Assembly: GCA_043797125.1 (NCBI GenBank)
Contig: JAZDPX010000038.1
Coordinates: 68,071-132,070, forward strand
Direction of reading: 5' to 3'
Length of the DNA: 64,000 bases
DNA from: Candidatus Omnitrophota bacterium
GTDB taxonomy: Bacteria; Omnitrophota; Gorgyraeia; JABMRG01; JAFGKX01
In this document: one piece after another, positions 1 to 64,000 of the stretch
How the letters are laid out: every line of letters begins with the position of its first letter
How positions within the stretch are numbered: the first letter of the stretch is position 1
Made by a program: the position numbers and the translations under genes
Notes under the pieces: generated by a model
The model's input: the letters and a program-made list of their open reading frames with translations, nothing else
What the model was told of the DNA's origin: nothing
The model's database searches: none

Positions 1-1300
1 TTGAGTTATTGCGTCACCTTCCAGGCCCAGCCTCTCTGCTTCTTTTTGGGCTTTTTCTTCACCATCTTCAAGAGATTTAATTAAAAGCTTGGCTTGAGAA
101 CCGCCGGTTATTTTAAATTTACCGTTTTCATCTTTCGCTACATAACCCTTTTCAATTTCTACGCGAATTTTTTCAATAAGCTTAATAGGGCGTGTGCTGT
201 CTTCTGAATGAGAATAAACCGAACCGCAAACATCGAATACAATGACACCGTTAGTGCCGTCTCCGGGGGCAATATAATACTCACCCGTAGGAATGTTGGC
301 GTAAACCTGGTCCTTAAGATCGCCTACTTCTTTAACGCCATGCTTGTTTTTAATATCAACCCTAATGTCTGTCCCGTTGGCAGTTGTAATATGAAGAAAC
401 GAGCCCTCTTCAAACAGGCTGTGTATCTTATCCGCTGCCTGGCGCATCTTTACATAATCAGGATTCGCTGTTTGCAGATATATTTCACAAGTCATCCTGG
501 GGCTGTTTACAGCGCTGAATAACGCTTTTTTATGTGAAGCGCTGCGCATTGCCTGAGCCGTTTTCATTGTATTATATATATTATCATGCCCTTTGTTATC
601 CGGTATACCAATAAGCCCGAGGTCTTCTTTGGTAAACGCGAAAACATAAGAAGCCTCATCCGTTAAAACAGCTTTATCTATAAGCTTGGATATAACAGGC
701 TCGGCTTTATCATTATATTTTTTTACAGGCTGGATTATCAAAATAGGCTTTGCTCCTTTTTCGAAAAGCTGTCGGTAATTTGAAATCCCGATATGCAGGC
801 CGTCCTGAAAAGGATTGGTGATAAGAAAAACGTTCTCGCCCCCTTCTATCTTAAAGACATCTTTTACGACTGCGGCTGTGGCATCTTCCATTCCGGGAGG
901 CGAGGCTGCCATTTTTAAGCCTTCGAAGTTTGCTTCTTTTTTACCTTTGTCCCTTAAATCTACACAAACACGTGTGTCGTCTTTAAGCGTTGTAGCTAAA
1001 AATTCCTGTGATTTATCTGTCGCGACTACTATCGTTGCCTCTGCTCCTTTAGCAGTCGCCAAATCATAAGCAGCCATTGCCTGTTCTAAAATTTGCGTAT
1101 CTGCCTGGGCAAGTATAATTACTTTTAAGCCCGGCTCTATGTTCTTTAATTTGTCAAACTCCTTATGTTTCCTTAATGCTTCTTCTGCGCCCTTTAAATT
1201 AACAAAATCTGAAAAAAGGGTTTTACTAAAAGGGTCGATCTTGAGCAGTTCTTTACCTAAGTCTTCTATTTTCTTTTGGACCTCCGGTTACAGAGTCCAT
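1..1300 (-). CDS. M29-family aminopeptidase (AmpS/PepS-like), partial: C-terminus lies beyond window start; start region irregular
   Basis: Minus-strand frame open from ~1270 down to position 1 with no stop. Translation contains ...ILAQADTQILEQAMAAYDLATAKGAEATIVV... and ...NIPTGEYYIAPGDGTNGVIVFDVCGSVYSH..., which resemble the conserved N-terminal and central blocks of AmpS-type M29 aminopeptidases (recalled from memory, not searched). The only ATG (1300-1298) is in a frame offset by 1 nt from the homologous frame. Confidence 0.45.
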
Positions 1301-2469
1301 TCAGGGGTAAAATACTGCCTTATTTTATCTAATCCTTCGGTATTGTTTCCTGACAAAAACATCTCGCCATAGGCTTTAAGGCGCCTGTTGATTAAATCCT
1401 CAAAGTCTCTGAAATAGGCCGCGAATTCCCTTATGAGCAGGTCTTCAACCTCAAAGTAATAACAAGAAAAAGATAATATGTTTTTAATAAATTCTTTATC
1501 TTCATCTTCGTCACTAAGACTTTTCCATAAAGCTTGCACAGCCTTCCTGTAATCTTCATCTGTAAAATAGATAGCGTGGTTTAGCTCATGTTCGCGTACG
1601 AAGCGCGGTTCATATTGCGTTGTGCTTATAACCGCGGCATCGCCATTGGCTTTATATGCTCCATTTTCGTAAATAAGATATTTGGATGCCAACAGCTCAT
1701 CCCTGATTCTTATCTCCATCATATTTAATACAATGCTTTGTTCAGCCTCGGTGAAAAACCTCGCTATATCTTTTAATGTATAATCATGCCCGCCAAAACC
1801 TGTCCATTTACGTTGACTTATTGTCTTTGACAGCTCTTCATCCGAATCAACCGGGCCAGGTTTAATCTCCACAAAGATTGCCAGCCTATCAAGTGCCAGG
1901 CCCTGTGTGAGCCTGTCGGCGAATATAAAATATAATATAGGTTTATTTTTGTATTGGGTAACCAAATAAGGTATGTCTTGGTCTAATTTTATTTTCTCTG
2001 TCTCGTCAAGGGAGTTAAAACTAATTACTTTATCATAGCGGATTTGAGGCAGGTATTGCAAAAGTGTCGATTTTAATTTGCCGAGTTGTATATCTCTAGC
2101 TTCTAAATATTCAAAAAAACCTTCTTTTTCAATCATCCTCCTGGTCTTGCCAACGTCGGTTGTGGTATATACAATCCATTCGTTATCCAGCTCTTCTATC
2201 TGCATAAATTTTTCTATTGCCTTGATAATCTCCTGCTTTTGTGAGGGTGTTAAATCGCGATATACAGACAGCAGGTTTTGGCATGCCTGATAATATTTTT
2301 CGTGCGCAGTATCCCTCGGAAGGCCCCAATCTTTTACGTTGTCCAGATTCAAAAATGGAAGGAATTCTCTGTAGATAAAATCCTTCGTTGCCGCCATCGG
2401 CCGCAAACAAAGCGCCTGATTTGGCAGCATCAATATAATCGCTATTATTATTGCTACTATACTTTTCAT
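1288..2469 (-). CDS. secreted hypothetical protein with HExxH (zinc-metalloprotease-like) motif and N-terminal signal peptide
   Basis: 393-aa ORF. Hydrophobic N-terminus MKSIVAIIIAIILMLPNQALC followed by LRPMA. HELNH motif (REHELNHAIYF). GGAG SD at 2470-2476. Confidence 0.55.
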   Translation of the reverse strand: MKSIVAIIIAIILMLPNQALCLRPMAATKDFIYREFLPFLNLDNVKDWGLPRDTAHEKYYQACQNLLSVYRDLTPSQKQEIIKAIEKFMQIEELDNEWIVYTTTDVGKTRRMIEKEGFFEYLEARDIQLGKLKSTLLQYLPQIRYDKVISFNSLDETEKIKLDQDIPYLVTQYKNKPILYFIFADRLTQGLALDRLAIFVEIKPGPVDSDEELSKTISQRKWTGFGGHDYTLKDIARFFTEAEQSIVLNMMEIRIRDELLASKYLIYENGAYKANGDAAVISTTQYEPRFVREHELNHAIYFTDEDYRKAVQALWKSLSDEDEDKEFIKNILSFSCYYFEVEDLLIREFAAYFRDFEDLINRRLKAYGEMFLSGNNTEGLDKIRQYFTPEWTL

Positions 2470-2476
2470 TTTCTCC

Positions 2477-2508
2477 TATCGACCATAGACCATCGACTAT
2501 TGACTATC
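2477..2508 (-). promoter_or_regulatory. shared 5'-UTR motif (CTATCGACYATAGACCATCGACTAT), copy upstream of HExxH-protein gene
   Basis: 25/26 identity with 58351-58376 upstream of mfd. Contains direct repeats of TCGACTAT. Confidence 0.4.
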
Positions 2509-2883
2509 TTTTAATCGCCATTAATTAAATGTTTTAATTTAGCCCAAAATAATAAGTCCCCGAATGTAGAACTTCGTAATAGTCTACCTTCGGGGGCCCT
2601 TTTCATCAATAATTATTATCGTTAGTATTATAGCATGGCACTAAAAGGATTTCAAGGAAATTCTCTGGGAGGATTTGTGCTGTTGCCCCGTACCAGTCGC
2701 TCGCCCTAAACCCTACGTGGTTTAGGGCTTCGCTCCGGTACGGGGCACTCACCACTCACCAAAAATTCTGATGCTGCGCACTGAACCTGAGCAAATCGAA
2801 TGGTTCAATGGCCGTGCCACGAACCCGAACCCCGAACCTGAGCCCCGATACTTTAGGACGAATGGTTCGGGGTGAGTGGTTCG

Positions 2884-2959
2884 TGGAGCCGGCGAAGGGA
2901 ATTGAACCCCCGACCCGCAGTTTACAAAACTGCCGCTCTACCAACTGAGCTACGCCGGC
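2884..2959 (-). tRNA. tRNA-Thr (anticodon UGU)
   Basis: Reverse complement GCCGGCGTAGCTCAGTTGGTAGAGCGGCAGTTTTGTAAACTGCGGGTCGGGGGTTCAATTCCCTTCGCCGGCTCCA. Cloverleaf with 7-bp acceptor, GTTCAATTC T-loop, anticodon loop TTTGTAA (TGT), encoded CCA. Confidence 0.8.
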
Positions 2960-2973
2960 AAATTTTCTTCAGC

Positions 2974-3867
2974 TTACTTTCTGTAAAATTTGTCCCGAGC
3001 CCCGATACTTCGGGGCGAGGGACTACTTTTTTTCATTGCTTCCGGAAGCTTTTGCAGCATATCCCCTGCAATCATAGACGCCTGGCCTAAGTCTTTCGCA
3101 GCCAAATCACCCGCAAGGCCATGAATATAAACGCCGAGTTTCGCAGCCTCAAAAGCAGAGGTGCCTTGCACTAAAAAAGAACCTATCACGCCTGATAATA
3201 CATCGCCTGAACCTGCTGTTGCCATGCCGGGATTGCCTGTTTTATTTATGTACGTCTTTTTCTTTGGCGCGGCAACTATCGTTTTGTGCCCTTTAAGCAC
3301 AAGAACGACATTATATTTTGTCGCGAATGCTTTTGCAACTGTTTTTCTTTGTTTTTGTACATCAGAGGCTTCAGTATCAATTAATCTTGCCATCTCGCCG
3401 GGATGCGGAGTCATTATAACAGGGGCTTTAATTTTTTCAAGCGCGTCCGATTTACCTGCAATAGCATTTAACCCGTCAGCATCCAACACAATAGGTATCT
3501 TTATCTTAGGCAATAAGCTTAAAATTAATTTTCTTGTATCCTTATTTCTCGAAATGCCCGGACCGATCACCACAGCGTCCTTACCTTTTAGAAGCTTTAA
3601 AATATCGGGCAATGCGCTGCTTGCAATTGATTTTTCTTTTGTCTGGGGTAATGGCTTTGTCATGACCTCGCTTAATTTCACCTGAGCAATCTTATTCTGA
3701 CTTTTCGGTAAAGCAAGTGTCACCAAGCCGCACCCGGAACGCAGCGCCGCTTCAGAAGTAAGGCACGCGGCTCCGCACATGCCTTCTGAGCCTGCCACAA
3801 CCAAAAGATGCCCGTAATCGCCTTTATTGGTATTTGCTTTTCTTTTTTTTGAAAGAACGGTATTCAT
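2974..3867 (-). CDS. nnrD: ADP-dependent (S)-NAD(P)H-hydrate dehydratase (YjeF C-terminal domain carbohydrate-kinase family)
   Basis: KGDYGHLLVVAGSEGMCGAACL and later GSGDVLSG motifs typical of YjeF_C. The C-terminal 12 residues are encoded by a GC-rich hairpin repeat (2994-3021). Confidence 0.8.
   Translation of the reverse strand: MNTVLSKKRKANTNKGDYGHLLVVAGSEGMCGAACLTSEAALRSGCGLVTLALPKSQNKIAQVKLSEVMTKPLPQTKEKSIASSALPDILKLLKGKDAVVIGPGISRNKDTRKLILSLLPKIKIPIVLDADGLNAIAGKSDALEKIKAPVIMTPHPGEMARLIDTEASDVQKQRKTVAKAFATKYNVVLVLKGHKTIVAAPKKKTYINKTGNPGMATAGSGDVLSGVIGSFLVQGTSAFEAAKLGVYIHGLAGDLAAKDLGQASMIAGDMLQKLPEAMKKSSPSPRSIGARDKFYRK
2994..3021. repeat. GC-rich hairpin repeat CCCGAGCCCCGATACTTCGGGGCGAGGG (REP-like family)
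   Basis: Near-identical copy at 12745-12772. Related variants at 7843-7868 (cccgaccccgaaacttcgggggaggg), 2833-2869 and in the 3880-3960 cluster. Confidence 0.55.
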
Positions 3868-4325
3868 TTAGAATTCGCCGCCGGCCCCTCGGCTCCACTC
3901 GGGGTCCCTCGGCGAGGGGTCCCGAGCTTGCCGAGGGAGAGGCGGCTCCTACCAACAAGTATGGCGCTCGCAACTGCATATGTTCTTGCGTGCGATAAGC
4001 TTACCGCGATATCAACAACGCCCATTTTATCTTTCATCTTTTTGACATTACCGTATACCTTAACAACAGGTTTCCCCGATTCTTCGTTCCAGATCTCGAC
4101 ATCTGTCCATTCCACGCGTTTATTCCAGCCGTTTCCAAAGGCCTTAAGCACCGCTTCCTTGGCCGCAAACCTGGCTGCGAGGTGCTGATAAGAATGGGGC
4201 TTTTCTTTTGAATACGCGATTTCGTTATCTGTAAAGACTCTTTTTAAAAATTTATCTTTCCATTTTATTACGGCTTTTTTTAGCCTTGGTATTTCAACTA
4301 TGTCTACGCCTGTGCCTATTATCAT
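3864..4325 (-). CDS. acpS: holo-[acyl-carrier-protein] synthase (4'-phosphopantetheinyl transferase)
   Basis: N-terminus MIIGTGVDIVEIPRLKK... matches the AcpS signature (IGxGxDIVEI). ATGA overlap with nnrD. pdxJ-acpS adjacency as in E. coli. C-terminal tail reads into GC-rich repeat 3880-3960. Confidence 0.8.
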   Translation of the reverse strand: MIIGTGVDIVEIPRLKKAVIKWKDKFLKRVFTDNEIAYSKEKPHSYQHLAARFAAKEAVLKAFGNGWNKRVEWTDVEIWNEESGKPVVKVYGNVKKMKDKMGVVDIAVSLSHARTYAVASAILVGRSRLSLGKLGTPRRGTPSGAEGPAANSK

Positions 4326-4369
4326 GTCGTTGTTTTCGTAACAGTTCAGCTTTTGTAAGTATCTCGACT

Positions 4370-4405
4370 CGGACGTAGCGCAGGCTTAAGCCTGCGCTAC
4401 GTCGG
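4370..4405. repeat. GTAGCGCAGGCTTAAGCCTGCGCTAC perfect palindrome (copy 1), downstream of pdxJ
   Basis: 26-bp perfect palindrome with AflII-like CTTAAG centre, extended to ~35 bp. Identical core at 10676-10701. Confidence 0.6.
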
Positions 4406-4445
4406 GAGGACTATTATCATATATGTATTGAGTATTGAGTATTAT

Positions 4446-5204
4446 TTACTCAATCAACTTCCTCATTTTTGTGACCGCTTCATCTAGCCCTGTAAATACC
4501 GCTCTGGCAATAATAGAAAACCCTATGTTTAATTCTTCCACGCCTGGTATTTTTGCTATCGGGCCGACATTATCATAATCAAGCCCGTGGCCTGCGTTTA
4601 CCTTTAATCCTAAACACTTCGCATATCTAACAGCTTCTTTTATTTTTTTAAGTTCTTTATTTTTTTCATGCGCTGTATTTACATTTGCATAAGCGCCGGT
4701 GTGCAGTTCAACGAAAGGGACGTTTACATCCTTTGACGCGTCTATCTGCCTTTTATCGGGATCGATAAACAGGCTTACAAATACGCCTTTCTCCAGAAGC
4801 CTGTCTGTGGCCTTGCGTATTTTATCCTTATATCTTACGACATCCAAGCCGCCTTCTGTTGTAAGCTCTTTTCTTTTTTCAGGAACAAGGGTTGCTTCGT
4901 CAGGCCTGATCTTAAGAGCTATTTTTACGATTTCTTCTATTGTCGACATCTCAAGGTTGAATTTCGTCTTTACAGTTTTTCTTAAAATATAGACATCCTT
5001 ATCCTGGATGTGCCTTCTGTCCTGCCTTAAGTGACAGACTATAGAATCAGCTCCTGCTTTTTCACAGATATAAGCAGCCTTGACAGGGTCCGGAAGAATA
5101 GTTTTTCTTGCCTGCCTTATCGTGGCAACATGGTCTATGTTGACACCAAGCTTAGGCATTAATTTCCTCTTTTGCGATATTGGCCATGGCTTGCGCCATC
5201 TCAT
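4446..5204 (-). CDS. pdxJ: pyridoxine 5'-phosphate synthase
   Basis: LGVNIDHVATIRQAR, HLRQDRRHI, GHGL motifs of PdxJ TIM barrel. Likely true start at internal MPKLGVNID (~5159). Confidence 0.85.
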   Translation of the reverse strand: MRWRKPWPISQKRKLMPKLGVNIDHVATIRQARKTILPDPVKAAYICEKAGADSIVCHLRQDRRHIQDKDVYILRKTVKTKFNLEMSTIEEIVKIALKIRPDEATLVPEKRKELTTEGGLDVVRYKDKIRKATDRLLEKGVFVSLFIDPDKRQIDASKDVNVPFVELHTGAYANVNTAHEKNKELKKIKEAVRYAKCLGLKVNAGHGLDYDNVGPIAKIPGVEELNIGFSIIARAVFTGLDEAVTKMRKLIE

Positions 5205-6531
5205 TTATCTGAATCTGGTCCTGGCCTTCAATCATTATTCTCAATTTATTGCTTTCAGTGCCGGAATAGCGCACATAAACCCTGCCCTGCTGGCCTAATT
5301 TTTCTTCTCCCTTGCATATGGCCTTGCTTAATTTAGGAAGCTCTGCTAAAGGCTTTTTCACTTTCACGTCAATGCTGATAAGTATCTGAGGAAATTTATA
5401 CATACATCTTGCCAGTTTGCTTAAGGGCTGGCCGGTTTCAGACATAATCTTTAATATTAAAAGCGCGGTTAGAATACCGTCGCCTGTAGTTGTATAATCG
5501 AGCGGTATAATATGCCCGGATTGTTCTCCGCCGAGATTTAATTTAGAGGAAAGCATCCTCTCTAAAACCAGTTTGTCGCCGACTTCGGTCTTTATCAACT
5601 TTCCGCCCCACTGACTCACGCACATGTCCAGGCCTATATTGCTCATATGCGTTGCGACAATGCTGTTTTTATTTAACAAGCCCTTATCCTTTAAATAATT
5701 GCCTATTATCGCAAGCTGAAAATCACCGTCTATGACTTTGCCGTTTTCATCGCAACAAATAACCCTGTCCGCATCGCCGTCAAAAGAAAAACCGCAATTA
5801 GCGCTGTTGGCTATAACTGCCTTTGATGTAACCTGCGGATGCAGCGCGCCGCATGCATTATTGATATTGTCGCTGTCAACGGTTGCGTTCAGGCACACAA
5901 GTTGCTTTGTAAGTAATGAAAATAAATCAGGCGCAATCATGCTCGCTGCGCCATATGCGCAATCTATAACTACTTTGTATTTTGAAATATCGCATCCTGC
6001 GGCAATTGTCTGTAAAAAGGCAATGTAGATCTTTTTAGCATCAGCCAGTTCGGATTTTCCGGCTGCTATTTCCGCGGCTTGCGGCTGGCTCTGCCCATCC
6101 TGCTGCAGCATGACTTCTTCGAACAATATCTTTTCAATCTCTAACTCTTCCTTCGCAAAAAGTTTGTACCCTTTATGCGAGAAAAATTTTAAGCCGTTAT
6201 CAGTTACCGCATTATGCGACGCTGATATCACAATGCCTAAATCATGATTGTAATCCCTGACCAAATACGCAAGTGAGGCGCTAGGCATAACACCTAAATT
6301 TACAACATCGACGCCGCGCGATGTTATACCTTTTGTCAACGCGTCCGCCAGGACGGTCCCGGAATCGCGCGTGTCCCTAATAATGGAAACTTTCTGCCTT
6401 TTTCTTTTATGCGGATTCAGGCGCGATACATAAATGCCTATTGCAAGAGCGATTTTTTGCACCATATCCTCTGTTAAGGGATAAGCCCCTACCCTTGCCC
6501 TTATTCCGTCGGTGCCGAATAATTTTTGCAT
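5152..6531 (-). CDS. glmM: phosphoglucosamine mutase
   Basis: FGTDGIRA N-terminus, SASHNA active-site serine loop, alpha-D-phosphohexomutase architecture. Sits in the glmM-cdaR-cdaA operon position. Confidence 0.9.
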   Translation of the reverse strand: MQKLFGTDGIRARVGAYPLTEDMVQKIALAIGIYVSRLNPHKRKRQKVSIIRDTRDSGTVLADALTKGITSRGVDVVNLGVMPSASLAYLVRDYNHDLGIVISASHNAVTDNGLKFFSHKGYKLFAKEELEIEKILFEEVMLQQDGQSQPQAAEIAAGKSELADAKKIYIAFLQTIAAGCDISKYKVVIDCAYGAASMIAPDLFSLLTKQLVCLNATVDSDNINNACGALHPQVTSKAVIANSANCGFSFDGDADRVICCDENGKVIDGDFQLAIIGNYLKDKGLLNKNSIVATHMSNIGLDMCVSQWGGKLIKTEVGDKLVLERMLSSKLNLGGEQSGHIIPLDYTTTGDGILTALLILKIMSETGQPLSKLARCMYKFPQILISIDVKVKKPLAELPKLSKAICKGEEKLGQQGRVYVRYSGTESNKLRIMIEGQDQIQINEMAQAMANIAKEEINA

Positions 6532-6533
6532 AT

Positions 6534-6983
6534 TTACCTGTGCCTCTTTCTGATAATCGGTACTTCCACGCGAAACTTTTGTTCGATGTTTATGTCTATG
6601 CCTTCTATCTCCTTGATCATAACATTTCTTCTGATATCCTTTGTCGCCTTGTCAACGGAAATAGGCTCGGTAGTGATAAAAGAAACAGCCTCTATTTTAT
6701 CAAGAGGGCCTGATGCAACACAATCCAAAGGCGAAATCCTTATCCTGTCTATTGCAACCGTATACCTATCGTTAGGAGTACCGACAAGATTAACGTGCAC
6801 AGGAAGCCTTTTTACTATCACGTTTTCGCCGCGCAGCTTCACAACTGCCTGCGAACTTTTTTGCCAGTCTGGGACGCTACTGTATAGCACGTTTGCGATA
6901 TATGCCCATGTAAAAACAGCGAGAAACAAAGCTGTGATTTTTAAAAATGCATTATGAACAATTGCCGAATAAAATGTTCTCAT
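6534..6983 (-). CDS. cdaR: membrane-anchored YbbR-like protein, probable minimal CdaR (diadenylate cyclase regulator)
   Basis: 149 aa with N-terminal TM helix then a single beta-rich domain. Located between cdaA and glmM, the canonical cdaR position. Overlaps cdaA stop by 4 nt. Confidence 0.5.
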   Translation of the reverse strand: MRTFYSAIVHNAFLKITALFLAVFTWAYIANVLYSSVPDWQKSSQAVVKLRGENVIVKRLPVHVNLVGTPNDRYTVAIDRIRISPLDCVASGPLDKIEAVSFITTEPISVDKATKDIRRNVMIKEIEGIDINIEQKFRVEVPIIRKRHR

Positions 6984-7813
6984 TTGGCTGCCCTTCTGCC
7001 TAAGAGCCTTAAAAGGCTTTTTCTGGACTGCATTGGTTTGGGGCTGCAGAGATTTCTCAGCATCTTCTCTAAATTAGCCCAGTCGAGGTCCTGAGTCAAT
7101 TTGCCGTCTACAGCAACAGAGACCGAACCAGTCTCCTCAGAAACTACTACAACTACAGCGTCTCTTTCTTCGGTAAGTCCTATTGCTGCCCTGTGCCTGG
7201 TGCCTAGCCTTTTGCTTACATGAGGATTATCTGTTAGCGGAAAAAGGCATCCGGCTGCCAGGACCCTCTCGCCTCTTATTACCACGCCGCCGTCGTGTAA
7301 AGGCGTATTAGGCATAAAAATAGTATTAAGAATCTCAGCCGTTACCTGGGCATCGAGGCTAATCCCGCTTTCAATATACACGCGTAAAGACGCGTCTCTT
7401 TCTATAGCCATTATCGCGCCTATTTTCTTTTTAGAAAGCAGGCTCGCTGCATTGACGATCTCTTCAATAATATGCTGCTCCAGCACGGCAAGGCTAAACA
7501 TCCCTTTTTGGCCGATGCTGGCCAGGCCCTGGCGCATTTCCGGCTGGAATAAAATAATCAACGCTATTACGATAAGGCCGAAAAAGCGTTCAATCATCCA
7601 GTTAAGAGTGTAAAACCCCAATTTTTGAGTAACAAAAAATGCGGACACAGAAACAACTAAGATGATTATTGTCAAACCCTTTAACACCTGAAACGCGCGG
7701 GTCCCTTTTAAAAATAGAAGCATAAGATAGAATAAATACCACAAAAGCAGTATTTCAACTATCGGTTTCCATACGCTTGCAAGATAATCTAAAATTTCCA
7801 TAATGACCTCCAA
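6980..7813 (-). CDS. cdaA: diadenylate cyclase (c-di-AMP synthase), membrane-bound CdaA type
   Basis: Three N-terminal TM helices, then a DAC domain with HDGGVVI, GTRHRAA and SEETG motifs. Confidence 0.85.
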   Translation of the reverse strand: MEVIMEILDYLASVWKPIVEILLLWYLFYLMLLFLKGTRAFQVLKGLTIIILVVSVSAFFVTQKLGFYTLNWMIERFFGLIVIALIILFQPEMRQGLASIGQKGMFSLAVLEQHIIEEIVNAASLLSKKKIGAIMAIERDASLRVYIESGISLDAQVTAEILNTIFMPNTPLHDGGVVIRGERVLAAGCLFPLTDNPHVSKRLGTRHRAAIGLTEERDAVVVVVSEETGSVSVAVDGKLTQDLDWANLEKMLRNLCSPKPMQSRKSLLRLLGRRAAK

Positions 7814-7868
7814 TCCGCCTAGCTAAGATTATGCCGGATTGACCCGACCCCGAAACTTCGGGGGAGGG

Positions 7869-8711
7869 TTATGAACTTATAATACTGTAAACCATATCCC
7901 TGGTCCAGACGCCTTCCATAACGTCGTGTACTCTAATTATGTCTGCGCCGTTTTGAATCGCTATTGCATTGCACGCAGCTGTCGGGATAAGCCTTTTTCC
8001 CACATCTAAATTTAATGTCTTTCCTATAAATGACTTTCTGGATAATCCTATCAACAGCGGAAACTTAAGTTTTTTAAACTCGGCAATATTATTAATCAGT
8101 TTTAGGTTGTGTTTAACTGTTTTGCCAAAGCCAATGCCAGGGTCAATTATTATGCTGGACTTATTTATACCTGCTGCCTGCGCAGCCTCAATTCCTTGCT
8201 TTAACTTGCGCTTAACTTCAGAAATTAAGTTAGTATACCTTGGCGCATTTTGCATAGTCTGCGGCGTGCCTTTCATATGCATTATGATGACTGCCGCGTT
8301 ATAGGATGAAATTATATGACCTGTTCTTTTGTCATGCAAAAGGCCCGTAATATCATTGATAATTGAAGCGCCGGCTGCAAGCGCTTGTTTAGCAACCTCG
8401 GGCTTTCTTGTATCAACAGATATCGGGATCTTAAGCCGCGTTTGGAGCTTTTTTACCAAAGGAATAACCCTTCGCAGCTCCTCGGTTACGCTTATCTGCG
8501 CGGCTCCCGGACGGGTGGACTCGCCTCCTATGTCAATTATATCAGCGCCCTCACATTGCATTTTTAAGGCCCTGTTATATGCGGCCCGGATATTAAAATA
8601 TTCTCCCCCGTCGGAAAAAGAATCGGGAGTTACGTTCAGCACTCCCGCCACCAAAGCCTTTTTACAAAGAGCGAGTTTAAATTTCCTGCAAACCAGGTAC
8701 TTATTGCGCAT
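7869..8711 (-). CDS. folP: dihydropteroate synthase
   Basis: GVLNVTPDSFSDGG and DIGGESTRPGA pterin-binding motifs. Confidence 0.85.
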   Translation of the reverse strand: MRNKYLVCRKFKLALCKKALVAGVLNVTPDSFSDGGEYFNIRAAYNRALKMQCEGADIIDIGGESTRPGAAQISVTEELRRVIPLVKKLQTRLKIPISVDTRKPEVAKQALAAGASIINDITGLLHDKRTGHIISSYNAAVIIMHMKGTPQTMQNAPRYTNLISEVKRKLKQGIEAAQAAGINKSSIIIDPGIGFGKTVKHNLKLINNIAEFKKLKFPLLIGLSRKSFIGKTLNLDVGKRLIPTAACNAIAIQNGADIIRVHDVMEGVWTRDMVYSIISS

Positions 8712-10599
8712 CCTGCTTTATTCCCGCAATTGCCATTACCTCTTTCACATCCAAAACTTCTTTTTCTATAAGCGCCTCGGCAATTTTAATAAGCGTTTCC
8801 TTATTTTTAATCAACGTATCCTTTGCGCGCCTGTAGCATTCGTCGACGATACTCTTAACCTCTTTATCTATTTCCTGCGCGGTCTGTTCGCTGTAATTTC
8901 TCTCTTCAGCAATGTCTCTACCTAAAAATATCTGATGGTGCACTCTTCCAAAAGTAAGGTGGCCTAATTCCTTGCTCATTCCAAACTCGCAAACCATTCT
9001 TCTTGCCAGATCAGTAACTACCGCAAGGTCATTATGCGCGCCTGTAGTAACATCGCTGAATACAAGCTCCTCGCTTGCGCGGCCACCCAGGGCTATGGTA
9101 ATCGCGCTCAAAAGTTCGCTTTGCGCGCGCAGGTATTTATCCTGCAAAGGTTTCTGCAAAGTATAGCCTAATGCTGTTGCGCCCCTTGGTATGATAGAAA
9201 CCTTGTGAAGTTTTTCTGTTCCGGGAAAAAGAAGCGCTAAAAGCGCGTGCCCTGACTCATGATACGCGATAACCTTTTTCTCGTCTTTATCAATGACGCG
9301 GCTTTTTCGCTCAGGACCAGCCATTACCCTTTCAATGGACTCTTCTAATTCCTTGACTGTGACTTCTTTTTTTGAGCGCCTTGCGCCAAGAAGAGCTGCC
9401 TCGTTTACCAAATTTGATAAATCAGCGCCTGAAAAACCCGAAGTCTGCTGTGCTATTGAAGCCAAATCTACGTCTTTAGCAAGCTTGATTTCCCTGGCGT
9501 GCACTTTTAAAATAGCTTCTCTTCCCTTTATATCAGGACGGTCAACCACTACCTGCCTGTCAAATCTCCCAGGGCGAAGAAGCGCGCTGTCAAGCACATC
9601 CGGCCTGTTGGTGGCAGCTATGAGTATAACGCCCACCTCCGTGCTAAAGCCATCCATCTCCGACAATAACGCGTTAAGGGTCTGCTCTCTTTCATCGTGG
9701 CCGCCGCCTATGCCCGCAAATCTTTGCCTGCCTACAGCGTCTATTTCATCTATAAATATAATCGCGCCTTTACCGCTTGATTTCGCTGATTTTTTCGCCT
9801 GTTCAAAAAGATCGCGCACCCTTGCAGCTCCGACGCCTACAAACATTTCAACAAAATCAGAGCCGCTTAAACTAAAAAACGGCACAACTGCCTCTCCGGC
9901 AACTGCCTTTGCAAGCAGGGTTTTTCCGCAGCCCGGCGGGCCCATTAACAAAACGCCCTTTGGAATTTTGCCGCCTAAGCTCTGAAATCTTTTAGGATCT
10001 TTTAAGAATTCTATAACTTCCTGAAGCTCTTCCTTTGCCTCATCAACTCCTGCTACATCGCTGAATGTCACCTTCATCTTGTTACCGAGTATAAGCCTTG
10101 CCCTGCTTTTACCAAAGGACCATATCCTGCCTCCCGGGCCTCCACCTCCCTGCGAACCCCTGAATAAGAAAAACCACAGAAGCCCGAAGAAAAATAATGT
10201 CGGAAAAATAGAAATAAACATATTTGACCAGAAGGTGCGCGGCGGCTGAACGCTGAAATCCTTGATGTTTTCACGCATAACTTTTATAATATCAGGATCA
10301 TTAACAGGAATATCCACTTCAAAGCGTTCTCCGCTTATATACGTGCCCAGGATTTTATTTTCAGAAATAACTGCTTTGCCTATCTTGGGATCTGTCGTAT
10401 TTGCCTCGACCTCGCCGTAGAATTGGCTGTAAGATAAAACCTTAGGAATACCCTCCGCTGTATTTGCCCAGTATCTAACAATGTACATAGACAAAAATAT
10501 AACCGCAATCCACAAAAGCACTCCGCTTGACGGGGCTGCTTTCGGCTTGAGCTTCTTGACTGGCTTCTGTTGTGTTTTTGGTATTTTATTGTTTGTCAT
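8701..10599 (-). CDS. ftsH: ATP-dependent zinc metalloprotease FtsH
   Basis: TM N-terminus, Walker [17 protein letters not shown] region, zinc site HESGHAL. Confidence 0.95.
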
Positions 10600-10675
10600 C
10601 TTTCACCTCGAAATGCTGATTATAACACTTATTATAATAATTGCGCAAGAAAAAAATTAAGCAGTGTCAACAACA

Positions 10676-10701
10676 GTAGCGCAGGCTTAAGCCTGCGCTA
10701 C
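10676..10701. repeat. GTAGCGCAGGCTTAAGCCTGCGCTAC perfect palindrome (copy 2), downstream of tilS
   Basis: Identical 26-bp core to 4375-4400. Confidence 0.6.
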
Positions 10702-10711
10702 ATCGAAATTG

Positions 10712-12082
10712 TCATTCTTTTATAAGCTCCAGCCTGAGAAACCTCGTTGTTTTTGGCGTAATTTTAAAATCATCTGACATGCGCACGCCGCATACCCAGA
10801 TTATTCTGCCTTTAGAATCAACCACCAAAGGAATTTTGTCGCGCCCGGCTTTGCTGATTTTATCGTCAATAAAGATATCCTGCAACCGCTTATATCTTTT
10901 CATGCCCAAGGGGCGTATTTTATCGTGCGGTTTCCTGCATCTTGTCGCAAGCGGAAATATTATTTTTCCGGCATCGAAATATTCAATCCTGCGAGAAGGG
11001 CTGAATTTTTTAGGCGGGCTTTCTAAAACAGTCGCCTTGAAAGATAAGGGCAAAAAAGGGGACTGTCCCCTTTTTTGGGGACTGTCCCCTTTTTTGTAAA
11101 ACCTGATCGTTCCCGCCTTCCTTCTTACGGCCGTATCGCCGGGCAGTTGTATTGTTGAAGCCGCCTTTTTATCAAAAATCAACCCTTTAATTTTTTCTAT
11201 ATGCCTGTAATCTATTTTAAGCAAGTCTCCTTTTATCTCTTCTATAGCCAGCCTGATTATACCGTTTTGAAATGAAGCCGGAAGCTGTTTAAATTCATTC
11301 AACTTAAAAGAAATCTCTCCCTGTCTGTTTGTAGAAATTATTTTTTTAAACGCCTGTGTGTGCTGCTTTGATAGATAATCATAATCCAAGGCTATTGTTT
11401 GCGCTGTCCTGGCTATTTGTTTTTTTAAATTAGGAAAATAATTTTTTTCTAAATATGGTATCAGTTTGTGCCTTATTTTATTGCGAAAATATATATCCTT
11501 CTTATTTGTGGAATCTATCCTTGGTTTTATCTTTTTTCTTTTTAAAAAAAGTTCAATATCTTTCCTTGGCACTTCTATTAAAGGGCGTATGACTTCAAGC
11601 TTTTCTGAAATTTTCCTTTTTGGCAGAATCGCCCTTAAGCCGCGCATACCTGAGCCCCTAAAAAGCCGCATCAACATAGTTTCGGCTTGGTCGTCGCAGT
11701 TATGCCCTAATGCAATTTTATTAGCATTAATTTGTTTGGCTGTTTCCTTAAAGAATTCATATCTTATTTGGCGCGCTGCCTGCTCAATTGAAAGCTTTTC
11801 TTTTCTGGCAAATCCTAAAACATCCCTTGAATCTGCAAAAAACGGAATCTCAAACCTGTTTGCCAGATTTCGCGCGTATTGGGCGTCCTTATCTGATTCA
11901 GCGCCCCTTAAAAGATGATTAAGATGGGCCGCGCATAAATTTATCCCAAATTCACTTTTCAGGCAGTTCAAGGCAACTAAAAGGCTCGTAGAATCAGGGC
12001 CTCCTGAAACAGCGACAAGCACCCTATCGCGCTTTTTAAGCATGCTGTATTTTTGAATAGTATCTTTGATTTTTTTAAGCAT
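10712..12082 (-). CDS. tilS: tRNA(Ile)-lysidine synthase
   Basis: PP-loop SGGPDSTSL, AAHLNHLLRG. C-terminal domain contains the tandem 19-nt duplication (11058-11095). Confidence 0.85.
   Translation of the reverse strand: MLKKIKDTIQKYSMLKKRDRVLVAVSGGPDSTSLLVALNCLKSEFGINLCAAHLNHLLRGAESDKDAQYARNLANRFEIPFFADSRDVLGFARKEKLSIEQAARQIRYEFFKETAKQINANKIALGHNCDDQAETMLMRLFRGSGMRGLRAILPKRKISEKLEVIRPLIEVPRKDIELFLKRKKIKPRIDSTNKKDIYFRNKIRHKLIPYLEKNYFPNLKKQIARTAQTIALDYDYLSKQHTQAFKKIISTNRQGEISFKLNEFKQLPASFQNGIIRLAIEEIKGDLLKIDYRHIEKIKGLIFDKKAASTIQLPGDTAVRRKAGTIRFYKKGDSPQKRGQSPFLPLSFKATVLESPPKKFSPSRRIEYFDAGKIIFPLATRCRKPHDKIRPLGMKRYKRLQDIFIDDKISKAGRDKIPLVVDSKGRIIWVCGVRMSDDFKITPKTTRFLRLELIKE
11058..11095 (+). repeat. 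tandem duplication of 19-nt terminator-like unit GGGGACTGTCCCCTTTTTT inside tilS (antisense strand)
   Basis: Two exact tandem copies. Each is a perfect GGGGAC/GTCCCC stem plus T6 on the plus strand. In-frame in tilS on the minus strand (KGDSPQKRGQSPF). Confidence 0.5.
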
Positions 12083-12102
12083 AATAAATCCGGCGGGCGT
12101 AG

Positions 12103-12585
12103 CTATCTGGCTATTAGTATAAAATACGTAAATGCTACGGTCAAAGTAGTAAAAAGGAGAAAAAAATACAAAAAAACTTTTGGTTTCTTGCGCAGCCTGT
12201 CAATATGTCTTTCTATCATCTGTTGTTGGGCATTGCCTATTTTTTCATATTCAACACCGAAAAAATAAGTATCTGAATCAGGTTCAGAAACCTTGCTCAA
12301 CCATTTAACCATGGCTATGGAATCGACAGGCACAGCGTCAGCAGGTATGCTGATTGCAAGCTTAAGCCTTGTTTTATTAGGAATAATCTCCAGAAAAATA
12401 TCTTCTTTCCTAATCTTGCTTTCAATTGCCATGCCGCCTTTAGCTACGTCTTGCGTGACACCGGTTAAAACAGCGCCTTGCGCGCGCCCGGTTTCATCAA
12501 CATGCTGAAACTTGACAAAAAATGCCTGGTGCTGTCTCTTGTGTCTACGCAGCTCCTGTTTTTGTGTTTGTACTAGTGTAGGCAT
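12103..12585 (-). CDS. PilZ-like c-di-GMP-binding domain protein with C-terminal TM segment (tentative)
   Basis: RRHKR (RxxxR) followed ~25 aa later by DVAKGG (D-x-S/A-x-G-G-like), spacing typical of PilZ. Hydrophobic C-terminus. Confidence 0.4.
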   Translation of the reverse strand: MPTLVQTQKQELRRHKRQHQAFFVKFQHVDETGRAQGAVLTGVTQDVAKGGMAIESKIRKEDIFLEIIPNKTRLKLAISIPADAVPVDSIAMVKWLSKVSEPDSDTYFFGVEYEKIGNAQQQMIERHIDRLRKKPKVFLYFFLLFTTLTVAFTYFILIAR

Positions 12586-12666
12586 TGGTAATTAACCTCT
12601 TAGCTATATAAATTATATATGATATATTAAAATAGTAAAGAGTATTTATTTTTGCGAATGGCTGTG

Positions 12667-12705
12667 CCATAAGTGCTCAAAACGCTAATGGTAGCGGCGA
12701 GTGGA
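12667..12705. repeat. 39-bp direct repeat, distal copy (tRNA-Met 3' end + 22 nt downstream flank)
   Basis: CCATAAGTGCTCAAAACGCTAATGGTAGCGGCGAGTGGA, identical to 12850-12888, which spans the 3' acceptor/T-stem of tRNA-Met. Confidence 0.6.
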
Positions 12706-12744
12706 ATTGCTGCCGAGACCTAATCCTTCTTTGGGCGAGGCAGT

Positions 12745-12772
12745 CCCGAGCCCCGATACTTCGGGCCGAGGG
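12745..12772. repeat. GC-rich hairpin repeat CCCGAGCCCCGATACTTCGGGCCGAGGG (second copy)
   Basis: 27/28 identical to 2994-3021. Lies inside the 183-bp DR-bounded segment next to tRNA-Met. Confidence 0.55.
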
Positions 12773-12849
12773 AAACCACTGATTGCTGAGTCCCTCGTCG
12801 CTTTCGCTCCTCGGGACATAAGTCGTTTTGGCACTTATGTCGCTTCGCT

Positions 12850-12888
12850 CCATAAGTGCTCAAAACGCTAATGGTAGCGGCGAGTGGA
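12850..12888. repeat. 39-bp direct repeat, proximal copy overlapping tRNA-Met 3' end
   Basis: See 12667-12705. 17 nt of the tRNA 3' end plus 22 nt flank are duplicated 183 bp away. Confidence 0.6.
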
Positions 12889-12949
12889 CTTGAACCACTG
12901 ACACCCCGGGTATGAGCCGAGTGCTCTAAACCAACTGAGCTACGCCGCC
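12872..12949 (-). tRNA. tRNA-Met (anticodon CAU; elongator-type, could alternatively be tRNA-Ile2)
   Basis: RC GGCGGCGTAGCTCAGTTGGTTTAGAGCACTCGGCTCATACCCGGGGTGTCAGTGGTTCAAGTCCACTCGCCGCTACCA. Anticodon loop CTCATAC. G1-C72 pair and no GGG/CCC anticodon stem, so not initiator. Confidence 0.8.
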
Positions 12950-13371
12950 TCGAAATTTTCTACAAATTTTTCTGCCTGTTTTATATATTCTTTGTAACCT
13001 CTAATCGCTAAGGCTACTGCCCTATATACCTTTTCGTCATCTATATCCATATATTCGTGGACTAATATATTTCTCATTCCAGCAGAGCCCTTAAGCTTAT
13101 CAGCCAGTTTTCTTGAAATTAAGCCTGCTTCTGCGGCTTTTATAAACGAGATACTATAATCTTCCGGGGGCCTGTTACCGGTTTCAACCACTACGTGATT
13201 ATTTACATCCGTAGCGCATTCAACAATTAACTGGATAAGCCGCTCCGTAGAAGATTTCAGATAAAAATCTTTTTTGTACTCTTTTAAGCTTTTTTTAGAA
13301 ATGGGTTTCAATTTCTCGAGATACATATTTAAGCGCGACAACTTTCTTCTTATAAGGTCTATGTCTATCAT
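12940..13371 (-). CDS. hepT: HEPN-domain toxin HepT (DUF86)
   Basis: 143 aa. Rx4HxY motif (MRNILVHEY) near C-terminus. Immediately downstream of the cognate nucleotidyltransferase. Last 3 codons overlap the tRNA-Met 5' end. Confidence 0.7.
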   Translation of the reverse strand: MIDIDLIRRKLSRLNMYLEKLKPISKKSLKEYKKDFYLKSSTERLIQLIVECATDVNNHVVVETGNRPPEDYSISFIKAAEAGLISRKLADKLKGSAGMRNILVHEYMDIDDEKVYRAVALAIRGYKEYIKQAEKFVENFEAA

Positions 13372-13374
13372 ATG

Positions 13375-13776
13375 CTATTCCTTCTTTTTTATCGCTAATT
13401 TAAGATATTTTTTCTCTAATAATCTAAATTTTTTCGTATCTATATATCTTGACATTGCGCCAATTTTAAATTTATTAAACAAGCCCTTTGTCTTTTCATA
13501 TAAAGGAACTCCGTTTATGGCAACGTGATATGTAATCATTGCCTCTGCGCCGTTTAAAAATACCGGGTCAAATTTGTCTCCAAAAACCGAGGAAAAATCA
13601 TTCATTATATCAAAATATTTTTTTTTGATGATGCCTGGCTCGCCTAAAAATCCTATATCAATATCGCTGTTGGAATTAGCGCAATCTCTGGCGTATGAGC
13701 CGTGCAAAATCCCCAAAGACAATTTGTATTTTTTGCAAAGTTTATTAAAATTTTTGTTATTGTAAGCGAGCATCAT
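13375..13776 (-). CDS. mntA: minimal nucleotidyltransferase antitoxin MntA
   Basis: GSYARDcansnSDIDIGF = GSxxRG...SDIDL MNT signature. 133 aa. Upstream of and coupled to hepT. Confidence 0.7.
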   Translation of the reverse strand: MMLAYNNKNFNKLCKKYKLSLGILHGSYARDCANSNSDIDIGFLGEPGIIKKKYFDIMNDFSSVFGDKFDPVFLNGAEAMITYHVAINGVPLYEKTKGLFNKFKIGAMSRYIDTKKFRLLEKKYLKLAIKKKE

Positions 13777-13867
13777 TTTTCATCAAAACCTTTCATTATT
13801 TTCGCCTTAATTATACCAATAGTCTTAATCTTATACAAGGATTTTGTTGTTTGTGGTAGTTTGTGGT

Positions 13868-13899
13868 AGCAAAAAGTAGGGGCGCCATTTATGGCGCCC
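13868..13899 (-). terminator. rho-independent terminator of the giant-protein operon
   Basis: Perfect GC stem GGGCGCCAT..ATGGCGCCC (13880-13899) followed on the minus strand by CTACTTTTTGC. Confidence 0.55.
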
Positions 13900-13952
13900 A
13901 AAAATAGCCGAGGGACACTTTACAAGTTTAGGTCTGAACCGTCCCCTATTTT

Positions 13953-16451
13953 TTACGCGCAAGCTCCTATGCTGTCTACGTATTTTATATCAGGAGCCTT
14001 AAGCGCTGCGTCATCAAAGTCCGTGACTATCGGATTGCCCGACTTTGGCTGATTGCCGTTTGCGTAAAATGGGCCAATCTGCTTTTTTTGCGCGAACGGG
14101 CTGTCTTCTAGTTTCACCTCTCTGCTTTTTTCTCCGGCGATGTTAAAAACAACCCTTTCATGAACAAAACTCTTTTCCATATAGAAAAATTTTCCATCTT
14201 CGCTGAATTCAAAGGACGTAACATTGCCAAAAATCCCCCTGAACATTTTTGGCAAGCCGGCATTTTTCATGTCAAGCAAAGTCACCTGCGGAATCATGTT
14301 CGTATAAGATTTAAAAGCTAAAAATCGCCTATCAGGGCTTATTTTATAATCGCTAATAAGATCGAATGTTTGCGCGACCTCGCCTGTTTCAAGATTACGA
14401 ACTATGAGCTGGTTATTCAAATTTATTATGCTCAAAAATTTGCTGTCAAATGTTGTGAAAAAACCGTTTGTGGCATCAATATTTTTTAATATATGCTTTT
14501 TGGGTCTTCTAGAGGCAAGATTATTTGCAAATAGCTGATTATGGTAATCCGTAGTTATTAAATAATTGGCACTGGTCAGCGCCCATTGATCGTGGGTTTT
14601 AAGCTCGGCTATATGCTTATTGCTGGGGTTTTCCAGGTCGTAAACATATAATAACGGAAACGGGCCCATTGACTTTACGGCAAATTGGGCGTCTTCGCTG
14701 AATACTAAATCATGGCAAAAATCATACTCTGTTTTAATTAACAGACCGTATTCCGAATCCAATATATACGCATAACTGTTCGCTAAAATGTTGTTTTTAG
14801 GCAGTATCGCGATGTGCCCCGCCTTGCTCGTTACTATTTTTCCGATATAGTCGCGGGTTATGCCGAGATATTCAAGCGCATAATCAGGGATATCTTCGAT
14901 GGTGATTTTCGGGATTTTGGCAGCTTTATCAGCTTTTTTGAATTCAACCCATCTTTTATTTATAAGGTCATATGCCCTTTTAACGCCTTTTTTATCTGTA
15001 AAATAGCATCTTTTGCTGGTAGGCCCGAATTCAAAACCGCCCGCTGCGTTTATTAAATCCTCTATAGGAGCGCTTGGATTTGAAACATCATATAAGGACG
15101 CTGTACCGTGGTTATCTCTTAAAGCGATATATTTGCAATCGGGGCTGAATTTTACCCCGCCAAAGGCATTTTTATTTTTTAACACAATCTCATCATTTGG
15201 GTTAAAGATAGATGTCAATCCGAAAAAAGTGGTTACAATGCTAAATTTGTTAGGGCCTTTCTCATAATAGCTTATGTCGGACGCATTTATGCCAAGTTTT
15301 TGCGCAAAGCATATCTTTGCCGTTATATTATCGTCTGGAACAAGAATTTCTTTCTCCGGCACAAGAAGAAAAGTCTTTTCGACGCCGTCCACGCCCGTAA
15401 CATATATCTCGGCTGAGTTATCGCTGAATTTAAAACCGCCTTGTGCGTCCTGGTTTTTAATTATACGCTTGCCTGTTTCAAGATTACATATCGTAATTTC
15501 AGAGTGCCTGTTCATTAAGAGAATAAATTTATTATCAGGGCTGTATTCAATATGCCAGGCAATGCCCTTGGTGTTGTCTTTTATTATTACCTCTCCTGTT
15601 TGCGCATCGATAACCTTAAGCCTGAAAAATCTGTCTTTTTTAACAATATATTTTAAATCAGGGCTAAGGCTGAAATGGCTGGCATCACCCCATTCCGCCT
15701 TTCTTGCAAGTGCTACGGTGCTGCCATTTAATGTTAACAAATACAAAAATTGTTTATCAGTCATCGCGTCTTTGGCAATAACAGCAGCGTTGTCCTTGTT
15801 AATAGTAATCTTGATATCCTTATCTTTGTCTATATCAAAATACTTAAGCGCAAGCAGCCTGATATTTCCTTCGTTGATTTTGTAATTATGAACATTAGTT
15901 TTTAGTTTTACAAATTCCAACCTATCGCCTGCAACAAGCCTTAGAGTCAGCTCTTTACCGTCTAGATCCGTAGCTTGAATTGTTTTATCGGAATTAAACT
16001 TAAAACCGTTCGCAGCATCGATGCCGCTTTTTAAGAGTTTTACATCCTCTTTACTATAAAAAATGGCCATGGTATCCCATGGAGGTGAGGTTACTTCTCT
16101 TTCAGCCAATTTCCATAAAGCCGCATTCCAATAAAAATCTATAATTGCCGCATAATTTCCGTCCGGGCTTAACTCAATTGCGCGGCAAGGATTCCCATCC
16201 TCGCTTTTTACAATAACGTTACCATGTGAATTTAATATTGTTCCTATGCCGAATTCATCTATTACAGCCTTGTAGCCCAAAGAGTTTATTTTTATGCCAT
16301 CAATCACCTCATTATCCTTGGTTACAGCAAGGCTTTGCGCTCTTAAGGCAGATTCGCTGACGTTTTGCTGGGGCAGACCGTAAGAAACATTTGTCGCTAA
16401 AAAGAAAAATATAATAAAAATCGTTATTATTTTTCTCATGTTTACGCCCAT
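13953..16451 (-). CDS. secreted PD40/TolB-like beta-propeller repeat protein (832 aa)
   Basis: Signal peptide. Repeated (F/Y/L)SPD(G/C/N/R)(K/N)(Y/F)(I/L) blades (SPDGNYAAI, YSPDNKFILL, FSPDCKYIAL, ISPDRRFLAF). Post-signal SALRAQSL. C-terminal FYANGNQPKSGNP motif. Confidence 0.7.
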   Translation of the reverse strand: MGVNMRKIITIFIIFFFLATNVSYGLPQQNVSESALRAQSLAVTKDNEVIDGIKINSLGYKAVIDEFGIGTILNSHGNVIVKSEDGNPCRAIELSPDGNYAAIIDFYWNAALWKLAEREVTSPPWDTMAIFYSKEDVKLLKSGIDAANGFKFNSDKTIQATDLDGKELTLRLVAGDRLEFVKLKTNVHNYKINEGNIRLLALKYFDIDKDKDIKITINKDNAAVIAKDAMTDKQFLYLLTLNGSTVALARKAEWGDASHFSLSPDLKYIVKKDRFFRLKVIDAQTGEVIIKDNTKGIAWHIEYSPDNKFILLMNRHSEITICNLETGKRIIKNQDAQGGFKFSDNSAEIYVTGVDGVEKTFLLVPEKEILVPDDNITAKICFAQKLGINASDISYYEKGPNKFSIVTTFFGLTSIFNPNDEIVLKNKNAFGGVKFSPDCKYIALRDNHGTASLYDVSNPSAPIEDLINAAGGFEFGPTSKRCYFTDKKGVKRAYDLINKRWVEFKKADKAAKIPKITIEDIPDYALEYLGITRDYIGKIVTSKAGHIAILPKNNILANSYAYILDSEYGLLIKTEYDFCHDLVFSEDAQFAVKSMGPFPLLYVYDLENPSNKHIAELKTHDQWALTSANYLITTDYHNQLFANNLASRRPKKHILKNIDATNGFFTTFDSKFLSIINLNNQLIVRNLETGEVAQTFDLISDYKISPDRRFLAFKSYTNMIPQVTLLDMKNAGLPKMFRGIFGNVTSFEFSEDGKFFYMEKSFVHERVVFNIAGEKSREVKLEDSPFAQKKQIGPFYANGNQPKSGNPIVTDFDDAALKAPDIKYVDSIGACA

Positions 16452-19400
16452 TTAATCGCTTCTTCCATCAGCCTCTTAAATTCTTCCGTATCTTTAACCT
16501 TGTCAGCTTCTATTGCAGGCAACGGTAAAAATTGAATTCCTGCGCGCAAATCTGTTTCTATTGAACCTACGCTGATGGGTAGGTTACCAAACAGGTCGTG
16601 GACATTAAAAAGCTGGCCTTCTTCCCTGACAGTTGGTATAAAGAAACGAACCTGCTTCGCATTAGCTAACTTGGACAGGGTATTTTTCGTTGTTTCATCG
16701 ATTTTATCAGCCGGCATAGGATTTAAAAACATAAGCAATAAAGAGCGTTCTGAAACGGATTTTTCAGTTTCGTAGAAATGCGCGGCAACCATCAAATCAT
16801 ATAATTTTTGTGATGCCTCGGCGGGTTTTTCTATTTGTGAAACTCCTTCCAACCGTGTTGTAAAAAGATTGGGTATGTTCATCCTGTCTATTATATCTAT
16901 CTTTTTATCTATAATCCTTTCCTCTGTCAGGGCATCTTTAAAATCCTTTGGCATTATATCTTTAGGCAAGGCGCTGTCAACAGCAACAACAAACCTGAAC
17001 AAAGACGTTTGCGAATTCTCAAGCTTTAAGCCCTTAACACTCTCGGCAAATTCCTTTAACCCGGGATTTAACAAGGCGTATGTATCAGGCATTGTTATAA
17101 CTATCTGATTTTTGAAATCAAAACGCATATCCTTCAGAGCCCGCATTATGTCAATAGGCGTTTCCGGCTTAAGCTTTGCTGAAATATTCATAGCTTGCGA
17201 TAACGCCTCTTTTAGTTTGTTCTCCGAATCTTTTCCTCCCGGCAAAGGCTCATCCTCATCCGTCTTCGGGTTTCCGCTGGCGTAGTGGACATATCCTTTT
17301 TGTGGCGCTTCAGTCACTTCGCCGGTATTTATATCAAGTATCCTTAGCGGCATTTCTACGCCGTCGGAGGTTTTACCAGCAAGGATTGTAACTTTTAGTT
17401 TATCGGGGTCATAGGCGGTATGAGAAGGTATTGGTATTTTGCTTTTTACAGGGTTACCCGGATTTTTATCGAGATGATAAAGGTCAAAATGCGTGGCCAT
17501 TAGAGGGGGCTTTTCGCTGGATCTAAACACAATCAGCTGATTTTTTGGCGTCAGCCAATAACAAACATCGTTGCCGTAGGCAATGCCTAAAGATACAGGC
17601 TCTTGTCCGGGATTTCTTAAATCACATACACGCAAAGGTTTGTCAAATTTAAGCCTGTTCGCGCCATTTGTCCACACGATGAAGCTTCCGTCGTCGCTAA
17701 TCTTCAAATTGGATATGCTTCCGTTGACGCATCCGCTTTCCGAATATGTAATTCTTTTAATTACTTTATAATCCGAATCATATACGATTATCGGATGTAA
17801 TATCCCCTTTTTTGTATACAGGACTATTGTTTTATTGTTCTTGCTTACAGCTAGGTTAATATTTGCTTTAGGTATGCCTTTGAAGTCTTGTATAAATACG
17901 CATGCTGGCATTTTATCAAACATCTGTTCTTTTGCATCATTCAGCGCGTTGCCGTTGGCGTAATTGGGTTGGGTGCCAACTTCAGCATTTCCGATGAGGT
18001 CTATAATCGTAGTTTCCCCGCTTGCATCAACAGCTTGAACCTGGGTGTCGTTATTTATAAAACTAATTCCTCTCGTCGCGTCTAAGTTTTCTTTTATTGG
18101 GTTATCCGGGTCTGCAATTCTATAAACAGATGCTGTATTATCTTTGTTCAGTATAATTAAATATTTCTCATCACTACTGACTTCGCTTGATAATTTTTCT
18201 TTCTTATGTTTATCCAATATTATTTGCAACCTGCGCCCAAAACTCAATGGCAGGTTGCCTTCTCCTTTATCCGTATCCGCATTGCCGTTGGCGTAGTGGG
18301 ACTGGTTTGAGGCAGAGGTATTGTTTAATTTAGTTAGGTCTACATCTGTTCTTTGTCTGTTGTATACATAGGTTAAGGTGTTTTTAGATTCAAAAGAAAA
18401 GCATTCCGTATCATGTGTAAATATCGGTTCGGATGGGTTTGGGCTTTTCATATCATATACTCTGCATCCTATATGATTATAATCCAGATTGTAATCTATC
18501 TCATACGCTATAGCAAAATATCTTTTATTGTGCTTGTTGAAAATAATATTTTTTGATTTTCCTTGAATTTGAGCTACTTCACTCTTAAGTTCTGTATCAT
18601 ATATAACTGTTACGCCTCTGGCAACACCATCTTTTTCCGGAATAAATGCCCAGAGATATTCAGCTTCGGGGCTGAAACCAAAGCAGGTTGCGCCTTGAAA
18701 CACTTTAATAGGTTTTTCTGCATGTGTCTTGTCAGAAAGATCGAGCAAAATCACCCTTCGTTTCTTGGGATCCTTGCTGTCTAACCAAACAGCAAGATAT
18801 CTGTTATTGCTGCTTTTCTCATAACCAGAATGATGTTCAATCTTCATTTTTGAAATTGGCTTATTTGGTTGTTTTAGGTTATACAAAGATATCGTAATTG
18901 TTGTAATTCCCATAAAAACAAGGGCAATATTATTACCTTCTAACGGCATGATGTAATCGTCGCGGCCAATTGGTTTATTTAATATAAGTTCCTCTTGTGG
19001 ATTAAAAACAAATGCCTTATATCCCCAGAAGGTATGGGTAACCAAAACAACTCTGTACCCTTCTTCATTTACTATATCGTTTCCATCTTTATCTGTTAAA
19101 ATAATATCTTTTACAAATACATTATGTTCACCAAGCAGAGAGAGCATCTTTGCTGTGACATTTTTTGGGGTGACAGAAAGGCTAAGGTTCTCTTCACCAC
19201 GCGTTGTTTTTATTGTTAAGCTTCTACTATCAGGCGCAAAAGCGCAGTCTTTTATTTCATTATTCTCTCTATCGCCTTCAGGAATCTGGTATGTCGCTAT
19301 AGGCTCATTTGGTTTTTTGTCCCATAAATCATAAATCTCTGCTGAGAACTCATTATTTATAGCTAGAACAAATCTGTAATTGTTGCTTATTTCTACGCCG

Positions 19401-22400
19401 CAAGCGGTATCTATATCCTTGATTTTAATTTTTTCCGTATACAAATTTATTATATCAGTTAGCGATAGAGCATTTCCTTTAGCGTCGACGAATTCTCTGT
19501 CTGCGACTAAATGTGCGCCATCCGGCGTAACCCGATATCCCTCATTAGCGTTTATACCCGTCATTACAGGTTCTGCTGGGTCTGTAGAGTCTATATTATA
19601 CACGGTCAGCATCATGTCTTTATCTCTAACTATTAACCGGTTGCTTTTAGTCAGCAGTCCGTCTATGATGTCATCTGTTTTTATGCCGAAAGATTCTAAT
19701 TTTTTAAATACTGCATTTTCTTTATCCGTATCCGCATTGCCGTTGGTGTATTGGACTTCGCGTGACTCTGAAGAGGGAACTTCTTGGTGCTTATTTGTTA
19801 ATGTAGAAAGGTTGATTTTTTCTACCTTGCCATTGATTTCGCAGCTAAATGTGTCCTTTGACTTAAAAGCACAATTTATGGCTGATGCGGCAAATATCGG
19901 CTCATAGGGCTTGTCGCCTTTCAAATCATATACCAATTTATTAGGAGTGCCGCCATATTCTGCCCAAATATATCTCTCTTCTTTGTCGTATGGGTTATAA
20001 TGAATTATCTGTAGGTTCTTAGGAATTACTACACGGGTGTTATCGCGCAAATTATAAATAGTTGTGCTCGTTTGGGTCCATTGGGGATATGTACTTCGCA
20101 ATCCGAGATAATTTGCTTTAGGGCTGAAATAAAAATTGTTGGCTTTTTCAAAAGTTACAATTGGGTACTTTACAGAATCTCCTTCCTTGTGCAAATCAAG
20201 CACTGAAACTGTGCCGCGCTTTTCAAAGGCAATATACCTGTCGTCAAAAGTTTGCTCAAAATCATACAGGCCTGTTAGTTTGATTTTAAAAACAGACTTT
20301 TTAAGGTTCTTGAGGTTATATAACAACAGGTTGCAGTTATCCCCTATGGTCGGTGTCAGGAAAGCAATATTATTGCCTTCAGCAGGCAAAAGGCAGGTAT
20401 TTTTATATACCTTCTTGCGCATAATGAGGTTGTCTTGCGGATCAAAGACGTATGCCCAGCTCGAATTGGAAAACGCTACTTTGTAACCCGCATTGTTCGT
20501 TTTGATTTTCCTGCTTAAATCAATTATAGGAAAATCCTCTGCCCTAAGAGAATATTCCTTAAGCTGTAATAGCATTTTAACTGTTAAGTATTTTGGGCAC
20601 ACAGGCAAAGCAAGAGTATCCTTCCTTTTGCCTATCTTTATAGAAAATTCTCTGCTGTCATTACTGAAGCCAAAATCGCTTACTATTGGGTCGGCTTTAC
20701 TGTTTAGGCTTAACTGGAGATTGTAAACCTTTATCGGCTTGTCAGGCGTATCGCTAAGCAAATCATATAGCTCAACGCACCAGGGGCTTGGTTTAGCTGC
20801 GAAAAACTGGCTATTCTTGCTAATTTTTTCGCCGCAAGCTGTGCTTATGCCTTCAATTACTTTTTCGCCTGTTAATACATTCACTATAGTAACTATATTA
20901 TTAAAAGCTACATAGGGCGGATCAGCTTCAGCGACAACATGCAAAGAATCCGGGGTAAGCCAAAATTTGCTGTTGGCATTTATATTTATTGCAATCGGCT
21001 TATTGGGTTTTTTAGCTTTTAAATTATAGATAGAAATCTGTCCGTTCCCACCCCTCACTACGAGCCTGTCTGAGTTGGTCAATTTCCAGTCCTCTGCTTT
21101 AATGTTCTCAAAAGTTAGCTCATCTAACTCAAGCGAGGCATTAAGATCGAATATTTTTAGCTTAGATGCGGCGTCAGGGTCAAGCGTATTCTTTTCTTGC
21201 CAGGCGGCGTAATTATTTGTAATCTGCAGGCTGTCTTTCAAGTACCCATACGATCTATGAAGCATAGGATAACTATTGTGTAAATAGGGCCCTAAAATAT
21301 ATAAAGTGAAAGATCTGTTTTTCTGCTTTGTAATTATTATGGCTTGTTTTTTATCATTAAGGAATATAGTCTTTATAATCTCTTTTTTCTCTATGCCTTT
21401 TGCCGCTAAATCGAGTTTCTTAAATGTATTTTCATCCGTAGGCGCATTGTCGTTGGCGTAAGGGCTTTTGCGAATATTGATAGTTTTGTTAGTTTCTGTT
21501 ATCTCAAAAAACTCCGCGTTTATCAACAATATTATTTCTTTTACCTGTTTCTGAAGCTCTTTATTTCCTATAAGATTTGGCACGCACTGGCCTATTAATG
21601 TAAGCCTGTGCTCCTGATCGGAAAAACTATCTTTATCGTTTATATGATTAAAGAACTCTTCTATAACGAGCTCTGCCTTTTTATTGTCCTGCCTCAAAAC
21701 CTCTCTTGTGCTGGCATAAAGCAGGTTATACCATAACAATATGGCGGAGTTAATTAAAGAGTAGCGCGCGCCTGTCTGGCCTACCTGCGCGTGGTCAGAA
21801 ACGGTAATCTGATATTTTATTTTAAATTCTGCGCCATCTTGCGCCTTCAGAGCCAAGTGCCCGCCTTTTTTCCCTTGCCAATTCAGCTCATGCATAGCCA
21901 TAAAATACGCCAGGCCGCGGGCAACGCTTAAGTTTCTTGTCGTGCCATCGCCGAATTTCACCGTAAGCACGACGTCGTTTTTCAATATGTCGCTGTAATT
22001 ATTTACAAAATCCTTATGCACGCGAAAGGCAAACTTTTCTGTATCGTTTTTTTCGTTGTATTCATCCTTGCCTTGCGGCAGCAGCAGGACGGCAATGTTT
22101 ATCCTGTCCTCTGCGCCTATGTATTTATCGCTTCCTATCTCTACAACTATGTCCTTATCTTTAATAAAGCCGGATTTTCCCAAAGCCCTGTTTATAATGC
22201 TTTCCAGTGAACCGTCATCTAAAGGAATGCCTTTAACAATATTTACTTCTGCGCCGGGAGGCGCAAGAGTGAAATCCTCGATTAATGCTTTGCTTGCGGC
22301 TGTTTGCGACAAGCTTTGCGCTCTTAGCGCTGACGCGCTCGCAAAGTCGTGCGCCAAGGCAATAGAACTATTTGTCGCTAAAAACAAAATAGCAGTGCAT

Positions 22401-22447
22401 AAAGACACTGCTTTCACAAAAATGGTTTTTGCTGTTTTCATCTCCAA
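16442..22447 (-). CDS. giant secreted multi-module beta-propeller repeat protein (2001 aa)
   Basis: Signal peptide plus SALRAQSL. Many (V/I)Y(N/D)L...P..(K/E)PI blade-like repeats and PD40-like FAPDSRSL/FSPEAEYL. Five Y-x-N-G-N-A-x-T-D motifs. Unique ~280-aa C-terminal domain. 10-nt overlap with the downstream 832-aa gene. Confidence 0.7.
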   Translation of the reverse strand: MEMKTAKTIFVKAVSLCTAILFLATNSSIALAHDFASASALRAQSLSQTAASKALIEDFTLAPPGAEVNIVKGIPLDDGSLESIINRALGKSGFIKDKDIVVEIGSDKYIGAEDRINIAVLLLPQGKDEYNEKNDTEKFAFRVHKDFVNNYSDILKNDVVLTVKFGDGTTRNLSVARGLAYFMAMHELNWQGKKGGHLALKAQDGAEFKIKYQITVSDHAQVGQTGARYSLINSAILLWYNLLYASTREVLRQDNKKAELVIEEFFNHINDKDSFSDQEHRLTLIGQCVPNLIGNKELQKQVKEIILLINAEFFEITETNKTINIRKSPYANDNAPTDENTFKKLDLAAKGIEKKEIIKTIFLNDKKQAIIITKQKNRSFTLYILGPYLHNSYPMLHRSYGYLKDSLQITNNYAAWQEKNTLDPDAASKLKIFDLNASLELDELTFENIKAEDWKLTNSDRLVVRGGNGQISIYNLKAKKPNKPIAININANSKFWLTPDSLHVVAEADPPYVAFNNIVTIVNVLTGEKVIEGISTACGEKISKNSQFFAAKPSPWCVELYDLLSDTPDKPIKVYNLQLSLNSKADPIVSDFGFSNDSREFSIKIGKRKDTLALPVCPKYLTVKMLLQLKEYSLRAEDFPIIDLSRKIKTNNAGYKVAFSNSSWAYVFDPQDNLIMRKKVYKNTCLLPAEGNNIAFLTPTIGDNCNLLLYNLKNLKKSVFKIKLTGLYDFEQTFDDRYIAFEKRGTVSVLDLHKEGDSVKYPIVTFEKANNFYFSPKANYLGLRSTYPQWTQTSTTIYNLRDNTRVVIPKNLQIIHYNPYDKEERYIWAEYGGTPNKLVYDLKGDKPYEPIFAASAINCAFKSKDTFSCEINGKVEKINLSTLTNKHQEVPSSESREVQYTNGNADTDKENAVFKKLESFGIKTDDIIDGLLTKSNRLIVRDKDMMLTVYNIDSTDPAEPVMTGINANEGYRVTPDGAHLVADREFVDAKGNALSLTDIINLYTEKIKIKDIDTACGVEISNNYRFVLAINNEFSAEIYDLWDKKPNEPIATYQIPEGDRENNEIKDCAFAPDSRSLTIKTTRGEENLSLSVTPKNVTAKMLSLLGEHNVFVKDIILTDKDGNDIVNEEGYRVVLVTHTFWGYKAFVFNPQEELILNKPIGRDDYIMPLEGNNIALVFMGITTITISLYNLKQPNKPISKMKIEHHSGYEKSSNNRYLAVWLDSKDPKKRRVILLDLSDKTHAEKPIKVFQGATCFGFSPEAEYLWAFIPEKDGVARGVTVIYDTELKSEVAQIQGKSKNIIFNKHNKRYFAIAYEIDYNLDYNHIGCRVYDMKSPNPSEPIFTHDTECFSFESKNTLTYVYNRQRTDVDLTKLNNTSASNQSHYANGNADTDKGEGNLPLSFGRRLQIILDKHKKEKLSSEVSSDEKYLIILNKDNTASVYRIADPDNPIKENLDATRGISFINNDTQVQAVDASGETTIIDLIGNAEVGTQPNYANGNALNDAKEQMFDKMPACVFIQDFKGIPKANINLAVSKNNKTIVLYTKKGILHPIIVYDSDYKVIKRITYSESGCVNGSISNLKISDDGSFIVWTNGANRLKFDKPLRVCDLRNPGQEPVSLGIAYGNDVCYWLTPKNQLIVFRSSEKPPLMATHFDLYHLDKNPGNPVKSKIPIPSHTAYDPDKLKVTILAGKTSDGVEMPLRILDINTGEVTEAPQKGYVHYASGNPKTDEDEPLPGGKDSENKLKEALSQAMNISAKLKPETPIDIMRALKDMRFDFKNQIVITMPDTYALLNPGLKEFAESVKGLKLENSQTSLFRFVVAVDSALPKDIMPKDFKDALTEERIIDKKIDIIDRMNIPNLFTTRLEGVSQIEKPAEASQKLYDLMVAAHFYETEKSVSERSLLLMFLNPMPADKIDETTKNTLSKLANAKQVRFFIPTVREEGQLFNVHDLFGNLPISVGSIETDLRAGIQFLPLPAIEADKVKDTEEFKRLMEEAIKWA

Positions 22448-22552
22448 TTCCCCTATTTAGACTTTTTTAAGATGTTTTTTGTATATTTAAAAAGGTATGA
22501 ATATTATAGCAAAAAAAATGCTTAAGTCAACGGTTTTTTTGAAAAAAGCAGT

Positions 22553-22639
22553 GTCATTCCCATCCCAGCGAAATAGGAATTTTGTCATCCCCGCGAAAGC
22601 GGGGATCCATTTTTTGGATTCCCACTTTCGTGGGAATGA
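22553..22639. repeat. nested hairpin cluster (ATTCCC-N8-GGGAAT type stems) in 5' region of giant gene
   Basis: TGTCATTCCC...GGGAATGACA outer inverted repeat. It encloses perfect hairpins TCCCCGCGAAAGCGGGGA and ATTCCCACTTTCGTGGGAAT. Confidence 0.5.
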
Positions 22640-22648
22640 CAGCTAAAA

Positions 22649-22808
22649 GCAAAGGCCTGTGGCAATTCGAGCAGGGCTTGCGAGGCCGAAGCGGGCATGG
22701 TTCGCCTTTGCTTCTATGTAGGCGAGAGCGAAGGCCGAGGTCAGAGCGAAAAAATCCTCGCAGGGGATTTTTTTGCGTCCCTGCGAGGATTGCCACAGGC
22801 CTTTGCTA
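22649..22808. repeat. 160-bp segment bounded by perfect 18-bp terminal inverted repeats (GCAAAGGCCTGTGGCAAT / ATTGCCACAGGCCTTTGC); MITE-like
   Basis: TIRs at 22649-22666 and 22791-22808. The interior contains the hppA terminator hairpin. Confidence 0.4.
22745..22790 (-). terminator. rho-independent terminator downstream of hppA
   Basis: ATCCTCGCAGGG / CCCTGCGAGGAT 12-bp stem followed on the minus strand by TTTTTTCGC. Confidence 0.55.
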
Positions 22809-22821
22809 ATTAGAATCGTAC

Positions 22822-24918
22822 TTACTTCACGAACGTGTAAGCCACCGTAAATGCCGCGAATGCCACCGAAACCATGGACATAAGCTTCAACAATATATTT
22901 AATGACGGGCCTGACGTATCTTTAAATGGGTCGCCTACAGTGTCACCGACAACAAGCGCTTTGTGCGACGGGCTGCCCTTTCCGCCTAATTCGCCGCCTT
23001 CAACATATTTTTTCGCGTTGTCCCAGCTTCCCCCGGCGTTTGCCATCATAATCGCGAGCACAAAACCGCTGACAAGCGAACCTGTTAAAAGCCCTACAAC
23101 AGCGTCAACACCTAAGAAAATTCCTGTTGCCAAAGGCGCAAGCACAGCAAGCAATGCCGGTAAAATCATTTCTTTCTGCGCCGCTGCCGTAACAATTGTC
23201 ACACACCTTTCGTAATCGGCTTGAGCCTTTCCTTCTAAAAGCCCTTTTATCTCTTTAAATTGCCTTCTTACCTCGATAACAATTTTTGTAGCTGCTTTTC
23301 CGACAGACTTTAGCGTCATGGAGCAGAATACAAAAGGAATTACTCCGCCGAGAAAAAGACCTATTAATAAAAGCGGATTAAGCAAACTCAAATTCGTTTC
23401 TTTGCCAAGCTGGCCTATGCTCTGGTTATAAGCGGCTATTAACGCAAGTGTTGTAAGCGCCGCTGAACCTATCGCGAAGCCTTTGCCTGTCGCTGCCGTT
23501 GTATTGCCAAGAGAATCTAAGGCATCTGTCCTTTTTCTTACTTCAGGCTCTAATTTTGCCATTTCAGCGTTGCCTCCGGCGTTATCAGCAACAGGGCCGT
23601 AGGCATCTGTCGCAAGAGTGATTCCAAGAGTAGAAAGCATGCCTACAGCTGAAATTCCGACGCCAAAAAGCCCTGCATTGTAATTTGCCGCTCCGCCCGC
23701 AATAAAAAACGCTCCGAATATAGCGGCGCACACAGCAACGACAGGTATTGCGGTTGAAAACATACCTGCCGCAAGGCCCGCAATTATTACCGTGGCAGGC
23801 CCTGTTACAGATGCTTCTGAAACTGCTCTTGTCGGGGCATAGTTTGATGATGTGTAATATTCCGACGCGAATGATATAATAAGTCCGCTTACCAGGCCGA
23901 ATGTTATTGCCCAGAATATCCCTATATTTTCCATTCCAAGCATCTTCCAAACAGCGAAAAAGCAGCCGATAACCACTAAAATCGATGCGGTTATTACGCC
24001 GCGCCTTAATGCCTTAAGAAGCTGGGCTTGAGTTGCCTCTTCTTTTACTTTTACAAAAAATGTCCCGATTACAGAACAAATGGTTCCTATAGCAGCGATA
24101 ACAAGCGGCAGCAAAATACCTTTTATGCCAAAGCCTGCCATTGCGCCAAGCGCAATGGCAGCTACTATTGAGCCGAGATACGATTCAAAAAGATCAGCCC
24201 CCATTCCCGCGACATCCCCGACATTGTCGCCGACATTATCAGCTATGACAGCCGGGTTTCTCGGGTCATCCTCCGGTATGTTGCTCTCTACTTTGCCGAC
24301 TAAGTCTGCGCCGACATCAGCTGCTTTTGTAAATATGCCTCCGCCAACTCTTGCGAAAAGCGCCATGGAACTTGCGCCCATGCCGAATAAAAGCATGTTG
24401 CTCGCTATTATAAGCGGCTCATCATAACCGGCCGGTATCGGGTTAACAGAATAATACCATTTAAGCAGAATATATCCGCAGGTTAAAAATAAAAGCCCTA
24501 CTCCGACCACGGTCAAACCCATAACAGCTCCCGATGAAAACGCTATTTGCAACCCGCCGTTTAAGTTCTTGCGGCACGCGTTTGCCGTGCGCGCGCTCGA
24601 TGCTGTGGCCATCTTCATTCCGATATAACCTGTCAGCGCTGAAAAAAATCCGCCGATTACAAAAGCAAAAGGCACAAATATCGGGAGCAGATTTTTAAAA
24701 GAAAGCGATAAAAATACAATAAAACCGATTACAAAAAATATACTGACTATTAAATACTGCCTCTTAAGAAACGCGTTGGCGCCTTTTCTTACGGCCGCCG
24801 CTATCTCCTTCATTCTTTCCGTGCCCTCATCCTTGCGAAGCACGTTAACAGCTAAATATACGGAAAATAAAAGCGTAAAAATCGAAACAGCGATCAAAAT
24901 ATACGGAATGCTAACCAT
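22822..24918 (-). CDS. hppA: membrane-bound proton/sodium-translocating pyrophosphatase
   Basis: 698 aa, multi-[21 protein letters not shown] and DNVGDNVGD signature motifs. Confidence 0.9.
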
Positions 24919-24954
24919 TTAGCTGCTCCTTTCATAAAAATAAATTTATTTATT

Positions 24955-26049
24955 TTATATCAATGATAACAATTTGTCAATCTCTATGTGTTTGCGCGCG
25001 AGGCGCAGGATTATATCTATCTTATCCTTGTCCTGCGGCCGTATCTTGACGATCATGCTGTCTATTCTTTTCACGGCCTCATAGGTGCTTTGCTCAACAA
25101 CTATCGCGGGTATCTGGTTGCGCTCAAGCGCCTTTCTAAGCGAATATCCTGGGGAAATCCCGCAGGTAAACACAAAGCCGCACAATAAATCGGTTACTTT
25201 TGCGCGGCGCCTTGATTCGTTAAGCAAATATTTTATAAGCTCGTCCCTGTCGCCTGAAACAACCACAAGAAGTTTTTCATTAAAGCTTCGCAGCGTAACC
25301 TGGGGCCTTGCCGTGGCAACCACAATGTGGTTGATTATTTTATTTATGTTTGTTTTACTTCCGCTTATAAACTTTGCTTTAAATTCATCCTGCATATGCG
25401 CCATGGTAGGCATATCCAGTATCCTGAGATACGGCATAACGCCAAGCACATCGAGCGAGTGCTGTTTTAGGCTTTCCCGCACGAGTTCGTTCACCTTTTC
25501 GTATTTATCAGCCTTTACCTTGTTTATTATTACGCCGGCAATTTCAACGCCCTTTGATTTAAAAAGCGGAACCGAAAGCATAATCTCGTCAATAGGCCTG
25601 CCGATACCGCCTTCCGAAATTATAACCACTTTGGCGCCGAGCATGCTGGCTACATCGGCGTTGCACATATCAAACACAGAGCCTACCCCCGCGTGGCCTG
25701 TGCCTTCAATTACAACCATATCATTATCCTGAGCTATTTTTTCAAACGAATCCATAATCTGTTTTTGCAAAGGCCTTCTATCGGGATTTTTAATATATTT
25801 GCGCGTAAAATCTTTTTCTATCGCTATTGGGCTCATGTCCTTTAAACTTGCCTTTATGCCGAAAATTTCCTCTATAAGATAGGAATCTTCGTCGATATTA
25901 TAGCCCTGCTCTACTAAATAACGCTGGCCTATGGGTTTTATAAAACCTATTTTTTCAAAACGTTCTTTGAAAGCTGCCATAAGGCCCAGGGAAACTGTGG
26001 TCTTTCCGTCGTTTTGCCTTGTTGCAGCTATAAATACTTTTTTAGCCAT
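24955..26049 (-). CDS. stand-alone phosphotransacetylase N-terminal-like protein (BioD-like P-loop + DRTGG domain)
   Basis: NDGKTTVSLGLMAAF...IGFIKPIGQ resembles E. coli Pta N-terminus (TSVGLTSVSLG...FKPIAQ). MVVIEGTGHAG, GVIINKV, DRTGG-like LLVVVSGDRDELI. No catalytic Pta domain. Confidence 0.6.
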   Translation of the reverse strand: MAKKVFIAATRQNDGKTTVSLGLMAAFKERFEKIGFIKPIGQRYLVEQGYNIDEDSYLIEEIFGIKASLKDMSPIAIEKDFTRKYIKNPDRRPLQKQIMDSFEKIAQDNDMVVIEGTGHAGVGSVFDMCNADVASMLGAKVVIISEGGIGRPIDEIMLSVPLFKSKGVEIAGVIINKVKADKYEKVNELVRESLKQHSLDVLGVMPYLRILDMPTMAHMQDEFKAKFISGSKTNINKIINHIVVATARPQVTLRSFNEKLLVVVSGDRDELIKYLLNESRRRAKVTDLLCGFVFTCGISPGYSLRKALERNQIPAIVVEQSTYEAVKRIDSMIVKIRPQDKDKIDIILRLARKHIEIDKLLSLI

Positions 26050-26866
26050 TGAGTTTTCCCGCTCTAAAAGCCTTGATATAGTTCATGCAATAAGAATCTT
26101 CGCCGAGAAGGGCCTTTTGCGCTATTTTGAAAATTTCATCGGCAAGCGCGTGCTTTTTTATCACTTTATTAGTGAGTTCCTCTGTAGGATCTATTATCGC
26201 CGCGTCTATGCCCGCTTCTATCGCCAAAGATAAAAACGCCGCGTTTAATACACGCCTCTGGGGCAGGCCGTATGAGACATTGCTCAAGCCCCCTATTGTC
26301 TTTATGCCGTCTTTTTTAAGCGCCCTGACTGTTTTTAAAAATTCATTGGCCTGGTCAGGCTCGCTGCTAATCGGTTTTACCAAAGGGTCTATGTATATAT
26401 TATCAGGGGTTATCCCGGCATTTTTTAATGAATCTACCAGGCGCCTGGCAATTCTAAGGCGCTCTGAAGAATTATGCGGCATGCCTTTATCATCCATTGT
26501 GAGCGCGACAACAAAACAATCAATATTTTTTAATATCGAAGAGATATGTTTAAACTTATCGCTCTCAGCTGTTATTGAATTAATAAAGGGTTTACCCTTG
26601 TGAACCTTCAGCGCCCGGGAAATGACCTGCGCGTCAGGGCTGTCTATGCTTATCGGCATGCCAAGTTTTGACTGCAAAAGCTCCATTAACCAGATCAGGT
26701 CTTCGGATTCTTTTTCTAACCTTACCGCGCAATTTATATCTATAAAATCTGCTCCGGACTTAATCTGAGATGAAGCTTCATTGATTAAAAAGGATGAGTC
26801 TCTAGTAGATATGGCTTGCGCGATGGGCTTTCTTGAGCTGTTTATTCTTTCCCCGATTATGAGCAT
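26042..26866 (-). CDS. acsE: 5-methyltetrahydrofolate:corrinoid/iron-sulfur protein methyltransferase (AcsE/MtrH pterin-binding family)
   Basis: MLIIGERIN N-terminus, YIDPL, GLSNVSYG, DAAIID. Closely resembles the Moorella AcsE sequence as I recall it. Confidence 0.75.
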   Translation of the reverse strand: MLIIGERINSSRKPIAQAISTRDSSFLINEASSQIKSGADFIDINCAVRLEKESEDLIWLMELLQSKLGMPISIDSPDAQVISRALKVHKGKPFINSITAESDKFKHISSILKNIDCFVVALTMDDKGMPHNSSERLRIARRLVDSLKNAGITPDNIYIDPLVKPISSEPDQANEFLKTVRALKKDGIKTIGGLSNVSYGLPQRRVLNAAFLSLAIEAGIDAAIIDPTEELTNKVIKKHALADEIFKIAQKALLGEDSYCMNYIKAFRAGKLNG

Positions 26867-27792
26867 TGGCTTTTATCATAACTGGATTCTATGGTCTTCA
26901 CTAAAGCAAAAAGCATGTCATTCACAGGCGTCTTTATGCCGAGGCTTCTTGCGTGGCGAGATATAGCCCCGTTAATAGAATCTATCTCTGTCGGCCTTTT
27001 ATTAAGCACGTCCTGCAGCATGCTGCAAATATTTGAGCCTGTCGCAGCGCAAATTGATTCCGCCTTCTGCAACGGATCGTCATAGGCTAGTTTTGTGCCT
27101 TTGCGTTTTGCGACCTTGGCTGCCTCTGCCACAGAAAGCCGCAGCATTTCTTTTGTGCCGTCGTATTTTATAAGATCGCTGTTACAAAGCCTGGTTATTG
27201 CCCCAAGCGCGTTTATGCCGGCGTTAATCACAAGCTTGCTCCATATAACAGATTTAATATCCTTGGACATCTTGGTCTTTATCTTGGCCTCATTAAAAAT
27301 ACCGGCAATGGCTCTGACATCACCGAAAATTTTGCCATCCGATGCGCCTATCGTTGTTTCTTCGCTGCCGCAGTGTTTTATATGGCCTTCCTTAAACATA
27401 GTGGCAGCTTGCAAGCTAACCCCGCCAAGGGCCCTTTCTTCGCCAACTACCTCGTTTATCATTTCGAGGTTTCCCACGCCGTTTTGAATGGTTAGAACCT
27501 TGGTCTCTTTGCCTAAAAGCGGATTTATCTGTTTAATTGCTGACTCCGTATCATAGGACTTTACCGCTATTATCACAAGGTCTGCATTTGCGATTTCCTG
27601 GGCATCGGCAGTAACTTTTATCTTGGCTGTAAAATTAGATATGCCCTCAACTTTAATTCCATTTGCATTCAACCTCTTTGCCCTCTGCTCATTTTTATCC
27701 AAAATCCAGACCTCTTTTACGGATTTTGCGCGGCTTAATAATGCCGCAAATAAACAACCTATTGCGCCAGGGCCGACTATTACGATTTTCAT
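26857..27792 (-). CDS. panE: 2-dehydropantoate 2-reductase (ketopantoate reductase)
   Basis: MKIVIVGPGAIG Rossmann N-terminus, ApbA/PanE-like C-terminal domain. Adjacent to panB. Confidence 0.75.
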   Translation of the reverse strand: MKIVIVGPGAIGCLFAALLSRAKSVKEVWILDKNEQRAKRLNANGIKVEGISNFTAKIKVTADAQEIANADLVIIAVKSYDTESAIKQINPLLGKETKVLTIQNGVGNLEMINEVVGEERALGGVSLQAATMFKEGHIKHCGSEETTIGASDGKIFGDVRAIAGIFNEAKIKTKMSKDIKSVIWSKLVINAGINALGAITRLCNSDLIKYDGTKEMLRLSVAEAAKVAKRKGTKLAYDDPLQKAESICAATGSNICSMLQDVLNKRPTEIDSINGAISRHARSLGIKTPVNDMLFALVKTIESSYDKSQCS

Positions 27793-28626
27793 TTAAAGTC
27801 CCTCAAGTTCTTTTTCATCAACACTAAAACTATGTTCCTCGCCCGGAAATCTCCTCGCCTCCACATCATCCTTATATTGCCTTACCGCCTTTTCCATCTG
27901 CGCTAAAAGGTCAACATACCTTTTAGCGAATTTCGGGGTGAATTTTTTATATAATCCCAATATATCATGCGTGACAAGGACCTGGCCATCGCAATTTATT
28001 CCCGCTCCGATTCCAATGGTAGGTATTTTCAATTTAGAAGTTATAATTTTAGACAGCTTATCAGGTATGCACTCAAGTATCACGGCGAAACAACCTGCGT
28101 TCTCAAGCGCGACAGCGTCTTCTACAATTTTTTTAGCTGAAATTGAGGTCTTTCCCTGAACTTTAAAGCCGCCCAATTTTGTGGCGCTTTGCGGCGTAAG
28201 GCCTATATGCCCTAAACAAGGTATACCTGCGTTTATAATTGCTTTAATCTTTTCTATTGCCTCAATTCCGCCTTCAACCTTTACGGCGTCGCAACCGCCG
28301 TCTTTTATAAACCTGCCTGCGTTTTTTATTGCCTGCTCAACGCTTGCCTGATAGGACATAAACGGCATATCCCCGATTAAGAAAGCGTATTCTGTCGCCC
28401 TTGCAACAGCCTTAGAATGATGGATCATTTCTCTCATAGTCACAGGCAATGTATCTTTGTAGCCAAGCACGACCATCCCAACCGAATCTCCAACCAATAT
28501 AATATCAATACCTGCCTCGTCAATCACGGATGCCAAAGGAAAATCATACGCAGTAAGCATTGTAATGGGCGAGCCTTGCTTTTTCTTATTCTGAATATCT
28601 GTTATTGTAATCTTTTTTCTTTCCAT
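27793..28626 (-). CDS. panB: 3-methyl-2-oxobutanoate hydroxymethyltransferase
   Basis: ITMLTAYDFPLASVIDEAGIDIILVGDSVGMVVLGY, VKVEGG. Canonical KPHMT. Confidence 0.9.
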   Translation of the reverse strand: MERKKITITDIQNKKKQGSPITMLTAYDFPLASVIDEAGIDIILVGDSVGMVVLGYKDTLPVTMREMIHHSKAVARATEYAFLIGDMPFMSYQASVEQAIKNAGRFIKDGGCDAVKVEGGIEAIEKIKAIINAGIPCLGHIGLTPQSATKLGGFKVQGKTSISAKKIVEDAVALENAGCFAVILECIPDKLSKIITSKLKIPTIGIGAGINCDGQVLVTHDILGLYKKFTPKFAKRYVDLLAQMEKAVRQYKDDVEARRFPGEEHSFSVDEKELEGL

Positions 28627-30099
28627 CTATATTATTTCAAGAAATTTATCTACAAGCTTAGGATCAAATTCTTTGCCGCTGCCCTTCTTAAACTCGTCTT
28701 TAATGGACTCTTTGCTTAAGCTTTTTCTGTATGGGCGGTCTGTTGACATGGCATCATAGGCATCTACCATTTTCAATATCTTCGCTGTCAGGGGTATCTC
28801 TTCGCCTTTTAACCCGTCAGGGTATCCTGTGCCGTCCCACCACTCCTGGTGATATCTCACCATGTCGCACAGGGGGCTAAGTTTTCTTATCGGGCGCATT
28901 ATGTTCTCGCCTATTATAACGTGTTTTTGGAGCTCTTGTTCTTCTTCCTGCGTAAGCTTATCCTTTTTGCCTAAGATTTCATCTCTTACGCCTATCTTGC
29001 CTAAATCATGGAGCTTGGCGCCGTCTTTTAAAACTTCTATGGTCTTGTCGCTTAAGCCTAAGTGCTTGCTGAAATTAATCACCAATCTTGAAACTCTATC
29101 TAGGTGCCCGCGGCTGTACGGGTCCTTGGCTTCAACAGCAACTGCCAGGGCTGTTATTGTTTCTATATATGTCTTTTCTGCGTCTTCATTAAGGTTTGCG
29201 TTAGCAATAGCAACAGCGGCCTGAGATGCTATGTTTGTTATAAGCAGCTTATCGTCCTCGTTAAAATTTGAAGATCTTTTCTTATTAAAAATCGCCATCA
29301 CTCCCAGACAATCCTCTCTGTAGAGCAAAGGCACGGATATTATGGTTTTGTAGTGAAAGCGCGATTCATCATTTTCATCTATGCTTGGCACGCCGGTATA
29401 GGAAGAGATAATTGTTCTTTTTTCCTTAGCTGAAAGGCCGATTATTCCCTCCCCAAGCTTTTCAGATATCTTTTTAGCTGCCTTTTCATCAATGCCGTAA
29501 TACACGCTTGCCTGCAATTTTTCGCCTTTATCGTCCAAAAGCAATATGCAGCCGTTTTCGCCAAATACACCTTTGGTGGTCATTTCTATTATAAGCCCGA
29601 GAAGCTGGTCAATGCCCTCTGACGATGAAATGGCGGCTCCGGTCTTTGTAAAAATATCCTGTATAATATTTTTAGATTCTTCAAGCTCCTTAATCTTTTC
29701 TTCCAAATCTGAGGTAATTTTGTTAAATGACTTTGCAAGCTGGCCTATTTCGTCTGTGTCCGGGCCATCTACATATATCTTCTTTTTGTAATTTCCCTTA
29801 GCTATCTCTTTGCCGATCTCGGCAATGCGCGAAACAGCGCTGATGTTGCGCCTTAAAAAATAAAACATCAGGCCCATTAAACAGACGATCAGCGCTACTG
29901 TCACTCTTATGTACGGGAGTTTTTCCCAAAGTATATCATAACCCACAACTTTCAGGATATACATCAAAAGCATTAGAGGTATAAGCGACATGAAGAAAAA
30001 GGAGATGGCCAATTTACGGACCAGGCTCTCCTCATGTATTGAAGACAGCCTCATTTTAGACTTTTTAGTTTTTTTCATAGTATTAAAGCCCTGCCGCAT
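28627..30099 (-). CDS. HD-GYP c-di-GMP phosphodiesterase with N-terminal TM/HAMP and GAF-like sensor
   Basis: Two TM segments, HAMP-like coiled coil, central sensory domain. C-terminal HDLGKIGV ... HQEWWDGTGYPDGL (HD-GYP). Confidence 0.8.
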   Translation of the reverse strand: MRQGFNTMKKTKKSKMRLSSIHEESLVRKLAISFFFMSLIPLMLLMYILKVVGYDILWEKLPYIRVTVALIVCLMGLMFYFLRRNISAVSRIAEIGKEIAKGNYKKKIYVDGPDTDEIGQLAKSFNKITSDLEEKIKELEESKNIIQDIFTKTGAAISSSEGIDQLLGLIIEMTTKGVFGENGCILLLDDKGEKLQASVYYGIDEKAAKKISEKLGEGIIGLSAKEKRTIISSYTGVPSIDENDESRFHYKTIISVPLLYREDCLGVMAIFNKKRSSNFNEDDKLLITNIASQAAVAIANANLNEDAEKTYIETITALAVAVEAKDPYSRGHLDRVSRLVINFSKHLGLSDKTIEVLKDGAKLHDLGKIGVRDEILGKKDKLTQEEEQELQKHVIIGENIMRPIRKLSPLCDMVRYHQEWWDGTGYPDGLKGEEIPLTAKILKMVDAYDAMSTDRPYRKSLSKESIKDEFKKGSGKEFDPKLVDKFLEII

Positions 30100-30955
30100 C
30101 CAAAAGCCGGCCGACTTTGCTCTCCCATCCGATAGGCATAATATGAACGCCGCTTGCGACTGCCTTTAATTCTTTTATAAGTCCTGCGGCAATCTGGATT
30201 GCCTTTTGGGGCCTATCATTTTTATCAACCGAATCTATTTCCTTTATTATATGAGCCGGCACATTAATGCCTGCTACGTTATCATTCATATATTTAGCCA
30301 TTGCGCCGGACTTAAGCAATATAACGCTTGCTAATATAGGCGCGTCGATATGTTTTACCTTTTTCAGGAATGCCGAAAATTTATCTATATCAAAAATGGC
30401 CTGTGTCTGGAAAAATTTCGCTCCTGCTTTAACCTTTTTCTCCATTTTTATTATTTCCGGCTCTAAAAAGTCCGCCCCGGGGTTTACGACAGCTCCGGCG
30501 AAAACATCAGGCTTTCCGTCGAGAGCATTTCCTGTCATATCCGCGCCTGAATTAAGAGTTTTAATAACTTCCAGAAGCTGCACTGAATCAAGGTCGTAAA
30601 CAGGCTTTGCCTGAGGGTGATCTCCTCTTGTCGGGTGATCGCCAGTAAGAACCAGTATGTTATCTATGCCCAGCGCCGCGGCTGAAAGTATATCCGACTG
30701 CAAAGCAAGGCGGTTTCTGTCGCGCGTGGTTATCTGCAATATCGGCTCAAAGCCGTTTGTCTTTAAAAGATGGCACATCACCAAAGAACCCAGCCTCATG
30801 ACAGAACTTTGAAGGTCTGTAACATTAACCGCATCCACCCTGTTTTTAAAGTGCTCGGCCTCCTGCAGTATTTTTTTTGTGTTTATCCCTTTGGGCGGGC
30901 CTATCTCGCAGGTAACAACAAATTTGCCGGATTCCAATTTGCTTTTTAAGCTCAT
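30083..30955 (-). CDS. metF: 5,10-methylenetetrahydrofolate reductase
   Basis: MSLKSKLESGKFVVTCEIGPPKG N-terminus, FFQTQAIFD. TIM-barrel MTHFR. Confidence 0.85.
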   Translation of the reverse strand: MSLKSKLESGKFVVTCEIGPPKGINTKKILQEAEHFKNRVDAVNVTDLQSSVMRLGSLVMCHLLKTNGFEPILQITTRDRNRLALQSDILSAAALGIDNILVLTGDHPTRGDHPQAKPVYDLDSVQLLEVIKTLNSGADMTGNALDGKPDVFAGAVVNPGADFLEPEIIKMEKKVKAGAKFFQTQAIFDIDKFSAFLKKVKHIDAPILASVILLKSGAMAKYMNDNVAGINVPAHIIKEIDSVDKNDRPQKAIQIAAGLIKELKAVASGVHIMPIGWESKVGRLLDAAGL

Positions 30956-31605
30956 TTTTTCTCCAGGCTGATTTTTTTCGGGCTTAATCTTTTTTCATTA
31001 TCGCGCGGGTTTTGAGTATTTTTCATTTTTGAAAGCTCTTTGAGCGAATCGAGGCGTTCGTATATTTGAATCCACACGCAATCTATGTCTTTGCTTACTT
31101 CGCATTTTTTATCTTTAACGCCGCCGCAAGGCCCGTTCAGCAGCCCTTTTGGGCACAATGTAACCGGGCACAAGCCGCCTGTTTCATCCAGCACGCATTC
31201 CGCGCATAAAGAGCATTTCTGCACAAAACGTCCGTCGGACTGAACCTCGCCCAAAAATAATGTATCAAGACCGGGGTGCACTCTTTTGCCTTTTGTGCCT
31301 TCCACTATTGTCTGCGTGCCGTCTCCGCAAGTCAGGGCGAGTATCGCGTCTGATTTCTGTATCTGGGCCTTAAACTGCTGGTTCATCTTTTTTGCCTTTA
31401 CCAGATGGCAAGGCGGATCAAGCACAAAAGTGCCTGTTATAATTTTACCGTGTTTTGCAAGGAAGGCCTTCATTGCAAGGACTTCTTCCTCGCCGCCGGT
31501 TTTACACACAGTAGAACACTGCGCGCAGCCGGCTATGAATATCTTTTTGTCGCATTTAAGATACTCCAGTATTATGTCTTTATCTTTTTGTTTTGTAATT
31601 ATCAT
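30952..31605 (-). CDS. metV: MTHFR C-terminal-domain zinc/FeS protein (MetV), partner of MetF in acetogen-type reductases
   Basis: Cys-rich. CPKGLLNGPCGG hallmark motif. 4-nt overlap with metF. Confidence 0.75.
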   Translation of the reverse strand: MIITKQKDKDIILEYLKCDKKIFIAGCAQCSTVCKTGGEEEVLAMKAFLAKHGKIITGTFVLDPPCHLVKAKKMNQQFKAQIQKSDAILALTCGDGTQTIVEGTKGKRVHPGLDTLFLGEVQSDGRFVQKCSLCAECVLDETGGLCPVTLCPKGLLNGPCGGVKDKKCEVSKDIDCVWIQIYERLDSLKELSKMKNTQNPRDNEKRLSPKKISLEKK

Positions 31606-32429
31606 TATGCCCTCTTATATAATTCCAAAAGATTATTAATCAGCATGATGTTAGTCACCGGGCCTACGCCCCCCGGTACGGGTGTAATATATGACGCCTT
31701 GTTTTTAGCTGAATCAAAATCTATATCGCCCTTTGTGGCGACATCAATGACAATTGCGTTCATCTTTAACCATTGCCCGGGCACGCTGAAACCTTTAACC
31801 CCTACCGCGCTTATGAGAATCTCGGCTCTTTTTACGTGCTCCTTAAGAAGATTGCGTTCGCTGGTTGCTATATGGCAGACTGTAACAGTCGCGAATTCGT
31901 TTAATAGCATAAGGCTTAACGGCTTTCCTATAATCTGGCTATGGCCTATTATCAGCGCCTCTTTGCCGCGCAACCGCACATTTAAACATTTAAGTATATG
32001 CATAACCGCGGCAGGCGTGCATGGCGCCAGGCTGCAATTTCCTGAAAAAAATCTTCCTATGTTTGCGGGGTGCAGGCCCTCAACATCCTTTTTCGGATTT
32101 ATGTGCCCTAAAAGTTCGTTGCGGTTTATCGCCTTGGGCAGAGGAAGCTGGATAATTATCCCTGTTGTTTTCCTGTCCGCGTTGTATTTATCGAGCACGC
32201 TTTTAGCGTCTTTTGTGGCTGTGCCTGCGGCAAGCTTAATAAGCACATATTCTATATCAAATTCCCTGCAAAGGGTCTGCTGCGACTTTGTGTACATCCT
32301 GCACGAAGGGTCATCTCCTATTATTATAGAAACTAGCCTAGCAGGGCCTTTGCCTTTTGCCTTAAATTCTTTTAAAAGCTTTGCCCTTAGGCCTTGCACA
32401 ATTTTTTTACCGTCGATTATCTCTGCCAT
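31605..32429 (-). CDS. folD: bifunctional methylenetetrahydrofolate dehydrogenase / methenyl-THF cyclohydrolase
   Basis: MAEIIDGKKI..., PGGVGPVTNIMLINN C-terminal motif. Confidence 0.9.
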   Translation of the reverse strand: MAEIIDGKKIVQGLRAKLLKEFKAKGKGPARLVSIIIGDDPSCRMYTKSQQTLCREFDIEYVLIKLAAGTATKDAKSVLDKYNADRKTTGIIIQLPLPKAINRNELLGHINPKKDVEGLHPANIGRFFSGNCSLAPCTPAAVMHILKCLNVRLRGKEALIIGHSQIIGKPLSLMLLNEFATVTVCHIATSERNLLKEHVKRAEILISAVGVKGFSVPGQWLKMNAIVIDVATKGDIDFDSAKNKASYITPVPGGVGPVTNIMLINNLLELYKRA

Positions 32430-32971
32430 TGCCTTATCCTTTTACTTAACCATATCAGCTTTTTGCGTTTTGAATTAACAAAATTTTTATCATTTATATA
32501 CTTTAGATTTATCTCGACATTAAGCCGCGCTGCCTTAAAACAGGCCTTGTTGGCTGCGGCTGCGCAGCCAACATCGCTCATTAAATTTCTATTTGCAATT
32601 GACGGCAATCCGCTAATGGCTGCCGCTGCTTCATAACTTCTATCGCATATTTCTAAAGGCGTAAGCGCGGCCATTTTAAAAGCGGATTGGGTTTTATAAT
32701 TATCCCTGCCGTATTTTTTTATGCTCGCTAAAAGCCTTGCATAAACTCTTGCGTCTTTATCGATCAACCCCGTAAACATTATCCTGTTATTTTTTACAGC
32801 GGCAAGCATCCTGCTCGCTTTACGCCCATGGCTATAGTTTAGCACCATCTCACAAAGAGCGCAACCAATTGCTCCTAACAAGGCCGCGGCGCTGCCTCCC
32901 CCCGGGACCGGAGTTTTTGCCGCCAGTTCATTCAAATACTTTTCTATAGTCAATTTGCTATATGTTTTCAT
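32417..32971 (-). CDS. fchA: methenyltetrahydrofolate cyclohydrolase / formiminotransferase-cyclodeaminase family protein
   Basis: TPVPGGGSAAALLGAIGCAL motif of cyclodeaminase/cyclohydrolase (FTCD_C) proteins. Confidence 0.7.
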   Translation of the reverse strand: MKTYSKLTIEKYLNELAAKTPVPGGGSAAALLGAIGCALCEMVLNYSHGRKASRMLAAVKNNRIMFTGLIDKDARVYARLLASIKKYGRDNYKTQSAFKMAALTPLEICDRSYEAAAAISGLPSIANRNLMSDVGCAAAANKACFKAARLNVEINLKYINDKNFVNSKRKKLIWLSKRIRQWQR

Positions 32972-33031
32972 ATTTTAAATTTTTAATTTTGAATTGCAAT
33001 TTTGAATTTTGCATTTTTAATTTTTAATTTT

Positions 33032-34654
33032 CTACGTCAACCCTACAATATTCCCCTTATCATCAATATCAATCCTCTCCGCCGCAGGCTCTTTAGGCAA
33101 ACCGGGCATAAGTTCTATTTTTCCTGCGATTGGCACTAAAAATCCTGCGCCTGCCGAGATCCTGACATCGTGAATCTTTAATTTCCATCCGCCAGGCACG
33201 CCTTTTTTAAGAGGGTCGTCGGATAATGAAAGGTTGGTCTTCGCGATATTTACTTCAAGCCTGCCAAAGCCTAAAGACGTAAATTTCGCGATTTCATCAC
33301 TTGCGCGTTTTGTATATGTAACGCCGCTTGCGCCATAAACTAAGGTGGCAATTTTATGTATTTTAGTCTTAATCGGCTCGTCGAGCTCATAAAGATACTG
33401 CAGATTAGAGGAATCATCGCGTATTGCCTTAAGGCAGCTTTGAGCTAAATCAACTGCGCCTGATCCGCCCTTTGCCACGGCTTCTGACACAACGCAATCA
33501 ACTCCTAAGCTGTGGCAATAGCCGTCAATTGCATCTATTTGTTTTTTTGTATCCTGCGGGAATTTATTTATTGCCACTATCGGTTGCATGCCGAACCTTT
33601 GAATTATTCCGATGTGATGCCTTAGATTATCCATATTTGAGTGCGATTCAATAGCCCTGGCGGAAACGACTATTATAGAAAGGGATGGTTTTAACACATC
33701 CGCGCTGCCGGGCATGCGCAGGCGGCAGACTATATTAAAAAACTTCTCTGCGCCTAATTCGGAACCAAAACCGTTCTCAGTTATAACGTAATCCGCTAAT
33801 TTTGACGCCATAATAAGGCTAATAAAGCTGTTATTCCCGTGGGCGATATTAGCAAACGGCCCTGTGTGCACGAACGCGGGCTGGCCTTCCGTGGTTTGCA
33901 CGATGTTCGGCTTTATCGCATCTTTTAAAAGCGCGGCCATTGACCCTACGACCTTAAGATCCTTTGCCGTAACAGGTTTGCCTTTTCTTGTATAGGCTAC
34001 AATAATATTTGAAAGCCTTCTCTTTAAATCTTTGATACTTGTTGTCAAAGCCAGAATTGCCATTATCTCGCTTGCGGCAGTAATATCAAAACCGCTTTCG
34101 TATTTTATTGACCCGGCCTTTCCTTTATACCCAACAGTTACATGCCTCAGCGCCCTGTCATTGATATCAACCACTCTTCGCCAGAGTATATTTTTTACAT
34201 CAATATCCAGCGCATTGCCGTAATAAATGTGGTTATCAAGTATAGACGCTAAAAGATTATGCGCGGAAGCTACCGCATAGATATCCCTGGTAAAATGCAA
34301 GTTGATATCTTCCATCGGGATAATTTGAGCCTTACCCGAACCGCAGCCTCCGCCTTTTATGCCGAAGGTTGGGCCTAAAGAAGGCTCGCGCAAACATAAT
34401 ATAACTTTCTTTTTTAATTTAGCGAAGGCTTGGGTTAAGCCGATTGCCGTCGAGGTCTTGCCTTCGCCAAACTTTGTAGGCGTGATGCATGTTACGTTAA
34501 TAAGCCTTCCGTTTGGTTTGTAAGACAATCTTTCAAGTATATCCAATGACACCTTTGCCTTGTATGCGCCGAAAACCTCAAGCTCATCCTGCTTTATGCC
34601 TATTGACTTTGCTATTTCTGTGATTTGTTTCGGCTGGGTCATTAGCGTCTCCAT
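33032..34654 (-). CDS. fhs: formate--tetrahydrofolate ligase
   Basis: FGEGKTSTAIGL P-loop, 540 aa. Characteristic FTHFS blocks. Confidence 0.9.
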   Translation of the reverse strand: METLMTQPKQITEIAKSIGIKQDELEVFGAYKAKVSLDILERLSYKPNGRLINVTCITPTKFGEGKTSTAIGLTQAFAKLKKKVILCLREPSLGPTFGIKGGGCGSGKAQIIPMEDINLHFTRDIYAVASAHNLLASILDNHIYYGNALDIDVKNILWRRVVDINDRALRHVTVGYKGKAGSIKYESGFDITAASEIMAILALTTSIKDLKRRLSNIIVAYTRKGKPVTAKDLKVVGSMAALLKDAIKPNIVQTTEGQPAFVHTGPFANIAHGNNSFISLIMASKLADYVITENGFGSELGAEKFFNIVCRLRMPGSADVLKPSLSIIVVSARAIESHSNMDNLRHHIGIIQRFGMQPIVAINKFPQDTKKQIDAIDGYCHSLGVDCVVSEAVAKGGSGAVDLAQSCLKAIRDDSSNLQYLYELDEPIKTKIHKIATLVYGASGVTYTKRASDEIAKFTSLGFGRLEVNIAKTNLSLSDDPLKKGVPGGWKLKIHDVRISAGAGFLVPIAGKIELMPGLPKEPAAERIDIDDKGNIVGLT

Positions 34655-35283
34655 CCCCTGTGCAATGGGGAGAGTCCAAACTTATCTATTGTCTCAAAGT
34701 GCGTTTTCGTCCCGTATCCTTTGTGAACTGCCAAGCCGTATTTCGGGAAAAGTTCGTCGTAAAAAACCATAAGCCTGTCTCTGGTAACTTTTGCTATAAT
34801 AGAAGCTGCGGCTATGGATAAGCTTTTCTGATCGCCCTTAATAATGAGAACTTGTTTTTGAGGCACTTTTAAACTTAATATTCCGTCCACAAGCAAAAGA
34901 TCCGGCACAACCGGCAAATTATACAAGGCGTATCTCATCGCCAGGATTGTTGCGTTGGCTATGTTTATTCTTTTGATAATGTCTTCGTGTACTATGCCTA
35001 TGCCAACAAAGGCCTTTTCCAAAATCTCTTTATACGCCTTTTCCCTCAAAAGGGCTGTCAGCCTTTTTGAATCATCTATCCTTGCAATAAAATCATATCT
35101 CTTAAGCACAACGCAGCAAGCAACAACAGGGCCTGCTATGGGGCCTCTGCCGGCCTCGTCAATTCCCGCAACGCACTTATATCCCTGGCGCCTTGCGTTA
35201 TGCTCCCTGTTCGGCGTTGGAAGGCTCATTTTGTTCCGCGGCATCCTGGCCGATTTTCTCATCGACCTTAGCCTTTTTACCAA
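34642..35283 (-). CDS. rnhB: ribonuclease HII
   Basis: [15 protein letters not shown]. Probable real start at an internal Met (~35229). Confidence 0.85.
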
Positions 35284-35590
35284 CCCTTTTTCTTAAATAA
35301 TAAAGCTTTGCCCTTTTAACTTTTCCTGTGCGCACATGCTCTATTCTTTCTATTGTCGGGGAGTGCAAAAGAAATATGCGCTCTAAACCCTCGCCGTAAG
35401 ATATGCGCCTTAGCGTAAAGGTTTCGTTAATACCGGAGTTTTTGCGCGCGATTACGGTGCCTTCAAAAGGCTGTATTCTTTCTTTCCCGGCCTCCATTAT
35501 CTTGACATGCACCTTAATTACATCGCCGATGAAAAATTCAGGTATGTCCTTTTTAAGTTTTTTCTTTATTATTTCTTTGATTTTATCCAT
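35198..35590 (-). CDS. rplS: 50S ribosomal protein L19
   Basis: [12 protein letters not shown]...[14 protein letters not shown]...TFTLRRIS. Confidence 0.9.
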
Positions 35591-36291
35591 GTCTGCTCCT
35601 TTTGTTCTAACTGCTTTATGTTTTTGATTAAATCAGGCCTTTTATCAATAGTCCTTGATATTGCCTCATATTTGCGCCATAGGCTTATCAGCTTATGATT
35701 TCCCGAAAGCAATATATCCGGCACCTTCATCCCGTCATAAGAAGAAGGCCTTGTATACTGCGGATATTCCAACAGGCCTTCTGAAAATGACTCTATGCTT
35801 GACGATTCGCTATGGCCTAATACGCCGGGAACCAACCTAACAACACTATCTATAACAACCATGGCAGGCAACTCACCGCCTGTTAAAATATAATCGCCTA
35901 TAGAAATTTCTTTATCTACTATACTCATTACGCGCTCATCAACGCCTTCATAATGCCCGCTTATTAAGATAAAGCCCTTTTTGCGGCTTAAGGTGTAGGC
36001 GTTTTTCTGTGTAAATGATTCGCCCTGGGGGCTCATCAAAATTACTTCTGCGGGGCTGTTTTTCTTTTTAACGTCTTTCACTGCGTCAAATATGCATCCG
36101 GGCTCAAGCACCATGCCCGGGCCTCCGCCAAAAGGCCTTGCATCTGCCTTTTTGTGCTTATCTTTCGAATAGCGCCTTATGTCATGCACGCATATATTGA
36201 CCTTTTTTGATTTTACCGCGCGTTTTATTATTGATTCGGACAATACAGCGTTAAACATCCGCGGGAAAAGTGTAAGCACGTCTATTCTCAT
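35569..36291 (-). CDS. trmD: tRNA (guanine37-N1)-methyltransferase
   Basis: [11 protein letters not shown]-terminus, SPOUT fold motifs, [12 protein letters not shown]. Confidence 0.9.
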
Positions 36292-36299
36292 TTAAAAGC

Positions 36300-36530
36300 C
36301 TATTTTTTAATTAAAGAAAGAACGGTCTCGCTCGGCTTTGCGCCGATTTTCAGCCAGTAATCTATTCTGTCTTTTTTCATATTCAACAGCGCCGGGCTTT
36401 TTGACGGGTCATATATCCCGACTTCTTCAATAGCCTTACCGCTTGTCGAGACACGGGAATCGCATACTACTATCTTAAAATGCGGCTTCTTTTTGCCTCC
36501 CATTCTTTTCAGTCGTATTACACAAGCCAT
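36300..36530 (-). CDS. rpsP: 30S ribosomal protein S16
   Basis: MACVIRLKRMGGKKKPHFKIVV. Confidence 0.9.
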   Translation of the reverse strand: MACVIRLKRMGGKKKPHFKIVVCDSRVSTSGKAIEEVGIYDPSKSPALLNMKKDRIDYWLKIGAKPSETVLSLIKK

Positions 36531-36540
36531 GGTTAGAACT

Positions 36541-36669
36541 CCTTTCTGGTGTTTAAATTAAAAATTCAAAATGTAAAATGTAAAATTGCAATGTAAAATT
36601 CAAAATTTGCAGTAATTTTGAATTTTTAATTGTAATTTTGAATTTTTAATTTTTAATTTTGAATTATCT
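36541..36669. repeat. AT-rich quasi-palindromic repeat block (AATTTTGAATTTTTAATTTTTAATTTT units) upstream of rpsP
   Basis: Shares a ~30-nt motif with 32972-33031 (upstream of fchA). The two halves are reverse complements (aaaattcaaaat / attttgaatttt). Confidence 0.45.
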
Positions 36670-37929
36670 CTATTTCTCTCTCCAAATCTTTGCTCCTAAC
36701 GACGACAGCTTCTCTTCTATGCCTTCATATCCCCTGTCTAAGTGATAAACTCGCGAAATTTCCGTAACACCATCAGCTACAAGCCCGGCAAGTACAAGCG
36801 CTGCCGATGCGCGCAAGTCAGACGCCATAACAGGCGCGCCGGTTAAATGCCTTGAGCCTTTTATTATGGCGCTTTCTCCTTCCAAAATAATATCTGCCCC
36901 CATCCTGTTTAATTCGCTTATATGCATAAACCTTTCCGGATAAATCTTTTCCGTTACAATGCTTATGCCCTTCGCCAGGCACATCATGGCTGTTACCTGG
37001 GCTTGCAAATCAGTCGGAAATCCGGGAAACGGCAAGGTAACAACATCTATAGGCTTTATAGACCTTGTTGCTTTTACCTTTATTGCATTTTGTTTTTTCG
37101 TAATTACCGCGCCTGCTTCTCTTAACTTATCAATGACTGCCTCAAGATGCTTAGGACAAGCCCCTTCAATAGTCACATCACCGCCTGTCATCGCGGCAGC
37201 CATCATAAACGTGCCTGCTTCTATCCTGTCGGGAATTACCGTGTGGGTAGCCCCACCCAATCTCTTGACTCCTTCGATTTCTATCCGGTGAGAATAATGC
37301 CCCTTTATCTTTGCGCCCATCTTTATCAGCATCTCAGCCAAATCAACTACTTCCGGTTCGCATGCGGCATTTTCTATCACGGTCTTACCTTTGGCCAAAA
37401 CAGCTGCCATCATTGTATTTGCTGTAGCCAACACCGACGAACCATACGCGCCGCCTAAATACACGCTTGAGCCTTTAAGCTTTTTTGTCTTTGCTAAAAC
37501 ATAGCCATGAGAAACATCAACATCCGCGCCTAAGGCCTTGAGCCCCTTAATATGCAGATTTATGGGCCTCGGACCTATAACGCAACCGCCGGGCAATGAA
37601 ACTTTCGCCCTTTTTTGCCGCGCCAGTAAAGGCCCGAGCACGCAAACAGAAGCGCGCATAACGCTTACGAACTTATATGTTGCTGTATCGCCTTTGAAAT
37701 CCCTGGATTCTATTGTAAGTGTCCCGTCCTGAAATTCCACCTTAACACCCAATCTTTGGAGAAGGCGCATCATTGTTCTTATGTCGCTTAAGTCAGGCAC
37801 GTTCTTTATGATACAGCGCTCCCTTGTAAGCAAACAAGCAGCCATAATCGGTAAAGTTGAATTCTTGGAGCCGCTGTTTTTAATTTTTCCCTGCAGCCTT
37901 TTTTTTCCTTTTATAAGTAATCTGTCCAT
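36670..37929 (-). CDS. murA: UDP-N-acetylglucosamine 1-carboxyvinyltransferase
   Basis: 419 aa, LIKGKKRLQGKI N-terminus, EPSP-synthase fold motifs. Confidence 0.9.
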   Translation of the reverse strand: MDRLLIKGKKRLQGKIKNSGSKNSTLPIMAACLLTRERCIIKNVPDLSDIRTMMRLLQRLGVKVEFQDGTLTIESRDFKGDTATYKFVSVMRASVCVLGPLLARQKRAKVSLPGGCVIGPRPINLHIKGLKALGADVDVSHGYVLAKTKKLKGSSVYLGGAYGSSVLATANTMMAAVLAKGKTVIENAACEPEVVDLAEMLIKMGAKIKGHYSHRIEIEGVKRLGGATHTVIPDRIEAGTFMMAAAMTGGDVTIEGACPKHLEAVIDKLREAGAVITKKQNAIKVKATRSIKPIDVVTLPFPGFPTDLQAQVTAMMCLAKGISIVTEKIYPERFMHISELNRMGADIILEGESAIIKGSRHLTGAPVMASDLRASAALVLAGLVADGVTEISRVYHLDRGYEGIEEKLSSLGAKIWREK

Positions 37930-38774
37930 TATTTTCCCTTGGCTGTTATCACTCTATCAAAATGATTGTAATCTTTCACGATTTCTATATCGCAAAAATT
38001 TTTTTCAAAAATTTGTTTCACAGCGCCTGATATGTCTGGTGCGATTTCAAAAAATATATAACCATTTGGTTTTAAATAAGATACTGCCTGCCTTGCGATC
38101 CTTTTATAAAAAACAAGCCCGTCAAGGCCGCCGTCCAAGGCAGCGATTGGCTCATTTTTTACATCTTCGGGCAGGGTTTTTAGCCGGCCTTTTTTAATAT
38201 AGGGCGGGTTGCAGGTTATTGCATCAAAAAAGCCTTTACAGCCCTGCCATGGTTTAAATAGATCGCCCTGTCTAAACTTAATATTAGTATAGACGCCGTG
38301 CAAACGCGCGTTGGTTTTCGCTGTTGCAACAGCGCCTTGAGAAATATCGGAAGCACATATTTTAGAACATTGGAGATGTTTTGTCAATGAGATTGCAATG
38401 TTGCCGCTGCCGGTGCAGAGGTCGAGAATGTTGATTGGGCTGTGGGCTGTGGGCTGTGGGCTGTGGGCTAACACCGCATCTACTAATATTTCGGTTTCGG
38501 GGCGGGGGATAAAGACGCCTTCCCGCATCTTAAATTCCAGCCCGTAAAAATAAGCCTTGGCTAATAAATATTGCAAAGGCTCTCCAGCTGCCCTTAGCTT
38601 TAGTATTTTGTTAAGCTTATGCATCTTAGGTTCATTAATCGTAATGTCCGATGTATATATATCTACCCTGCGGCAGTTCAACAAGCTACATAAAATCTGC
38701 TCTGCTTCAACCATGGGACATGCTATGTTTTGCTTTGCCAGAAATTCATGCGTATATTTTAATTCGGCGATCAT
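37929..38774 (-). CDS. prmC: release factor glutamine N5-methyltransferase
   Basis: NPPY motif (ITCNPPYI), LDLCTGSGN SAM motif. Contains the (GGGCTGT)n repeat at 38437-38469. Confidence 0.8.
   Translation of the reverse strand: MIAELKYTHEFLAKQNIACPMVEAEQILCSLLNCRRVDIYTSDITINEPKMHKLNKILKLRAAGEPLQYLLAKAYFYGLEFKMREGVFIPRPETEILVDAVLAHSPQPTAHSPINILDLCTGSGNIAISLTKHLQCSKICASDISQGAVATAKTNARLHGVYTNIKFRQGDLFKPWQGCKGFFDAITCNPPYIKKGRLKTLPEDVKNEPIAALDGGLDGLVFYKRIARQAVSYLKPNGYIFFEIAPDISGAVKQIFEKNFCDIEIVKDYNHFDRVITAKGK
38437..38469. repeat. heptanucleotide SSR (GGGCTGT)x4.7 within prmC coding sequence
   Basis: gggctgtgggctgtgggctgtgggctgtgggct encodes HSPQPTAHSP in PrmC. Confidence 0.6.
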
Positions 38775-39838
38775 TTTATGTTCTGCAGCTTTAGTTTTTT
38801 TTCTGCGGCAAGCAGGGCTTTTACTATCTCGTCCAACTCTCCCTCAAGGATGGTGTCCAGCTTGTGCAGGGTTAATCCTATGCGGTGGTCTGTCACTCTT
38901 TTATCAGGGAAATTATAAGTCCTTATCTTCTCGCTTCTATCGCCGGTGCCTACCTGGGTTTTTCTGTCCTGCGATATTTTTTGCTTCTGCTCGCTTTGCA
39001 TTTTATCAAACAGCCTTGCCCTGAGCACCTTCATTGCCTTATTTTTATTTTTAAGCTGGGAACGTTCATCCTGGCATATAACCACTAAATTTGTAGGCAA
39101 ATGCGTAACGCGCACAGCTGAATCAGTGGTATTAACGCCCTGGCCTCCGTGCCCGCCTGAACGATATACATCCACCCTTAAATCTTTAGGCTCGATCTTT
39201 ATTTCCACTTCTTCGGCCTCGGGCAAAACAGCAACCGTAGCCGCGGATGTATGTATCCTGCCGGATCCCTCGGTAGCAGGCACGCGCTGCACGCGGTGAA
39301 CACCGCTTTCATATTTAAGGTTTCTGTATACGTCTTTTCCTTCAACCGCGAATACGATTTCTTTTATGCCGGCGCCTTCTTGCACGGATGTATTCATGAT
39401 TTCTACTTTCCAGCTGTTTTTCTGCGCAAACTTGCTGTACATCCTAAACAAATCAGCGGCAAATAATCCTGCCTCAAGCCCTCCTGTGCCTGCCCTTATT
39501 TCCATTATTGCATTTTTATCCGCGTCAGTATCTTCAAGGGCAAACGCGTCTTCAAGCTCGCACAGAATGGACGAGGACTTCTGTTGGAATTCATCTATCT
39601 CCATCTTCGCAAGGTCTATGAACTCCCTTTCGTGTTTTTCCTCAAGCATGTTTTTAAGTTTTTTTATTTCCTGCTGCAGGCGCAGGTATTCATTATACTT
39701 ACTTACAATACTTGAAAGGGATGCGAGTTCCTTTGCGTATTTGCTGTATAGAGACTTATCCTGCACGACTTTCTGGTCTGCCAGGAGCCCCTCCAGCTCT
39801 TTGTATCTTCTTCTTCTTTCTTCCAACGCCTCAAACAT
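38771..39838 (-). CDS. prfA: peptide chain release factor 1
   Basis: GGQ motif (SGGHGGQGVNTTDSAVR), PxT-type recognition region. Confidence 0.95.
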   Translation of the reverse strand: MFEALEERRRRYKELEGLLADQKVVQDKSLYSKYAKELASLSSIVSKYNEYLRLQQEIKKLKNMLEEKHEREFIDLAKMEIDEFQQKSSSILCELEDAFALEDTDADKNAIMEIRAGTGGLEAGLFAADLFRMYSKFAQKNSWKVEIMNTSVQEGAGIKEIVFAVEGKDVYRNLKYESGVHRVQRVPATEGSGRIHTSAATVAVLPEAEEVEIKIEPKDLRVDVYRSGGHGGQGVNTTDSAVRVTHLPTNLVVICQDERSQLKNKNKAMKVLRARLFDKMQSEQKQKISQDRKTQVGTGDRSEKIRTYNFPDKRVTDHRIGLTLHKLDTILEGELDEIVKALLAAEKKLKLQNIK

Positions 39839-40042
39839 TTATTCCTGCTTCCCGTATCTTCTCCTAAATTTCTCGACTCTTCCCGCAGAATCAAGCAGTT
39901 TTTGCTTGCCGGTGAAAAACGGGTGGCATTTAGAGCATATATCTATCCTTATGTTTTGTTTTGTAGAACGCGTGTGTATTACCTCTCCGCATGCGCATGT
40001 AATCGTCGTTTGTTTGTATTCCGGGTGTATCTTGTCTTTCAT
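39839..40042 (-). CDS. rpmE: 50S ribosomal protein L31
   Basis: MKDKIHPEY...CxC...[10 protein letters not shown] zinc ribbon. Confidence 0.9.
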
Positions 40043-40057
40043 CTTTTCTCCTCTCTG

Positions 40058-40084
40058 CCTTTATCCTTTAACCTTTATCCTTTT
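40058..40084 (-). promoter_or_regulatory. purine-rich leader motif AAAGGATAAAGGTTAAAGGATAAAGG upstream of rpmE
   Basis: Plus strand cctttatcctttaacctttatcctttt. Same motif at 52261-52294 upstream of gatA. Confidence 0.4.
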
Positions 40085-41330
40085 ACTGATTTATGCTCAT
40101 CAAAAATTCAGCGTTTGTTTTTGTCTTTTTTAGTTTTTCAATCAAAAGCTGCATTGCCTCATCGGTGTTTAATTCATTTAACACCTTTCTCATAAGCCAT
40201 ATGCGCCTTAACTCTTCGTCTTCAAGCAGCAGCTCTTCTTTCCTGGTGTTTGATCTTTTTATATCAATAGCAGGATATATGCGTTTTTGGAAAAGGTTGC
40301 GGTCAAGCTGAAGCTCCATGTTGCCGGTGCCCTTAAACTCTTCGAATATCACTTCATCCATTCGGCTACCAGTATCCACCAGCGCGGTAGCTATAATTGT
40401 TAACGAACCGCCCTCTTCAACATTTCTGGCTGCGCCAAAAAACCTCTTTGGCTTGTGCAAAGCGTTTGAGTCGACGCCGCCCGATAAGATCTTGCCGCTG
40501 TGCGGCACTATGGCATTATAGGCCCTTGCCAGGCGCGTGATGCTGTCCAGCAATATTACGACGTCTTTTTTGCATTCAACAAGCCTTTTGGCCTTTTCCA
40601 GCACAATCTCAGCAACCTGGACGTGGCGCTGCCCGGGCTCATCAAATGTGGAGCTTATAACTTCCCCGTTGACGGAACGCTTCATATCTGTAACTTCCTC
40701 GGGCCGTTCATCAATAAGAAGGACTATGAGAATGGTCTCAGGGTAGTTGGTTGTTATACTATTGGCTATCTTTTGAAGGATTATTGTTTTGCCGCTGTAA
40801 GGAGGGGCGACAATCATGCCTCTTTGTCCTTTGCCTAGCGGGGTTAAAAGGTCCATTATCCTTGTAGATATCTGGGTTGGGTCGCATTCCAGCCTGAACC
40901 TTTCGTGCGGATATAAAGGCGTAAGATTATCAAAAAATATCTTGTCCTTTAACTTGTCCGGATTCTCGTAATCCACTGCCTCGACTTTTAAAAGAGCGAA
41001 ATATCTTTCTCCCTCTTTTGGCGGCCTTACATGCCCGCTTATTATGTCGCCTGTCCTTAAGTTGAACCTCTTTATCTGGCTTGGCGACACATAAATATCG
41101 TCGGGGCAAGGCAGGTAGTTGTAATTCGGCGATCTTAAGAAACCAAAACCATCAGGCAGAACCTCAAGCACTCCCTCGCCGTAGATATTGCCTTCTTTTT
41201 CCACCTGCGCCTGCAATATCTTAAAGATAAGGTCCTGTTTTTTTATGCCTCCGGAACCGTTTACTTTAAGGTCTTTTGCTATTTTACTCAACTCCGCCAC
41301 CTTTTTAGTCTTAAGTTCTTCTAAATCCAT
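40083..41330 (-). CDS. rho: transcription termination factor Rho
   Basis: N-terminal OB/RNA-binding region, Walker A APPYSGKT, RecA-like core. Confidence 0.95.
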
Positions 41331-41922
41331 CTTGTTCCTCCTTGTATATTTTTGTTATCAAGTGTTTAACATCTGATTCCAGCTGTTTGACTGAACCGTT
41401 ATTCGCAATTACATAATCTGCATACTCCTTTTTCTTAGAAATCGGCATTTGCGCTTTTATCCTTTTAAGCGCATCGTTCTTATTCATGTGAAAATGTTTC
41501 ACCGCGCGTCTGCATATATCGGCTGTCGAGGCAGAAACCACAACTACAATATCGCAAAAACCCGTAAGGCCGGCCTCGATAAGCAGCGGCGCGTCAATTA
41601 CTATATACGCGTTTTGGTTTATTTTTAGCTTTTCCTTGGCGGAGTTTTTAATTTCAAATATGACTTTCGGATGAATAATATCGCAAAGAACCTTCAATTT
41701 TTTGGAATCAGAAAAAACGACGCGCGCTAAGAATCTTCTGTCAGCCCTGCCAAAATGCGCTAAAACTTGTTTTTGCGCGCTATCGTTGTTTTCAAGCACA
41801 TCGTGCGCGATCTTGTCGGCATCGAGCAATTCGGCATGCAAAGCCTTAGCAACCATCTTCGCAACGGTGCTTTTACCCGACGCAAACCCTCCAGTAACCC
41901 CTATTATCATATAATCTAACAC
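41311..41922 (-). CDS. coaE: dephospho-CoA kinase
   Basis: [14 protein letters not shown]-loop. Confidence 0.85.
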
Positions 41923-44576
41923 TCCGCCCAGTTATTCCCCGTCTTAATCGTTACTTCGACAGGAACTTTTAATTTAACCGCATTTTCCATTTTTGACTTG
42001 ACCAAACTGCCAAGTTTATCTTTTTCCCTTTCCAGCGCATCAAATACAAGCTCATCATGAACCTGCAAAATCATTTTGGATTTAAAGTCCTGCTGCAGCA
42101 TCTCGTTGTAAATCTCTATCATGGCTATTTTTATCAGGTCCGCGGCAGAACCCTGTATAGGAGTATTTATGGCCGTCCTTTCCGCAAACTGCCTTATTGT
42201 TTGATTCGGCGAATTTATTTCGGGTATAAACCTGCATCTGCCCAGCATGGTGGTTACATAATATTTTTCCCTGGCCAAAACCAACACGCTATCCAGGTAT
42301 TCTCTGACTGTTTTGTATTTATCGAAATATGCGTCAATAAAAATCTTGGCTTCTTCCGGCGTAATATCCAGTTCTTTGGATAAACCGTATGGGCTCATGC
42401 CGTATATTATTCCAAAATTGACTGTCTTAGCCTGGTTTCTCTGTATTTGGGTCACTTTTTCCTGCGGGCAATTAAAAATTAAAGATGCTGTATGGCGGTG
42501 TATATCGTCCTTGTTTCTAAACGCGGTTATCAGTTCTTCGTCGCCGGACAAATGCGCCAATATCCGCAATTCTATCTGAGAATAATCGGCTGACAGAAGA
42601 ATCCCTCTCTTTTCGGAACATATAAAGGCCTTTCTTATCCTTCTGCCCTCTTGCGTCCTTGTCGGTATGTTTTGCAAATTCGGGTCTGAAGAACTTAAGC
42701 GGCCTGTCGCGGTGACTGTCTGGTTAAAGGACGTGTGCACCTTGTGCGTCTTGGGATTCATCAACTGCGGCAGCGCGTCAACATATGTGGATTGCAGTTT
42801 TGAAAGCTCTCTGTATTCCAAAAGCAGGCTGCAAATCGCGTGTTCCTTCGCCAGCTTGGTCAGGACTTCCACATCGGTGGAAATTCCCGTCTTTGTCTTT
42901 TTCACAACGGGGAGCTTCAGGTTTTCAAACAAAATAACGGCAAGCTGCTTCGGGGAATTAAGATTAAATTCGCTTCCTGCAATTTCATAAATTTGAGAAG
43001 CTATTGTTCCCAGCCGCGAATGCATCTGCGCGGAAATCTCTTCCAAAACTTTCTTATCGATCGAGACGCCGCTGTATTCCATACAGGCAAGCACCTTGAC
43101 AAGCGGCATATCCACTTCGCAGAATAATTTAAACAAATCCTTTTCCTTTAATCTTTTTTCCAAGAGCTGCTTAAGCCTGAAAGTTACGTCGCTGTCCTCG
43201 CAGCAGTAATCGCAAACCAAAGCCGGCTCGACCTTATCCATTGTGATCGCGGACTTACCTTTTCCGATAAGCTGGGTAATGGGCGTGGGCTTATAATCAA
43301 GGTATTCTATGGATATATCCGACAGGTTATGATTAGCCTTTGAAGGATTAAGCAGGTATGAGGCTACCATCGTGTCAAAATATACGCCCCGCAAATCTAT
43401 TGAGTTGTTGGATAAAAGCAGTATTTCGTATTTTATATTCTGCCCTATTTTTTTAATTGCCTCATTTTCAAAAAACGGCTTCAAAAGCCCGAGAACCTCC
43501 CTTGTGTTAAGTGATAAATTTTGCTTTGCCTGCGCGAAAGATATATATTGCGCATGAGTCTCTTTAAAACAAAAAGACACGCCTACAAGCTCGGCAATCA
43601 TCGGGTCTGTGCTGGTTGTCTCAAAATCAAACGCAACCTCCCCCGCCTTGCTAAGCTGGGCAATCAGCCGACTTAAGCTTTCTTTGTCGTTTATCATCCT
43701 GTAATCTTTTTGTATTGCTTTGCTTGAGGCAAATTCCGATAAGAGGTTCTTGAACTCCAATTCCTTGAAAATCTGGTAAAGCCGTTCCTTGTCAGGCTCC
43801 CCCAATTTTAATTTAGAAAAATCTATATCTATATCAACTGCTTCGTCTATGGTAGCCAAGGCCTTGCTTAAATAAGCCTGCTCCTTAAATTTCTCAAGCA
43901 GCGCTTTTCTGGCCTTGCTCTTAACAGTTTCAAGGCCCTCATATAATTTGTCTAAGCTTTTGTATTCTTTTATCAATTCCACGGCTGTTTTTTCTCCTAT
44001 GCCCGTCACTCCGGGAATATTATCGCTGGTATCGCCCATTAGCGCCATTATATCGACCATTGATTCGGGCCTCACGCCATATCTTGCTATAACTTCTTTT
44101 TCGTCATATATAAGGCCGTCTGCATGCGTGCTGTATATAAAAACATGCTCGCCTACAAGCTGCAAGGCATCTTTGTCGCCTGTTGCTATAAAAACATCTA
44201 TCTCGCTTTTCGAGGCGGCCTTAGCCAATGTGCCTATTATGTCATCTGCCTCAAAACCGTCTTTTTCATAAATAGCTATATTGTAGGCAGCCAGAACATC
44301 TTTAATAATCGGCATCTGCTGCACTAGATCATCCGGCATTGGCTTACGATGAATCTTATATTTGTCATATTTTTCGTGCCTGAATGTAGGTTTTGGCCTG
44401 TCAAAACACACCCCCACGTAATCAGGGCTGTGTTCCTGTATAATTTTCCTTAACATACTAATAAAACCATACACCGCATTAGTAGGCAAGCCCTTAGAGT
44501 TAGCCAGGCCTTTTATAGCATAGTACGCGCGGTAACAGAAGGAGTTACCGTCTATTAAAAACAGTTTCTTCCCCAT
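41916..44576 (-). CDS. polA: DNA polymerase I
   Basis: 886 aa. 5'-3' exonuclease N-terminus, 3'-5' exo region, polymerase motifs (YSQIELR, QVHDELV). Confidence 0.95.
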   Translation of the reverse strand: MGKKLFLIDGNSFCYRAYYAIKGLANSKGLPTNAVYGFISMLRKIIQEHSPDYVGVCFDRPKPTFRHEKYDKYKIHRKPMPDDLVQQMPIIKDVLAAYNIAIYEKDGFEADDIIGTLAKAASKSEIDVFIATGDKDALQLVGEHVFIYSTHADGLIYDEKEVIARYGVRPESMVDIMALMGDTSDNIPGVTGIGEKTAVELIKEYKSLDKLYEGLETVKSKARKALLEKFKEQAYLSKALATIDEAVDIDIDFSKLKLGEPDKERLYQIFKELEFKNLLSEFASSKAIQKDYRMINDKESLSRLIAQLSKAGEVAFDFETTSTDPMIAELVGVSFCFKETHAQYISFAQAKQNLSLNTREVLGLLKPFFENEAIKKIGQNIKYEILLLSNNSIDLRGVYFDTMVASYLLNPSKANHNLSDISIEYLDYKPTPITQLIGKGKSAITMDKVEPALVCDYCCEDSDVTFRLKQLLEKRLKEKDLFKLFCEVDMPLVKVLACMEYSGVSIDKKVLEEISAQMHSRLGTIASQIYEIAGSEFNLNSPKQLAVILFENLKLPVVKKTKTGISTDVEVLTKLAKEHAICSLLLEYRELSKLQSTYVDALPQLMNPKTHKVHTSFNQTVTATGRLSSSDPNLQNIPTRTQEGRRIRKAFICSEKRGILLSADYSQIELRILAHLSGDEELITAFRNKDDIHRHTASLIFNCPQEKVTQIQRNQAKTVNFGIIYGMSPYGLSKELDITPEEAKIFIDAYFDKYKTVREYLDSVLVLAREKYYVTTMLGRCRFIPEINSPNQTIRQFAERTAINTPIQGSAADLIKIAMIEIYNEMLQQDFKSKMILQVHDELVFDALEREKDKLGSLVKSKMENAVKLKVPVEVTIKTGNNWAEC

Positions 44577-44616
44577 ATGTATATTGAGTTTATTTTAGGT
44601 ATGTTAGATAGAGCAC

Positions 44617-45411
44617 CTAACGGGAAAGGTTAAGTTCAGGCAAACTCTCTATCTCATCATAGCATTCATTCAAGGAGTCTGAGAGGTCTTCCAGCTCATA
44701 AGTTGCATCCACAAACCACATTATTCTATCTTTATTTTTTGGGTCTAATTTATAGCAAAGATTGTAATAATTCTTAGCGCCGTTATAATCTCCTGCCTGG
44801 CAGCGCAAAAGCGCCTGCTCCAGCAGATAACCGACTGTCAGGCCTTCTGTCTGTTTTGACTTCTTATCATAATCCGATACAATATCTGCCATTTTAACCT
44901 TAATAGACTCTATCTCATCCTGCTTTAAATTTATCTTATGCTGGATAAGCGCCAGATTATGATATACCTTCGCAGGTTCATGATAGGGCAATATCTTTAA
45001 TGCCTCTTCAAAATTAACCGCTGCCTTCTGGAATTCGCCTTTATTATAACAGATTTTCCCTTTATCAAAATACTCATTGGCGAGATACACCTGCTTATCA
45101 GAGGTTGCTGTCTTAAGATATTCTTGCGCTGGTTGGTAAGAAGGTTCTAGTCTTAGAACCTCATTAAAACTCGCGATAGCTTCGTCAAATTTATCTCTAA
45201 GCAAAAATTCTCTTCCTCTATTATAATATGTAGCGATTAAATCCGCTCTTTCCTGCGCCTGTTCAACGGAAAGGCCCAAGCGCTCTTGGGCAGCGTCATC
45301 CCTGTAAGTAGCGGCTTCTGCTATATAACAAAATAATAAAGATAATGAAAAGACTAATATATATGGTATTAATATTGTTTTTGGCAAGCGCATACAATAT
45401 CCCTTTTGCAA
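44617..45411 (-). CDS. secreted tetratricopeptide-repeat protein
   Basis: Signal peptide plus multiple TPR-like helices (ASFNEVLRLEPSY, NFEEALKILPYH). Confidence 0.55.
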   Translation of the reverse strand: MQKGYCMRLPKTILIPYILVFSLSLLFCYIAEAATYRDDAAQERLGLSVEQAQERADLIATYYNRGREFLLRDKFDEAIASFNEVLRLEPSYQPAQEYLKTATSDKQVYLANEYFDKGKICYNKGEFQKAAVNFEEALKILPYHEPAKVYHNLALIQHKINLKQDEIESIKVKMADIVSDYDKKSKQTEGLTVGYLLEQALLRCQAGDYNGAKNYYNLCYKLDPKNKDRIMWFVDATYELEDLSDSLNECYDEIESLPELNLSR

Positions 45412-45455
45412 GTATTAGTATAATATAACCTGCTAATTATGTCAAGTTTTTACAC

Positions 45456-45833
45456 TTAACTTATATTTCTTATAATTATAAAAAGTAGGACCGCGATAAC
45501 CAAGATAGCCAACATATAAAAATCATTGAAATAAAATAGATCCTTAATATAATCTAACGCCGGAGATTCTTTATGCCGGGAGCAGTTGTCCTTAGTATTT
45601 AAGTTTGTGCGGGTATTTTGAGAATGTGAACCATATTTATAATTCTGGAGATTTTCTAATTTAAACCTAAGATACATACCGCCAATTTGGTAAGCTATGA
45701 TTTCTTCGGCTTTTACCAACTGCTTAATCTCTTCTTCGGTTTTGCCTAAAAAATCAGCGGCTTCCTTTATATTTAGTAAGCGTTCCTTATCCATGCTTAA
45801 AAAAGCTACTTGACCCTCTCTTTTGAAATCCAC
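45456..45833 (-). CDS. HTH (excisionase/MerR-type) DNA-binding protein with C-terminal TM helix
   Basis: LLNIKEAADFLGKTEEEIKQLV helix-turn-helix. Hydrophobic C-terminus. Start probably at an internal Met (~45794). Confidence 0.5.
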   Translation of the reverse strand: MDFKREGQVAFLSMDKERLLNIKEAADFLGKTEEEIKQLVKAEEIIAYQIGGMYLRFKLENLQNYKYGSHSQNTRTNLNTKDNCSRHKESPALDYIKDLFYFNDFYMLAILVIAVLLFIIIRNIS

Positions 45834-46348
45834 TCGTCAATAATTGCCTTATCAAATTGCCAGTTGTCATTTTCTCTTCTTGCCGGGATTTTTCCTTGGG
45901 ATGCCCATTCATTTACAACGGCCGTGGTTACTTCAAGGTAATTGGCCACTTCATTCAGATTTAAAATTTTTGATGCAACGTCGATATTGCCTGATGACGA
46001 ATTCATCTGGCACCTACCATGAAAAATGGCGCCTTCTGCAATGCTCAACACCGGGGCCTGCATGTCTCCTGTTATGTGCGCCGGCGCGATAACCTTAAGC
46101 TTCGTCTTGGCGGTAATATTTCCAATAACAGTCCCTGCTATTGTAATATCGTCGCCGACTATTTCCGCTTTTACAACCGCGCTATGGCTTATAGTCAGGC
46201 TGCCGCGCGTATTCAGGGCGCCTTCAAAATTACCGTTTATTCTCAAATTAACAGGATCCTTAAAAACTAATGTCCCCTGCATGCTGGCATCAACATCAAG
46301 GACTTTCTCTTCTATAACTTTATTTCTTTTACCCATTAGCTTTGGCAT
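45806..46348 (-). CDS. bactofilin domain protein fused to C-terminal excisionase-type HTH
   Basis: Central beta-helical bactofilin (DUF583) repeat region (GTLVFKDPVNLRINGNFEGAL...IVGDDITIAGTVIGNI...). C-terminal LNLNEVANYLEVTTAVVNEWASQGKIP HTH. Confidence 0.65.
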   Translation of the reverse strand: MPKLMGKRNKVIEEKVLDVDASMQGTLVFKDPVNLRINGNFEGALNTRGSLTISHSAVVKAEIVGDDITIAGTVIGNITAKTKLKVIAPAHITGDMQAPVLSIAEGAIFHGRCQMNSSSGNIDVASKILNLNEVANYLEVTTAVVNEWASQGKIPARRENDNWQFDKAIIDEWISKERVK

Positions 46349-46366
46349 ATTTTCACCCCCTTTATA

Positions 46367-46468
46367 TACACAGATGATCGCAGATTAGAAGAAATGGATG
46401 ATCACAGATTTTTTCCCAACGACATCTGTGATAATCTTGCATCTTTTAATCTGTGCTAATCTGTGCTA
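46367..46468. repeat. ~100-bp hairpin-rich intergenic element (cacagatgatc family), copy A
   Basis: Matches reverse complement of 56311-56406 almost base for base. Internal inverted repeats cacagatgatc/gatcatctgtg. Confidence 0.55.
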
Positions 46469-46517
46469 CCTTTACGACACCCTATTAATTCTATTATAAT
46501 ATTATTTCAACACAGAG

Positions 46518-47018
46518 TCAAAAGGTTTCGTCTTGAGAACCTGTTTCCTTGTTTCTGCCTTTTTTTGAAATTTTTGCTTCTATTTTACTAAGAAATAAAA
46601 GGCTTAGCAAAATAATAACCGAGGTAAAGACCGCGGCCCAATAAAAACCTGAGCCCACAGCAAGGCCAACGCCTGCAATTGCCCAAAGGCTTGCGGCGGT
46701 AGTAAGGCCCTTTACGGTTGCCTTGGATCTTAGTATTGTGCCCGCACCTAAAAATCCTACGCCGGTAACAACCTGCGCCGCTATCCTCGCAGGGTCGATA
46801 CTGGTAAGGCCATGGTACACATCGAACATATGTATTGAAGTAAGCATCATAAGGCATGAGCCGACACAGACTAATATATGGGTTCTAAAACCCGCAACGC
46901 GGCCTTGTATCTCTCTCTCAAGCCCGACCGCTCCTCCTAGAATCGTCGCTAAAATTAACCGCACTAATACCTGCATGTTCCCTAACATTATTGCCTCCTG
47001 CGTGGGGACGGTTCTCAC
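46518..47018 (-). CDS. mgtC: MgtC/SapB family membrane protein
   Basis: GLEREIQGRVAGFRTHILV motif. ORF-track start is GTG at 47018. Likely real start is ATG at ~46988, preceded by AGGAGG. Confidence 0.75.
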   Translation of the reverse strand: MRTVPTQEAIMLGNMQVLVRLILATILGGAVGLEREIQGRVAGFRTHILVCVGSCLMMLTSIHMFDVYHGLTSIDPARIAAQVVTGVGFLGAGTILRSKATVKGLTTAASLWAIAGVGLAVGSGFYWAAVFTSVIILLSLLFLSKIEAKISKKGRNKETGSQDETF

Positions 47019-47099
47019 CCAAGCGTGAGAAGTGTCCCCACTATATTGTTTTTACTGGTTAGGGGACATTTCTCACGCTTGGGTGAGAACCGTCCCCAA
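47003..47099. repeat. two tandem ~38-nt palindromic hairpins (GGGGAC..TTCTCAC..GTGAGAA..GTCCCC) between tsaD and mgtC
   Basis: Hairpin 1 at 47003-47040, hairpin 2 at 47061-47099. Hairpin 2 overlaps the tsaD 3' end, hairpin 1 lies in the mgtC 5' leader. Confidence 0.5.
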
Positions 47100-48093
47100 T
47101 GTTTAAATTCGGCTCTGCTTCAAGCGAATAATCGCTGCGCAGGCCTTCCTTATATAACCTATATCCCGCGGCCGCTACCATGGCGGCGTTATCCGTGCCA
47201 AGCCCGGTTTCGGGAAATAACACTTGTATACAATCACCTTTTGCTCTATCAATAAACATTTGCTGCAATGTTCTGTTAACGCTCACGCCTCCGCCAACCA
47301 GAAGCTGGGCCGCGTTTGTTCCCTTGGCCGCGTTAACAGCCTTATCCACTATGACATAAAAAATTGCCTTTTGAAAACTGGCGCATATATCATTTATATT
47401 GACTTGTTTTTTTCCCTGGCTTTGCTTTCTTATATAATAAAGTAAAGCGGTCTTTACGCCGCTAAAACTAAAATCAAAAGAGCCTTTTTCAAGAAATGCC
47501 ATTGGAAAATCCACAGCATCGGGATTTCCGCTTTTTGCCTTTTCTTCTACTATTGGTCCGCCGGGATAACCAAGCCCTAATATCTTCGCAGCCTTGTCAA
47601 ATGCCTCTCCCGCGGCGTCGTCGCGCGTCTGGCCAAGAAGCGTAAGGTCATTATAATTTTTAATAAGCGCTAAAGTTGTGTGGCCTCCTGAAACTACCAG
47701 ACCTATGCATGGAAATTTAATATTCCCCTTTAGCATGCAGGAATATATGTGCGCGTACAGATGATTTACGCCGATAAGCGGAATTTTTAAAGCCAGGCCC
47801 AATGCCTTAGCAGATGATATCCCTATCAGCAAGGCCCCTGCTAATCCAGGGCCGTAAGTTACAGCTATAAGCTCGATTTTTGAAAGATCCGCCGATGCTG
47901 CCTCAAGAGCGTCTTTGATAACATAATCGATGCACTCCAGGTGATGCCTGCACGCTATCTCCGGCACTACGCCTCCGTACTGCTTGTGCAGCTGGAGGCT
48001 AGAGGCAATTTTGTTCGACAGTATTTCTACGCCATCCTTAACGACAGACGCGGATGTTTCATCGCAAGATGTTTCTATGCCAAGCGTTAACAT
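47059..48093 (-). CDS. tsaD: tRNA N6-adenosine threonylcarbamoyltransferase
   Basis: MLTLGIETSCDETS N-terminus, HxxH metal-site region (VNHLYAHIY), Kae1/Gcp fold. Confidence 0.9.
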   Translation of the reverse strand: MLTLGIETSCDETSASVVKDGVEILSNKIASSLQLHKQYGGVVPEIACRHHLECIDYVIKDALEAASADLSKIELIAVTYGPGLAGALLIGISSAKALGLALKIPLIGVNHLYAHIYSCMLKGNIKFPCIGLVVSGGHTTLALIKNYNDLTLLGQTRDDAAGEAFDKAAKILGLGYPGGPIVEEKAKSGNPDAVDFPMAFLEKGSFDFSFSGVKTALLYYIRKQSQGKKQVNINDICASFQKAIFYVIVDKAVNAAKGTNAAQLLVGGGVSVNRTLQQMFIDRAKGDCIQVLFPETGLGTDNAAMVAAAGYRLYKEGLRSDYSLEAEPNLNIGDGSHPSVRNVP

Positions 48094-49373
48094 TATTTTT
48101 CCTTACTGAATGAACGGTATACGTTAATACCCTTAATAAGCTCAACAGCAGATTCAACCTGATTATCCTGCCTTAGCTTATTTATTCTCAAATTTATGTT
48201 ATCAATCTTGAGTTTATCAAAAATGCCCAATGTTTCTTCGACCTCTTCTTCCGTAGGCATTTGTTTTTTTAATAAAACATCGGGCATAATGCCTACATTG
48301 TGTATCTGCTCGCCGTTTGGGGTGTAATACTTGCTGGTGGTAAGCCTTATCGCAGAATTATCCCTTAACGGTATAACTGTCTGCACAGACGCCTTGCCGA
48401 AGGTAGGCGTGCCTAAGATCAGGCCTCTTTTATTATCCTTTATCGCGCCGGCCACTATTTCGGAGGCGCTTGCGCTGCCTTTATTAACCAGCACGACTAT
48501 GGGAAAATCAACACGCGCGCGATTATTTTTTGATTTAAACACCTCGTTCTGGCTGTCAACCTTGCCCTTTATGGATACTATGACCGAATCTTTTGGCAAA
48601 AATTGTTCCGCAACCTGCAAGGAAGATTCAAGAAGGCCTCCGGGGTTATTTCTTAAGTCAAGTATAAGCCCGCCGAGTTTTCCTTTTTTCTCAATGCTGC
48701 GCAGCGCCTTTTCAAGTTCCTGCGCTGTCCTTTGCTGAAAATCAGTAATGCGTATATATCCAACATTGTCCTCTAATATTAAAGCGTACTTAACAGATTT
48801 AACTTTTATAAGGGCTCTCTTTAGAACATAATCGCGAAGCGCCTCTTCATCCTCGCGCAATATGGTCAAGGTGATTTTTGTGCCGGGAAGCCCGCGCATC
48901 TTTTTAATGCATTCGTCCAGGCTTAATTCTTCGGTAGACTCGCCGTCTATTCTTATTATCCTATAGCCGGGCATTATGCCTGCCTTTTCAGCAGGAGTGC
49001 CTTCCAACGGAGTTATTATAGTCAATAAATTATCTTCAATACTAATCTCAATGCCTAAACCGCCGAATTCGCCGCCTGTATCTATCTTTATCTCCTCGTA
49101 CTGGTCCGGGGTAAGAAAACCGCTGTGAGTATCCAAAGACTGAAGCATCCCTTTTAGCGCGCCATATATCAAAGCATTCGGGTCCACCTTATCAACATAA
49201 TTTGCATTTATTATGGATATGGCATCTGCAAATAATTCGAGCTGGGTGTATATATTTTCCCTGGAAAGGGCATCGGCCTGTTCGGGTTCCTTGGGCAAGA
49301 CATTGACCGTGTAGGCGCAAATGCCTAAAATAAGTGCTGTAACAACTAAAAAGAAGGACCTTCTATTTCTCAT
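48093..49373 (-). CDS. ctpA: carboxyl-terminal processing protease (S41)
   Basis: PDZ region. LILDLRNNPGGLLE. Ser/Lys dyad region. Confidence 0.85.
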   Translation of the reverse strand: MRNRRSFFLVVTALILGICAYTVNVLPKEPEQADALSRENIYTQLELFADAISIINANYVDKVDPNALIYGALKGMLQSLDTHSGFLTPDQYEEIKIDTGGEFGGLGIEISIEDNLLTIITPLEGTPAEKAGIMPGYRIIRIDGESTEELSLDECIKKMRGLPGTKITLTILREDEEALRDYVLKRALIKVKSVKYALILEDNVGYIRITDFQQRTAQELEKALRSIEKKGKLGGLILDLRNNPGGLLESSLQVAEQFLPKDSVIVSIKGKVDSQNEVFKSKNNRARVDFPIVVLVNKGSASASEIVAGAIKDNKRGLILGTPTFGKASVQTVIPLRDNSAIRLTTSKYYTPNGEQIHNVGIMPDVLLKKQMPTEEEVEETLGIFDKLKIDNINLRINKLRQDNQVESAVELIKGINVYRSFSKEK

Positions 49374-50802
49374 CTTGCAGCTCCTCTCTTAAGAGTTTAT
49401 TTATAATGCCGGGGTTGGCCTTGCCTTTTGTGGCTTTCATTATCTGGCCTACCAAAAAAGTAATAGCAACTGCTTTTCCGTTTTTATAATCCTCGACAGC
49501 TTTTGGATTTTGTTTTAAAACCTGCCTTAATGTTTCCTTCAATTGCGCCTGGTCTGATATCTGAAGCAGGCCCTTTTCATTTACTATCTGGGAAGCGGAC
49601 TTTTGAGTTTGGATCATTTCTTTAAGTATGTCCTTGGCGATCTTGCCGCTTATTTTACCCTCACCTATCATTTGAAGCATTTCTGTTAATTGCCTTGGCG
49701 ATAACTTAAGCAGTGAAAACTGCATATTCTCGGCGTTGAGGTACTTTAATATATCGGACGTAATCCAGTTGACAATGGCTTTTGCATCAGGGTAAATTTC
49801 AACGCATTGCAGAAAAAAATCAGACATTGCCTTATCAGATACTAAAACCCCGGCGTCATAATCTGATATGGAATACTCCTGCATCAGCATTTTTTTTCTT
49901 TTTGAGGGCAGCTGGGGCATCTGCGACTTTATTTGTTCGATCAAATCAGAACCAACCTTAAACGGCACAAGGTCAGGTTCGGGAAAATACCTGTAGTCGT
50001 GCGCCTCTTCCTTTGAGCGCATAGGCCTGGTTATCTTTGCCTCGGGATCCCAAAGGCGAGTCTGCTGCGTTAATTTCTCCCCGGCTTCCAACGCCTCTTG
50101 CTGCCTCTTTTCTTCATATTCAAGCGCTGCCTTAACACCTTTAAATGAATTCATATTTTTCAATTCGATCTTAACGCCAAGTTCTTTGACCCCAAGCTGC
50201 CTTATCGAAATATTCGCGTCGCAGCGCAGGCTGCCCTTTTCCATATCGCAATCTGAGACCTCAAGGTACCTGAGCAGATTTTTAAGCGCAGCCAAATAAA
50301 TATACGCCTCCTCAGGCGAATTAATATCAGGCTCCGTAACAATCTCAAGGAGCGGAGTTCCCGAGCGGTTAAAATCCACGCAACTTGCGCCGTCTTGCTG
50401 GTGCAATAACTTGCCGGCATCCTCCTCCATATGAACCCTTTTAATTCTGACTGCCTTTATAGAGCCGTCTTCCTTGATAATTTCAAGAGAGCCGTTATTT
50501 GAAAGCGGCATATCGTATTGCGAGATCTGGTAATTTTTCGGCAAGTCTGGATAAAAATAATTTTTCCTGTCGAATTTCATTTTAGCGAATATTTTACAAT
50601 CCAGCGCCAGGGCAACCTTTATGGCGTATTCCAGATACTGCCTGTTTAAAACAGGCAGCGAGCCGGGAAACCCCAGGCACACGGGACATGTTGCCGAGTT
50701 CGGCTCTTGGCCGAATTCATTCCTGCAGCCGCAGAAAGCCTTTGTGCGCGTAAAAAGCTGCAAGTGCACTTCAAGGCCTATTACTGTCTCGTAATTGCTC
50801 AT
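49363..50802 (-). CDS. gatB: Asp-tRNA(Asn)/Glu-tRNA(Gln) amidotransferase subunit B
   Basis: MSNYETVIGLEVHLQL N-terminus. GatB/YqeY C-terminal domain. Confidence 0.95.
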   Translation of the reverse strand: MSNYETVIGLEVHLQLFTRTKAFCGCRNEFGQEPNSATCPVCLGFPGSLPVLNRQYLEYAIKVALALDCKIFAKMKFDRKNYFYPDLPKNYQISQYDMPLSNNGSLEIIKEDGSIKAVRIKRVHMEEDAGKLLHQQDGASCVDFNRSGTPLLEIVTEPDINSPEEAYIYLAALKNLLRYLEVSDCDMEKGSLRCDANISIRQLGVKELGVKIELKNMNSFKGVKAALEYEEKRQQEALEAGEKLTQQTRLWDPEAKITRPMRSKEEAHDYRYFPEPDLVPFKVGSDLIEQIKSQMPQLPSKRKKMLMQEYSISDYDAGVLVSDKAMSDFFLQCVEIYPDAKAIVNWITSDILKYLNAENMQFSLLKLSPRQLTEMLQMIGEGKISGKIAKDILKEMIQTQKSASQIVNEKGLLQISDQAQLKETLRQVLKQNPKAVEDYKNGKAVAITFLVGQIMKATKGKANPGIINKLLREELQDEK

Positions 50803-52250
50803 AACTTCGGCTTAATCCTTTGCCAGTTTGCGTTTTGCTCATAAGTATACGCGGCCCTGAAAAGTTCGGGCTCATCAAAAGGTTTTGCAGCCAGCTGCAG
50901 GCCGATGGGCAATGAATCTTTAGTATAGCCGCATGGAACAGATATTGCTGGTATGCCTGCCAGGTTGGCCGGTATAGTGAATATATCGGAAAGATACATC
51001 TGCAGCGGGTCTTTTAGCCTCTCATTTAATCTGAATGCCGGCGTCGGAGAAGTAGGCGTCAGAATAATATCGCATTTTTTAAATGCCTCGTCAAAATCTC
51101 TTTTTATTAACGACCTTACCTTCTGCGCCTTAAGATAATACGCGTCATAATAACCGCTGCTTAACGAATATGTGCCGAGTATTATTCTCCTTTTAGCCTC
51201 GTCGCCGAAACCTTTGGCCCTTGTCTTGAAATACATGTCCATCAAAGAAGATGCGTTATCGCGCAGGCCATATTGCACGCCGTCATACCTGGCGAGGTTG
51301 GAGCTTGCTTCAGAACATGCAATTATATAATATGTTGCCACGGCGTAATCAGTATGCGGCAAACTAATATCCATAATTTCAGCTCCTAAATCCCTGAAAA
51401 CTTTTACCGCCTGATTAACAGCATCTTTGACTTCGCGGTCTAAGCCTTCTATAAAGTATTCTTTAGGCAGCCCTATCTTCATTGCTCTTACATCATTTAC
51501 AAGGCTCTTTGTATAATCCGGCACAGGCACATCTGCGCAGGTCGTATCCATAGGATCATATCCTGCTATTGCGTTCATAAGCAGGCACGAGTCCCTTACA
51601 TCCTTTGTAATCGGGCCGATCTGGTCCAGGCTCGATGCAAAAGCTATAAGCCCGTACCTTGACACCCTGCCGTAAGTAGGCTTTAATCCTACAACCCCGC
51701 AAAGGCCGGCAGGCTGCCTGATGGAGCCGCCTGTATCAGAACCTAAAGCGAACACTGCTTCATCAGCTGCGACTAATGCCGCTGACCCGCCGCTTGAGCC
51801 TCCGGGAATTCTATCCAGGTCATATGGATTTTTTGTAGCCCCGTAACAGGATGTCTCGCATGAAGAGCCGAAAGCAAATTCATCCATATTTGCCTTGCCT
51901 AAAAATAACACACTTTGCGATTTAAGTTTAGAAATAACAGTTGAATCATAAGGCGGCTTAAAACCTTCAAGTATTTTTGACGCGCAGGTTGTCAGCTCAT
52001 TCTTAACGCAGATGTTGTCCTTTATAGCTATCGGGATTCCGTATAGGGGCCCATTGCCTTTCTGCTTATTTAACGCTTCTGCCTTTTTTATAACATCGCT
52101 TTTATCAAAATGCGCAAAGCCATGCACCTTTGGCTCTACTGCTTCTATTCTGCTAATAAAGCTCAAAGCGATATCTTCAACAGAAATAGAATTGTCCCTG
52201 ATTTTCTCCTGCAACTGTTGAGCGGTTAAGCCATATAATTGCTTTTCCAT
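50799..52250 (-). CDS. gatA: Glu-tRNA(Gln) amidotransferase subunit A
   Basis: Amidase signature GGSSGGSAALVAA. Confidence 0.95.
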   Translation of the reverse strand: MEKQLYGLTAQQLQEKIRDNSISVEDIALSFISRIEAVEPKVHGFAHFDKSDVIKKAEALNKQKGNGPLYGIPIAIKDNICVKNELTTCASKILEGFKPPYDSTVISKLKSQSVLFLGKANMDEFAFGSSCETSCYGATKNPYDLDRIPGGSSGGSAALVAADEAVFALGSDTGGSIRQPAGLCGVVGLKPTYGRVSRYGLIAFASSLDQIGPITKDVRDSCLLMNAIAGYDPMDTTCADVPVPDYTKSLVNDVRAMKIGLPKEYFIEGLDREVKDAVNQAVKVFRDLGAEIMDISLPHTDYAVATYYIIACSEASSNLARYDGVQYGLRDNASSLMDMYFKTRAKGFGDEAKRRIILGTYSLSSGYYDAYYLKAQKVRSLIKRDFDEAFKKCDIILTPTSPTPAFRLNERLKDPLQMYLSDIFTIPANLAGIPAISVPCGYTKDSLPIGLQLAAKPFDEPELFRAAYTYEQNANWQRIKPKL

Positions 52251-52260
52251 TATTTTCTAC

Positions 52261-52294
52261 TTTAACCTTTATCCTTTAACCTTTATCCTTTCAC
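52261..52294 (-). promoter_or_regulatory. purine-rich leader motif (AAAGGATAAAGGTTAA)x2 upstream of gatA, overlapping gatC stop
   Basis: Plus strand tttaacctttatcctttaacctttatcctttcac. Provides the only SD-like sequences before the gatA ATG (52250). Confidence 0.4.
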
Positions 52295-52578
52295 TCAATT
52301 ACTTTCGGTACTTCAAAAAATCCATTTTTCACAGACGGCGCGTTCTTAAGCGCGTCTTCTACGCTTAGAGATTTCTTTACATTATCGTCTCTTAAGACAT
52401 TAAACATGTCCAGCGCGTGGCTTAAGGGCTCAACCTTGCTTGTGTCAAGCTCGTTTAGTTTTTCTATGTACTCAAGAATGCTGTTTAAATGCCTGGATAA
52501 AACGCTGGCCTGCGCGTGTGTAAGGTCAATTCGCGCCAGCTTGGCTGTGTATTTGATTTGATCAGTTTTTATTCTCAT
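52291..52578 (-). CDS. gatC: Glu-tRNA(Gln) amidotransferase subunit C
   Basis: 95 aa, LARIDLT...EKLNELDT pattern. Precedes gatA. Confidence 0.8.
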   Translation of the reverse strand: MRIKTDQIKYTAKLARIDLTHAQASVLSRHLNSILEYIEKLNELDTSKVEPLSHALDMFNVLRDDNVKKSLSVEDALKNAPSVKNGFFEVPKVIE

Positions 52579-53389
52579 TTTCCGGTAAATTTTGCGCTAT
52601 GCAAGCGAATTCCTGCAGGTTCAAGGTCTCCGCGCGCCTGGTTGGCGCGATACTCAAGCCTTCAAGCACCTGTATTATCTGCTGCTTATTCAAACTTGTT
52701 AAACCCGCGCTGGACAAGGCATTGGCAAGGGTCTTGCGCCTTTTGCTAAATCCGGCATTTATGACTTTTAAAAAAAATTGCTCGTCATTAACCTTAACGG
52801 CCGGGGTTTGTAAAAAATCCAATTTGACAAAAGCTGATTCTACGGAAGGCGCAGGATAAAATACCCCTTTTGGTATATAAAAAACAATCTGCGGTTTTGT
52901 GTAAACTTGAACGAAACAGCTTAAGGAGCCGTAGGTCTTTCCACCGGGCGAAGCTGTCAGCCTTTGCGCCACTTCTTTTTGAACAGTGATAAACGCGCTT
53001 TGTAAATATTGCCTGTTATCTATCAAATAAGCTATAATCGGCGTTGTAATATAATACGGCAGGTTTCCAATAACCTTAAGCTTGATTTTGCAGATCTCAC
53101 TCTGCGCTTTTATATCGAATTTCAGGATATCGGAATGCACAATCTCCACATTTTCGCAACCGGAATATTTTTCCCGCAAAAACGAAAATAATCTTTTATC
53201 AAACTCGACTGCTGTTAATCTTTTGCAGGCTAAGGCAAGCCCGGATGTAAGCGCGCCCATGCCAGGGCCTATTTCCAGAAGAGAGTCTTTTTTTGTAAAA
53301 GCGCAGGCGTTTAAAATCTTTTCTATGTATCTTTTATCCGTTAAAAAATTCTGCCCTAGGCGCTTATTTGCGCTTAATCTTTTGTGCAT
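52562..53389 (-). CDS. rsmA: 16S rRNA (adenine1518/1519-N6)-dimethyltransferase
   Basis: LGQNFL N-terminus, EIGPGMGALT SAM motif. ksgA-pdxA-surA synteny. Confidence 0.9.
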   Translation of the reverse strand: MHKRLSANKRLGQNFLTDKRYIEKILNACAFTKKDSLLEIGPGMGALTSGLALACKRLTAVEFDKRLFSFLREKYSGCENVEIVHSDILKFDIKAQSEICKIKLKVIGNLPYYITTPIIAYLIDNRQYLQSAFITVQKEVAQRLTASPGGKTYGSLSCFVQVYTKPQIVFYIPKGVFYPAPSVESAFVKLDFLQTPAVKVNDEQFFLKVINAGFSKRRKTLANALSSAGLTSLNKQQIIQVLEGLSIAPTRRAETLNLQEFACIAQNLPENENKN

Positions 53390-54401
53390 TATTTACCATA
53401 GAGATCGCAAAGTTTACCGCGCAGGCAAAGCTTTGGGGATTGGCCATGTTTTTGCCTGCTATGTCAAACGCGGTTCCGTGGGCAGGGGATGTACGCACAA
53501 AGCCAAGCCCTAATGTTATATTCACTGCCTCATCCCGCGCAACCATCTTAAGAGGTATCAATCCCTGGTCATGATACATTGATAATATCACGTCAAAATC
53601 ACCGTTATATGCCTGGTAAAATAAGCTGTCTGCAGGATACGGGCCAGAGACATTTATGCCGCAAGCAGCGCAATGTTTTACTGCAGGAATTATTATATCC
53701 TTTTCCTCTGTGCCCATTGTGCCGAATTCGCCTGCGTGAGGATTAAGCGCGCATATGCCTATCTTGGCAAACTCTACATTAAAATAATCCTTCATCCATG
53801 CATCAATCAGGGAAATAATAGACACGAGTTTCTTTTTTGTCAATGCGCTAGAAACTAAAGAAATCGGTATATGCGTAGTGGCAAGCACCACTGTCAATGG
53901 CCCGCCGGTGAGCATCATGGCTGTTGTTTTTGCGCCTGACAAGAAGCTTAAAAATTCCGTATGGCCCTGGTACTTAAAACCGCCCATTTTCGCGGAATAT
54001 TTGTTAATCGGGGCTGTTACAATGGCGTCAGCTGCCTTTTTTTGTATTAAGGAATGCGCTTCTCTAATGTAATCGATAGCCGCCTTGCCGCATTCAGCGG
54101 TAGCCTTCGCGTATTCGAATTTCTTTGGATTTATGTTTTTAAGATCCAAGAGCAAAATGCCGCAATCTTTAAAATCTGGCGTGCCTGCGCTGTTTATTAT
54201 ATCGAATTCGAAACCTGCGCCGGCCAGCGCAATTGCCTTTTTAAAAACAAAAGCGTCGCCCACTACAATAAAATCTGCTGCTTCTTCTACTTTCGGGTCA
54301 GATAAAAACTTTGCAATTATTTCAGGGCCTACGCCTGCAGGATCCCCCATGGTAATGCATATCGCGGGCTTATCTCTGCGTAAGGCTTTATTTGATTTCA
54401 A
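53364..54401 (-). CDS. pdxA: 4-hydroxythreonine-4-phosphate dehydrogenase
   Basis: ICITMGDPAGVGPEI N-terminus, HTEFL, MYHDQGL motifs. Confidence 0.9.
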   Translation of the reverse strand: MKSNKALRRDKPAICITMGDPAGVGPEIIAKFLSDPKVEEAADFIVVGDAFVFKKAIALAGAGFEFDIINSAGTPDFKDCGILLLDLKNINPKKFEYAKATAECGKAAIDYIREAHSLIQKKAADAIVTAPINKYSAKMGGFKYQGHTEFLSFLSGAKTTAMMLTGGPLTVVLATTHIPISLVSSALTKKKLVSIISLIDAWMKDYFNVEFAKIGICALNPHAGEFGTMGTEEKDIIIPAVKHCAACGINVSGPYPADSLFYQAYNGDFDVILSMYHDQGLIPLKMVARDEAVNITLGLGFVRTSPAHGTAFDIAGKNMANPQSFACAVNFAISMVNNAQKIKRK

Positions 54402-55419
54402 GATAGGCGTCCTTCTTCAGCTTATCAACAAACTCCCTGAGCATAAGCTCAGCTTCCCTTTCATAAAGCCTTTCTCTTATTCTGGCGGTAGCGTCTTTTA
54501 GCGAAAATTCGAGTTCCTGCATTTTTTCAGCCACTTTCACGATATTGCATCCAGCGGAGGTCTCGATAACGTCGGATACTTCATTGTTTTTTAATGAAAA
54601 TATCGCATCGTCTATTTCCTTCATCATTGTGCCTTTAGAAACAAAACCCATATCGCCGCCATCATCGGCCTTGGGGCCTTCAGAGTATTTGGTTGCCAGA
54701 CCAGAGAAGTCTTCGCCGGAATTTATCCTGTCAAGCAGTTCTCTGGCAAACACTCTTACTGTGTCTTTTTCCTGATCCGGTTTAAATTTTAAAACGATAA
54801 TGCTGAATTTGACGCTTGCCGGCTGCACGAACTCATTTTTGTGCCCGTAATAATATGCGGCTATCTGCGTAGGAGATACGTTTATATTATGAGAAACAAT
54901 CCCGTTAACCAGCTCCCTGATCATAAGCTGGTTTTTATACTTTGCCCTTAGTTTATCTATCGTAAGCCCTGATGCGGAAATAGCTTTATCAAACTCTTCT
55001 TCTGATTCGAACTTCGTTTTTACGCTTTTAACGGCATCTTCTATGTCGGCCTCGTCTACCTGGATATTGCGCTTATTTGCCTCCTGCATAATCAGCTTTT
55101 CCTCTATCAGTCTGTTTAACGCGTCGTTTTTTGCAGTATCAAGCTTGTCTTGCGTCATTTCAGAGCCGTATCTTAAATTGTAATCGGCTATAAAAGCTGC
55201 TGTAAACTCGTCGAGTTCGCTTTGCGTTATTATTTCGTCATTCACAATCGCGACTATCTTATCAACGGTCTGGGCGCAATAAACCGGCGGTAAAAAAACT
55301 GCGCAAAATAAAATAAATACTAAACCTGAAAAAAATCTAATCATTTTCCGCAACCTCTTCTTCGGATACCGGCTCTGCCAGCGATGGCTCCGTCGGCGCC
55401 TCCTTAAAAGCCTCTTCAT
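54388..55419 (-). CDS. surA: SurA-like periplasmic chaperone / parvulin PPIase
   Basis: DKIVAIVNDEIITQSELD SurA N-domain start. Parvulin domain (GGDMGFVSKG). Real start likely an internal Met. Confidence 0.65.
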   Translation of the reverse strand: MKRLLRRRRRSHRWQSRYPKKRLRKMIRFFSGLVFILFCAVFLPPVYCAQTVDKIVAIVNDEIITQSELDEFTAAFIADYNLRYGSEMTQDKLDTAKNDALNRLIEEKLIMQEANKRNIQVDEADIEDAVKSVKTKFESEEEFDKAISASGLTIDKLRAKYKNQLMIRELVNGIVSHNINVSPTQIAAYYYGHKNEFVQPASVKFSIIVLKFKPDQEKDTVRVFARELLDRINSGEDFSGLATKYSEGPKADDGGDMGFVSKGTMMKEIDDAIFSLKNNEVSDVIETSAGCNIVKVAEKMQELEFSLKDATARIRERLYEREAELMLREFVDKLKKDAYLEIK

Positions 55420-56251
55420 TAATAACTATTTTGGCTTTAGATTTTAGCGCTTCGACAAGGGCCTTAAACTGCTCCTGTTTTGTTTGGTCGAGTAGTTTTG
55501 ATTCTATAGTCTCTTTTACTTCGCCAAGCTGCTTGTATTCGGCGGCGCGCTTATCCGTGACTTTTATTATATGGTATCCAAACCTGGTCTTAACAATGCC
55601 GCTTGTCTGGCCAGGCTTAATGGCAAAACACACATTTTCAAATTCCGGTATCATCTGGCCCCTTTGGAAATATCCCAAATCCCCGCCCCTGTCCTTTGTC
55701 AGGTCCTTCGAATATTTGCGCGCCAAATCGCTAAAATCAGCTCCCGCGTCAAGCTCGGCTAATACATTCTTTGCTTCGTCTTCAGAGCTTAGAAGTATAT
55801 GTGACGCCTTAACCTTTTCCGGAATCAGGAATTGTTCCTTATTTTGCCTGTAATACAGCTCTATATCTTCGTCAGAAATCGGGTCTTCTACTGATGTCTC
55901 TATTTCAAGAAGCTTGGCAATAAGAATCTTCTTTGCGGCCTTATCAATGAGTTTCTTCACGTCATCGTCTTTGTGTAATTTCCTTTTTCTTGCTTCCTCG
56001 TAAAGAAGTTTTTCGACAATCACGTCGTCTAATATTTCTTTCTTATGCTGGGTCGCGGCAGACTGGTAATATTCGGGAAGCTCATCAATTTTGTCATTAA
56101 GCATGACTTCTGTAATGGTCTCGTTATTTACCTTGGCAACGATTTTTTTGTCCATGGGCGCCTTGGCGCATCCGGATATAATTAAAGATATACTTATTAA
56201 TAGTATAATATATTTCATATTAGCTCCTTTACGGTAGGTAAACTTCTTCAT
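55337..56251 (-). CDS. PpiC-type peptidyl-prolyl isomerase lipoprotein (PrsA-like)
   Basis: Lipobox-like LIISGCAK. Parvulin motif GYHIIKV. Confidence 0.65.
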   Translation of the reverse strand: MKKFTYRKGANMKYIILLISISLIISGCAKAPMDKKIVAKVNNETITEVMLNDKIDELPEYYQSAATQHKKEILDDVIVEKLLYEEARKRKLHKDDDVKKLIDKAAKKILIAKLLEIETSVEDPISDEDIELYYRQNKEQFLIPEKVKASHILLSSEDEAKNVLAELDAGADFSDLARKYSKDLTKDRGGDLGYFQRGQMIPEFENVCFAIKPGQTSGIVKTRFGYHIIKVTDKRAAEYKQLGEVKETIESKLLDQTKQEQFKALVEALKSKAKIVINEEAFKEAPTEPSLAEPVSEEEVAEND

Positions 56252-56310
56252 ATTGTATCACAGTCGTTTTTTATCCACAAGGTAATTTTTGATGACGTCT
56301 AAAAGGTTTT

Positions 56311-56406
56311 TCACAGATTAACACAGATTAGAAGATGCAAGATGATCACAGATATCAACACGAATCTGTGATCATCTGTTTCTTTTCATCTGCGATCATC
56401 TGTGTA
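56311..56406. repeat. ~100-bp hairpin-rich element (cacagatgatc family), copy B, inverted relative to copy A
   Basis: Reverse complement aligns with 46367-46468 (tacacagatgatcgcagat...gatgatcacagatt...atctgtgat.atcttgcatctt.taatctgtg.taatctgtg). Supplies the last 7 codons and stop of mfd. Confidence 0.55.
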
Positions 56407-58320
56407 AAAAATAGTTTTTCGGAAACCTTTTTTAGTAGCCTCCTTTTCCTTAAATTCCTCAATTGCAGCCCTTAAAAGGCGGCAGTATAAATCAAACCCT
56501 ACTGCCATCACATAACCATGCTGCTGCGCCCCGAGCAGATTGCCGGCGCCGCGTATCTGTAAATCCTCCATTGCTATTTTAAAACCTGAACCTAAATCAA
56601 TAAACTTGCTTATCGCGCTGAGCCTGCGGCGCGCGTCAGAACTCAATATAAAGGCCTTCGGCGTTAAAAAATAGGCATATGCCTGCCTTTTAAACCTGCC
56701 GACCCTGCCTCTAAGCTGGTACAGGTCTGCCAAACCAAATTTGTCAGAGTGGTTCACTATTAATGTATTTGCATTTGGTATGTCTATGCCGGATTCGATT
56801 ATCGTGGTAGATACCAGCACGTCAATCTGGTGGTTTATGAATTTAACCATGACCGATTCCAAAGCCTTTGGCGGCATCCTTCCGTGCGCAACCGCAATTC
56901 TAGCTTCTTGGCCCGCAATATCCTGTATGTTCTGGGCTATTTTTTCTATACCCTTTATCCTGTTGTTAACAAAATACACCTGCCCTTTTCTTGCCAACTC
57001 CCTTGAGATAGCTTCCTTAATCAGTTCATGGGAATATTCAGCCTCAATTGTCTTTATCGGCAGCCTGTTCATAGGAGGAGTATTTATAGTCGACATATCC
57101 CTTGCTCCCATAAGCGACATATATAACGTTCTGGGTATGGGAGTTGCGGTCATCGTAAGAACATCTACAATAAGCCTGAGTTTTTTAAGCTTTTCCTTAT
57201 GTCTTACCCCAAAGCGCTGTTCTTCATCAATAATAACAAGCCCCAGGTCTTTAAAGCGTACATCATCCGAGACTAAACGATGCGTGCCTATGATTATATC
57301 TACCTTGCCCTCGCCTAAATCTTTAAGTATGGCTGCCTGCTGTTTTTTTGTTTTAAACCTTGAAAGCATTTGCACATTTACGGGAAATTCCTTCATCCTT
57401 TTTACAAAAGTGTTATAGTGCTGCTCAGCCAGAATCGTGGTCGGCACCAATATGGCAACCTGTTTATTATCCATGACAGCCTTAAACGCGGCCCTTAAGG
57501 CAACTTCTGTTTTTCCGTAGCCAACATCGCCGCATAAAAGCCTGTCCATTGGCTTGGGCATCTCCATATCCTGCTTAACCTCACAGGATGCCTTTGTCTG
57601 GTCTATTGTATCTTCATATTCAAACTCGCTTTCCAGCTGCTTTTGCCAATCGCTGTCTTTTGAAAAAGGAAAACCCTTTAGTTTCATCCTGGCTGCCTGA
57701 AGATCCAACAATTCAATTGCGTAGGAAGCGACAGCGCGCTTGGTCCTGTCTTTTATTCTCTGCCATTGCCTGGTGCCGAGTTTGCTAAGCCTGGGCGGCC
57801 TTTTGTAAAAACTTATGTATTTTTGCAGAAGGTGTATTTCCTCGGCAGGAACATACAGCCTGTCATCGCCGGCATATTCAATAACCACATAATCTTTTTT
57901 TTGTTTTTTTTCAGCAATAATCCCCCTGTAAATGCCTATTCCGTAATTTACATGAACAATATAATCGCCCTTTTTTAAATCAAGAAAACTTTCAATGGGC
58001 GTTTCTTCGCCTATACCGTGATATAAGCCCTTATGCCTCTTGCCGGAAGAGGGGATTATTATAACTATGTTGTGTTCGGTTGTTGAATCAGCTGTCCTTA
58101 TATTAAATGACCTTATGGCCTTTATGGTATCGTTGTCTATTTCTATGCGCAGCGGCTCCTCAAAACTGCTTGGGAATATATCTATAACTGCGCCTCTGTG
58201 CGAAAAATCGCCTTCTTCACAGACAAAATCAACATTCTCATAGCCAAAGCTGACAAACTGCTTAAGCAGCTCATCTTTTGACAATTCTTGTCCGATATAT
58301 ATTTTTATGGATTTAAACAT
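56386..58320 (-). CDS. mfd: transcription-repair coupling factor homolog, short form (lacks N-terminal UvrB-homology module and C-terminal D7)
   Basis: 644 aa. RNAP-interacting KOW-like region (YIVHVNYGIGIYRGI...DYVVIEYAGDDRLYVP). DEAD-box ATPase (GDVGYGKTEVA, DEEQRFGV). TRG-like region. Begins within GAVIDIFP block. Confidence 0.75.
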   Translation of the reverse strand: MFKSIKIYIGQELSKDELLKQFVSFGYENVDFVCEEGDFSHRGAVIDIFPSSFEEPLRIEIDNDTIKAIRSFNIRTADSTTEHNIVIIIPSSGKRHKGLYHGIGEETPIESFLDLKKGDYIVHVNYGIGIYRGIIAEKKQKKDYVVIEYAGDDRLYVPAEEIHLLQKYISFYKRPPRLSKLGTRQWQRIKDRTKRAVASYAIELLDLQAARMKLKGFPFSKDSDWQKQLESEFEYEDTIDQTKASCEVKQDMEMPKPMDRLLCGDVGYGKTEVALRAAFKAVMDNKQVAILVPTTILAEQHYNTFVKRMKEFPVNVQMLSRFKTKKQQAAILKDLGEGKVDIIIGTHRLVSDDVRFKDLGLVIIDEEQRFGVRHKEKLKKLRLIVDVLTMTATPIPRTLYMSLMGARDMSTINTPPMNRLPIKTIEAEYSHELIKEAISRELARKGQVYFVNNRIKGIEKIAQNIQDIAGQEARIAVAHGRMPPKALESVMVKFINHQIDVLVSTTIIESGIDIPNANTLIVNHSDKFGLADLYQLRGRVGRFKRQAYAYFLTPKAFILSSDARRRLSAISKFIDLGSGFKIAMEDLQIRGAGNLLGAQQHGYVMAVGFDLYCRLLRAAIEEFKEKEATKKGFRKTIFYTDDRR

Positions 58321-58340
58321 CTGGTAGGAGTATGGTTTTT

Positions 58341-58377
58341 CGACTCAACTATCGACTATAGACCATCGACTATCGGC
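58341..58377 (-). promoter_or_regulatory. shared 5'-UTR motif, copy upstream of mfd
   Basis: cgactcaactatcgactatagaccatcgactatcggcc, ~21 nt upstream of the mfd start codon. Confidence 0.4.
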
Positions 58378-58381
58378 CAAT

Positions 58382-60082
58382 CTACATCTTCTCAGGCACG
58401 GAAATGCCCAAAACCTCAAGCGCGTTTGATATTGTAGTCTTTATGCATTTAACCAAGAAAAGCCTTGTTTGCGTCAATTCATTATCTTCCGTGACAACTC
58501 TGTGAATTGAATAAAAACTGTGGAATAAAGCAGCCAATTGCAATAAATAATCCAGCACCCTGTAAGGCTCAAGCGTATTATATGCTGCATACAAAATATC
58601 CGGATATTCTCTTAGCTTCTTTAGAATATCCAGCTCTTCTTTTTCTTTTAGCAATTTAGGATCAGGTTTATTCGCTGCGCCGGATACAGCCTTTTTGCTG
58701 TGCTCCAGTATTCCGCATATCCTCGCGTGCGCATATTGTATATAATAAACAGGGTTCTCCAATGATTGCGATTTTGCCAGTTCAAGGTCAAAATCCAAAT
58801 GGCTGCTTATTTTTCGCATAAGAAAACAAACCTTTGCTACATCCGGGCCTACTTCATCAATCACTTCTCTAAGCGTTATAAACTCACCCGCCCTAGTAGA
58901 CATGCGAAGCGGTTTGCCTGCCTTGTAAATGGTTGCCAGCTGAACAATTAATATTGAAAGTGTGTGGTCTTTTTTTCCTAAAGCGCGCTGAGCAGCCTTC
59001 ATCCTCGGAATATACCCGTGATGATCAGGCCCCCAGATATCAATGAGCCAGTCAAAGCCCCTGTCGTATTTATCTTTATGATAGGCAATATCAGGGGTTA
59101 TATATGTATATGAGCCGTCGCTTTTTATAAGCACCCTGTCTTTATCATCAGCAAAATCAGTGCTCTTAAACCACGTAGCGCCTTCTTTTTCATAAGAAAG
59201 TCTGTTTTCTTTTAGGAATGAAAGTATTTTCTCGATCTTTCCTGATTTAGCCAATACCGCCTGTGATGCGTAGTTATCAAATACAACGCCTATATTGGAA
59301 AGGTCCTTTTTGATTGTGGCGAGTATGCAATTTATCCCGTAATCGCTGAAAAAAGTTTTTTCTTTCTCGTTATATGCCTTAAACTTATCGCCGTGTTTAT
59401 CATATATTTCCTTTGCAATATCTTTTATATAATCTCCTTTGTAACCGTCCTGCGGAAATTCGAAATGCAGGCCTGCCTGCCGGCAGGCAGGGCCTGCCAG
59501 CTCTGCATATCTCGCATATATGGAGGCGCCTAATAAATTAATCTGGTTTCCCTCGTCATTAAGATAATATTCCTTATAAACATTCCAGCCGAAAAATTCC
59601 AGGATATTGCTTAGGGCATTACCGACAACAGCCTGCCTTGCGTGCGCAACAGTCAAAGGCCCTGTTGGGTTTGCGCTTACAAATTCAATAATAGCCTTTT
59701 TCCCATTTACCGGCGCAAGGGGCCTGCCGAAGTTTTTTACCTCATGATCTATCCTGTGCAGTATTTCATAAAAAGCTCTATCTGACAGGAAAAAATTTAT
59801 AAATCCCGGCTGCTCGACTGAAATTTCTTTTACGTAATCGGATAAGGGGCTCTTAGAAATTCTTTTATTTAAATCTTCATGTATAAATGAAGCTATCGCG
59901 ATGGGCTTTGCGCCGCGGTTTGCCTTGCAAAGCTGCATTGCTATGTTTGTCGATAAATCACCGAATTTGGCAATTTGAGGAATTTCCAGTTCTGCAGCGG
60001 GAATTTCCTTAAAATTAAACTCTTTTGCGGCATTATCAACCGCCTGCTTAAGCAAACTTATAATTTCGTTATTGATATTCAT
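58382..60082 (-). CDS. argS: arginine--tRNA ligase
   Basis: SANPTGPLTVAHAR (HIGH-type) and C-terminal DALR anticodon-binding region. Confidence 0.95.
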   Translation of the reverse strand: MNINNEIISLLKQAVDNAAKEFNFKEIPAAELEIPQIAKFGDLSTNIAMQLCKANRGAKPIAIASFIHEDLNKRISKSPLSDYVKEISVEQPGFINFFLSDRAFYEILHRIDHEVKNFGRPLAPVNGKKAIIEFVSANPTGPLTVAHARQAVVGNALSNILEFFGWNVYKEYYLNDEGNQINLLGASIYARYAELAGPACRQAGLHFEFPQDGYKGDYIKDIAKEIYDKHGDKFKAYNEKEKTFFSDYGINCILATIKKDLSNIGVVFDNYASQAVLAKSGKIEKILSFLKENRLSYEKEGATWFKSTDFADDKDRVLIKSDGSYTYITPDIAYHKDKYDRGFDWLIDIWGPDHHGYIPRMKAAQRALGKKDHTLSILIVQLATIYKAGKPLRMSTRAGEFITLREVIDEVGPDVAKVCFLMRKISSHLDFDLELAKSQSLENPVYYIQYAHARICGILEHSKKAVSGAANKPDPKLLKEKEELDILKKLREYPDILYAAYNTLEPYRVLDYLLQLAALFHSFYSIHRVVTEDNELTQTRLFLVKCIKTTISNALEVLGISVPEKM

Positions 60083-60099
60083 GGTTTTTGTAAAAAAAG

Positions 60100-60213
60100 A
60101 ACATCAGATTACAGATTATCAGAGCGAGATTATCAGAAAATCAGATTATCAGAATTGTCTAATACTCTGATAATCTAATGCTCTCGTTCCGATTCTCTGA
60201 TAATCTGATGTTC
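60100..60213. repeat. ~115-bp hairpin element built from ATCAGATTATCAGA units
   Basis: gaacatcagattacagattatcagag ... ctctgataatctgatgttc long inverted repeat with internal sub-repeats. Lies between argS start and rsfS stop. Confidence 0.45.
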
Positions 60214-60229
60214 TAGCTTCCATATTCCA

Positions 60230-60610
60230 CTATTTATCCTTATCCTCAGCCGCTCTTATTCTTATTCTCTTTGCGTCGTTCCAAAGCCATTCGAGATTAT
60301 AAAAAGGCCTGACTTCTTCAAGAAAGATATGCACTATTATATCGCCGTAGTCCATCAATATCCATTTTGCCTCTTCTTCTCCTTCAATATGATGCGGCCT
60401 TATATTATCTTTCTTAAGGGCTTCATCAATCGCGTCGCTTATTGCCTTGGTCATCCTGCCGGAAGAGCAGCTGCATATCAGAAAATAATCGCAGAATGTA
60501 GAAACCTTGCGCACATCCAAGGCAACAACATCATATGCCTTTTTAGCCAGGGCTAAATCAGCAATGCGGAGAACAATTTCTCTGGAATTGGTCTTTTTAG
60601 CTTTTTTCAA
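60230..60610 (-). CDS. rsfS: ribosomal silencing factor RsfS (Iojap)
   Basis: VVALDVRKVSTFCDYFLICSCSS...HIEGEEEAKWILMDYGDIIVHIF. Confidence 0.85.
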   Translation of the reverse strand: MKKAKKTNSREIVLRIADLALAKKAYDVVALDVRKVSTFCDYFLICSCSSGRMTKAISDAIDEALKKDNIRPHHIEGEEEAKWILMDYGDIIVHIFLEEVRPFYNLEWLWNDAKRIRIRAAEDKDK

Positions 60611-60657
60611 AAAGATTTATAGAGGCTATACTTTGAAATGCCTGTTTGTAAGGCCTA

Positions 60658-60804
60658 TTACTTGCTGCCCATAATCCTGAACATGCTTGTTCCGCAAGTT
60701 GAACATTTGCCCTTCATTGCCTTGCGCCCGTTTTTCATTGTTACTTCTTTTCCATCCTTCATGTCTTTCTTATCTTTGCACTTCACGCAATATGCATCTG
60801 CCAT
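60658..60804 (-). CDS. small zinc-ribbon protein (48 aa, DUF5679-like), not in ORF track
   Basis: ATG at 60804 preceded by AAAGGAGGTG SD. Translation MADAYCVKCKDKKDMKDGKEVTMKNGRKAMKGKCSTCGTSMFRIMGSK has two CxxC pairs. Confidence 0.6.
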   Translation of the reverse strand: MADAYCVKCKDKKDMKDGKEVTMKNGRKAMKGKCSTCGTSMFRIMGSK

Positions 60805-60950
60805 ACAGCACCTCCTTTAAGGTCATATATATACTAATATATATAATATTTCATGCATTCTATCATACGTTGCAAATGGAGTCAATGTTTTTCGGAAGGA
60901 AAAGCATAGAGAGAGATTTTATTTTTCCCTATGCTTTATGCCCTATGCTA

Positions 60951-62777
60951 TTACGCTGCCGCATCTATTTCACGTAGCGTATTATAAACATGTATTTTTG
61001 TATTGTGTTCTGGAATAACATCAATAGGTTTTGGAGCAGCCACAATTTTCACCTTTGCATTAAATAGGCTAATTGCGTAGCCGATACGAATATTGTGCAA
61101 GAAAACACGACAATCATCTTTAAAAGTTAATTGACTAAGTCTTTTGCCTTCTAATATTCTGTGTGTGTGATTATCATCTTCGCTGCTACCGGTTTCAAAA
61201 ACTGTTACATTGCCTTCTTCATCCTCAGCAAATATTGCCCATCTTAATTCGGGCTTTATCAGCGAATCATTCTCTTCAGCAATTCCATCCAAACAATATC
61301 TTTTCTTTTCTGGGTCGTAGCCTATTACAAAATTAGTGTTGAGCTCAGGCAAGTAAAAAAGTGTGGGATAATCCGGCATTTCATCTTGTTTTTTGCCTAC
61401 AGCATAATTAGGTAAGTTCTTTGCCTGAGATCTTATGGCGGTTTTGATCTCATGTTCTAAAGAAAGGGAAGAAACTTTTGCCAACTGAGTTAATGTAAAA
61501 ATAATCGTCGATTCTGTTTTTAACTTAAAATTATTTTTTTTGGCTATTTTTGCTATATAATTCAATATGGGTAACTCGAATCCCCTAACCCCCGAATACT
61601 CCCCAAGGTCGAGCCTTATTGATAATGCCTTATCTGTTTCATTTATCTCTATAAGCACGGGGATGACCTGCTCCGGCTCATACTCCTTTGACTCCATGGC
61701 GATAGTTAATTCCAAAAGCGACTCAATCCGCTTTCCACAGAAATAAACGTCATATCCTATCAACCCTTCTTTAACATCAGGATATTCTTGCTTTCTAAGC
61801 TCGAACTCTTCTCCTTTTTTGGTGCTAAGTTTTACTGCCTCACTAAAATCTGCAATAATTTTTTCTATAGTCAGTATCTCCCAAAATCGCCTGTAAATAT
61901 TTTGCACTCCTAAATCGAGAATAACTTTATCCTTACTTTTTCCGCCAAGTCCGCCTCTTAATATATCGTTTAACTTATCCTTAAAAGCTGACAACTCCAT
62001 GCCCGGCTCGTATTGGACTGCCTTGAAACGCAGATTTAAAGCCCTTTTTACGTTCTCCTGCCTGTCATCGATAAACACGGACTCTTGCGCTTTTGCGCCC
62101 GCTTCAACAAGCGCTTTTGCGTATATTTTCTCATCGGGCTTGTTCGCTTTGGCCTCGCAGGAAAAGGTGCAGCTATCAGCCAACTCAAATATCTCTTTAA
62201 AAGCGACTTTTATATAATCGAGCGAGTCTTTATCCAGGTTTGAAATAATCCCTATTTTGTATCCCGCTTCTTTTAATTGCCTCATAATTTTTACCATTGG
62301 CCGGTTCATCCAGAATATCTTCGCAACATGTTCGTAAAATACATCATAACTAATAAGATCTTTTCGGTTCTCTATTCCTAAATCCTTAAGGCTTTGCTCG
62401 TAGAACTTTTTAAAGGTGACTTTACCTGCCAGATATTGCCAAAATAATCCCTCCTGGTGATATAAAACTTCATATAACCCAAACAGAATATCGTAAACCT
62501 CCTTCTCTGTTTTTTTGCAGCGTTCGGCAATCTTCTTTGATTGCGAAGTATGCATTCTATCAAAAAACAACAGCACGTTTCCAACATCAAAAAATACCGT
62601 TTTTATCTTAGACTCTGATGCAGGCATAAATGTATATTTGCTGACCTGTCGCGCCATGGGACGCAAGGCATAGCCTTGTTGTGGCATCGCCAATGTAATC
62701 GCTATTGTTATCGTTATTAGCTTTTTCATATTTTTACTACGCGCTGGCCTCCACGGGGACAGGTTCCCGAATAGCAT
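60951..62777 (-). CDS. secreted two-domain protein: N-terminal HAD-superfamily hydrolase + C-terminal domain paralogous to neighbouring 375-aa protein
   Basis: Signal peptide (probable start MKKLITITIAITLAMPQQGYA, then LRPMA). HAD motif I FFDVGNVLL, motif II IGIISN, motif IV FIDDRQENV. C-terminal half aligns with the 62737-63864 product (RLDLGEYSGVRGFELPILNY vs RLDLGQYRWWAGLEFPILAY). Confidence 0.6.
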   Translation of the reverse strand: MLFGNLSPWRPARSKNMKKLITITIAITLAMPQQGYALRPMARQVSKYTFMPASESKIKTVFFDVGNVLLFFDRMHTSQSKKIAERCKKTEKEVYDILFGLYEVLYHQEGLFWQYLAGKVTFKKFYEQSLKDLGIENRKDLISYDVFYEHVAKIFWMNRPMVKIMRQLKEAGYKIGIISNLDKDSLDYIKVAFKEIFELADSCTFSCEAKANKPDEKIYAKALVEAGAKAQESVFIDDRQENVKRALNLRFKAVQYEPGMELSAFKDKLNDILRGGLGGKSKDKVILDLGVQNIYRRFWEILTIEKIIADFSEAVKLSTKKGEEFELRKQEYPDVKEGLIGYDVYFCGKRIESLLELTIAMESKEYEPEQVIPVLIEINETDKALSIRLDLGEYSGVRGFELPILNYIAKIAKKNNFKLKTESTIIFTLTQLAKVSSLSLEHEIKTAIRSQAKNLPNYAVGKKQDEMPDYPTLFYLPELNTNFVIGYDPEKKRYCLDGIAEENDSLIKPELRWAIFAEDEEGNVTVFETGSSEDDNHTHRILEGKRLSQLTFKDDCRVFLHNIRIGYAISLFNAKVKIVAAPKPIDVIPEHNTKIHVYNTLREIDAAA

Positions 62778-63864
62778 AGGGACAGGTTAGCGAAGCATCT
62801 GGTAAACGGTACGGTTTTCCGCTGAACGAAACTATTTTTGTTGCAGGTTTAGGTTTTACCAGCGCTTCTATACTCGTATTGTCTATCTCCAGCGCATACC
62901 CGGTAAATTCGCCGTTTATAGAAAATGTCCCGTTTGTGCTAAATTTAAAAGCCCTAAGATATTTCCCCCTAAATACGTGGCGTTGATAACCGGTTATATC
63001 TTTTCCGCCGACATCATGCACAACGATATTTCCATACTCATCTTCAATAAAAGTCATCCATGACGTATTATACCCCGAAACGTTTAGTGTGTAATATACA
63101 TTTAGCTCCTTATTATATCCCAACAATGTCGCGCTTTTTGCGGTTGTTACAAAAACAAGCTTTGCGCTTTTTAGGTTGTTGTGCCCCATGCCTCTCTTAA
63201 TCAGCCTAAGATTATCTGTATTATGTTGGGCATTTGATGTTATCTTTTCTTTAATTGCCCCATCTAAATCAAAGTCTGAAACCAGCGAAAGATAGCGCAA
63301 GGTCTGTATCTGCGTTCCGCGTGTGTGCAACCGCAGTTTATGCTGATATGCTTTATCCGCAAAATAAGCAAGTATCGGAAATTCCAGGCCAGCCCACCAC
63401 CTGTACTGGCCCAAATCCAGCCTTTCTATTGTCAACTTTGAGGCACCTATGTTTATTGTTATATATACAGGCCCGGGGTGTACGGGCTTTCCAGATACGA
63501 TAAAAAGCCCTTTGGTTTTCTGCCAGCAGATAGATCTTATTATCTCGTCATTGAAATAAATATCGTAACCAACCTGATTATTATTAAAAAATGAGTCATT
63601 CTGCTTTTTAAGGATTATTTTCCGGTTGTTCTCTGTAAACAAAGTTATTTCTCGCGGAAAAGTCGCGATGATGTCTTCCGGGAGCACCAGTTTGTAGGGT
63701 TCGATGACGCGTGTATCAAAATCATGCCCAGGAAAAACTCCCTCCGACATTGGCCGGAGTGTATTGCAGTGTAAACTGCGTGTGAAATCTAAAGCATAGG
63801 ACGAAAGCTGTACTCCGAACAAGACTGACATAGTCATATTTATAATAATAACTATTTTTTTCAT
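62737..63864 (-). CDS. secreted hypothetical protein, paralog of the C-terminal domain of the upstream HAD-fusion protein
   Basis: Signal peptide, LRPM motif. Shared blocks FIEDEYGNIVVHDVGG / FAEDEEGNVTVFETGS and KPKPATKIV / APKPIDVI. Confidence 0.55.
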   Translation of the reverse strand: MKKIVIIINMTMSVLFGVQLSSYALDFTRSLHCNTLRPMSEGVFPGHDFDTRVIEPYKLVLPEDIIATFPREITLFTENNRKIILKKQNDSFFNNNQVGYDIYFNDEIIRSICWQKTKGLFIVSGKPVHPGPVYITINIGASKLTIERLDLGQYRWWAGLEFPILAYFADKAYQHKLRLHTRGTQIQTLRYLSLVSDFDLDGAIKEKITSNAQHNTDNLRLIKRGMGHNNLKSAKLVFVTTAKSATLLGYNKELNVYYTLNVSGYNTSWMTFIEDEYGNIVVHDVGGKDITGYQRHVFRGKYLRAFKFSTNGTFSINGEFTGYALEIDNTSIEALVKPKPATKIVSFSGKPYRLPDASLTCPYAIREPVPVEASA

Positions 63865-64000
63865 AAATAGTGTTCATTAAATACTTTAATATATTGTTAT
63901 AAAAGATATAAATATTATACCATAAAAAAAGGTTCTGTCCAGCCTTTTTTTGAGGCAAATCAAAACACCTTCCTCTTGTCCTCCACACTCTTCGCAATCC

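Follow-up and report, generated by a model that had tools for sequence, protein, structure and literature searches.

The 64,000-nucleotide stretch analysed here (the window) belongs to a metagenome-assembled Omnitrophota genome. It carries five minus-strand genes for proteins with a short motif, LRPM or LRAQSL, close to an N-terminal hydrophobic signal segment (Table 1). The preliminary description had located the five sites correctly. LRPM occurs three times and LRAQSL twice in the six-frame translation of the window, every time at these N-termini and nowhere else. This bears out the earlier report of LRPM near the signal segment of the HExxH protein, the HAD-phosphatase fusion and its paralog. 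The bare 12-nt codon pattern for LRPM, counted in any frame, was found four times against 1.9 expected, that is, without enrichment; the significance of the sites therefore lies in their frame and position. The 32-nt pattern for the 11-residue PxQxxxLRPMA matched the window twice against 0.00 expected. The motif is absent from SurA, a PrsA-like lipoprotein, CtpA and a TPR protein, which the window encodes as exported proteins of housekeeping type.

Table 1. Positions of the leader-bearing genes, their motifs and accompanying elements in the window (the arrow marks a predicted cleavage position)
Feature	Positions	Strand	Remarks
HExxH protein (V2A72_07200)	1288..2469	-	393 aa; canonical leader protein, MKSIVAIIIAIILMLPNQALC↓LRPMAATKD
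HExxH protein, 21-residue leader	2407..2469	-	MKSIVAIIIAIILMLPNQALC; n-region MK, h-region, c-region PNQALC
HExxH protein, LRPMA tag	2392..2406	-	residues +1 to +5 after predicted cleavage
Terminator-like hairpin	13880-13899		832-aa gene
832-aa beta-propeller-like protein	13953..16439	-	leader ...NVSYG↓LPQQNVSESA-LRAQSLA
832-aa protein, C-terminal tail	13956..13970	-	...IGACA-COOH
832-aa protein, SALRAQSL motif	16329..16352	-
2001-aa repeat protein	16442..22441	-	variant leader ...SSIALA↓HDFASASA-LRAQSLS
2001-aa protein, SALRAQSL motif	22310..22333	-
Promoter-like site	22503-22530		2001-aa gene
CtpA homologue (S41/PDZ)	48093-49373		housekeeping context
HAD-phosphatase fusion (P0005)	60951..62729	-	592 aa; canonical leader protein, MKKLITITIAITLAMPQQGYA↓LRPMARQ
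HAD fusion, C-terminal tail	60954..60968	-	...IDAAA-COOH
HAD fusion, LRPMA tag	62652..62666	-
HAD fusion, 21-residue leader	62667..62729	-	MKKLITITIAITLAMPQQGYA
375-aa paralog of the HAD-fusion C-terminal domain (V2A72_07485)	62737..63864	-	...QLSSYA↓LDFTRSLHCNT-LRPMSEG
375-aa paralog, C-terminal tail	62740..62754	-	...VEASA-COOH; 7 nt ahead of the HAD-fusion start codon
375-aa paralog, LRPMS tag	63745..63759	-
Promoter-like site	63914-63941		upstream of the long form of the paralog

The HAD fusion and the HExxH protein resemble each other over residues 1-26 only (54% identity), the HAD fusion and the 375-aa paralog have a C-terminal domain in common and not the leader, and the 832-aa and 2001-aa proteins have similar leaders (47% over 38 aa) along with weak repeats; thus, the five proteins represent three unrelated cargo families. 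Two of the five, the HExxH protein and the HAD fusion, belong to the canonical form of the LRP family described below. The leader of the former scored 53 bits against a profile of 29 leader sequences, and the only homologues of this protein (P0002 and P0003, 40-41% identity) are both leaderless. Its C-terminus reads ...PEWTL, so that it lacks the alanine tail discussed below. The 375-aa paralog is a spacer-type variant, in which a signal peptide ending in SSYA is followed by an 11-residue spacer and then by T↓LRPMS; the same spacer type, T-LRP[LM][SA], was found in two genes of another locus (L147). NCBI annotates this paralog as a protein of 337 aa starting at the methionine of LRPM, and the signal peptide is thereby lost.

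Both large proteins were reported initially to carry (L)PQQ...SALRAQSL. SALRAQSL is indeed present in both, and (L)PQQ is found in the 832-aa protein and missing from the 2001-aa one, where ASASA↓LRAQSL lies 8 residues past the predicted signal-peptidase site. Their P-sides (ASA and ESA) and the following L-R resemble those of the LRP family, with the proline at +3 replaced by alanine. The pair scored about 0-4 bits against the leader profile; one protein has PQQ and a ...ACA tail, and the other ends in ...IKWA. We tentatively regard the two as divergent variants of the LRP family. No further example of the ALRAQSL form was recovered in our search, and this single paralog pair could owe its motif to descent alone.

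Recurrence and anatomy of the leader

A profile was built from the two best leaders of the window and searched against 1.84 billion proteins (E<=1e-3). Thirty-nine proteins were retrieved, with E-values down to 2e-10: the two window proteins, two spurious matches and 35 others. The latter range from 51 to 2389 aa; in 32 of them the match begins at residue 1 or 2, and in the remaining three it too lies at or close to the N-terminus. For the LRP form, the presence of the leader on 35 other, unrelated proteins speaks against inheritance by descent only, which had been considered at the outset. The consensus, MKK[IL]IAITIAIILA[MI]PQQ[AG]x[AC]↓LRP[MIVT][AS], is of fixed length, with small residues at -3 and -1 and an essentially invariant LRP.

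Among 29 fixed-length leaders the mature side is conserved as L+1 (28/29), R+2 and P+3 (29/29 each). The n-region is positively charged (K in 26 and R in three at -20; K in 27 at -19), positions -18 to -7 form an h-region of about 12 residues drawn from I, L, A, T, V and M, and proline occupies -6 in all but one leader (28/29). At -3, alanine (15) and glycine (11) prevail, and -1 is A (14), C (14) or G (1), the -2/-1 pairs falling into two classes, L-C and Y/F-A. A basic n-region, an h-region with a helix breaker and small residues at -3 and -1 suggest that the leader is a Sec-type signal peptide and a substrate of signal peptidase I. The invariant arginine at +2 is atypical for a plain Sec substrate; in E. 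coli, a basic residue at this position of the mature protein is unfavourable for Sec export. Other types of signal were considered and rejected: the lipobox of signal peptidase II, since cysteine occurs in only 14 of the 29 leaders, alternates with alanine and is preceded by leucine; the Tat signal, since the n-region is MKK and lacks RR; and the prepilin (class III) signal, since the hydrophobic stretch precedes the site and G↓F..E is missing. Leader and junction segments matched no family in Pfam-A 2025 or NCBIfam 20.0 even at E<=10, apart from one leader with three weak matches (E 0.01-0.03) to unrelated N-terminal models, and searches of the leader proteins against Pfam and NCBIfam returned no N-terminal domain.

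At the DNA level, the codons for L, R and P at +1 to +3 vary between genes and the residues are invariant, which argues for selection at the protein level. Codons of the h-region are strikingly alike across genes and genomes (ATA-GCG-ATA-ACA-ATA-GCG-ATT), and the proline at -6 is encoded by CCA in six of eight leaders, against 13% CCA among the proline codons of this genome. The DNA upstream of the leader genes is not conserved.

The mature parts of the leader proteins are unrelated and mostly of cytoplasmic type, including PFK, PfkB, PPDK, HAD, IMPase, ATP-grasp, radical SAM, DnaJ, HTH, SAM methyltransferase and URO-D domains. These domains require ATP, SAM, CoA, Fe-S clusters or DNA, for which there is no obvious supply at an extracytoplasmic location, a circumstance that counts against export.

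At least five canonical members are encoded in the genome from which the window derives (the HExxH protein, the HAD fusion, P0013, P0031 and P0020). The leader is also present in a second Omnitrophota genome, SAG AM-311-C11, the only one of 120 matches to a DNA pattern in GTDB genomes with a signal-peptide context; viral contigs, used as a control, gave 0 of 26. In metagenomes, eight of nine matches to a leader DNA pattern were true cases. The occurrences cover two named Omnitrophota genomes and, for the rest, metagenome contigs. In some loci the leader genes are arranged in tandem, the ...ASA or ...AAA stop of the preceding gene lying 7-15 nt ahead of the next ATG. A protease or sortase-like gene, which the preliminary description proposed to look for, was not found in the leader-gene neighbourhoods, nor was any conserved neighbouring peptidase; the neighbours are ordinary metabolic genes. 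One leader locus (L030) adjoins a T2SS-like operon.

Internal junctions and C-terminal tails

LRP also occurs inside several leader proteins. In 10 of the 12 internal occurrences it is preceded by alanine at -1 and a P-side of small residues, of the [AQS][AS]A type, with small residues at -3 and -1 and often Q at -4, so that both the P- and P'-sides equal those of the leader cleavage site. Such junctions are found at residues 944, 1769 and 2382 of P0030 and at 915 and 1296 of P0037; P0013, encoded in the same genome as the window proteins, contains EAIDSAA↓LRPMASKG, the P-side of which is of the same type as the IDAAA tail of the HAD fusion. The first junction of P0030 lies between PEP-utilizers and ATP-grasp domains (Pfam), and the C-terminus of this protein reads ...QSA-LRPMASAA. 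Residues 587-923 of a further protein (locus L150) are 67% identical to residues 21-360 of the stand-alone protein P0012, and in both the alignment starts at A↓LRPMASEAKIS. Spacer-type variants have T rather than A ahead of LRP, so that the motif can also stand outside an AxA site.

A strict [AST][AS]A-COOH tail was found in 10 of 14 ORFs with a signal peptide and LRP, compared to 2 of 131 other ORFs (Fisher p=8e-11), and both tailed ORFs among the latter are variants from the window. Within the window, the tail is present in three of the five leader or variant proteins and in none of the 46 others. Stand-alone leader proteins end exactly at the P1 alanine, their C-termini corresponding to the P-side of a junction. 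Known C-terminal sorting signals (LPXTG, PEP-CTERM, GlyGly-CTERM and the T9SS CTD) were rejected as an explanation of these ends, which read ...xAA-COOH, contain no hydrophobic stretch and match no Pfam or NCBIfam model.

Taken together, the association with the tail, the internal junctions and the equivalence of internal and stand-alone modules identify the motif as a module boundary, which in longer proteins separates unrelated enzyme modules. Its internal occurrences are accordingly not the scatter at random positions that had been envisaged as a possible objection. The description of the motif as post-signal holds in that it sits at the predicted signal-peptidase site; what is conserved, however, comprises all 21 residues of the signal peptide as well as LRPxA, combined with the C-terminal [AST][AS]A tail. 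Recurrence of the motif at domain boundaries, together with the coinciding ends of stand-alone homologues, is what would be expected of a processed polyprotein, and A↓LRP is most likely a cleavage site common to signal-peptide removal and polyprotein processing. The common sorting or processing step suggested earlier thus gains partial, comparative support from at least 35 unrelated proteins, the internal junctions and the coinciding ends.

We consider it fairly probable that the LRPM sites are part of a lineage-specific Omnitrophota export leader and module-boundary motif, and the combination of LRP leader and Ala-Ala tail points to an undescribed export-and-processing system for normally intracellular enzymes. 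As judged from its anatomy, the leader would bring the protein through the Sec pathway. A peptidase would then cut after the small residue (A/C↓L), removing the leader and severing the internal junctions; it would be signal peptidase I or else a dedicated enzyme with additional recognition of LRP on the primed side. Fused, tandem and single-gene versions would all yield modules of the form LRPxA...xAA, as the identity of the sites and the equivalence of the modules suggest. More speculatively, the LRP N-terminus, the AA C-terminus or both might serve as tags for secretion, docking or turnover.

It is possible, if rather unlikely, that the signal peptide is an ordinary cleaved one and that the junctions and AA tails are uncleaved elements, serving as linkers or docking sites, for instance where modules assemble with one another, or traces of past gene fusion and fission. 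Signal peptidase I normally requires a preceding hydrophobic segment, which none of the internal junctions has, and the ...QSA-LRPMASAA end of P0030, where head and tail are directly adjacent, looks like a single linker unit. However, uncleaved linkers would not account for the identity of both sides of the junctions with the leader cleavage site, for the start of P0012, after its signal peptide, at the exact first residue of the internal module, or for the stand-alone proteins that end precisely at the P1 alanine. An N-terminus retained as a membrane anchor or as a cytoplasmic pro-sequence, with the enzymes kept on the cytoplasmic side of the membrane and A↓LRP processed, if at all, in the cytoplasm, seems improbable to us. 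Such an arrangement would suit the overwhelmingly cytoplasm-type cargo and the conserved arginine after the hydrophobic stretch, but an MKK n-region, an h-region of about 12 residues, a proline breaker and a small -3/-1 site make up the anatomy of a cleaved Sec signal, and the internal junctions lack any hydrophobic segment to be anchored.

The likeness of the h-region codons, the CCA at -6 and the two -2/-1 classes would be compatible with a signal-peptide segment copied at the DNA level, by duplication, recombination or a small mobile insert, or simply inherited, the LRP being functionless in itself. We assign very little weight to this possibility: upstream DNA is not conserved, the LRP codons vary freely while the residues do not, LRP is found with quite different signal peptides and at leaderless internal junctions, and it goes together with a tail at the far C-terminus, hundreds to thousands of residues downstream. 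A coincidental presence of short motifs in the five N-termini, with which only the unenriched bare codon pattern would agree, is refuted for practical purposes by the position of all occurrences in frame and at N-termini, the two matches to the 11-residue pattern and the 35 independent recurrences in the database.

Relation to known systems

The proposed export leader and boundary motif has the tripartite anatomy of type I Sec signals (MKK, an h-region of about 12 residues, a -6 proline and a small residue at both -3 and -1). It differs from them in being near-invariant and fixed at 21 residues across unrelated proteins and genomes, in its invariant L-R-P, including the basic +2 residue, and in the recurrence of the cleavage-site sequence internally and, as its P-side half, at C-termini. 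Like LPXTG/sortase, PEP-CTERM/exosortase, GlyGly-CTERM/rhombosortase and SipW-type systems, it involves a short taxon-restricted motif on many unrelated proteins of one genome; in contrast to sortase-type C-terminal signals, in which a motif precedes a transmembrane helix and a basic tail, the Omnitrophota C-terminus is xAA-COOH without a transmembrane helix. The search for a cognate enzyme yielded none, and the leader has no matching model in NCBIfam or Pfam. Tail-specific PDZ-proteases of the S41 family (Tsp/Prc/CtpA) bind small non-polar C-termini, such as the ...LAA of the ssrA tag, and [AST][AS]A-COOH is a C-terminus of this kind. However, CtpA, of which a homologue is encoded in the window as well, is a widespread housekeeping enzyme, and any connection with the tail would be conjecture.

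PEXEL and TEXEL in Apicomplexa and RxLR in oomycetes are short motifs past the signal peptide of many unrelated exported proteins of host-dependent organisms; of these, PEXEL and TEXEL are cut by proteases, and an internal position is possible for TEXEL. LRP likewise lies just past the signal peptide of unrelated proteins. Unlike these motifs, which differ in sequence and belong to the eukaryotic ER, it directly adjoins the site of signal peptidase, has a C-terminal tail as its counterpart and connects enzyme modules. Fungal Kex2-processed repeat proteins and flavivirus polyproteins have, after a signal peptide, several units divided by a short conserved site, and in the latter host signal peptidase itself cuts internal sites. 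The Omnitrophota units differ in being heterologous enzymes, regulators and even polytopic membrane modules, with no hydrophobic segment ahead of the putatively cleaved junctions. To our knowledge, there is no bacterial precedent for a Sec-exported polyprotein of this sort.

Passages of two preprints describe giant and long Omnitrophota proteins with signal peptides and HATPase_c, radical SAM, PPDK_N, HAD and methyltransferase domains (West-Roberts et al. 2023, 10.1101/2023.11.21.568195; 2026 preprint, 10.64898/2026.06.07.730766). These giants come from the same phylum and, according to the passages, have a T2SS-like locus upstream (compare L030) and pilZ downstream (compare positions 12103-12585 of the window), whereas the window proteins, of 375-2001 aa, are not giants. 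The conserved leader, LRP tag, AA tail and junction motifs are not described in these passages, which in the 2023 preprint are those on signal peptides, N-termini and secretion; there it is speculated only that C39 or S8 domains might cut the giant proteins (10.1101/2023.11.21.568195).

With a sequence code in which LRPxA marks the start of a module, xAA its end and the two together a junction, the question of export and processing becomes directly testable; proteomes can be searched for neo-termini, giant proteins can be cut in silico, and the number of motifs in each genome can serve in phylogenetic profiling for a cognate protease or secretion system. If correct, this would be a rare case of a bacterial linear export or processing motif on unrelated cargo, as well as of a Sec-exported polyprotein. 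The phylum Omnitrophota is widespread and has hardly been cultured; predators or parasites are thought to be among its members. A wider and clearly more doubtful proposal is that these bacteria possess a large exportome, made up of enzymes and regulators of cytoplasmic type (glycolytic and sugar kinases, PPDK, radical SAM enzymes, DnaJ and HTH proteins), whose genes are single, in tandem or fused into polyproteins. One near-invariant Sec leader would serve them all, a dedicated peptidase would cut at A↓LRP and perhaps also at K[AS]SSAG, and the LRP and AA termini would tag the products for transport from the cell, whether to prey or host cells or to an extracytoplasmic space that is energised. 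The phylum would then have a bacterial equivalent of effector export of the PEXEL type, together with a processing code for its giant proteins. On a practical level, the motif can be used to correct gene starts, as in V2A72_07485.

The leader motif and its carriers in the window

The window is ordinary chromosomal DNA in which the minus strand carries nearly all genes, including those for FtsH, TilS, PolA, Rho, RF1, GatAB and SurA-type chaperones, a Wood-Ljungdahl methyl-branch cluster and an H+-pyrophosphatase. Five of its proteins had been described as bearing LRPM, or the variant ALRAQSL, just behind the signal segment, and all five N-termini were confirmed as given; the accompanying (L)PQQ, attributed to both large proteins, holds for the 832-aa protein, PQQ being absent from the 2001-aa one. 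A scatter of the motif over random positions does not agree with its placement: six-frame translation yielded LRPM three times and LRAQSL twice, always in frame, behind a hydrophobic segment and at most 45 residues from the start codon, and the motif is absent from the window's other exported proteins. Counted in any frame, the codon pattern of LRPM alone shows no enrichment (4 found, 1.9 expected); the 11-residue pattern PxQxxxLRPMA, common to two of the proteins, matched twice against 0.00 expected.

BLASTP among the five proteins separated three unrelated cargo groups. The HAD fusion and the HExxH protein have only residues 1-26 in common, the HAD fusion shares its C-terminal domain with the 375-aa paralogue but not the leader, and the two large proteins resemble each other in the leader and in weak repeats. 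The HExxH and 375-aa proteins are 100% identical to V2A72_07200 and V2A72_07485, respectively. Two distant relatives of the HExxH protein were retrieved, both without the leader, and the homologue search returned no cargo homologues of the 375-aa paralogue. An AlphaFold2 model of the HExxH protein, built from 3 sequences, had a mean pLDDT of 48, and its best Foldseek match (E=0.17) was not meaningful; the protein may be a zincin protease and, if so, would be a candidate processing enzyme. The motif genes form two operon-like pairs, each with a promoter-like site upstream, and the 832-aa gene is followed by a terminator-like hairpin. The NCBI annotation of V2A72_07485 begins at the M of LRPM (337 aa) and thereby loses the signal peptide; the longer 375-aa form is preceded by a strong promoter-like site (TGGACA-16-TATAAT with TG).

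The motif genes lie in stretches of lower GC content (0.39 vs 0.43) beside tRNA genes: tRNA-Thr is directly upstream of the HExxH gene, and tRNA-Met, with an apparent nucleotidyltransferase/HEPN-like toxin-antitoxin pair assigned by eye from sequence, is directly downstream of the large-protein operon. The low GC content and the tRNA neighbours suggest accessory or island-like regions.

Coordinates of features in the window and in related loci (handles beginning with L); handles beginning with P denote database proteins
Feature	Position	Remarks
HExxH protein	1288-2469	minus strand
HAD fusion	60951-62729	minus strand
375-aa paralogue	62737-63864	minus strand
832-aa protein	13953-16439	minus strand; Y[AT][NS][GD]N-x-x-x-D at residue 792
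2001-aa protein	16442-22441	minus strand; Y[AT][NS][GD]N-x-x-x-D at residues 328, 898, 1383, 1494, 1720
Leaders in codon comparison	2407-2469; 62667-62729	with leaders from L147, L149, L150, L030
Promoter-like sites	63914-63941; 22503-22530	
tRNA-Thr	2884-2959	
PilZ-domain gene	12103-12585	
tRNA-Met	12872-12949	
Toxin-antitoxin pair	12940-13776	
H+-pyrophosphatase gene, then methyl-branch Wood-Ljungdahl-type cluster	22822-35283	FTHFS, FTCD_C, FolD, MetF with MetV-like, pterin-binding protein, plus PanB/PanE
Region of leader gene start and T2SS-like operon	L030:1604-7492	operon: GspG, three minor pseudopilins, GspK, PilM-PilN fusion, PilO/GspM
K[AS]SSAG locus	L030:3-1604	K[AS]SSAG present
1644-aa protein	L147:2375-7309	K[AS]SSAG, 4
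P0021	L147:10001-13906	K[AS]SSAG, 3
P0018	L149:7478-9985	K[AS]SSAG, 2
P0022	L149:10001-15325	K[AS]SSAG, 7
Protein with membrane module	L150:6060-10031	module at residues 588-956
2772-aa PPDK-domain protein	L162:1600-9918	

Distribution of the leader and its C-terminal counterpart

The two canonical window leaders were made into a 32-residue profile, which was searched against 1.84 billion representative proteins and gave 39 matches at E<=1e-3, a set biased toward the canonical form by the way the profile was built. These include the two window proteins themselves and two spurious matches (P0006, a tandem 'DQGVAIRPTAATS' repeat protein, and P0041, for which there is no aligned stretch). The presence of the leader on the 35 others, which range from 51 to 2389 aa, disposes of the idea that it is restricted to the window paralogues by descent alone. 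The profile aligns at or near the N-terminus in all 35, starting at residue 1 or 2 in 32.

The 29 fixed-length leaders have the consensus M-K-K-[IL]-I-A-I-T-I-A-I-I-L-A-[MI]-P-Q-Q-[AG]-[LY]-[AC], followed by L (28/29), R (29/29), P (29/29), one of [MVIT] and A (24/29). The n-region is basic, the h-region spans 12 residues, Pro occupies -6 and small residues fill -3 and -1 relative to the predicted cleavage point. Judged from sequence, this anatomy is that of a cleaved Sec signal peptide; such conservation at fixed length is very unusual given that the proteins are unrelated. The codons for L, R and P differ synonymously between genes, so the constraint acts at the protein level. An RNA element was ruled out, Rfam giving only two tRNAs. 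The residue at -1 varies with that at -2: of 11 leaders with L at -2, 10 have C at -1, as against Y/F-A (Fisher p=5e-4, for sequences that are not independent). Pro -6 is encoded by CCA in six of eight leaders, against 13% of this genome's Pro codons, and Arg +2 by CGN in six of eight, against 31% of its Arg codons.

P0013, P0020 and P0031 share a MAG with the window, and the two named leader-bearing genomes are both Omnitrophota. A GTDB scan with the DNA pattern for PxQxxxLRPMA gave, among the at least 120 matches listed, exactly one in signal-peptide context, from a different Candidatus Omnitrophota single-cell genome, SAG AM-311-C11. In viral contigs, none of 26 matches to the pattern was in such a context, and a related-locus search with h-region peptides of the leader produced no confirmed case. 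A stricter leader DNA pattern was true in 8 of 9 matches in JGI metagenomes.

The C-terminus of most full-length leader proteins reads [AST][AS]A-COOH (e.g. ...IDAAA, ...INSAA, ...YAASA, ...LATAA). In a set of 145 complete ORFs, drawn from the window and from related loci, this strict tail closes 10 of the 14 proteins with signal peptide and LRP, another two ending in ...EAA or ...QAA; it occurs in 2 of the 131 other ORFs (Fisher p=8e-11), both encoding variant proteins of the window. Within the window it is found in 3 of 51 genes, all belonging to the five motif proteins.

Internal junctions and a putative processing site

Tail and LRP also meet inside proteins. P0030 contains '...ALAASA↓LRPTASA' and '...ALQASA↓LRPMAAH' (↓, predicted cleavage point) and a terminal '...FAQSA↓LRPMASAA', P0037 contains '...IAQAA↓LRPMAAI' and '...FQASA↓LRPMAVK', and in P0013, from the window's genome, '...EAIDSAA↓LRPMASKG' separates a HAD/kinase half from a radical-SAM half. 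Leader proteins totalling 30.7 kaa contain LRP internally 12 times, 10 of them in junctions of this type. The strongest individual finding comes from a 1323-aa protein of locus L150, an internal module of which shows 67% identity to P0012, a stand-alone protein. In both, the aligned region opens with 'A↓LRPMASEAKIS', which is the junction in the former and the predicted signal-peptide cleavage site in the latter. Leader genes are, moreover, often arranged in tandem, with the stop codon after ...ASA or ...AAA lying 7-15 nt ahead of the next ATG, as in the window pair of paralogue and HAD fusion. The sequences thus show its conservation, the coupling to the tail, the junctions and the module equivalence, and the LRP motif marks a boundary between modules.

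The simplest mechanism would be that A/C↓L-R-P is a proteolytic site serving both leader removal and the cutting of multi-module precursors. Whether encoded singly, in tandem or as fusions, the products would then be modules that begin with LRPxA and end with xAA. We infer export through Sec and cleavage, with either signal peptidase I or a dedicated enzyme reading the primed side as the presumed peptidase; the latter would explain both the invariance of LRP and why no hydrophobic segment precedes internal sites. In spacer-type members (the 375-aa window protein and two genes in L147), T-LRP[LM][SA] is found 6-11 residues past an ordinary signal-peptidase site. Because such variants exist, LRP is more than the primed side of that site and may in its own right serve as a tag for some subsequent step. 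The ALRAQSL proteins have ASA or ESA on the P-side and keep L-R but miss the Pro; one possesses the tail, and the leader profile gives them no score, their membership in the LRP family being tentative. An additional variant, x-R-P, is seen in a 2772-aa PPDK-domain protein adjoining the canonical leader gene P0023: its different signal peptide is followed by 'SYA↓YNRP', and it ends in ...ASQA.

Other readings of the leader could be set aside. A lipobox was ruled out because the Cys is not invariant, and the defining features of Tat, prepilin and sortase-type signals are missing in each case. The M of LRPM is not the true start codon, being there in only 12 of 29 leaders. A LEPR-XLL-type N-terminal domain was discarded for want of an NCBIfam match.

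Cargo, neighbouring genes and further motifs

Leader proteins carry Pfam domains of inositol monophosphatase, HMGL-like, HATPase_c with uridine-kinase-like, radical SAM (with SPASM), phosphofructokinase, PfkB kinase, GT9 heptosyltransferase, PPDK with ATP-grasp and CoA-ligase, aromatic amino-acid lyase, URO-D, SAM methyltransferase and HAD phosphatase types, as well as arrays of Fis-type HTH and sigma-70 region 4 and three DnaJ domains. These functions are typically cytoplasmic, which is unexpected. The same set of domains has been described in two preprints for long and giant Omnitrophota proteins with signal peptides (10.1101/2023.11.21.568195; 10.64898/2026.06.07.730766). The A↓LRP- and xxA-bounded module of the L150 protein and P0012 are polytopic membrane proteins with about six hydrophobic segments, so that modules include more than soluble enzymes.

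The co-occurring protease- or sortase-like gene envisaged in the preliminary description did not emerge: around eight leader genes there is no conserved neighbouring protease or secretion locus, with the exception of a T2SS-like operon in SAG AM-311-C11 (JBHPDT010000025.1). The product of the leader gene there is at least 534 aa long and lacks Pfam domains; the gene starts ~600 bp downstream of the operon. In the window, a PilZ-domain gene is located 1.4 kb downstream of the 2001-aa/832-aa operon, past the toxin-antitoxin pair and tRNA-Met. Both arrangements, a T2SS-like locus upstream and pilZ homologues downstream, are described for Omnitrophota giant genes in the same preprints (10.1101/2023.11.21.568195; 10.64898/2026.06.07.730766). 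The remaining leader genes have ordinary metabolic genes as neighbours.

Neither the leader nor the junction nor the tail has a match among Pfam or NCBIfam models; the passages on these topics in the 2023 and 2026 preprints mention no LRP, conserved leader, cleavage or linkers, and our literature search found no paper uniting Omnitrophota with polyprotein. The system resembles a Sec signal peptide joined to a PEXEL/TEXEL-like or Kex2-like processing motif, and we rate it as a combination of known kinds, namely signal peptide, sorting or processing motif and polyprotein. Should cytoplasm-type enzymes really undergo export and processing by this route, the system could be categorically new.

The leader loci contain a second motif that recurs at boundaries, K[AS]SSAG, straight after which internal repeats resume (e.g. 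'...KASSAG-QVALFDIPRPEY', '...KASSAG-QKPLFDIPRPEF') and which in several N-termini lies 2-33 residues behind LRPxA; this may represent a further linker or site of processing. Both large window proteins contain a repeated linker, Y[AT][NS][GD]N-x-x-x-D (e.g. HYANGNADTDKGE, QYTNGNADTDKEN), located between beta-propeller-like repeat blocks, which may be the window genome's counterpart of the K[AS]SSAG boundary.

What the first reader, a model, noticed from the sequence alone, without database searches (positions are those of the whole stretch)
13953..22447. Two-gene operon of giant secreted PD40 beta-propeller proteins (832 aa + 2001 aa) next to a tRNA/TA locus
Two overlapping minus-strand ORFs (10-nt overlap) totalling 8.5 kb encode proteins with signal peptides and dozens of propeller-blade repeats. 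The operon has its own strong terminator (13880-13899) and a highly structured 375-bp upstream region (22447-22822). The N-terminal ~300 aa and C-terminal ~280 aa of the 2001-aa protein look nothing like the repeats and nothing I recognise, so they may be functional 'cargo' domains. This is the candidate for an undescribed surface/secreted system in the window.
Basis: partly seen in the sequence, partly recalled or inferred. Interest (0 to 1): 0.75.

Follow-up and report, generated by a model that had tools for sequence, protein, structure and literature searches.

The report
Orphan exported beta-propeller protein pair
Two adjacent genes of an uncultured Omnitrophota bacterium encode large exported proteins made of strings of WD40-like beta-propeller blades, plus two end domains that match nothing known. 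The genes are real, but they have no relatives and no partner genes, so this is lineage-specific "dark matter" and not a demonstrable new system.

Summary
ORFs 16442-22447 (B, 2001 aa) and 13953-16451 (A, 832 aa) lie head to tail on the minus strand. They have their own strong promoter and terminator and sit between H+-PPase and an MNT/HepT + tRNA-Met locus in a housekeeping region of a Candidatus Omnitrophota MAG. Each protein has one N-terminal Sec-type hydrophobic segment. The repeats are beta-propeller blades, but Pfam gives no PD40 match. A has only mostly sub-threshold WD40-type matches, and B has none. An AF2 model of one B module (pLDDT 75) shows about 9 four-stranded blades, and every fold-search hit is a propeller (best: eIF2A/eIF3b, 9 blades). 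B reads as signal peptide, N-domain (~300 aa), two ~480-570 aa propeller modules (34% identical), two short blade modules, and a C-domain (280 aa). A conserved Y-A-N-G-N-A-x-T-D motif marks every boundary. The two end domains contain no blades and hit nothing in Pfam, NCBIfam, PDB, PHROGs or PADLOC. Neither protein has homologues beyond one weak blade-only relative, and no homologous operon or partner gene was found. Most likely they are lineage-specific extracytoplasmic binding scaffolds or adhesins. A "cargo" role for the end domains remains untested, because the single-sequence AF2 model of the C-domain failed.

The parts
22503..22530 (-). Promoter of the B-A unit: TTGACT, 16-nt spacer, TATAAT with an extended-10 TG (11 of 12 consensus positions)
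   Evidence: sequence
16442..22447 (-). Gene B, 2001 aa counted from TTG 22447. The likely real start is ATG 22441 (1999 aa, NCBI 'hypothetical protein V2A72_07280').
22352..22447 (-). B residues 1-32: Sec-type signal peptide (MKTAK..., hydrophobic core, ...SIALA|HD). It is followed by the SALRAQSL motif shared with A.
   Evidence: sequence inspection; no dedicated predictor was run
21461..22351 (-). B N-terminal domain (residues ~33-329): no blades, no hit in any family or structure library, fold unknown
19751..21460 (-). B module 1 (residues 330-899): starts with linker YANDNAPTD, then a helix and WD40-like blades. It is 34% identical to module 2 over ~450 aa.
18296..19750 (-). B module 2 (residues 900-1384): starts with linker YTNGNADTD. 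AF2 model pLDDT 75, about 36 strands (about 9 four-stranded blades) plus two helices. All fold-search hits are beta-propellers.
17963..18295 (-). B module 3 (residues 1385-1495): starts with linker YANGNADTD; a short blade-bearing module (~2 blades)
17285..17962 (-). B module 4 (residues 1496-1721): starts with linker YANGNALND, ~4-5 blades. Modules 3 and 4 together (B 1410-1619) are related to A 422-615.
16445..17284 (-). B C-terminal domain (residues 1722-2001): starts with linker YASGNPKTD, has no blades and no hit anywhere. The alternating hydrophobic-strand/helix pattern suggests an alpha/beta fold, but the AF2 model is unusable (pLDDT 36).
13953..16451 (-). Gene A, 832 aa from ATG 16451 (NCBI: 828 aa from ATG 16439, 'WD40 repeat domain-containing protein'). 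It has a signal peptide, the SALRAQSL motif, ~11 detectable blades (residues 89-775), a YANGN motif at residue 796 and a 32-aa tail.
13880..13899 (-). Intrinsic terminator after A (GGGCGCC-ATAA-ATGGCGCCC followed by a T-run)
22552..22807 (-). Highly structured spacer between PPase and B's promoter. A 160-nt element bounded by 29-nt inverted repeats encloses the PPase terminator hairpin (22753-22791), and a nested palindrome follows at 22552-22641. It is probably not part of the B-A transcript.

Best explanation
A and B are a co-transcribed pair of paralogous, Sec-exported, soluble multi-propeller proteins specific to one poorly sampled Omnitrophota lineage.

B is a chain of domains: an unknown N-domain, then two ~9-bladed WD40-like propeller modules, then two short blade modules that together could form another propeller, then an unknown alpha/beta-looking C-domain. 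The domains are joined by flexible linkers that carry a conserved Y-A-N-G-N-A-x-T-D motif. A is a shorter all-propeller version that ends in the same motif.

The most likely role is as extracytoplasmic (periplasmic or surface/secreted) binding platforms. The propeller faces would bind proteins or glycans of the envelope or of a partner or prey cell, and the two end domains would give anchoring or an accessory activity.

Shown: the gene structure, the promoter and terminator, the signal-peptide-like N-termini, the blade repeats and module duplication, the linker motif, and the absence of relatives.

Inferred: export itself, the location after export, the binding function, and any role of the end domains.
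For: - Gene structure and regulatory signals.
- One N-terminal hydrophobic segment in each protein; no lipobox, LPxTG, PEP or other TM segment.
- A and B share their N-terminus (41% identity over 44 aa) and their blade modules (E 7e-9 and 1e-7).
- B module 1 versus module 2 is 34% identical, E down to 1e-33.
- Blade HMM finds about 32 units confined to A 89-775 and B 410-1668.
- AF2 of module 2: pLDDT 75, about 36 strands.
- Foldseek: 1147 PDB matches at E<=0.001, and all 50 top-ranked hits listed are propeller-containing chains, with eIF2A and eIF3b (nine-bladed) on top.
- Weak but uniformly propeller-type sequence hits. NCBI's own name for A is 'WD40 repeat domain-containing protein'.
- Linker motif occurs 6 times against 0.025 expected, always at a module border.
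- No catalytic motifs (GxSxG, HExxH, MIDAS, P-loop).
- Codon usage is like the rest of the window and the neighbours are housekeeping genes, so this is resident chromosomal DNA and not a mobile element.
- Large repeat-rich exported proteins, including WD-repeat scaffolds, are typical of Omnitrophota and have been proposed to mediate prey or host adhesion: bioRxiv 10.64898/2026.06.07.730766 and 10.1101/2023.11.21.568195.
Against: - There is no direct evidence of export, location or any ligand.
- No anchoring or secretion partner is nearby.
- The two end domains (~580 aa in total) are completely uncharacterised and could carry the real activity.
- With no orthologues, conservation and co-occurrence cannot be used. 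The adhesin reading rests largely on analogy with other Omnitrophota proteins.
Confidence: 0.5

Rival explanations
1. Propeller-gated hydrolase. As in S9 prolyl oligopeptidases, DPP4, or Tricorn and trilobed proteases, the propellers would filter substrates for a catalytic alpha/beta domain. Here that would be B's 280-aa C-domain or its N-domain.
Against: There is no Pfam hit of any kind in the C- or N-domain even at E<=10. There is no PDB sequence hit. No GxSxG, HExxH or other catalytic motif occurs anywhere in A or B. WD40-type eukaryotic propellers score just as well as the peptidase propellers.
Confidence: 0.1
2. Polyprotein. B is exported as a precursor and cut, by itself or by a protease, at the conserved YANGN-A-x-T-D junctions. 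This would release separate propeller modules and the two end domains as independent products.
For: The motif is strongly non-random (6 observed against 0.025 expected). It occurs only at module borders and also near A's C-terminus, ahead of a 32-aa tail. It lies in segments that AF2 leaves disordered (pLDDT<50 at both ends of module 2). Asn-Gly is chemically labile (general knowledge).
Against: No known autoprocessing motif matches; this is from memory only, by comparison with NPTH, GDPH, intein HN and SEA G|S. No protease gene is adjacent. A conserved linker can equally be a hinge, a capping strand or a docking element.
Confidence: 0.1
3. TolB/PD40-type periplasmic proteins.
For: SPDG/TPDG-like blade starts occur in some blades. 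The only distant relative, P0004, lies next to a tolB-tolQRA cluster, although it is convergent to it.
Against: PF07676 (PD40) and TolB_N are not detected at E<=1 in A or B, nor at E<=10 in B's segments. There are no tol-pal neighbours here. Size and architecture are unlike TolB.
Confidence: 0.04
4. Non-functional or mis-assembled ORFs.
For: There are no homologues, and the proteins are singletons in their clusters.
Against: Uninterrupted ORFs of 6.0 and 2.5 kb in ~39% GC DNA are not expected by chance. The other evidence is an ancient internal duplication that keeps its blade motifs, host-like codon usage, a consensus promoter and terminator, and no DNA-level tandem repeats that might suggest an assembly artefact.
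Confidence: 0.02

Closest known systems
Bacterial WD40-repeat / WD40-like beta-propeller proteins (NCBI product name 'WD40 repeat domain-containing protein')
   Same: The blades are four-stranded with an FSPDG-like first strand and a 'hYDL' third strand where WD40 has 'WD'. A gets sub-threshold Pfam hits to WD40-type propeller models. The fold matches are WD40-type propellers.
   Different: Canonical PF00400 is not detected. The blades carry their own signature, hYD/NLxxxxPxxPI, shared only with one metagenomic protein, P0004. The blades are grouped into ~480-aa modules separated by YANGN linkers and flanked by two unknown domains.
Nine-bladed propellers of eIF2A and eIF3b (PDB 3wj9, 4nox, 4u1f)
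   Different: Sequence identity is 8-11% and TM scores are only ~0.3. These are eukaryotic cytosolic translation factors. The resemblance is in fold class and possibly blade number, not in homology or function.
TolB / PD40 repeat proteins
   Same: Both are exported beta-propellers, and some blades have SPDG-like motifs.
   Different: There is no PD40 or TolB_N profile match and no tol-pal context, and the protein is 5 times larger.
S9 peptidases (DPP4, PREPL, acylaminoacyl peptidase) and Tricorn/trilobed proteases
   Different: There is no catalytic-domain profile hit and no Ser nucleophile elbow.
Omnitrophota giant proteins (Archaeovorin/dockerin type, tandem-repeat scaffolds including WD-repeat giants)
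   Same: Same phylum; signal peptide; repeat-scaffold architecture; largely sequence-unique (80% of clusters are singletons); proposed adhesion role.
   Different: This protein is 2,001 aa against 10,000 aa or more. It has no dockerin, TSP3 or C39 domains, no type II secretion neighbourhood, and no detectable homology.

Membership tests
PD40 / TolB-like beta-propeller | Repeated matches to Pfam PF07676 (PD40) | tested here: not met
   No PF07676 hit at E<=1 for A or B, nor at E<=10 for B's five segments.
PD40 / TolB-like beta-propeller | TolB N-terminal domain and tol-pal gene neighbourhood | tested here: not met
   No TolB_N hit. The neighbours are H+-PPase, MNT/HepT, tRNA-Met, PilZ, TilS and FtsH.
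Beta-propeller fold (WD40-like superfamily) | Tandem four-stranded antiparallel blades | tested here: met
Beta-propeller fold (WD40-like superfamily) | Closed ring with a defined blade number | tested here: inconclusive
Canonical WD40 repeat (PF00400) | Profile match at or above the Pfam gathering score | tested here: not met
   PF00400 is not listed. A's WD40-type hits are below their cut-offs (THOC3 42.8 bits against 305; EML_2 31.8 against 90). The exception is RMC1_N, which just reaches its cut-off (27.5 against 27.3). B has no hit at all.
S9 / Tricorn-type propeller peptidases | Catalytic alpha/beta-hydrolase (or Tricorn C1/C2) domain with a GxSxG nucleophile | tested here: not met
   No Pfam hit in the C- or N-domain at E<=10. 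No GxSxG anywhere. No PDB sequence hit.
Omnitrophota giant adhesin-like proteins (Archaeovorin / dockerin type) | Length of 10 kaa or more; dockerin, TSP3 or C39 domains; T2SS-like neighbourhood | tested here: not met
   2,001 aa, none of these Pfam domains, housekeeping neighbours.
Sec-exported protein | N-terminal signal peptide with n-, h- and c-regions and an AxA-type cleavage site | tested here: met
   MKTAK, then a hydrophobic core, then SIALA|HD in B. MRK, then IITIFIIFFFLA, then TNVSYG|LP in A. This is the only hydrophobic window in each protein. The test is by inspection only; no SignalP-type tool was available.
Mobile or defence island next to a tRNA | Integrase or mobility genes, foreign composition, homologues on plasmids or phages, defence-system profiles | tested here: not met
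   Codon usage is host-like and GC is only slightly lower (0.39 against ~0.43). There are no plasmid or phage matches, no meaningful PADLOC or PHROG hits, and no integrase among the ten flanking ORFs scanned.

The most novel reading that the evidence does not exclude
B would be a new kind of exported modular effector array. The conserved Y-A-N-G-N-A-x-T-D junctions would be processing or docking sites, and the propeller modules would present or deliver two novel-fold end domains (N ~300 aa, C ~280 aa) that act on a host or prey cell of this Omnitrophota lineage. A would be the co-expressed partner that shares the same N-terminal sorting tag (SALRAQSL) and the same C-terminal motif.
Probability: 0.1. 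Interest if true: 0.6.

Novelty: new variant of a known kind. Interest (0 to 1): 0.3.

Why it matters
If the reading is right, this adds one more lineage-specific, exported repeat scaffold to a phylum already known for such proteins, which is modest news.

What could matter more is the roughly 580 aa of terminal sequence with no detectable relative, and the junction motif. If they proved to be effector domains and a processing or sorting signal, they would give a handle on how small, possibly host-dependent Omnitrophota interact with other cells.

For now, no comparative or experimental evidence is available, so the locus is best treated as a well-delimited piece of protein dark matter.

Tried and rejected
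1. Homologue searches.
- Whole B and whole A against 5.8e9 clusters returned only themselves, plus one weak WD40 protein for A.
- B 802-2001 against 1.84e9 representatives with full HMMER returned only itself and P0004 at E 5.7e-5.
- The N-domain search returned nothing, not even the protein itself, so that null result is weak. B residues 1-801 never got a full HMMER scan.

2. Family libraries. Pfam, NCBIfam, PADLOC and PHROGs on the whole proteins and on five B segments gave nothing usable.

3. PDB sequence searches. The N-domain, C-domain, A and the module profile gave only weak propeller hits.

4. Structure prediction.
- AF2 of the C-domain from a single sequence gave pLDDT 36 and was discarded; no fold search was run on it.
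I considered a spliced N+C construct but did not submit it, because it is not a sequence of the window.
- The afdb50 fold library was unavailable.

5. Synteny. Anchoring on H+-PPase in GTDB genomes and in metagenomes, the nearest relatives have only 59-69% identical PPase. None has A/B-like genes within 10 kb. A six-frame blade-HMM scan of all 161 loci hit only A, B and P0004.

6. Source contig. A look-up by exact protein found nothing on record.

7. Mobile origin. Plasmid and phage tblastn gave no match.

8. Rejected readings.
- Riboswitch or leader RNA upstream: no Rfam hit, and the structure lies upstream of the promoter.
- Recent tandem amplification: no DNA tandem repeats.
- Lipoprotein, LPxTG or PEP-CTERM anchoring: no such motifs.
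- EF-hand, dockerin or TSP3 reading of the linker: the residue spacing does not fit (by inspection, from memory).
Full report
**1. What is in the sequence**

Two long minus-strand ORFs occupy 13953-16451 (A, 832 aa, ATG) and 16442-22447 (B, 2001 aa, TTG) (translations). Both exist as NCBI models from a "Candidatus Omnitrophota bacterium" MAG on a 138-kb contig:
- B is "hypothetical protein V2A72_07280", 1999 aa, so it starts at ATG 22441.
- A is "WD40 repeat domain-containing protein", 828 aa, so it starts at ATG 16439.

With the longer A start the genes overlap by 10 nt. With NCBI's start they are 2 nt apart. Either way they are tightly coupled.

A near-consensus extended-10 promoter lies at 22530-22503 (TTGACT, 16-nt spacer, TGnTATAAT) upstream of B. 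A GC-rich hairpin with a T-run at 13899-13880 follows A. A perfect TTGACA-16-TATAAT also lies inside B at 16980-16953, so A could additionally be transcribed on its own.

**2. Context**

The window is core chromosome with every gene on the minus strand:
- Downstream of A: FtsH, TilS, a PilZ protein, tRNA-Met, and a HepT/MNT toxin-antitoxin pair.
- Upstream of B: H+-pyrophosphatase, a DRTGG/AAA_26 protein, pantothenate genes, an HD-GYP-like regulator, and the methyl-branch folate enzymes.

There is no secretion, pilus, anchoring, protease or mobility gene among the flanking ORFs scanned. Codon usage of A and B is indistinguishable from the rest of the window, and GC is only slightly lower (0.39 against ~0.43). 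No plasmid or phage carries anything similar.

The 374-nt spacer upstream of B is indeed unusually structured (-139 kcal/mol, z = -8.5). The structure consists of two parts:
- a 160-nt element bounded by 29-nt inverted repeats, which encloses the PPase terminator hairpin;
- a second nested palindrome.

Both lie upstream of B's -35 box, and there is no Rfam match. I read it as the PPase 3' end plus a palindromic element, not as a leader of B.

**3. Anatomy of the proteins**

Each protein has a single hydrophobic segment at its N-terminus, with a plausible signal-peptidase I site (SIALA|HD in B, NVSYG|LP in A). Neither has a lipobox, LPxTG, PEP-CTERM or any further TM segment. The two N-termini are 41% identical over 44 aa, including "FLATN" and, just after the cleavage site, "SALRAQSL".

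Self-comparison divides B as follows:

| Part of B | Residues | Note |
|---|---|---|
| N-domain | ~33-329 | no blades |
| Module 1 | 330-899 | 34% identical to module 2 over ~450 aa, E down to 1e-33 |
| Module 2 | 900-1384 | modelled with AF2 |
| Module 3 | 1385-1495 | short |
| Module 4 | 1496-1721 | short; modules 3+4 (B 1410-1619) related to A 422-615 |
| C-domain | 1722-2001 | no blades |

Every boundary carries the motif Y-[AT]-[NS]-[GD]-N-(A/P)-x-(T/N)-D, at B residues 330, 900, 1385, 1496 and 1722. A has one copy at residue 796, followed by a 32-aa tail. That is six copies against 0.025 expected in residue shuffles.

A is related to B's modules (E 7e-9 and 1e-7) and is itself internally repeated.

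An HMM iterated from the recurrent "h-Y-D/N-L-x(2-8)-P-x-x-P-I" unit finds about 11 blades in A (89-775) and about 21 in B (410-1668). It finds none in B 31-313 or B 1669-2001. There is no DNA-level tandem repetition, so the duplications are old.

**4. Are the repeats PD40 propeller blades?**

They are propeller blades, but they are not detectably PD40.
- Pfam gives no PD40 hit. For A it gives only WD40-type propeller models, and all but RMC1_N (27.5 bits against a 27.3 cut-off) fall below their cut-offs: THOC3 E 4e-11, EML_2 1e-7, RMC1_N 3.5e-6. For B it gives nothing, whole or in segments.
- A profile of the modules and A itself touch only propeller proteins in the PDB, and weakly: WDR5, COP1, DPP4, Apaf-1, with E around 0.01.
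- An AF2 model of module 2 was built on a six-row pseudo-alignment of the internal repeats, A segments and P0004. It reached pLDDT 75 and pTM 0.56. It shows a helix and 12 strands, then a low-confidence stretch, then a second helix and about 22-24 strands. That is about 9 four-stranded blades.
- Foldseek gives 1147 PDB matches at E<=0.001, and all 50 top-ranked hits listed are propeller-containing chains. The nine-bladed eIF2A and eIF3b come first.

Global scores are modest (TM 0.2-0.37; about 230 of 486 residues aligned). The fold class is therefore secure, but ring closure and the exact blade number are not.

**5. The end domains**

This was the interesting part of the finding, and it stays unresolved.
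- Neither domain contains blades.
- Neither hits anything in Pfam at E<=10. The whole-protein scans of B against NCBIfam, PADLOC and PHROGs also gave nothing usable: the only hit, PADLOC HerA at E 0.033 over B 248-325, is not credible.
- Neither hits PDB sequences meaningfully: the N-domain's single match is at E 0.14, and the C-domain has none.
- No simple catalytic or metal-site motif is present.
- The C-domain was included in a full HMMER scan of 1.84e9 representative proteins and found nothing.
- The N-domain was only searched with the word-indexed tool, which oddly did not return even the parent protein. That null result is weak.
- Single-sequence AF2 of the C-domain failed (pLDDT 36). 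I ignore it apart from noting that the prediction is a helix/strand mixture and not all-beta.

**6. Relatives and partners**

There are essentially none. Beyond themselves:
- A finds one weak generic WD40 protein (P0003, E 1.4e-4).
- B finds one 647-aa metagenomic protein (P0004, E 5.7e-5 in the library search; 1e-10 pairwise). P0004 shares the same blade signature (…VYDLxSxNPNEPI…). Once an upstream frameshifted ORF is included it has its own signal peptide. It sits convergent to a tolB-tolQRA cluster on an unrelated contig.

Anchoring on the neighbouring H+-PPase, the closest genomes and metagenome contigs are only 59-69% identical, so this lineage is thinly sampled. None carries A/B-like genes within 10 kb. 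The "orphan" status is therefore partly a sampling effect. It also means that co-occurrence, conservation and presence/absence arguments cannot be made.

**7. Interpretation**

The best-supported reading (confidence 0.5) is a pair of paralogous, co-expressed, Sec-exported multi-propeller proteins that serve as extracytoplasmic binding scaffolds or adhesins. This is in line with the abundance of signal-peptide-bearing, sequence-unique repeat scaffolds (including WD-repeat ones) in Omnitrophota, and with the adhesion role proposed for them.

The rivals are:
- A propeller-gated hydrolase (0.1). The propeller-then-C-terminal-domain layout and the propeller similarity argue for it. The absence of any catalytic signature argues against it.
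- A polyprotein cut at the YANGN junctions (0.1). The motif is striking, but no known processing motif matches it.
- The original TolB/PD40 idea (0.04).
- An artefact (0.02).

I could not establish export, location, ligand, processing, or the nature of the end domains.

**8. Novelty and score**

The propeller portion is a divergent member of a very well known fold class. What has no described counterpart is the arrangement: modules of about 9 blades separated by a conserved junction motif, a shared post-signal-peptide tag, and two unassignable end domains. I therefore rate it as a new variant of a known kind.

Lineage-specific exported repeat proteins are commonplace in this phylum. There is no partner gene or homologous operon to justify calling it a "system", and nothing here makes an open question testable. 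Interest: 0.3.

The most novel reading still allowed is a modular effector array with processing or docking junctions and novel-fold cargo domains. It has perhaps a 10% chance and would merit about 0.6.

Noticed in passing
window 22552-22807 (-): The spacer between the H+-PPase stop and B's promoter folds far better than shuffles (z = -8.5). A 160-nt element bounded by 29-nt inverted repeats (22648-22676 / 22779-22807) encloses the PPase terminator hairpin, and a second nested palindrome (22552-22641) follows. It is unique in the window and has no Rfam family. It may be a MITE/REP-like insertion or a compound terminator.
   Followed up: partly
window 47003-47098 and 13936-13946: A 37-nt, 97% complementary inverted repeat (47003-47039 / 47062-47098) shares the 11-mer GGGGACGGTTC with the spot immediately after A's stop codon. 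That is 3 copies in the window against 0.23 expected. It may be a short REP-like intergenic element.
   Followed up: partly
window 16953-16980 (-): A perfect sigma-70 consensus (TTGACA, 16-nt spacer, TATAAT; 12 of 12) lies inside B's C-domain coding region, about 500 nt upstream of A's start. It could be an internal promoter for A.
   Followed up: no
window 12872-13371 (-): The 3' end of the HepT toxin ORF (stop at 12940-12942) overlaps the 5' end of tRNA-Met (12872-12949) by about 10 nt. The MNT/HepT pair sits directly between A's terminator and the tRNA.
   Followed up: no
window 15219-15329 (-) (A residues 375-411) and equivalent positions in B (residues ~341, 623, 912, 1099): Each sub-module begins with a short helix plus an 'L-G-I-x-x-x-D-I' element. 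The copy in A (ITAKICFAQKLGINASDISYYEKGPNKF) resembles an Xre/HipB helix-turn-helix (NCBIfam E 0.11 only). In the AF2 model the equivalent segments are single helices (module-2 residues 6-20 and 195-205).
   Followed up: partly
L081 749-3027 (+): P0004, the only distant relative, appears to be split by a frameshift. An upstream 124-aa ORF carries a signal peptide and the same TPNKPI blade motif. The gene is convergent to a tolB-tolA-tolR-tolQ cluster in a JGI metagenome contig (sample 3300018080).
   Followed up: partly
window 30083-34654 (-): There is a contiguous set of folate / Wood-Ljungdahl methyl-branch genes: MTHFR with its C-terminal partner, FolD, an FTCD_C cyclodeaminase-like protein, and formate-THF ligase. 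A pterin-binding/CdhD-like protein lies at 26042-26866. This is metabolic context for this Omnitrophota lineage.
   Followed up: no
window 36555-36665: A 52-nt AT-rich imperfect inverted repeat (83% complementary) lies in the intergenic region upstream of the EPSP-synthase-family gene.
   Followed up: no
tool behaviour: The word-indexed homologue search with B's N-domain (residues 31-336) returned no hit at E<=1, not even the parent protein P0001. The negative result for the N-domain should not be over-weighted.
   Followed up: no

Follow-up and report, generated by a model that had tools for sequence, protein, structure and literature searches.

Cleavage motifs occur within disordered regions of modular surface adhesins, and in the P97/P102 adhesins of Mycoplasma hyopneumoniae, which are large secreted or surface proteins, the motif S/T-X-F|X-D/E is repeated in segments that are predicted to be disordered and lie between functional regions, also in paralogues, with cleavage documented by mass spectrometry and the responsible protease not encoded next door (PMC3322551). 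In polymorphic toxins, the short peptides VENN (CdiA) and PxxxxDPxGL (Rhs) demarcate swappable blocks and sharply border blocks of different history, the DNA level included, in a manner compatible with recombinational exchange (PMC3150448). In Omnitrophota, large secreted proteins are believed to serve in attachment to hosts or prey, and cleavage of the giant proteins of this lineage is suspected, at cut points that are unknown (bioRxiv 10.1101/2023.11.21.568195).

Here, we describe a nine-residue motif, with a core Y-A-N-G-N and a looser tail A-x-T-D, in two adjoining genes of a Candidatus Omnitrophota metagenome-assembled genome (MAG). As in the P97/P102 adhesins, a short peptide is found repeatedly where disorder is predicted between the functional regions of a large, probably exported protein and also in a related one. 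However, Y-A-N-G-N is an unrelated sequence from a different organism, with other domains (WD40-like propellers) around it, and cleavage is here a candidate read from the sequence alone. Being short, statistically well supported and part of a tractable protein of 2001 aa, the junction motif represents a concrete candidate cleavage site, and the excess codon identity among its copies leads to a concrete hypothesis for the building and upkeep of such modular genes.

The window, i.e. the whole stretch of 64 kb that was analysed, carries the two genes on the minus strand, with promoter-like and terminator-like sequences on either side:

16442..22447, minus strand: giant open reading frame of 2001 aa; NCBI MFH0732702.1, 'hypothetical protein V2A72_07280', Candidatus Omnitrophota MAG, annotated with start Met3 and 1999 aa
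13953..16451, minus strand: neighbouring open reading frame of 832 aa; NCBI MFH0732701.1, WD40 repeat protein, annotated as 828 aa
22503..22530, minus strand: sigma-70-like promoter match TTGACT-16-TATAAT with TG in front, upstream of the giant gene; consensus match only
13880..13899, minus strand: terminator-like GC-rich hairpin and T-run directly after the neighbour's stop codon; consensus match only

The start of the neighbour overlaps or abuts the stop of the giant gene, and both genes are therefore probably co-transcribed; the neighbours of this putative operon include FtsH, TilS, PilZ, HepT/MNT and H+-pyrophosphatase genes. In the giant protein, a signal peptide and an N-terminal domain precede two double-propeller modules that are paralogous to each other; two smaller modules rich in beta structure come next, and the C-terminal domain is rich in helices. 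In the neighbour, several propeller sub-modules follow a signal peptide, yet there is only one copy of the motif. Judging from the signal peptides, Sec export of both propeller proteins is the best explanation. In Pfam, the neighbour matched several beta-propeller families, all under the curated cut-offs except RMC1_N (27.5 bits vs 27.3). The giant protein reached no Pfam threshold and had no NCBIfam match, and a PDB profile search gave nothing below E = 0.2, in agreement with the preliminary description, which knew of no named motif of this kind.

Neither relatives nor further motif copies turned up when genome and metagenome collections were searched exhaustively with HMMER and scanned with degenerate patterns, and no orthologue of either protein was found in the searched databases. 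Among 1.84 billion representatives, the giant protein had a sole sequence relative at E 1e-4, and the part in common is only the blade turn DLxSxxPNEPI. Both proteins are orphans and the motif is so far limited to two genes of one MAG, which restricts its general significance unless relatives appear; the best explanation is a lineage-private short linear motif of two proteins of one Omnitrophota bacterium.

The six peptides that had been listed for the two proteins, five in the giant protein and one in its neighbour, were all recovered as exact matches:

21434..21460, minus strand: copy 1, YANDNAPTD, aa 330-338, junction of the N-terminal domain and module 2; DNA 24/27 vs consensus
19724..19750, minus strand: copy 2, YTNGNADTD, aa 900-908, junction of modules 2 and 3; DNA 26/27 vs consensus
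18269..18295, minus strand: copy 3, YANGNADTD, aa 1385-1393, after module 3; DNA identical to the consensus
17936..17962, minus strand: copy 4, YANGNALND, aa 1496-1504
17258..17284, minus strand: copy 5, YASGNPKTD, aa 1722-1730, before the C-terminal domain
14040..14066, minus strand: copy 6, YANGNQPKS, aa 796-804 of the 832-aa neighbour, in the C-terminal tail

In the six-copy alignment, Tyr1 and Asn5 are invariant (Asn5 in 6/6 copies, Asn3 in 5/6). The pattern Y[AT][NS][GD]N starts at aa 330, 900, 1385, 1496 and 1722 of the giant protein, while shuffling this protein gave 0.012 expected matches per shuffle and at least five matches in 0 of 20,000 shuffles; none was found among the other long reading frames of the 64-kb window. 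The intervals are 570, 485, 111 and 226 aa, rather than the roughly 300-550 aa first given. The copy placed near the C-terminus of the neighbour does lie there, at aa 796-804, with 29 residues to the end.

The surroundings of the motif were characterised using the following parts of the giant protein:

19751..21433, minus strand: module 2, aa 339-899; paralogue of module 3 (blastp 32% identity, E 4e-60)
18296..19723, minus strand: module 3, aa 909-1384; two propeller sub-modules
18320..19165, minus strand: WD40-like beta-propeller with N-terminal helix, modelled with confidence, aa 1095-1376; AF2 mean pLDDT 79, pTM 0.76
18218..18319, minus strand: predicted disordered linker with motif copy 3, aa 1377-1410; hydrophilic trough, block pLDDT 38, 29, 27, 25

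The modules have diverged to 20-33% identity and one is truncated, and the alignment of modules 2 and 3 continues through the motif. The AF2 model, built with eight paralogous sub-module rows as input, covers one of the six sites (copy 3), with the following domain left out. The modules flanking the motif belong to the WD40-like beta-propeller fold, in which repeated four-stranded blades close into a propeller, as judged from this model, from a Foldseek search of the PDB with aa 1095-1376, in which eIF2A, eIF3b, G-beta and the clathrin terminal domain were matched (E 1e-7 to 1e-8), and from the Pfam matches of the neighbour. The propeller ends 12 residues upstream of copy 3, and the tail has a pLDDT of 25-38 (84-88 at the N-terminus of the model). 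Since the propeller ends before the motif and the tail stays below 40, the motif is a linker element and, at copy 3, not an ordinary turn within a blade. By Kyte-Doolittle hydropathy (21-residue window), all six sites are hydrophilic (0.9th to 19th percentile), and the motif-bearing linkers are probably flexible. A short conserved motif in accessible, disordered inter-domain segments, as expected of a protease site, is thus predicted by the model at one site and by hydropathy at six. The earlier view that the motif marks module boundaries is upheld as to its junction position outside folded blades, while its restriction to propeller ends is not. Copy 1 follows the non-propeller N-terminal domain, the segment ahead of copy 4 is only ~100 aa long, and copy 5, the last in the giant protein, sits before the helix-rich C-terminal domain, so that the motif marks junctions of any domain kind and not every copy follows a propeller.

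Our best guess, which we put forward tentatively, is that a secreted precursor resembling a polyprotein is processed or recognised at the motif. The motif would be recognised in trans, most likely for endoproteolytic processing with Asn at or beside the scissile bond. After export, trimming of the 2001-aa precursor would release the N-terminal and C-terminal domains, the two double propellers and the two small modules as separate pieces, and a cut at copy 6 would remove the 29-residue tail of the neighbour. Three near-identical DNA copies would result from concerted evolution, through conversion of short tracts or recombination of the in-frame direct repeats with one another, atop selection at the peptide level. 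In favour of processing are the significance of the motif and its exclusivity to the locus, its presence at junctions of homologous as well as non-homologous domains, the linker context, the constraint on the core peptide, the signal peptides, the promoter and terminator matches and the precedents in adhesins and Omnitrophota giant proteins cited above. The shared synonymous codons described below are left unexplained by processing and count against it, as do the codon differences in the tail of the motif and the structure model, which covers one of the six sites.

Self-cleavage at the motif would recall the Asn-cyclisation sites of FlhB/YscU (NPTH), inteins (C-terminal His-Asn) and autotransporters (Asn-Asn). 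As to the residue expected at the scissile bond, Asn5 is invariant (6/6) and is then followed by Ala or Pro, with an Asn-Pro bond in copy 5. However, the known sites lie in ordered catalytic surroundings, whereas the context of the motif is predicted to be disordered, and the low-confidence AF2 tail at copy 3 argues against a pre-organised self-cleavage site. In Asn-Gly, deamidation is favoured over chain cleavage, and Pfam and NCBIfam showed no homology to the Asn-cyclisation families.

At the DNA level, the motif constitutes the strongest direct-repeat family of the locus, with the consensus TACGCCAACGGCAATGCGGATACGGAT and copies identical to it at 27/27, 26/27 and 24/27 positions. Conservation of the DNA, synonymous sites included, was absent from the preliminary description and is new here. 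All copies share orientation and frame. The repeat tract spans 27-35 nt and the DNA on either side is unalignable, so that conservation has a sharp border in both DNA and peptide, as at demarcated cassettes. The first 18 nt of copy 4 equal the exact 18-nt search pattern TACGCCAACGGCAAYGCG, with a single synonymous T-to-C difference from the consensus, and the copy is divergent beyond. Copies 2 and 3 are identical at 33/35 nt, and their three differences over ~38 nt are all amino-acid-changing (0 synonymous). Among pairs of identical residues, 67/84 use the same codon versus 36.4 expected from the background of the surrounding paralogous modules. For this excess, a Monte Carlo assuming independence gave p ~5e-6, and one on a star tree, for which the module pair closest to each other served to estimate retention, gave p ~0.002. 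In conserved blocks elsewhere, modules 2 and 3 have 55% same codons, and in the motif 9/9. Compared with the consensus, the 5-codon core has 4 synonymous and 3 conservative non-synonymous differences. The tail has 0 synonymous versus 9 non-synonymous ones, its codons being identical or wholly different, a pattern closer to recent identity of the DNA than to selection on the peptide over a long time. Between the two genes, the N-terminal leaders have 12/18 codons in common versus a background of ~43%. The codon identity points to concerted evolution or a nucleotide-level constraint, additional to selection on the peptide.

The main rival to processing, which we regard as somewhat unlikely, is that the 27-nt in-frame repeats are primarily a DNA feature. 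As recombination anchors, they would provide short homology patches for the in-frame gain, loss or exchange of modules and would be homogenised thereby, the peptide being merely tolerated in the linker. Such anchors would account for codon identity well over background, the uniform orientation and frame, the absence of synonymous differences in the tail against nine non-synonymous ones, the paralogous modules with one truncated and the codon sharing of the leaders (12/18 vs ~43%), and the exclusively amino-acid-changing differences between copies 2 and 3 fit a recent shared tract. Conserved junctions around exchangeable cassettes in polymorphic genes for surface proteins or toxins are comparable. 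A precedent is found in the VENN and PxxxxDPxGL demarcation motifs, which are accompanied by orphan cassettes (PMC3150448). However, these motifs occur once, ahead of a variable C-terminus, whereas the Omnitrophota motif is found five times along one protein, and the window is without a toxin/immunity pair, orphan cassettes, haemagglutinin repeats or YD repeats. No toxin/immunity families and no silent cassettes with the motif were detected in the window, no extra repeat copies in the rest of the 64 kb, the scanned collections or the fetched loci, and no recombinase gene among the scanned window genes. Additionally, 27 nt is at the lower limit for homologous recombination, which counts against anchors, and the three more divergent copies have synonymous change in the core with the peptide kept, which argues for selection on the peptide.

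About equally doubtful is a non-cleaved structural or docking element, in which an Asn-Gly tight turn would present the invariant Tyr, either as a hinge for inter-domain geometry or as a peptide ligand bound by a propeller face, in the same molecule or in a partner, driving the assembly of a surface mesh. The motif is autonomous in linkers and in a C-terminal tail, Asn-Gly is a classic type I' turn former, and the adjoining WD40-like propellers have matches that include the clathrin terminal domain, whose grooves bind peptides. However, AF2 gave neither an ordered hairpin nor docking for the one modelled copy, and the codon identity would be unexplained.

Processing and exchange may also coincide, although we consider this improbable. 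The junctions would then be dual-purpose, acting as DNA anchors for the in-frame gain, loss or exchange of propeller cassettes and as peptide cut sites of an exported precursor, the surface protein of a host-dependent nanobacterium. The logic would resemble that of VENN and PxxxxDPxGL, with unrelated sequence and content (non-toxin beta-propeller surface modules).

Less probable again is a functionless relic, i.e. a linker stretch that happened to be included in a duplicated module unit. Modules 2 and 3 are indeed paralogous, with an alignment running across the motif, and the family is limited to one locus, but this reading is already weakened by the junction, conservation and codon data. The motif is also found at non-homologous joins (N-terminal domain/module 2 and module 5/C-terminal domain) and in the tail of the neighbour, it is the sole kept stretch among modules at 20-33% identity with unalignable flanking DNA, and its codons are more often identical than those of other conserved blocks.

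A calcium-binding inter-domain loop that stiffens the chain, of the EF-hand, dockerin, TSP3 or cadherin-linker type, had been suggested earlier and is very unlikely. N-x-N-x-D-x-D is present in copies 2 and 3, and copy 1 (ANDNAPTDENTF), with ANDNAP, resembles the cadherin linker DxNDNxP; as with DxNDNxPxF, an Asn/Asp-rich motif stands at domain junctions of a beads-on-a-string extracellular protein. The commonness of calcium-binding repeats in some Omnitrophota giant proteins also favours calcium (bioRxiv 10.1101/2023.11.21.568195). However, the ligand positions after N-G-N vary, with P/D/D/L/K/P at motif position 7 (loop position 5) and variation at positions 8-9, and a Pfam search gave no match to calcium-binding profiles (EF-hand, dockerin, TSP3 or cadherin) even at E <= 1. 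The EF-hand/dockerin/TSP3 pattern (ligands 1, 3, 5, 9, 12; Gly6) was rejected, as there is no Gly at 6 and no acidic residue at 12. The cadherin linker was rejected as well, with no Cadherin Pfam match, acidic ligands not kept outside copy 1 and propellers as flanking folds.

A sortase-type signal or other modification (Tyr/Asn glycosylation, Asn-Gly deamidation switch) has just as little to recommend it: N-[AP]-x-T-[D] loosely recalls the class B sortase motifs NPQTN, NPKTG and NAKTN, and Asn-Gly in a flexible chain undergoes fast deamidation, but five copies lie inside the protein, hydrophilic sequence comes after every copy, no copy has a hydrophobic span and basic tail behind it, the motif is without an N-x-S/T sequon, and a Pfam scan of window genes revealed no sortase. 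Sorting-signal architecture of the LPXTG/NPQTN type was also looked for in the neighbour's tail, QPKSGNPIVTDFDDAALKAPDIKYVDSIGACA, which is without a hydrophobic span.

With regard to a partner for processing, as for the P97/P102 adhesins any responsible protease is not encoded next door. The Pfam scan of the window genes showed neither a protease or legumain-like enzyme nor another partner encoded beside the operon, which counts against processing; an S41 C-terminal processing protease of housekeeping-like appearance is encoded 26 kb from it.

A nine-residue motif, composed of the core Y-A-N-G-N (positions 1-5) and a looser tail A-x-T-D, recurs in a 2001-aa giant protein and in its 832-aa neighbour. 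Matched by the peptide pattern Y[AT][NS][GD]N, whose DNA counterpart is TACGCCAACGGCAAYGCG, it starts at residues 330, 900, 1385, 1496 and 1722 of the giant (copies 1-5) and at residue 796 of the neighbour (copy 6), and the six peptides quoted in the preliminary description were all found in the two proteins. The spacing in the giant is 570, 485, 111 and 226 residues, which corrects the intervals of 300-550 aa reported earlier. Shuffling the giant gave an expectation of 0.012 matches, with five or more matches in none of 20,000 shuffles, and a regular-expression scan of the other long frames of the 64 kb returned none. In literature full text, the string 'YANGN' occurred as place and cultivar names only. 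The genes and the sites flanking them are as follows:

16442-22447, minus strand: giant, NCBI MFH0732702.1, hypothetical protein, Candidatus Omnitrophota MAG
13953-16451, minus strand: neighbour, NCBI MFH0732701.1, WD40 repeat protein
22530-22503: sigma-70-like promoter match upstream of the giant (consensus match only)
13899-13880: GC-rich hairpin and T-run after the neighbour (consensus match only)

Both proteins start with a typical Sec signal peptide. The two genes look like a two-gene operon, because the start of the neighbour overlaps or abuts the stop of the giant, with the promoter match upstream and the hairpin with its T-run downstream. The surrounding genes are housekeeping genes, encoding FtsH, TilS, a PilZ protein, a HepT/MNT toxin-antitoxin pair, H+-pyrophosphatase, and pantothenate and folate/C1 enzymes, and a scan of the surrounding genes in the window showed no protease, sortase, glycosyltransferase or recombinase associated with the operon.

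The copies lie between domains and in linkers, and the earlier suggestion of a boundary-marking linker motif that matches no named kind is thereby upheld. In the giant, the five junctions are:

Junction 1: non-propeller N-terminal domain to module 2 (aa 339-899)
Junction 2: module 2 to its paralogue, module 3 (aa 909-1384)
Junction 3: module 3 to a segment of ~100 aa resembling the start of a module
Junction 4: the ~100-aa segment to a propeller of ~225 aa
Junction 5: the ~225-aa propeller to a helix-rich C-terminal domain

Modules 2 and 3 are double propellers with 32-33% identity (E 4e-60). The motif joins domains of differing kinds, and the propeller halves inside one module are joined without it. 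The neighbour has several propeller sub-modules and a single motif, 29 residues short of its C-terminus.

All six sites fall in hydrophilic troughs, with Kyte-Doolittle hydropathy in 21-residue windows at the 0.9th to 19th percentile, and hydrophobic residues (VILFMWC) make up 9-24% around the sites vs 30-32% over the whole proteins. An AF2 model of aa 1095-1410 of the giant, built with an alignment of eight paralogous propeller sub-modules from both proteins (A3), had a mean pLDDT of 79 and a pTM of 0.76. In this model, aa 1095-1376 form a helix and a beta-propeller, for which Foldseek retrieved WD40-type propellers, e.g. eIF2A, eIF3b, G-beta and the clathrin terminal domain, and the final 34 residues, holding YANGNADTD at 1385-1393, have a pLDDT of 25-38. 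The low values are not merely an end effect, since the opposite, N-terminal end of the model scores 84-88. For copy 3, this tail does not correspond to an ordinary beta-turn inside a blade, which the preliminary description had named as the finding that would speak against the motif. The model, covering one copy with a shallow alignment and with the following domain absent, thus predicts a linker element. Single-sequence AF2 of aa 1360-2001 gave a pLDDT of 32, too low to model copies 4 and 5 or the C-terminal domain. Searching PDB sequences with the N-terminal domain, the C-terminal domain and the motif profile gave no meaningful match; the sole hits, LRR repeats and one S-layer 'YANGNA' (E 0.2-0.7), were taken as chance. 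Overall, two secreted proteins carry, in the accessible linkers where their domains meet, a short motif that is significant and autonomous.

The searches gave no informative relatives of the two proteins. Word-index homologue searches returned only the giant itself for the giant, and itself and one generic WD40 protein for the neighbour; queried with residues 1-340 of the giant, the same search found nothing and missed even the identical database entry P0001, making this negative unreliable. When 1.84 billion cluster representatives were searched exhaustively with aa 886-2001 (phmmer), the hits were the giant itself and one weak propeller match, a 647-aa protein (P0004; E 1e-4), encoded at 1084-3027 of locus L080 (JGI 3300018080, Ga0180433_10010900), which has the blade turn DLxSExPNEPI (DLxSxxPNEPI) in common with the giant. 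A YANGN-like motif is absent from this protein and its locus. The gene of P0004 adjoins TolB-like, TonB, ExbD and ExbB genes. Viral contigs scanned with the module alignment contained no relative. Scanning for Y[AT]NGNAxTD with a degenerate DNA pattern gave 23 matches in 185,579 species-representative genomes and 56 in metagenome contigs, all single and taxonomically scattered, many of them off-frame readings of low-complexity DNA, and none, in either set, from Omnitrophota or with linker context. These numbers are consistent with chance, for which the information content of the pattern gives a rough estimate of 20-40. As far as the searched data go, the motif is private to this operon.

The copies are also alike as DNA. 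The consensus TACGCCAACGGCAATGCGGATACGGAT is matched at 27/27 positions in copy 3, 26/27 in copy 2 and 24/27 in copy 1, and its initial 18 nt are present in all six copies with 0-3 mismatches; no further matches occurred in the 64 kb or in shuffles. Of the direct-repeat families in the 8.6-kb locus, that of the motif DNA ranks first, and the sequence flanking the copies is unalignable. Where two copies have an identical residue, the codon is the same in 67 of the 84 pairs vs 36.4 expected from the gene's codon usage, a count reached in only 1 of 200,000 simulations. Because the copies are related, a star-tree simulation was also run, for which the closest pair of modules supplied the estimate of codon retention (same codon at 52% of identical residues vs 41% expected), and p for the shared codons was about 0.002. 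Elsewhere in modules 2 and 3, 26 of 47 codons (55%) are shared within conserved blocks of at least three identical residues, vs nine of nine in the motif, and background sharing between giant and neighbour is 60/139 (43%). Codon usage was rejected as an explanation, as GC3 and CpG are ordinary for the peptide (p about 0.13-0.14 against its back-translations) and only the identity between copies is unusual. RNA-level explanations were rejected as well: the six sites have no common fold, folding against shuffles is not significant (z -1.5 to +0.8), and an Rfam scan of the window yielded two tRNAs only, with no match at the motif. None of the promoter- or terminator-like sites falls on the motif, and these were likewise set aside.

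Relative to the consensus, the five-codon core has four synonymous and three conservative non-synonymous differences, which is the pattern predicted by purifying selection at the peptide level. The four-codon tail has no synonymous and nine non-synonymous differences, several of them of two or three bases, and its codons are identical or wholly different, with nothing between. Over ~38 nt, three positions separate copy 2 from copy 3, and each difference alters the amino acid. The core is under peptide constraint, and codon identity is in excess. From the sequences we read two layers: a probable old peptide-level constraint on Y-A-N-G-N, and a later sharing of DNA among at least copies 1-3, which may have come about by short-tract conversion or recombination or by some nucleotide-level constraint. 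If the copies were recombination anchors, the DNA identity and the tail pattern would find their best account, and polymorphic toxins, with their VENN and PxxxxDPxGL junctions (PMC3150448), provide a precedent; however, the window lacks orphan cassettes or extra copies and the core is constrained as a peptide, and we give such anchors a low probability.

We infer that the motif is a recognition element read in trans, and among the possible functions we rank a processing site first, although tentatively. Cutting at the linkers of the exported giant precursor would yield the N- and C-terminal domains, two double propellers and two small modules; a cut at copy 6 would remove the tail of the neighbour. 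Cleavage by an Asn-specific peptidase, or by Asn chemistry, would be compatible with the invariant Asn, and an enzyme is favoured over self-cleavage because the Asn-Gly bond in a flexible chain undergoes deamidation rather than cleavage. Against processing stand the lack of a candidate protease nearby and the shared codons, which it leaves unexplained. The ranking draws on analogy: Mycoplasma adhesins, large surface proteins, are cut at short conserved motifs within their disordered parts (PMC3322551), and for giant proteins of Omnitrophota cleavage has been proposed, with sites not known (bioRxiv 10.1101/2023.11.21.568195).

A hinge or docking peptide for the propellers that is not cleaved is a further candidate role, to which we give a low probability. 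A functionless relic of duplication is unlikely, being weakened by the fact that the motif joins non-homologous domains too and has persisted where its surroundings have not. A calcium-binding loop, with ligand positions not conserved and no profile match, and a sortase signal or other modification site, which failed the architecture test, are both barely credible; of the three mechanisms put forward in the preliminary description, the calcium loop and the sortase signal are disfavoured, and the third, cleavage into modules, is still a candidate. The motif represents a new, private case of a known feature, junction motifs in modular secreted proteins, with the excess synonymous identity as an unexplained twist.

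Right behind the signal peptides, the two proteins also share FLATN...S(A/E)SALRAQSL (22313-22389 and 16332-16408, minus strand), whose DNA is alike as well (repeat families D7 at 88% and D8 at 81%), with the same codon at 12 of 18 identical residues vs a giant-neighbour background of about 43%. This leader may serve as a second signal private to the two proteins, in sorting or maturation, or concerted evolution may have acted here as well. Within the N-terminal domain of the giant, aa 183-198 (about 21854-21901, minus strand) read MHELNWQGKKGGH, loosely like the metzincin zinc site HExxHxxGxxH with Trp replacing the second His; profile and PDB sequence searches gave no protease support for the domain, and the resemblance would be relevant only if the domain were the processing enzyme.

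A perfect 12/12 match to the sigma-70 consensus TTGACA-16-TATAAT lies within the 3' end of the giant gene (16953-16980, minus strand), ~500 nt upstream of the neighbour start, and this site, a consensus match only, may promote transcription of the neighbour from within the giant gene. Both genes (14001-22000) have a G+C of 0.37-0.41 vs 0.44-0.46 in the flanking housekeeping genes, which could reflect a Lys/Asn/Ile-rich composition or foreign origin. Directly downstream of the operon is the pair of HepT-like RNase and MNT nucleotidyltransferase (12940-13371 and 13375-13776, minus strand), and the final ~10 nt of the HepT ORF lie within a tRNA gene (12875-12949). The folate/C1 cluster (26042-34654, minus strand) is typical of the Wood-Ljungdahl methyl branch and includes:

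33032-34654, minus strand: formate-THF ligase
32417-32971, minus strand: FTCD_C cyclodeaminase-like gene
31605-32429, minus strand: FolD
30083-31605, minus strand: MTHFR and C-terminal-domain partner
26042-26866, minus strand: pterin-binding CdhD-like protein

Every convincing gene of the window is on the minus strand and the GC skew is negative throughout (cumulative -3.57), a pattern in keeping with one replication arm on which gene orientation is strongly biased.
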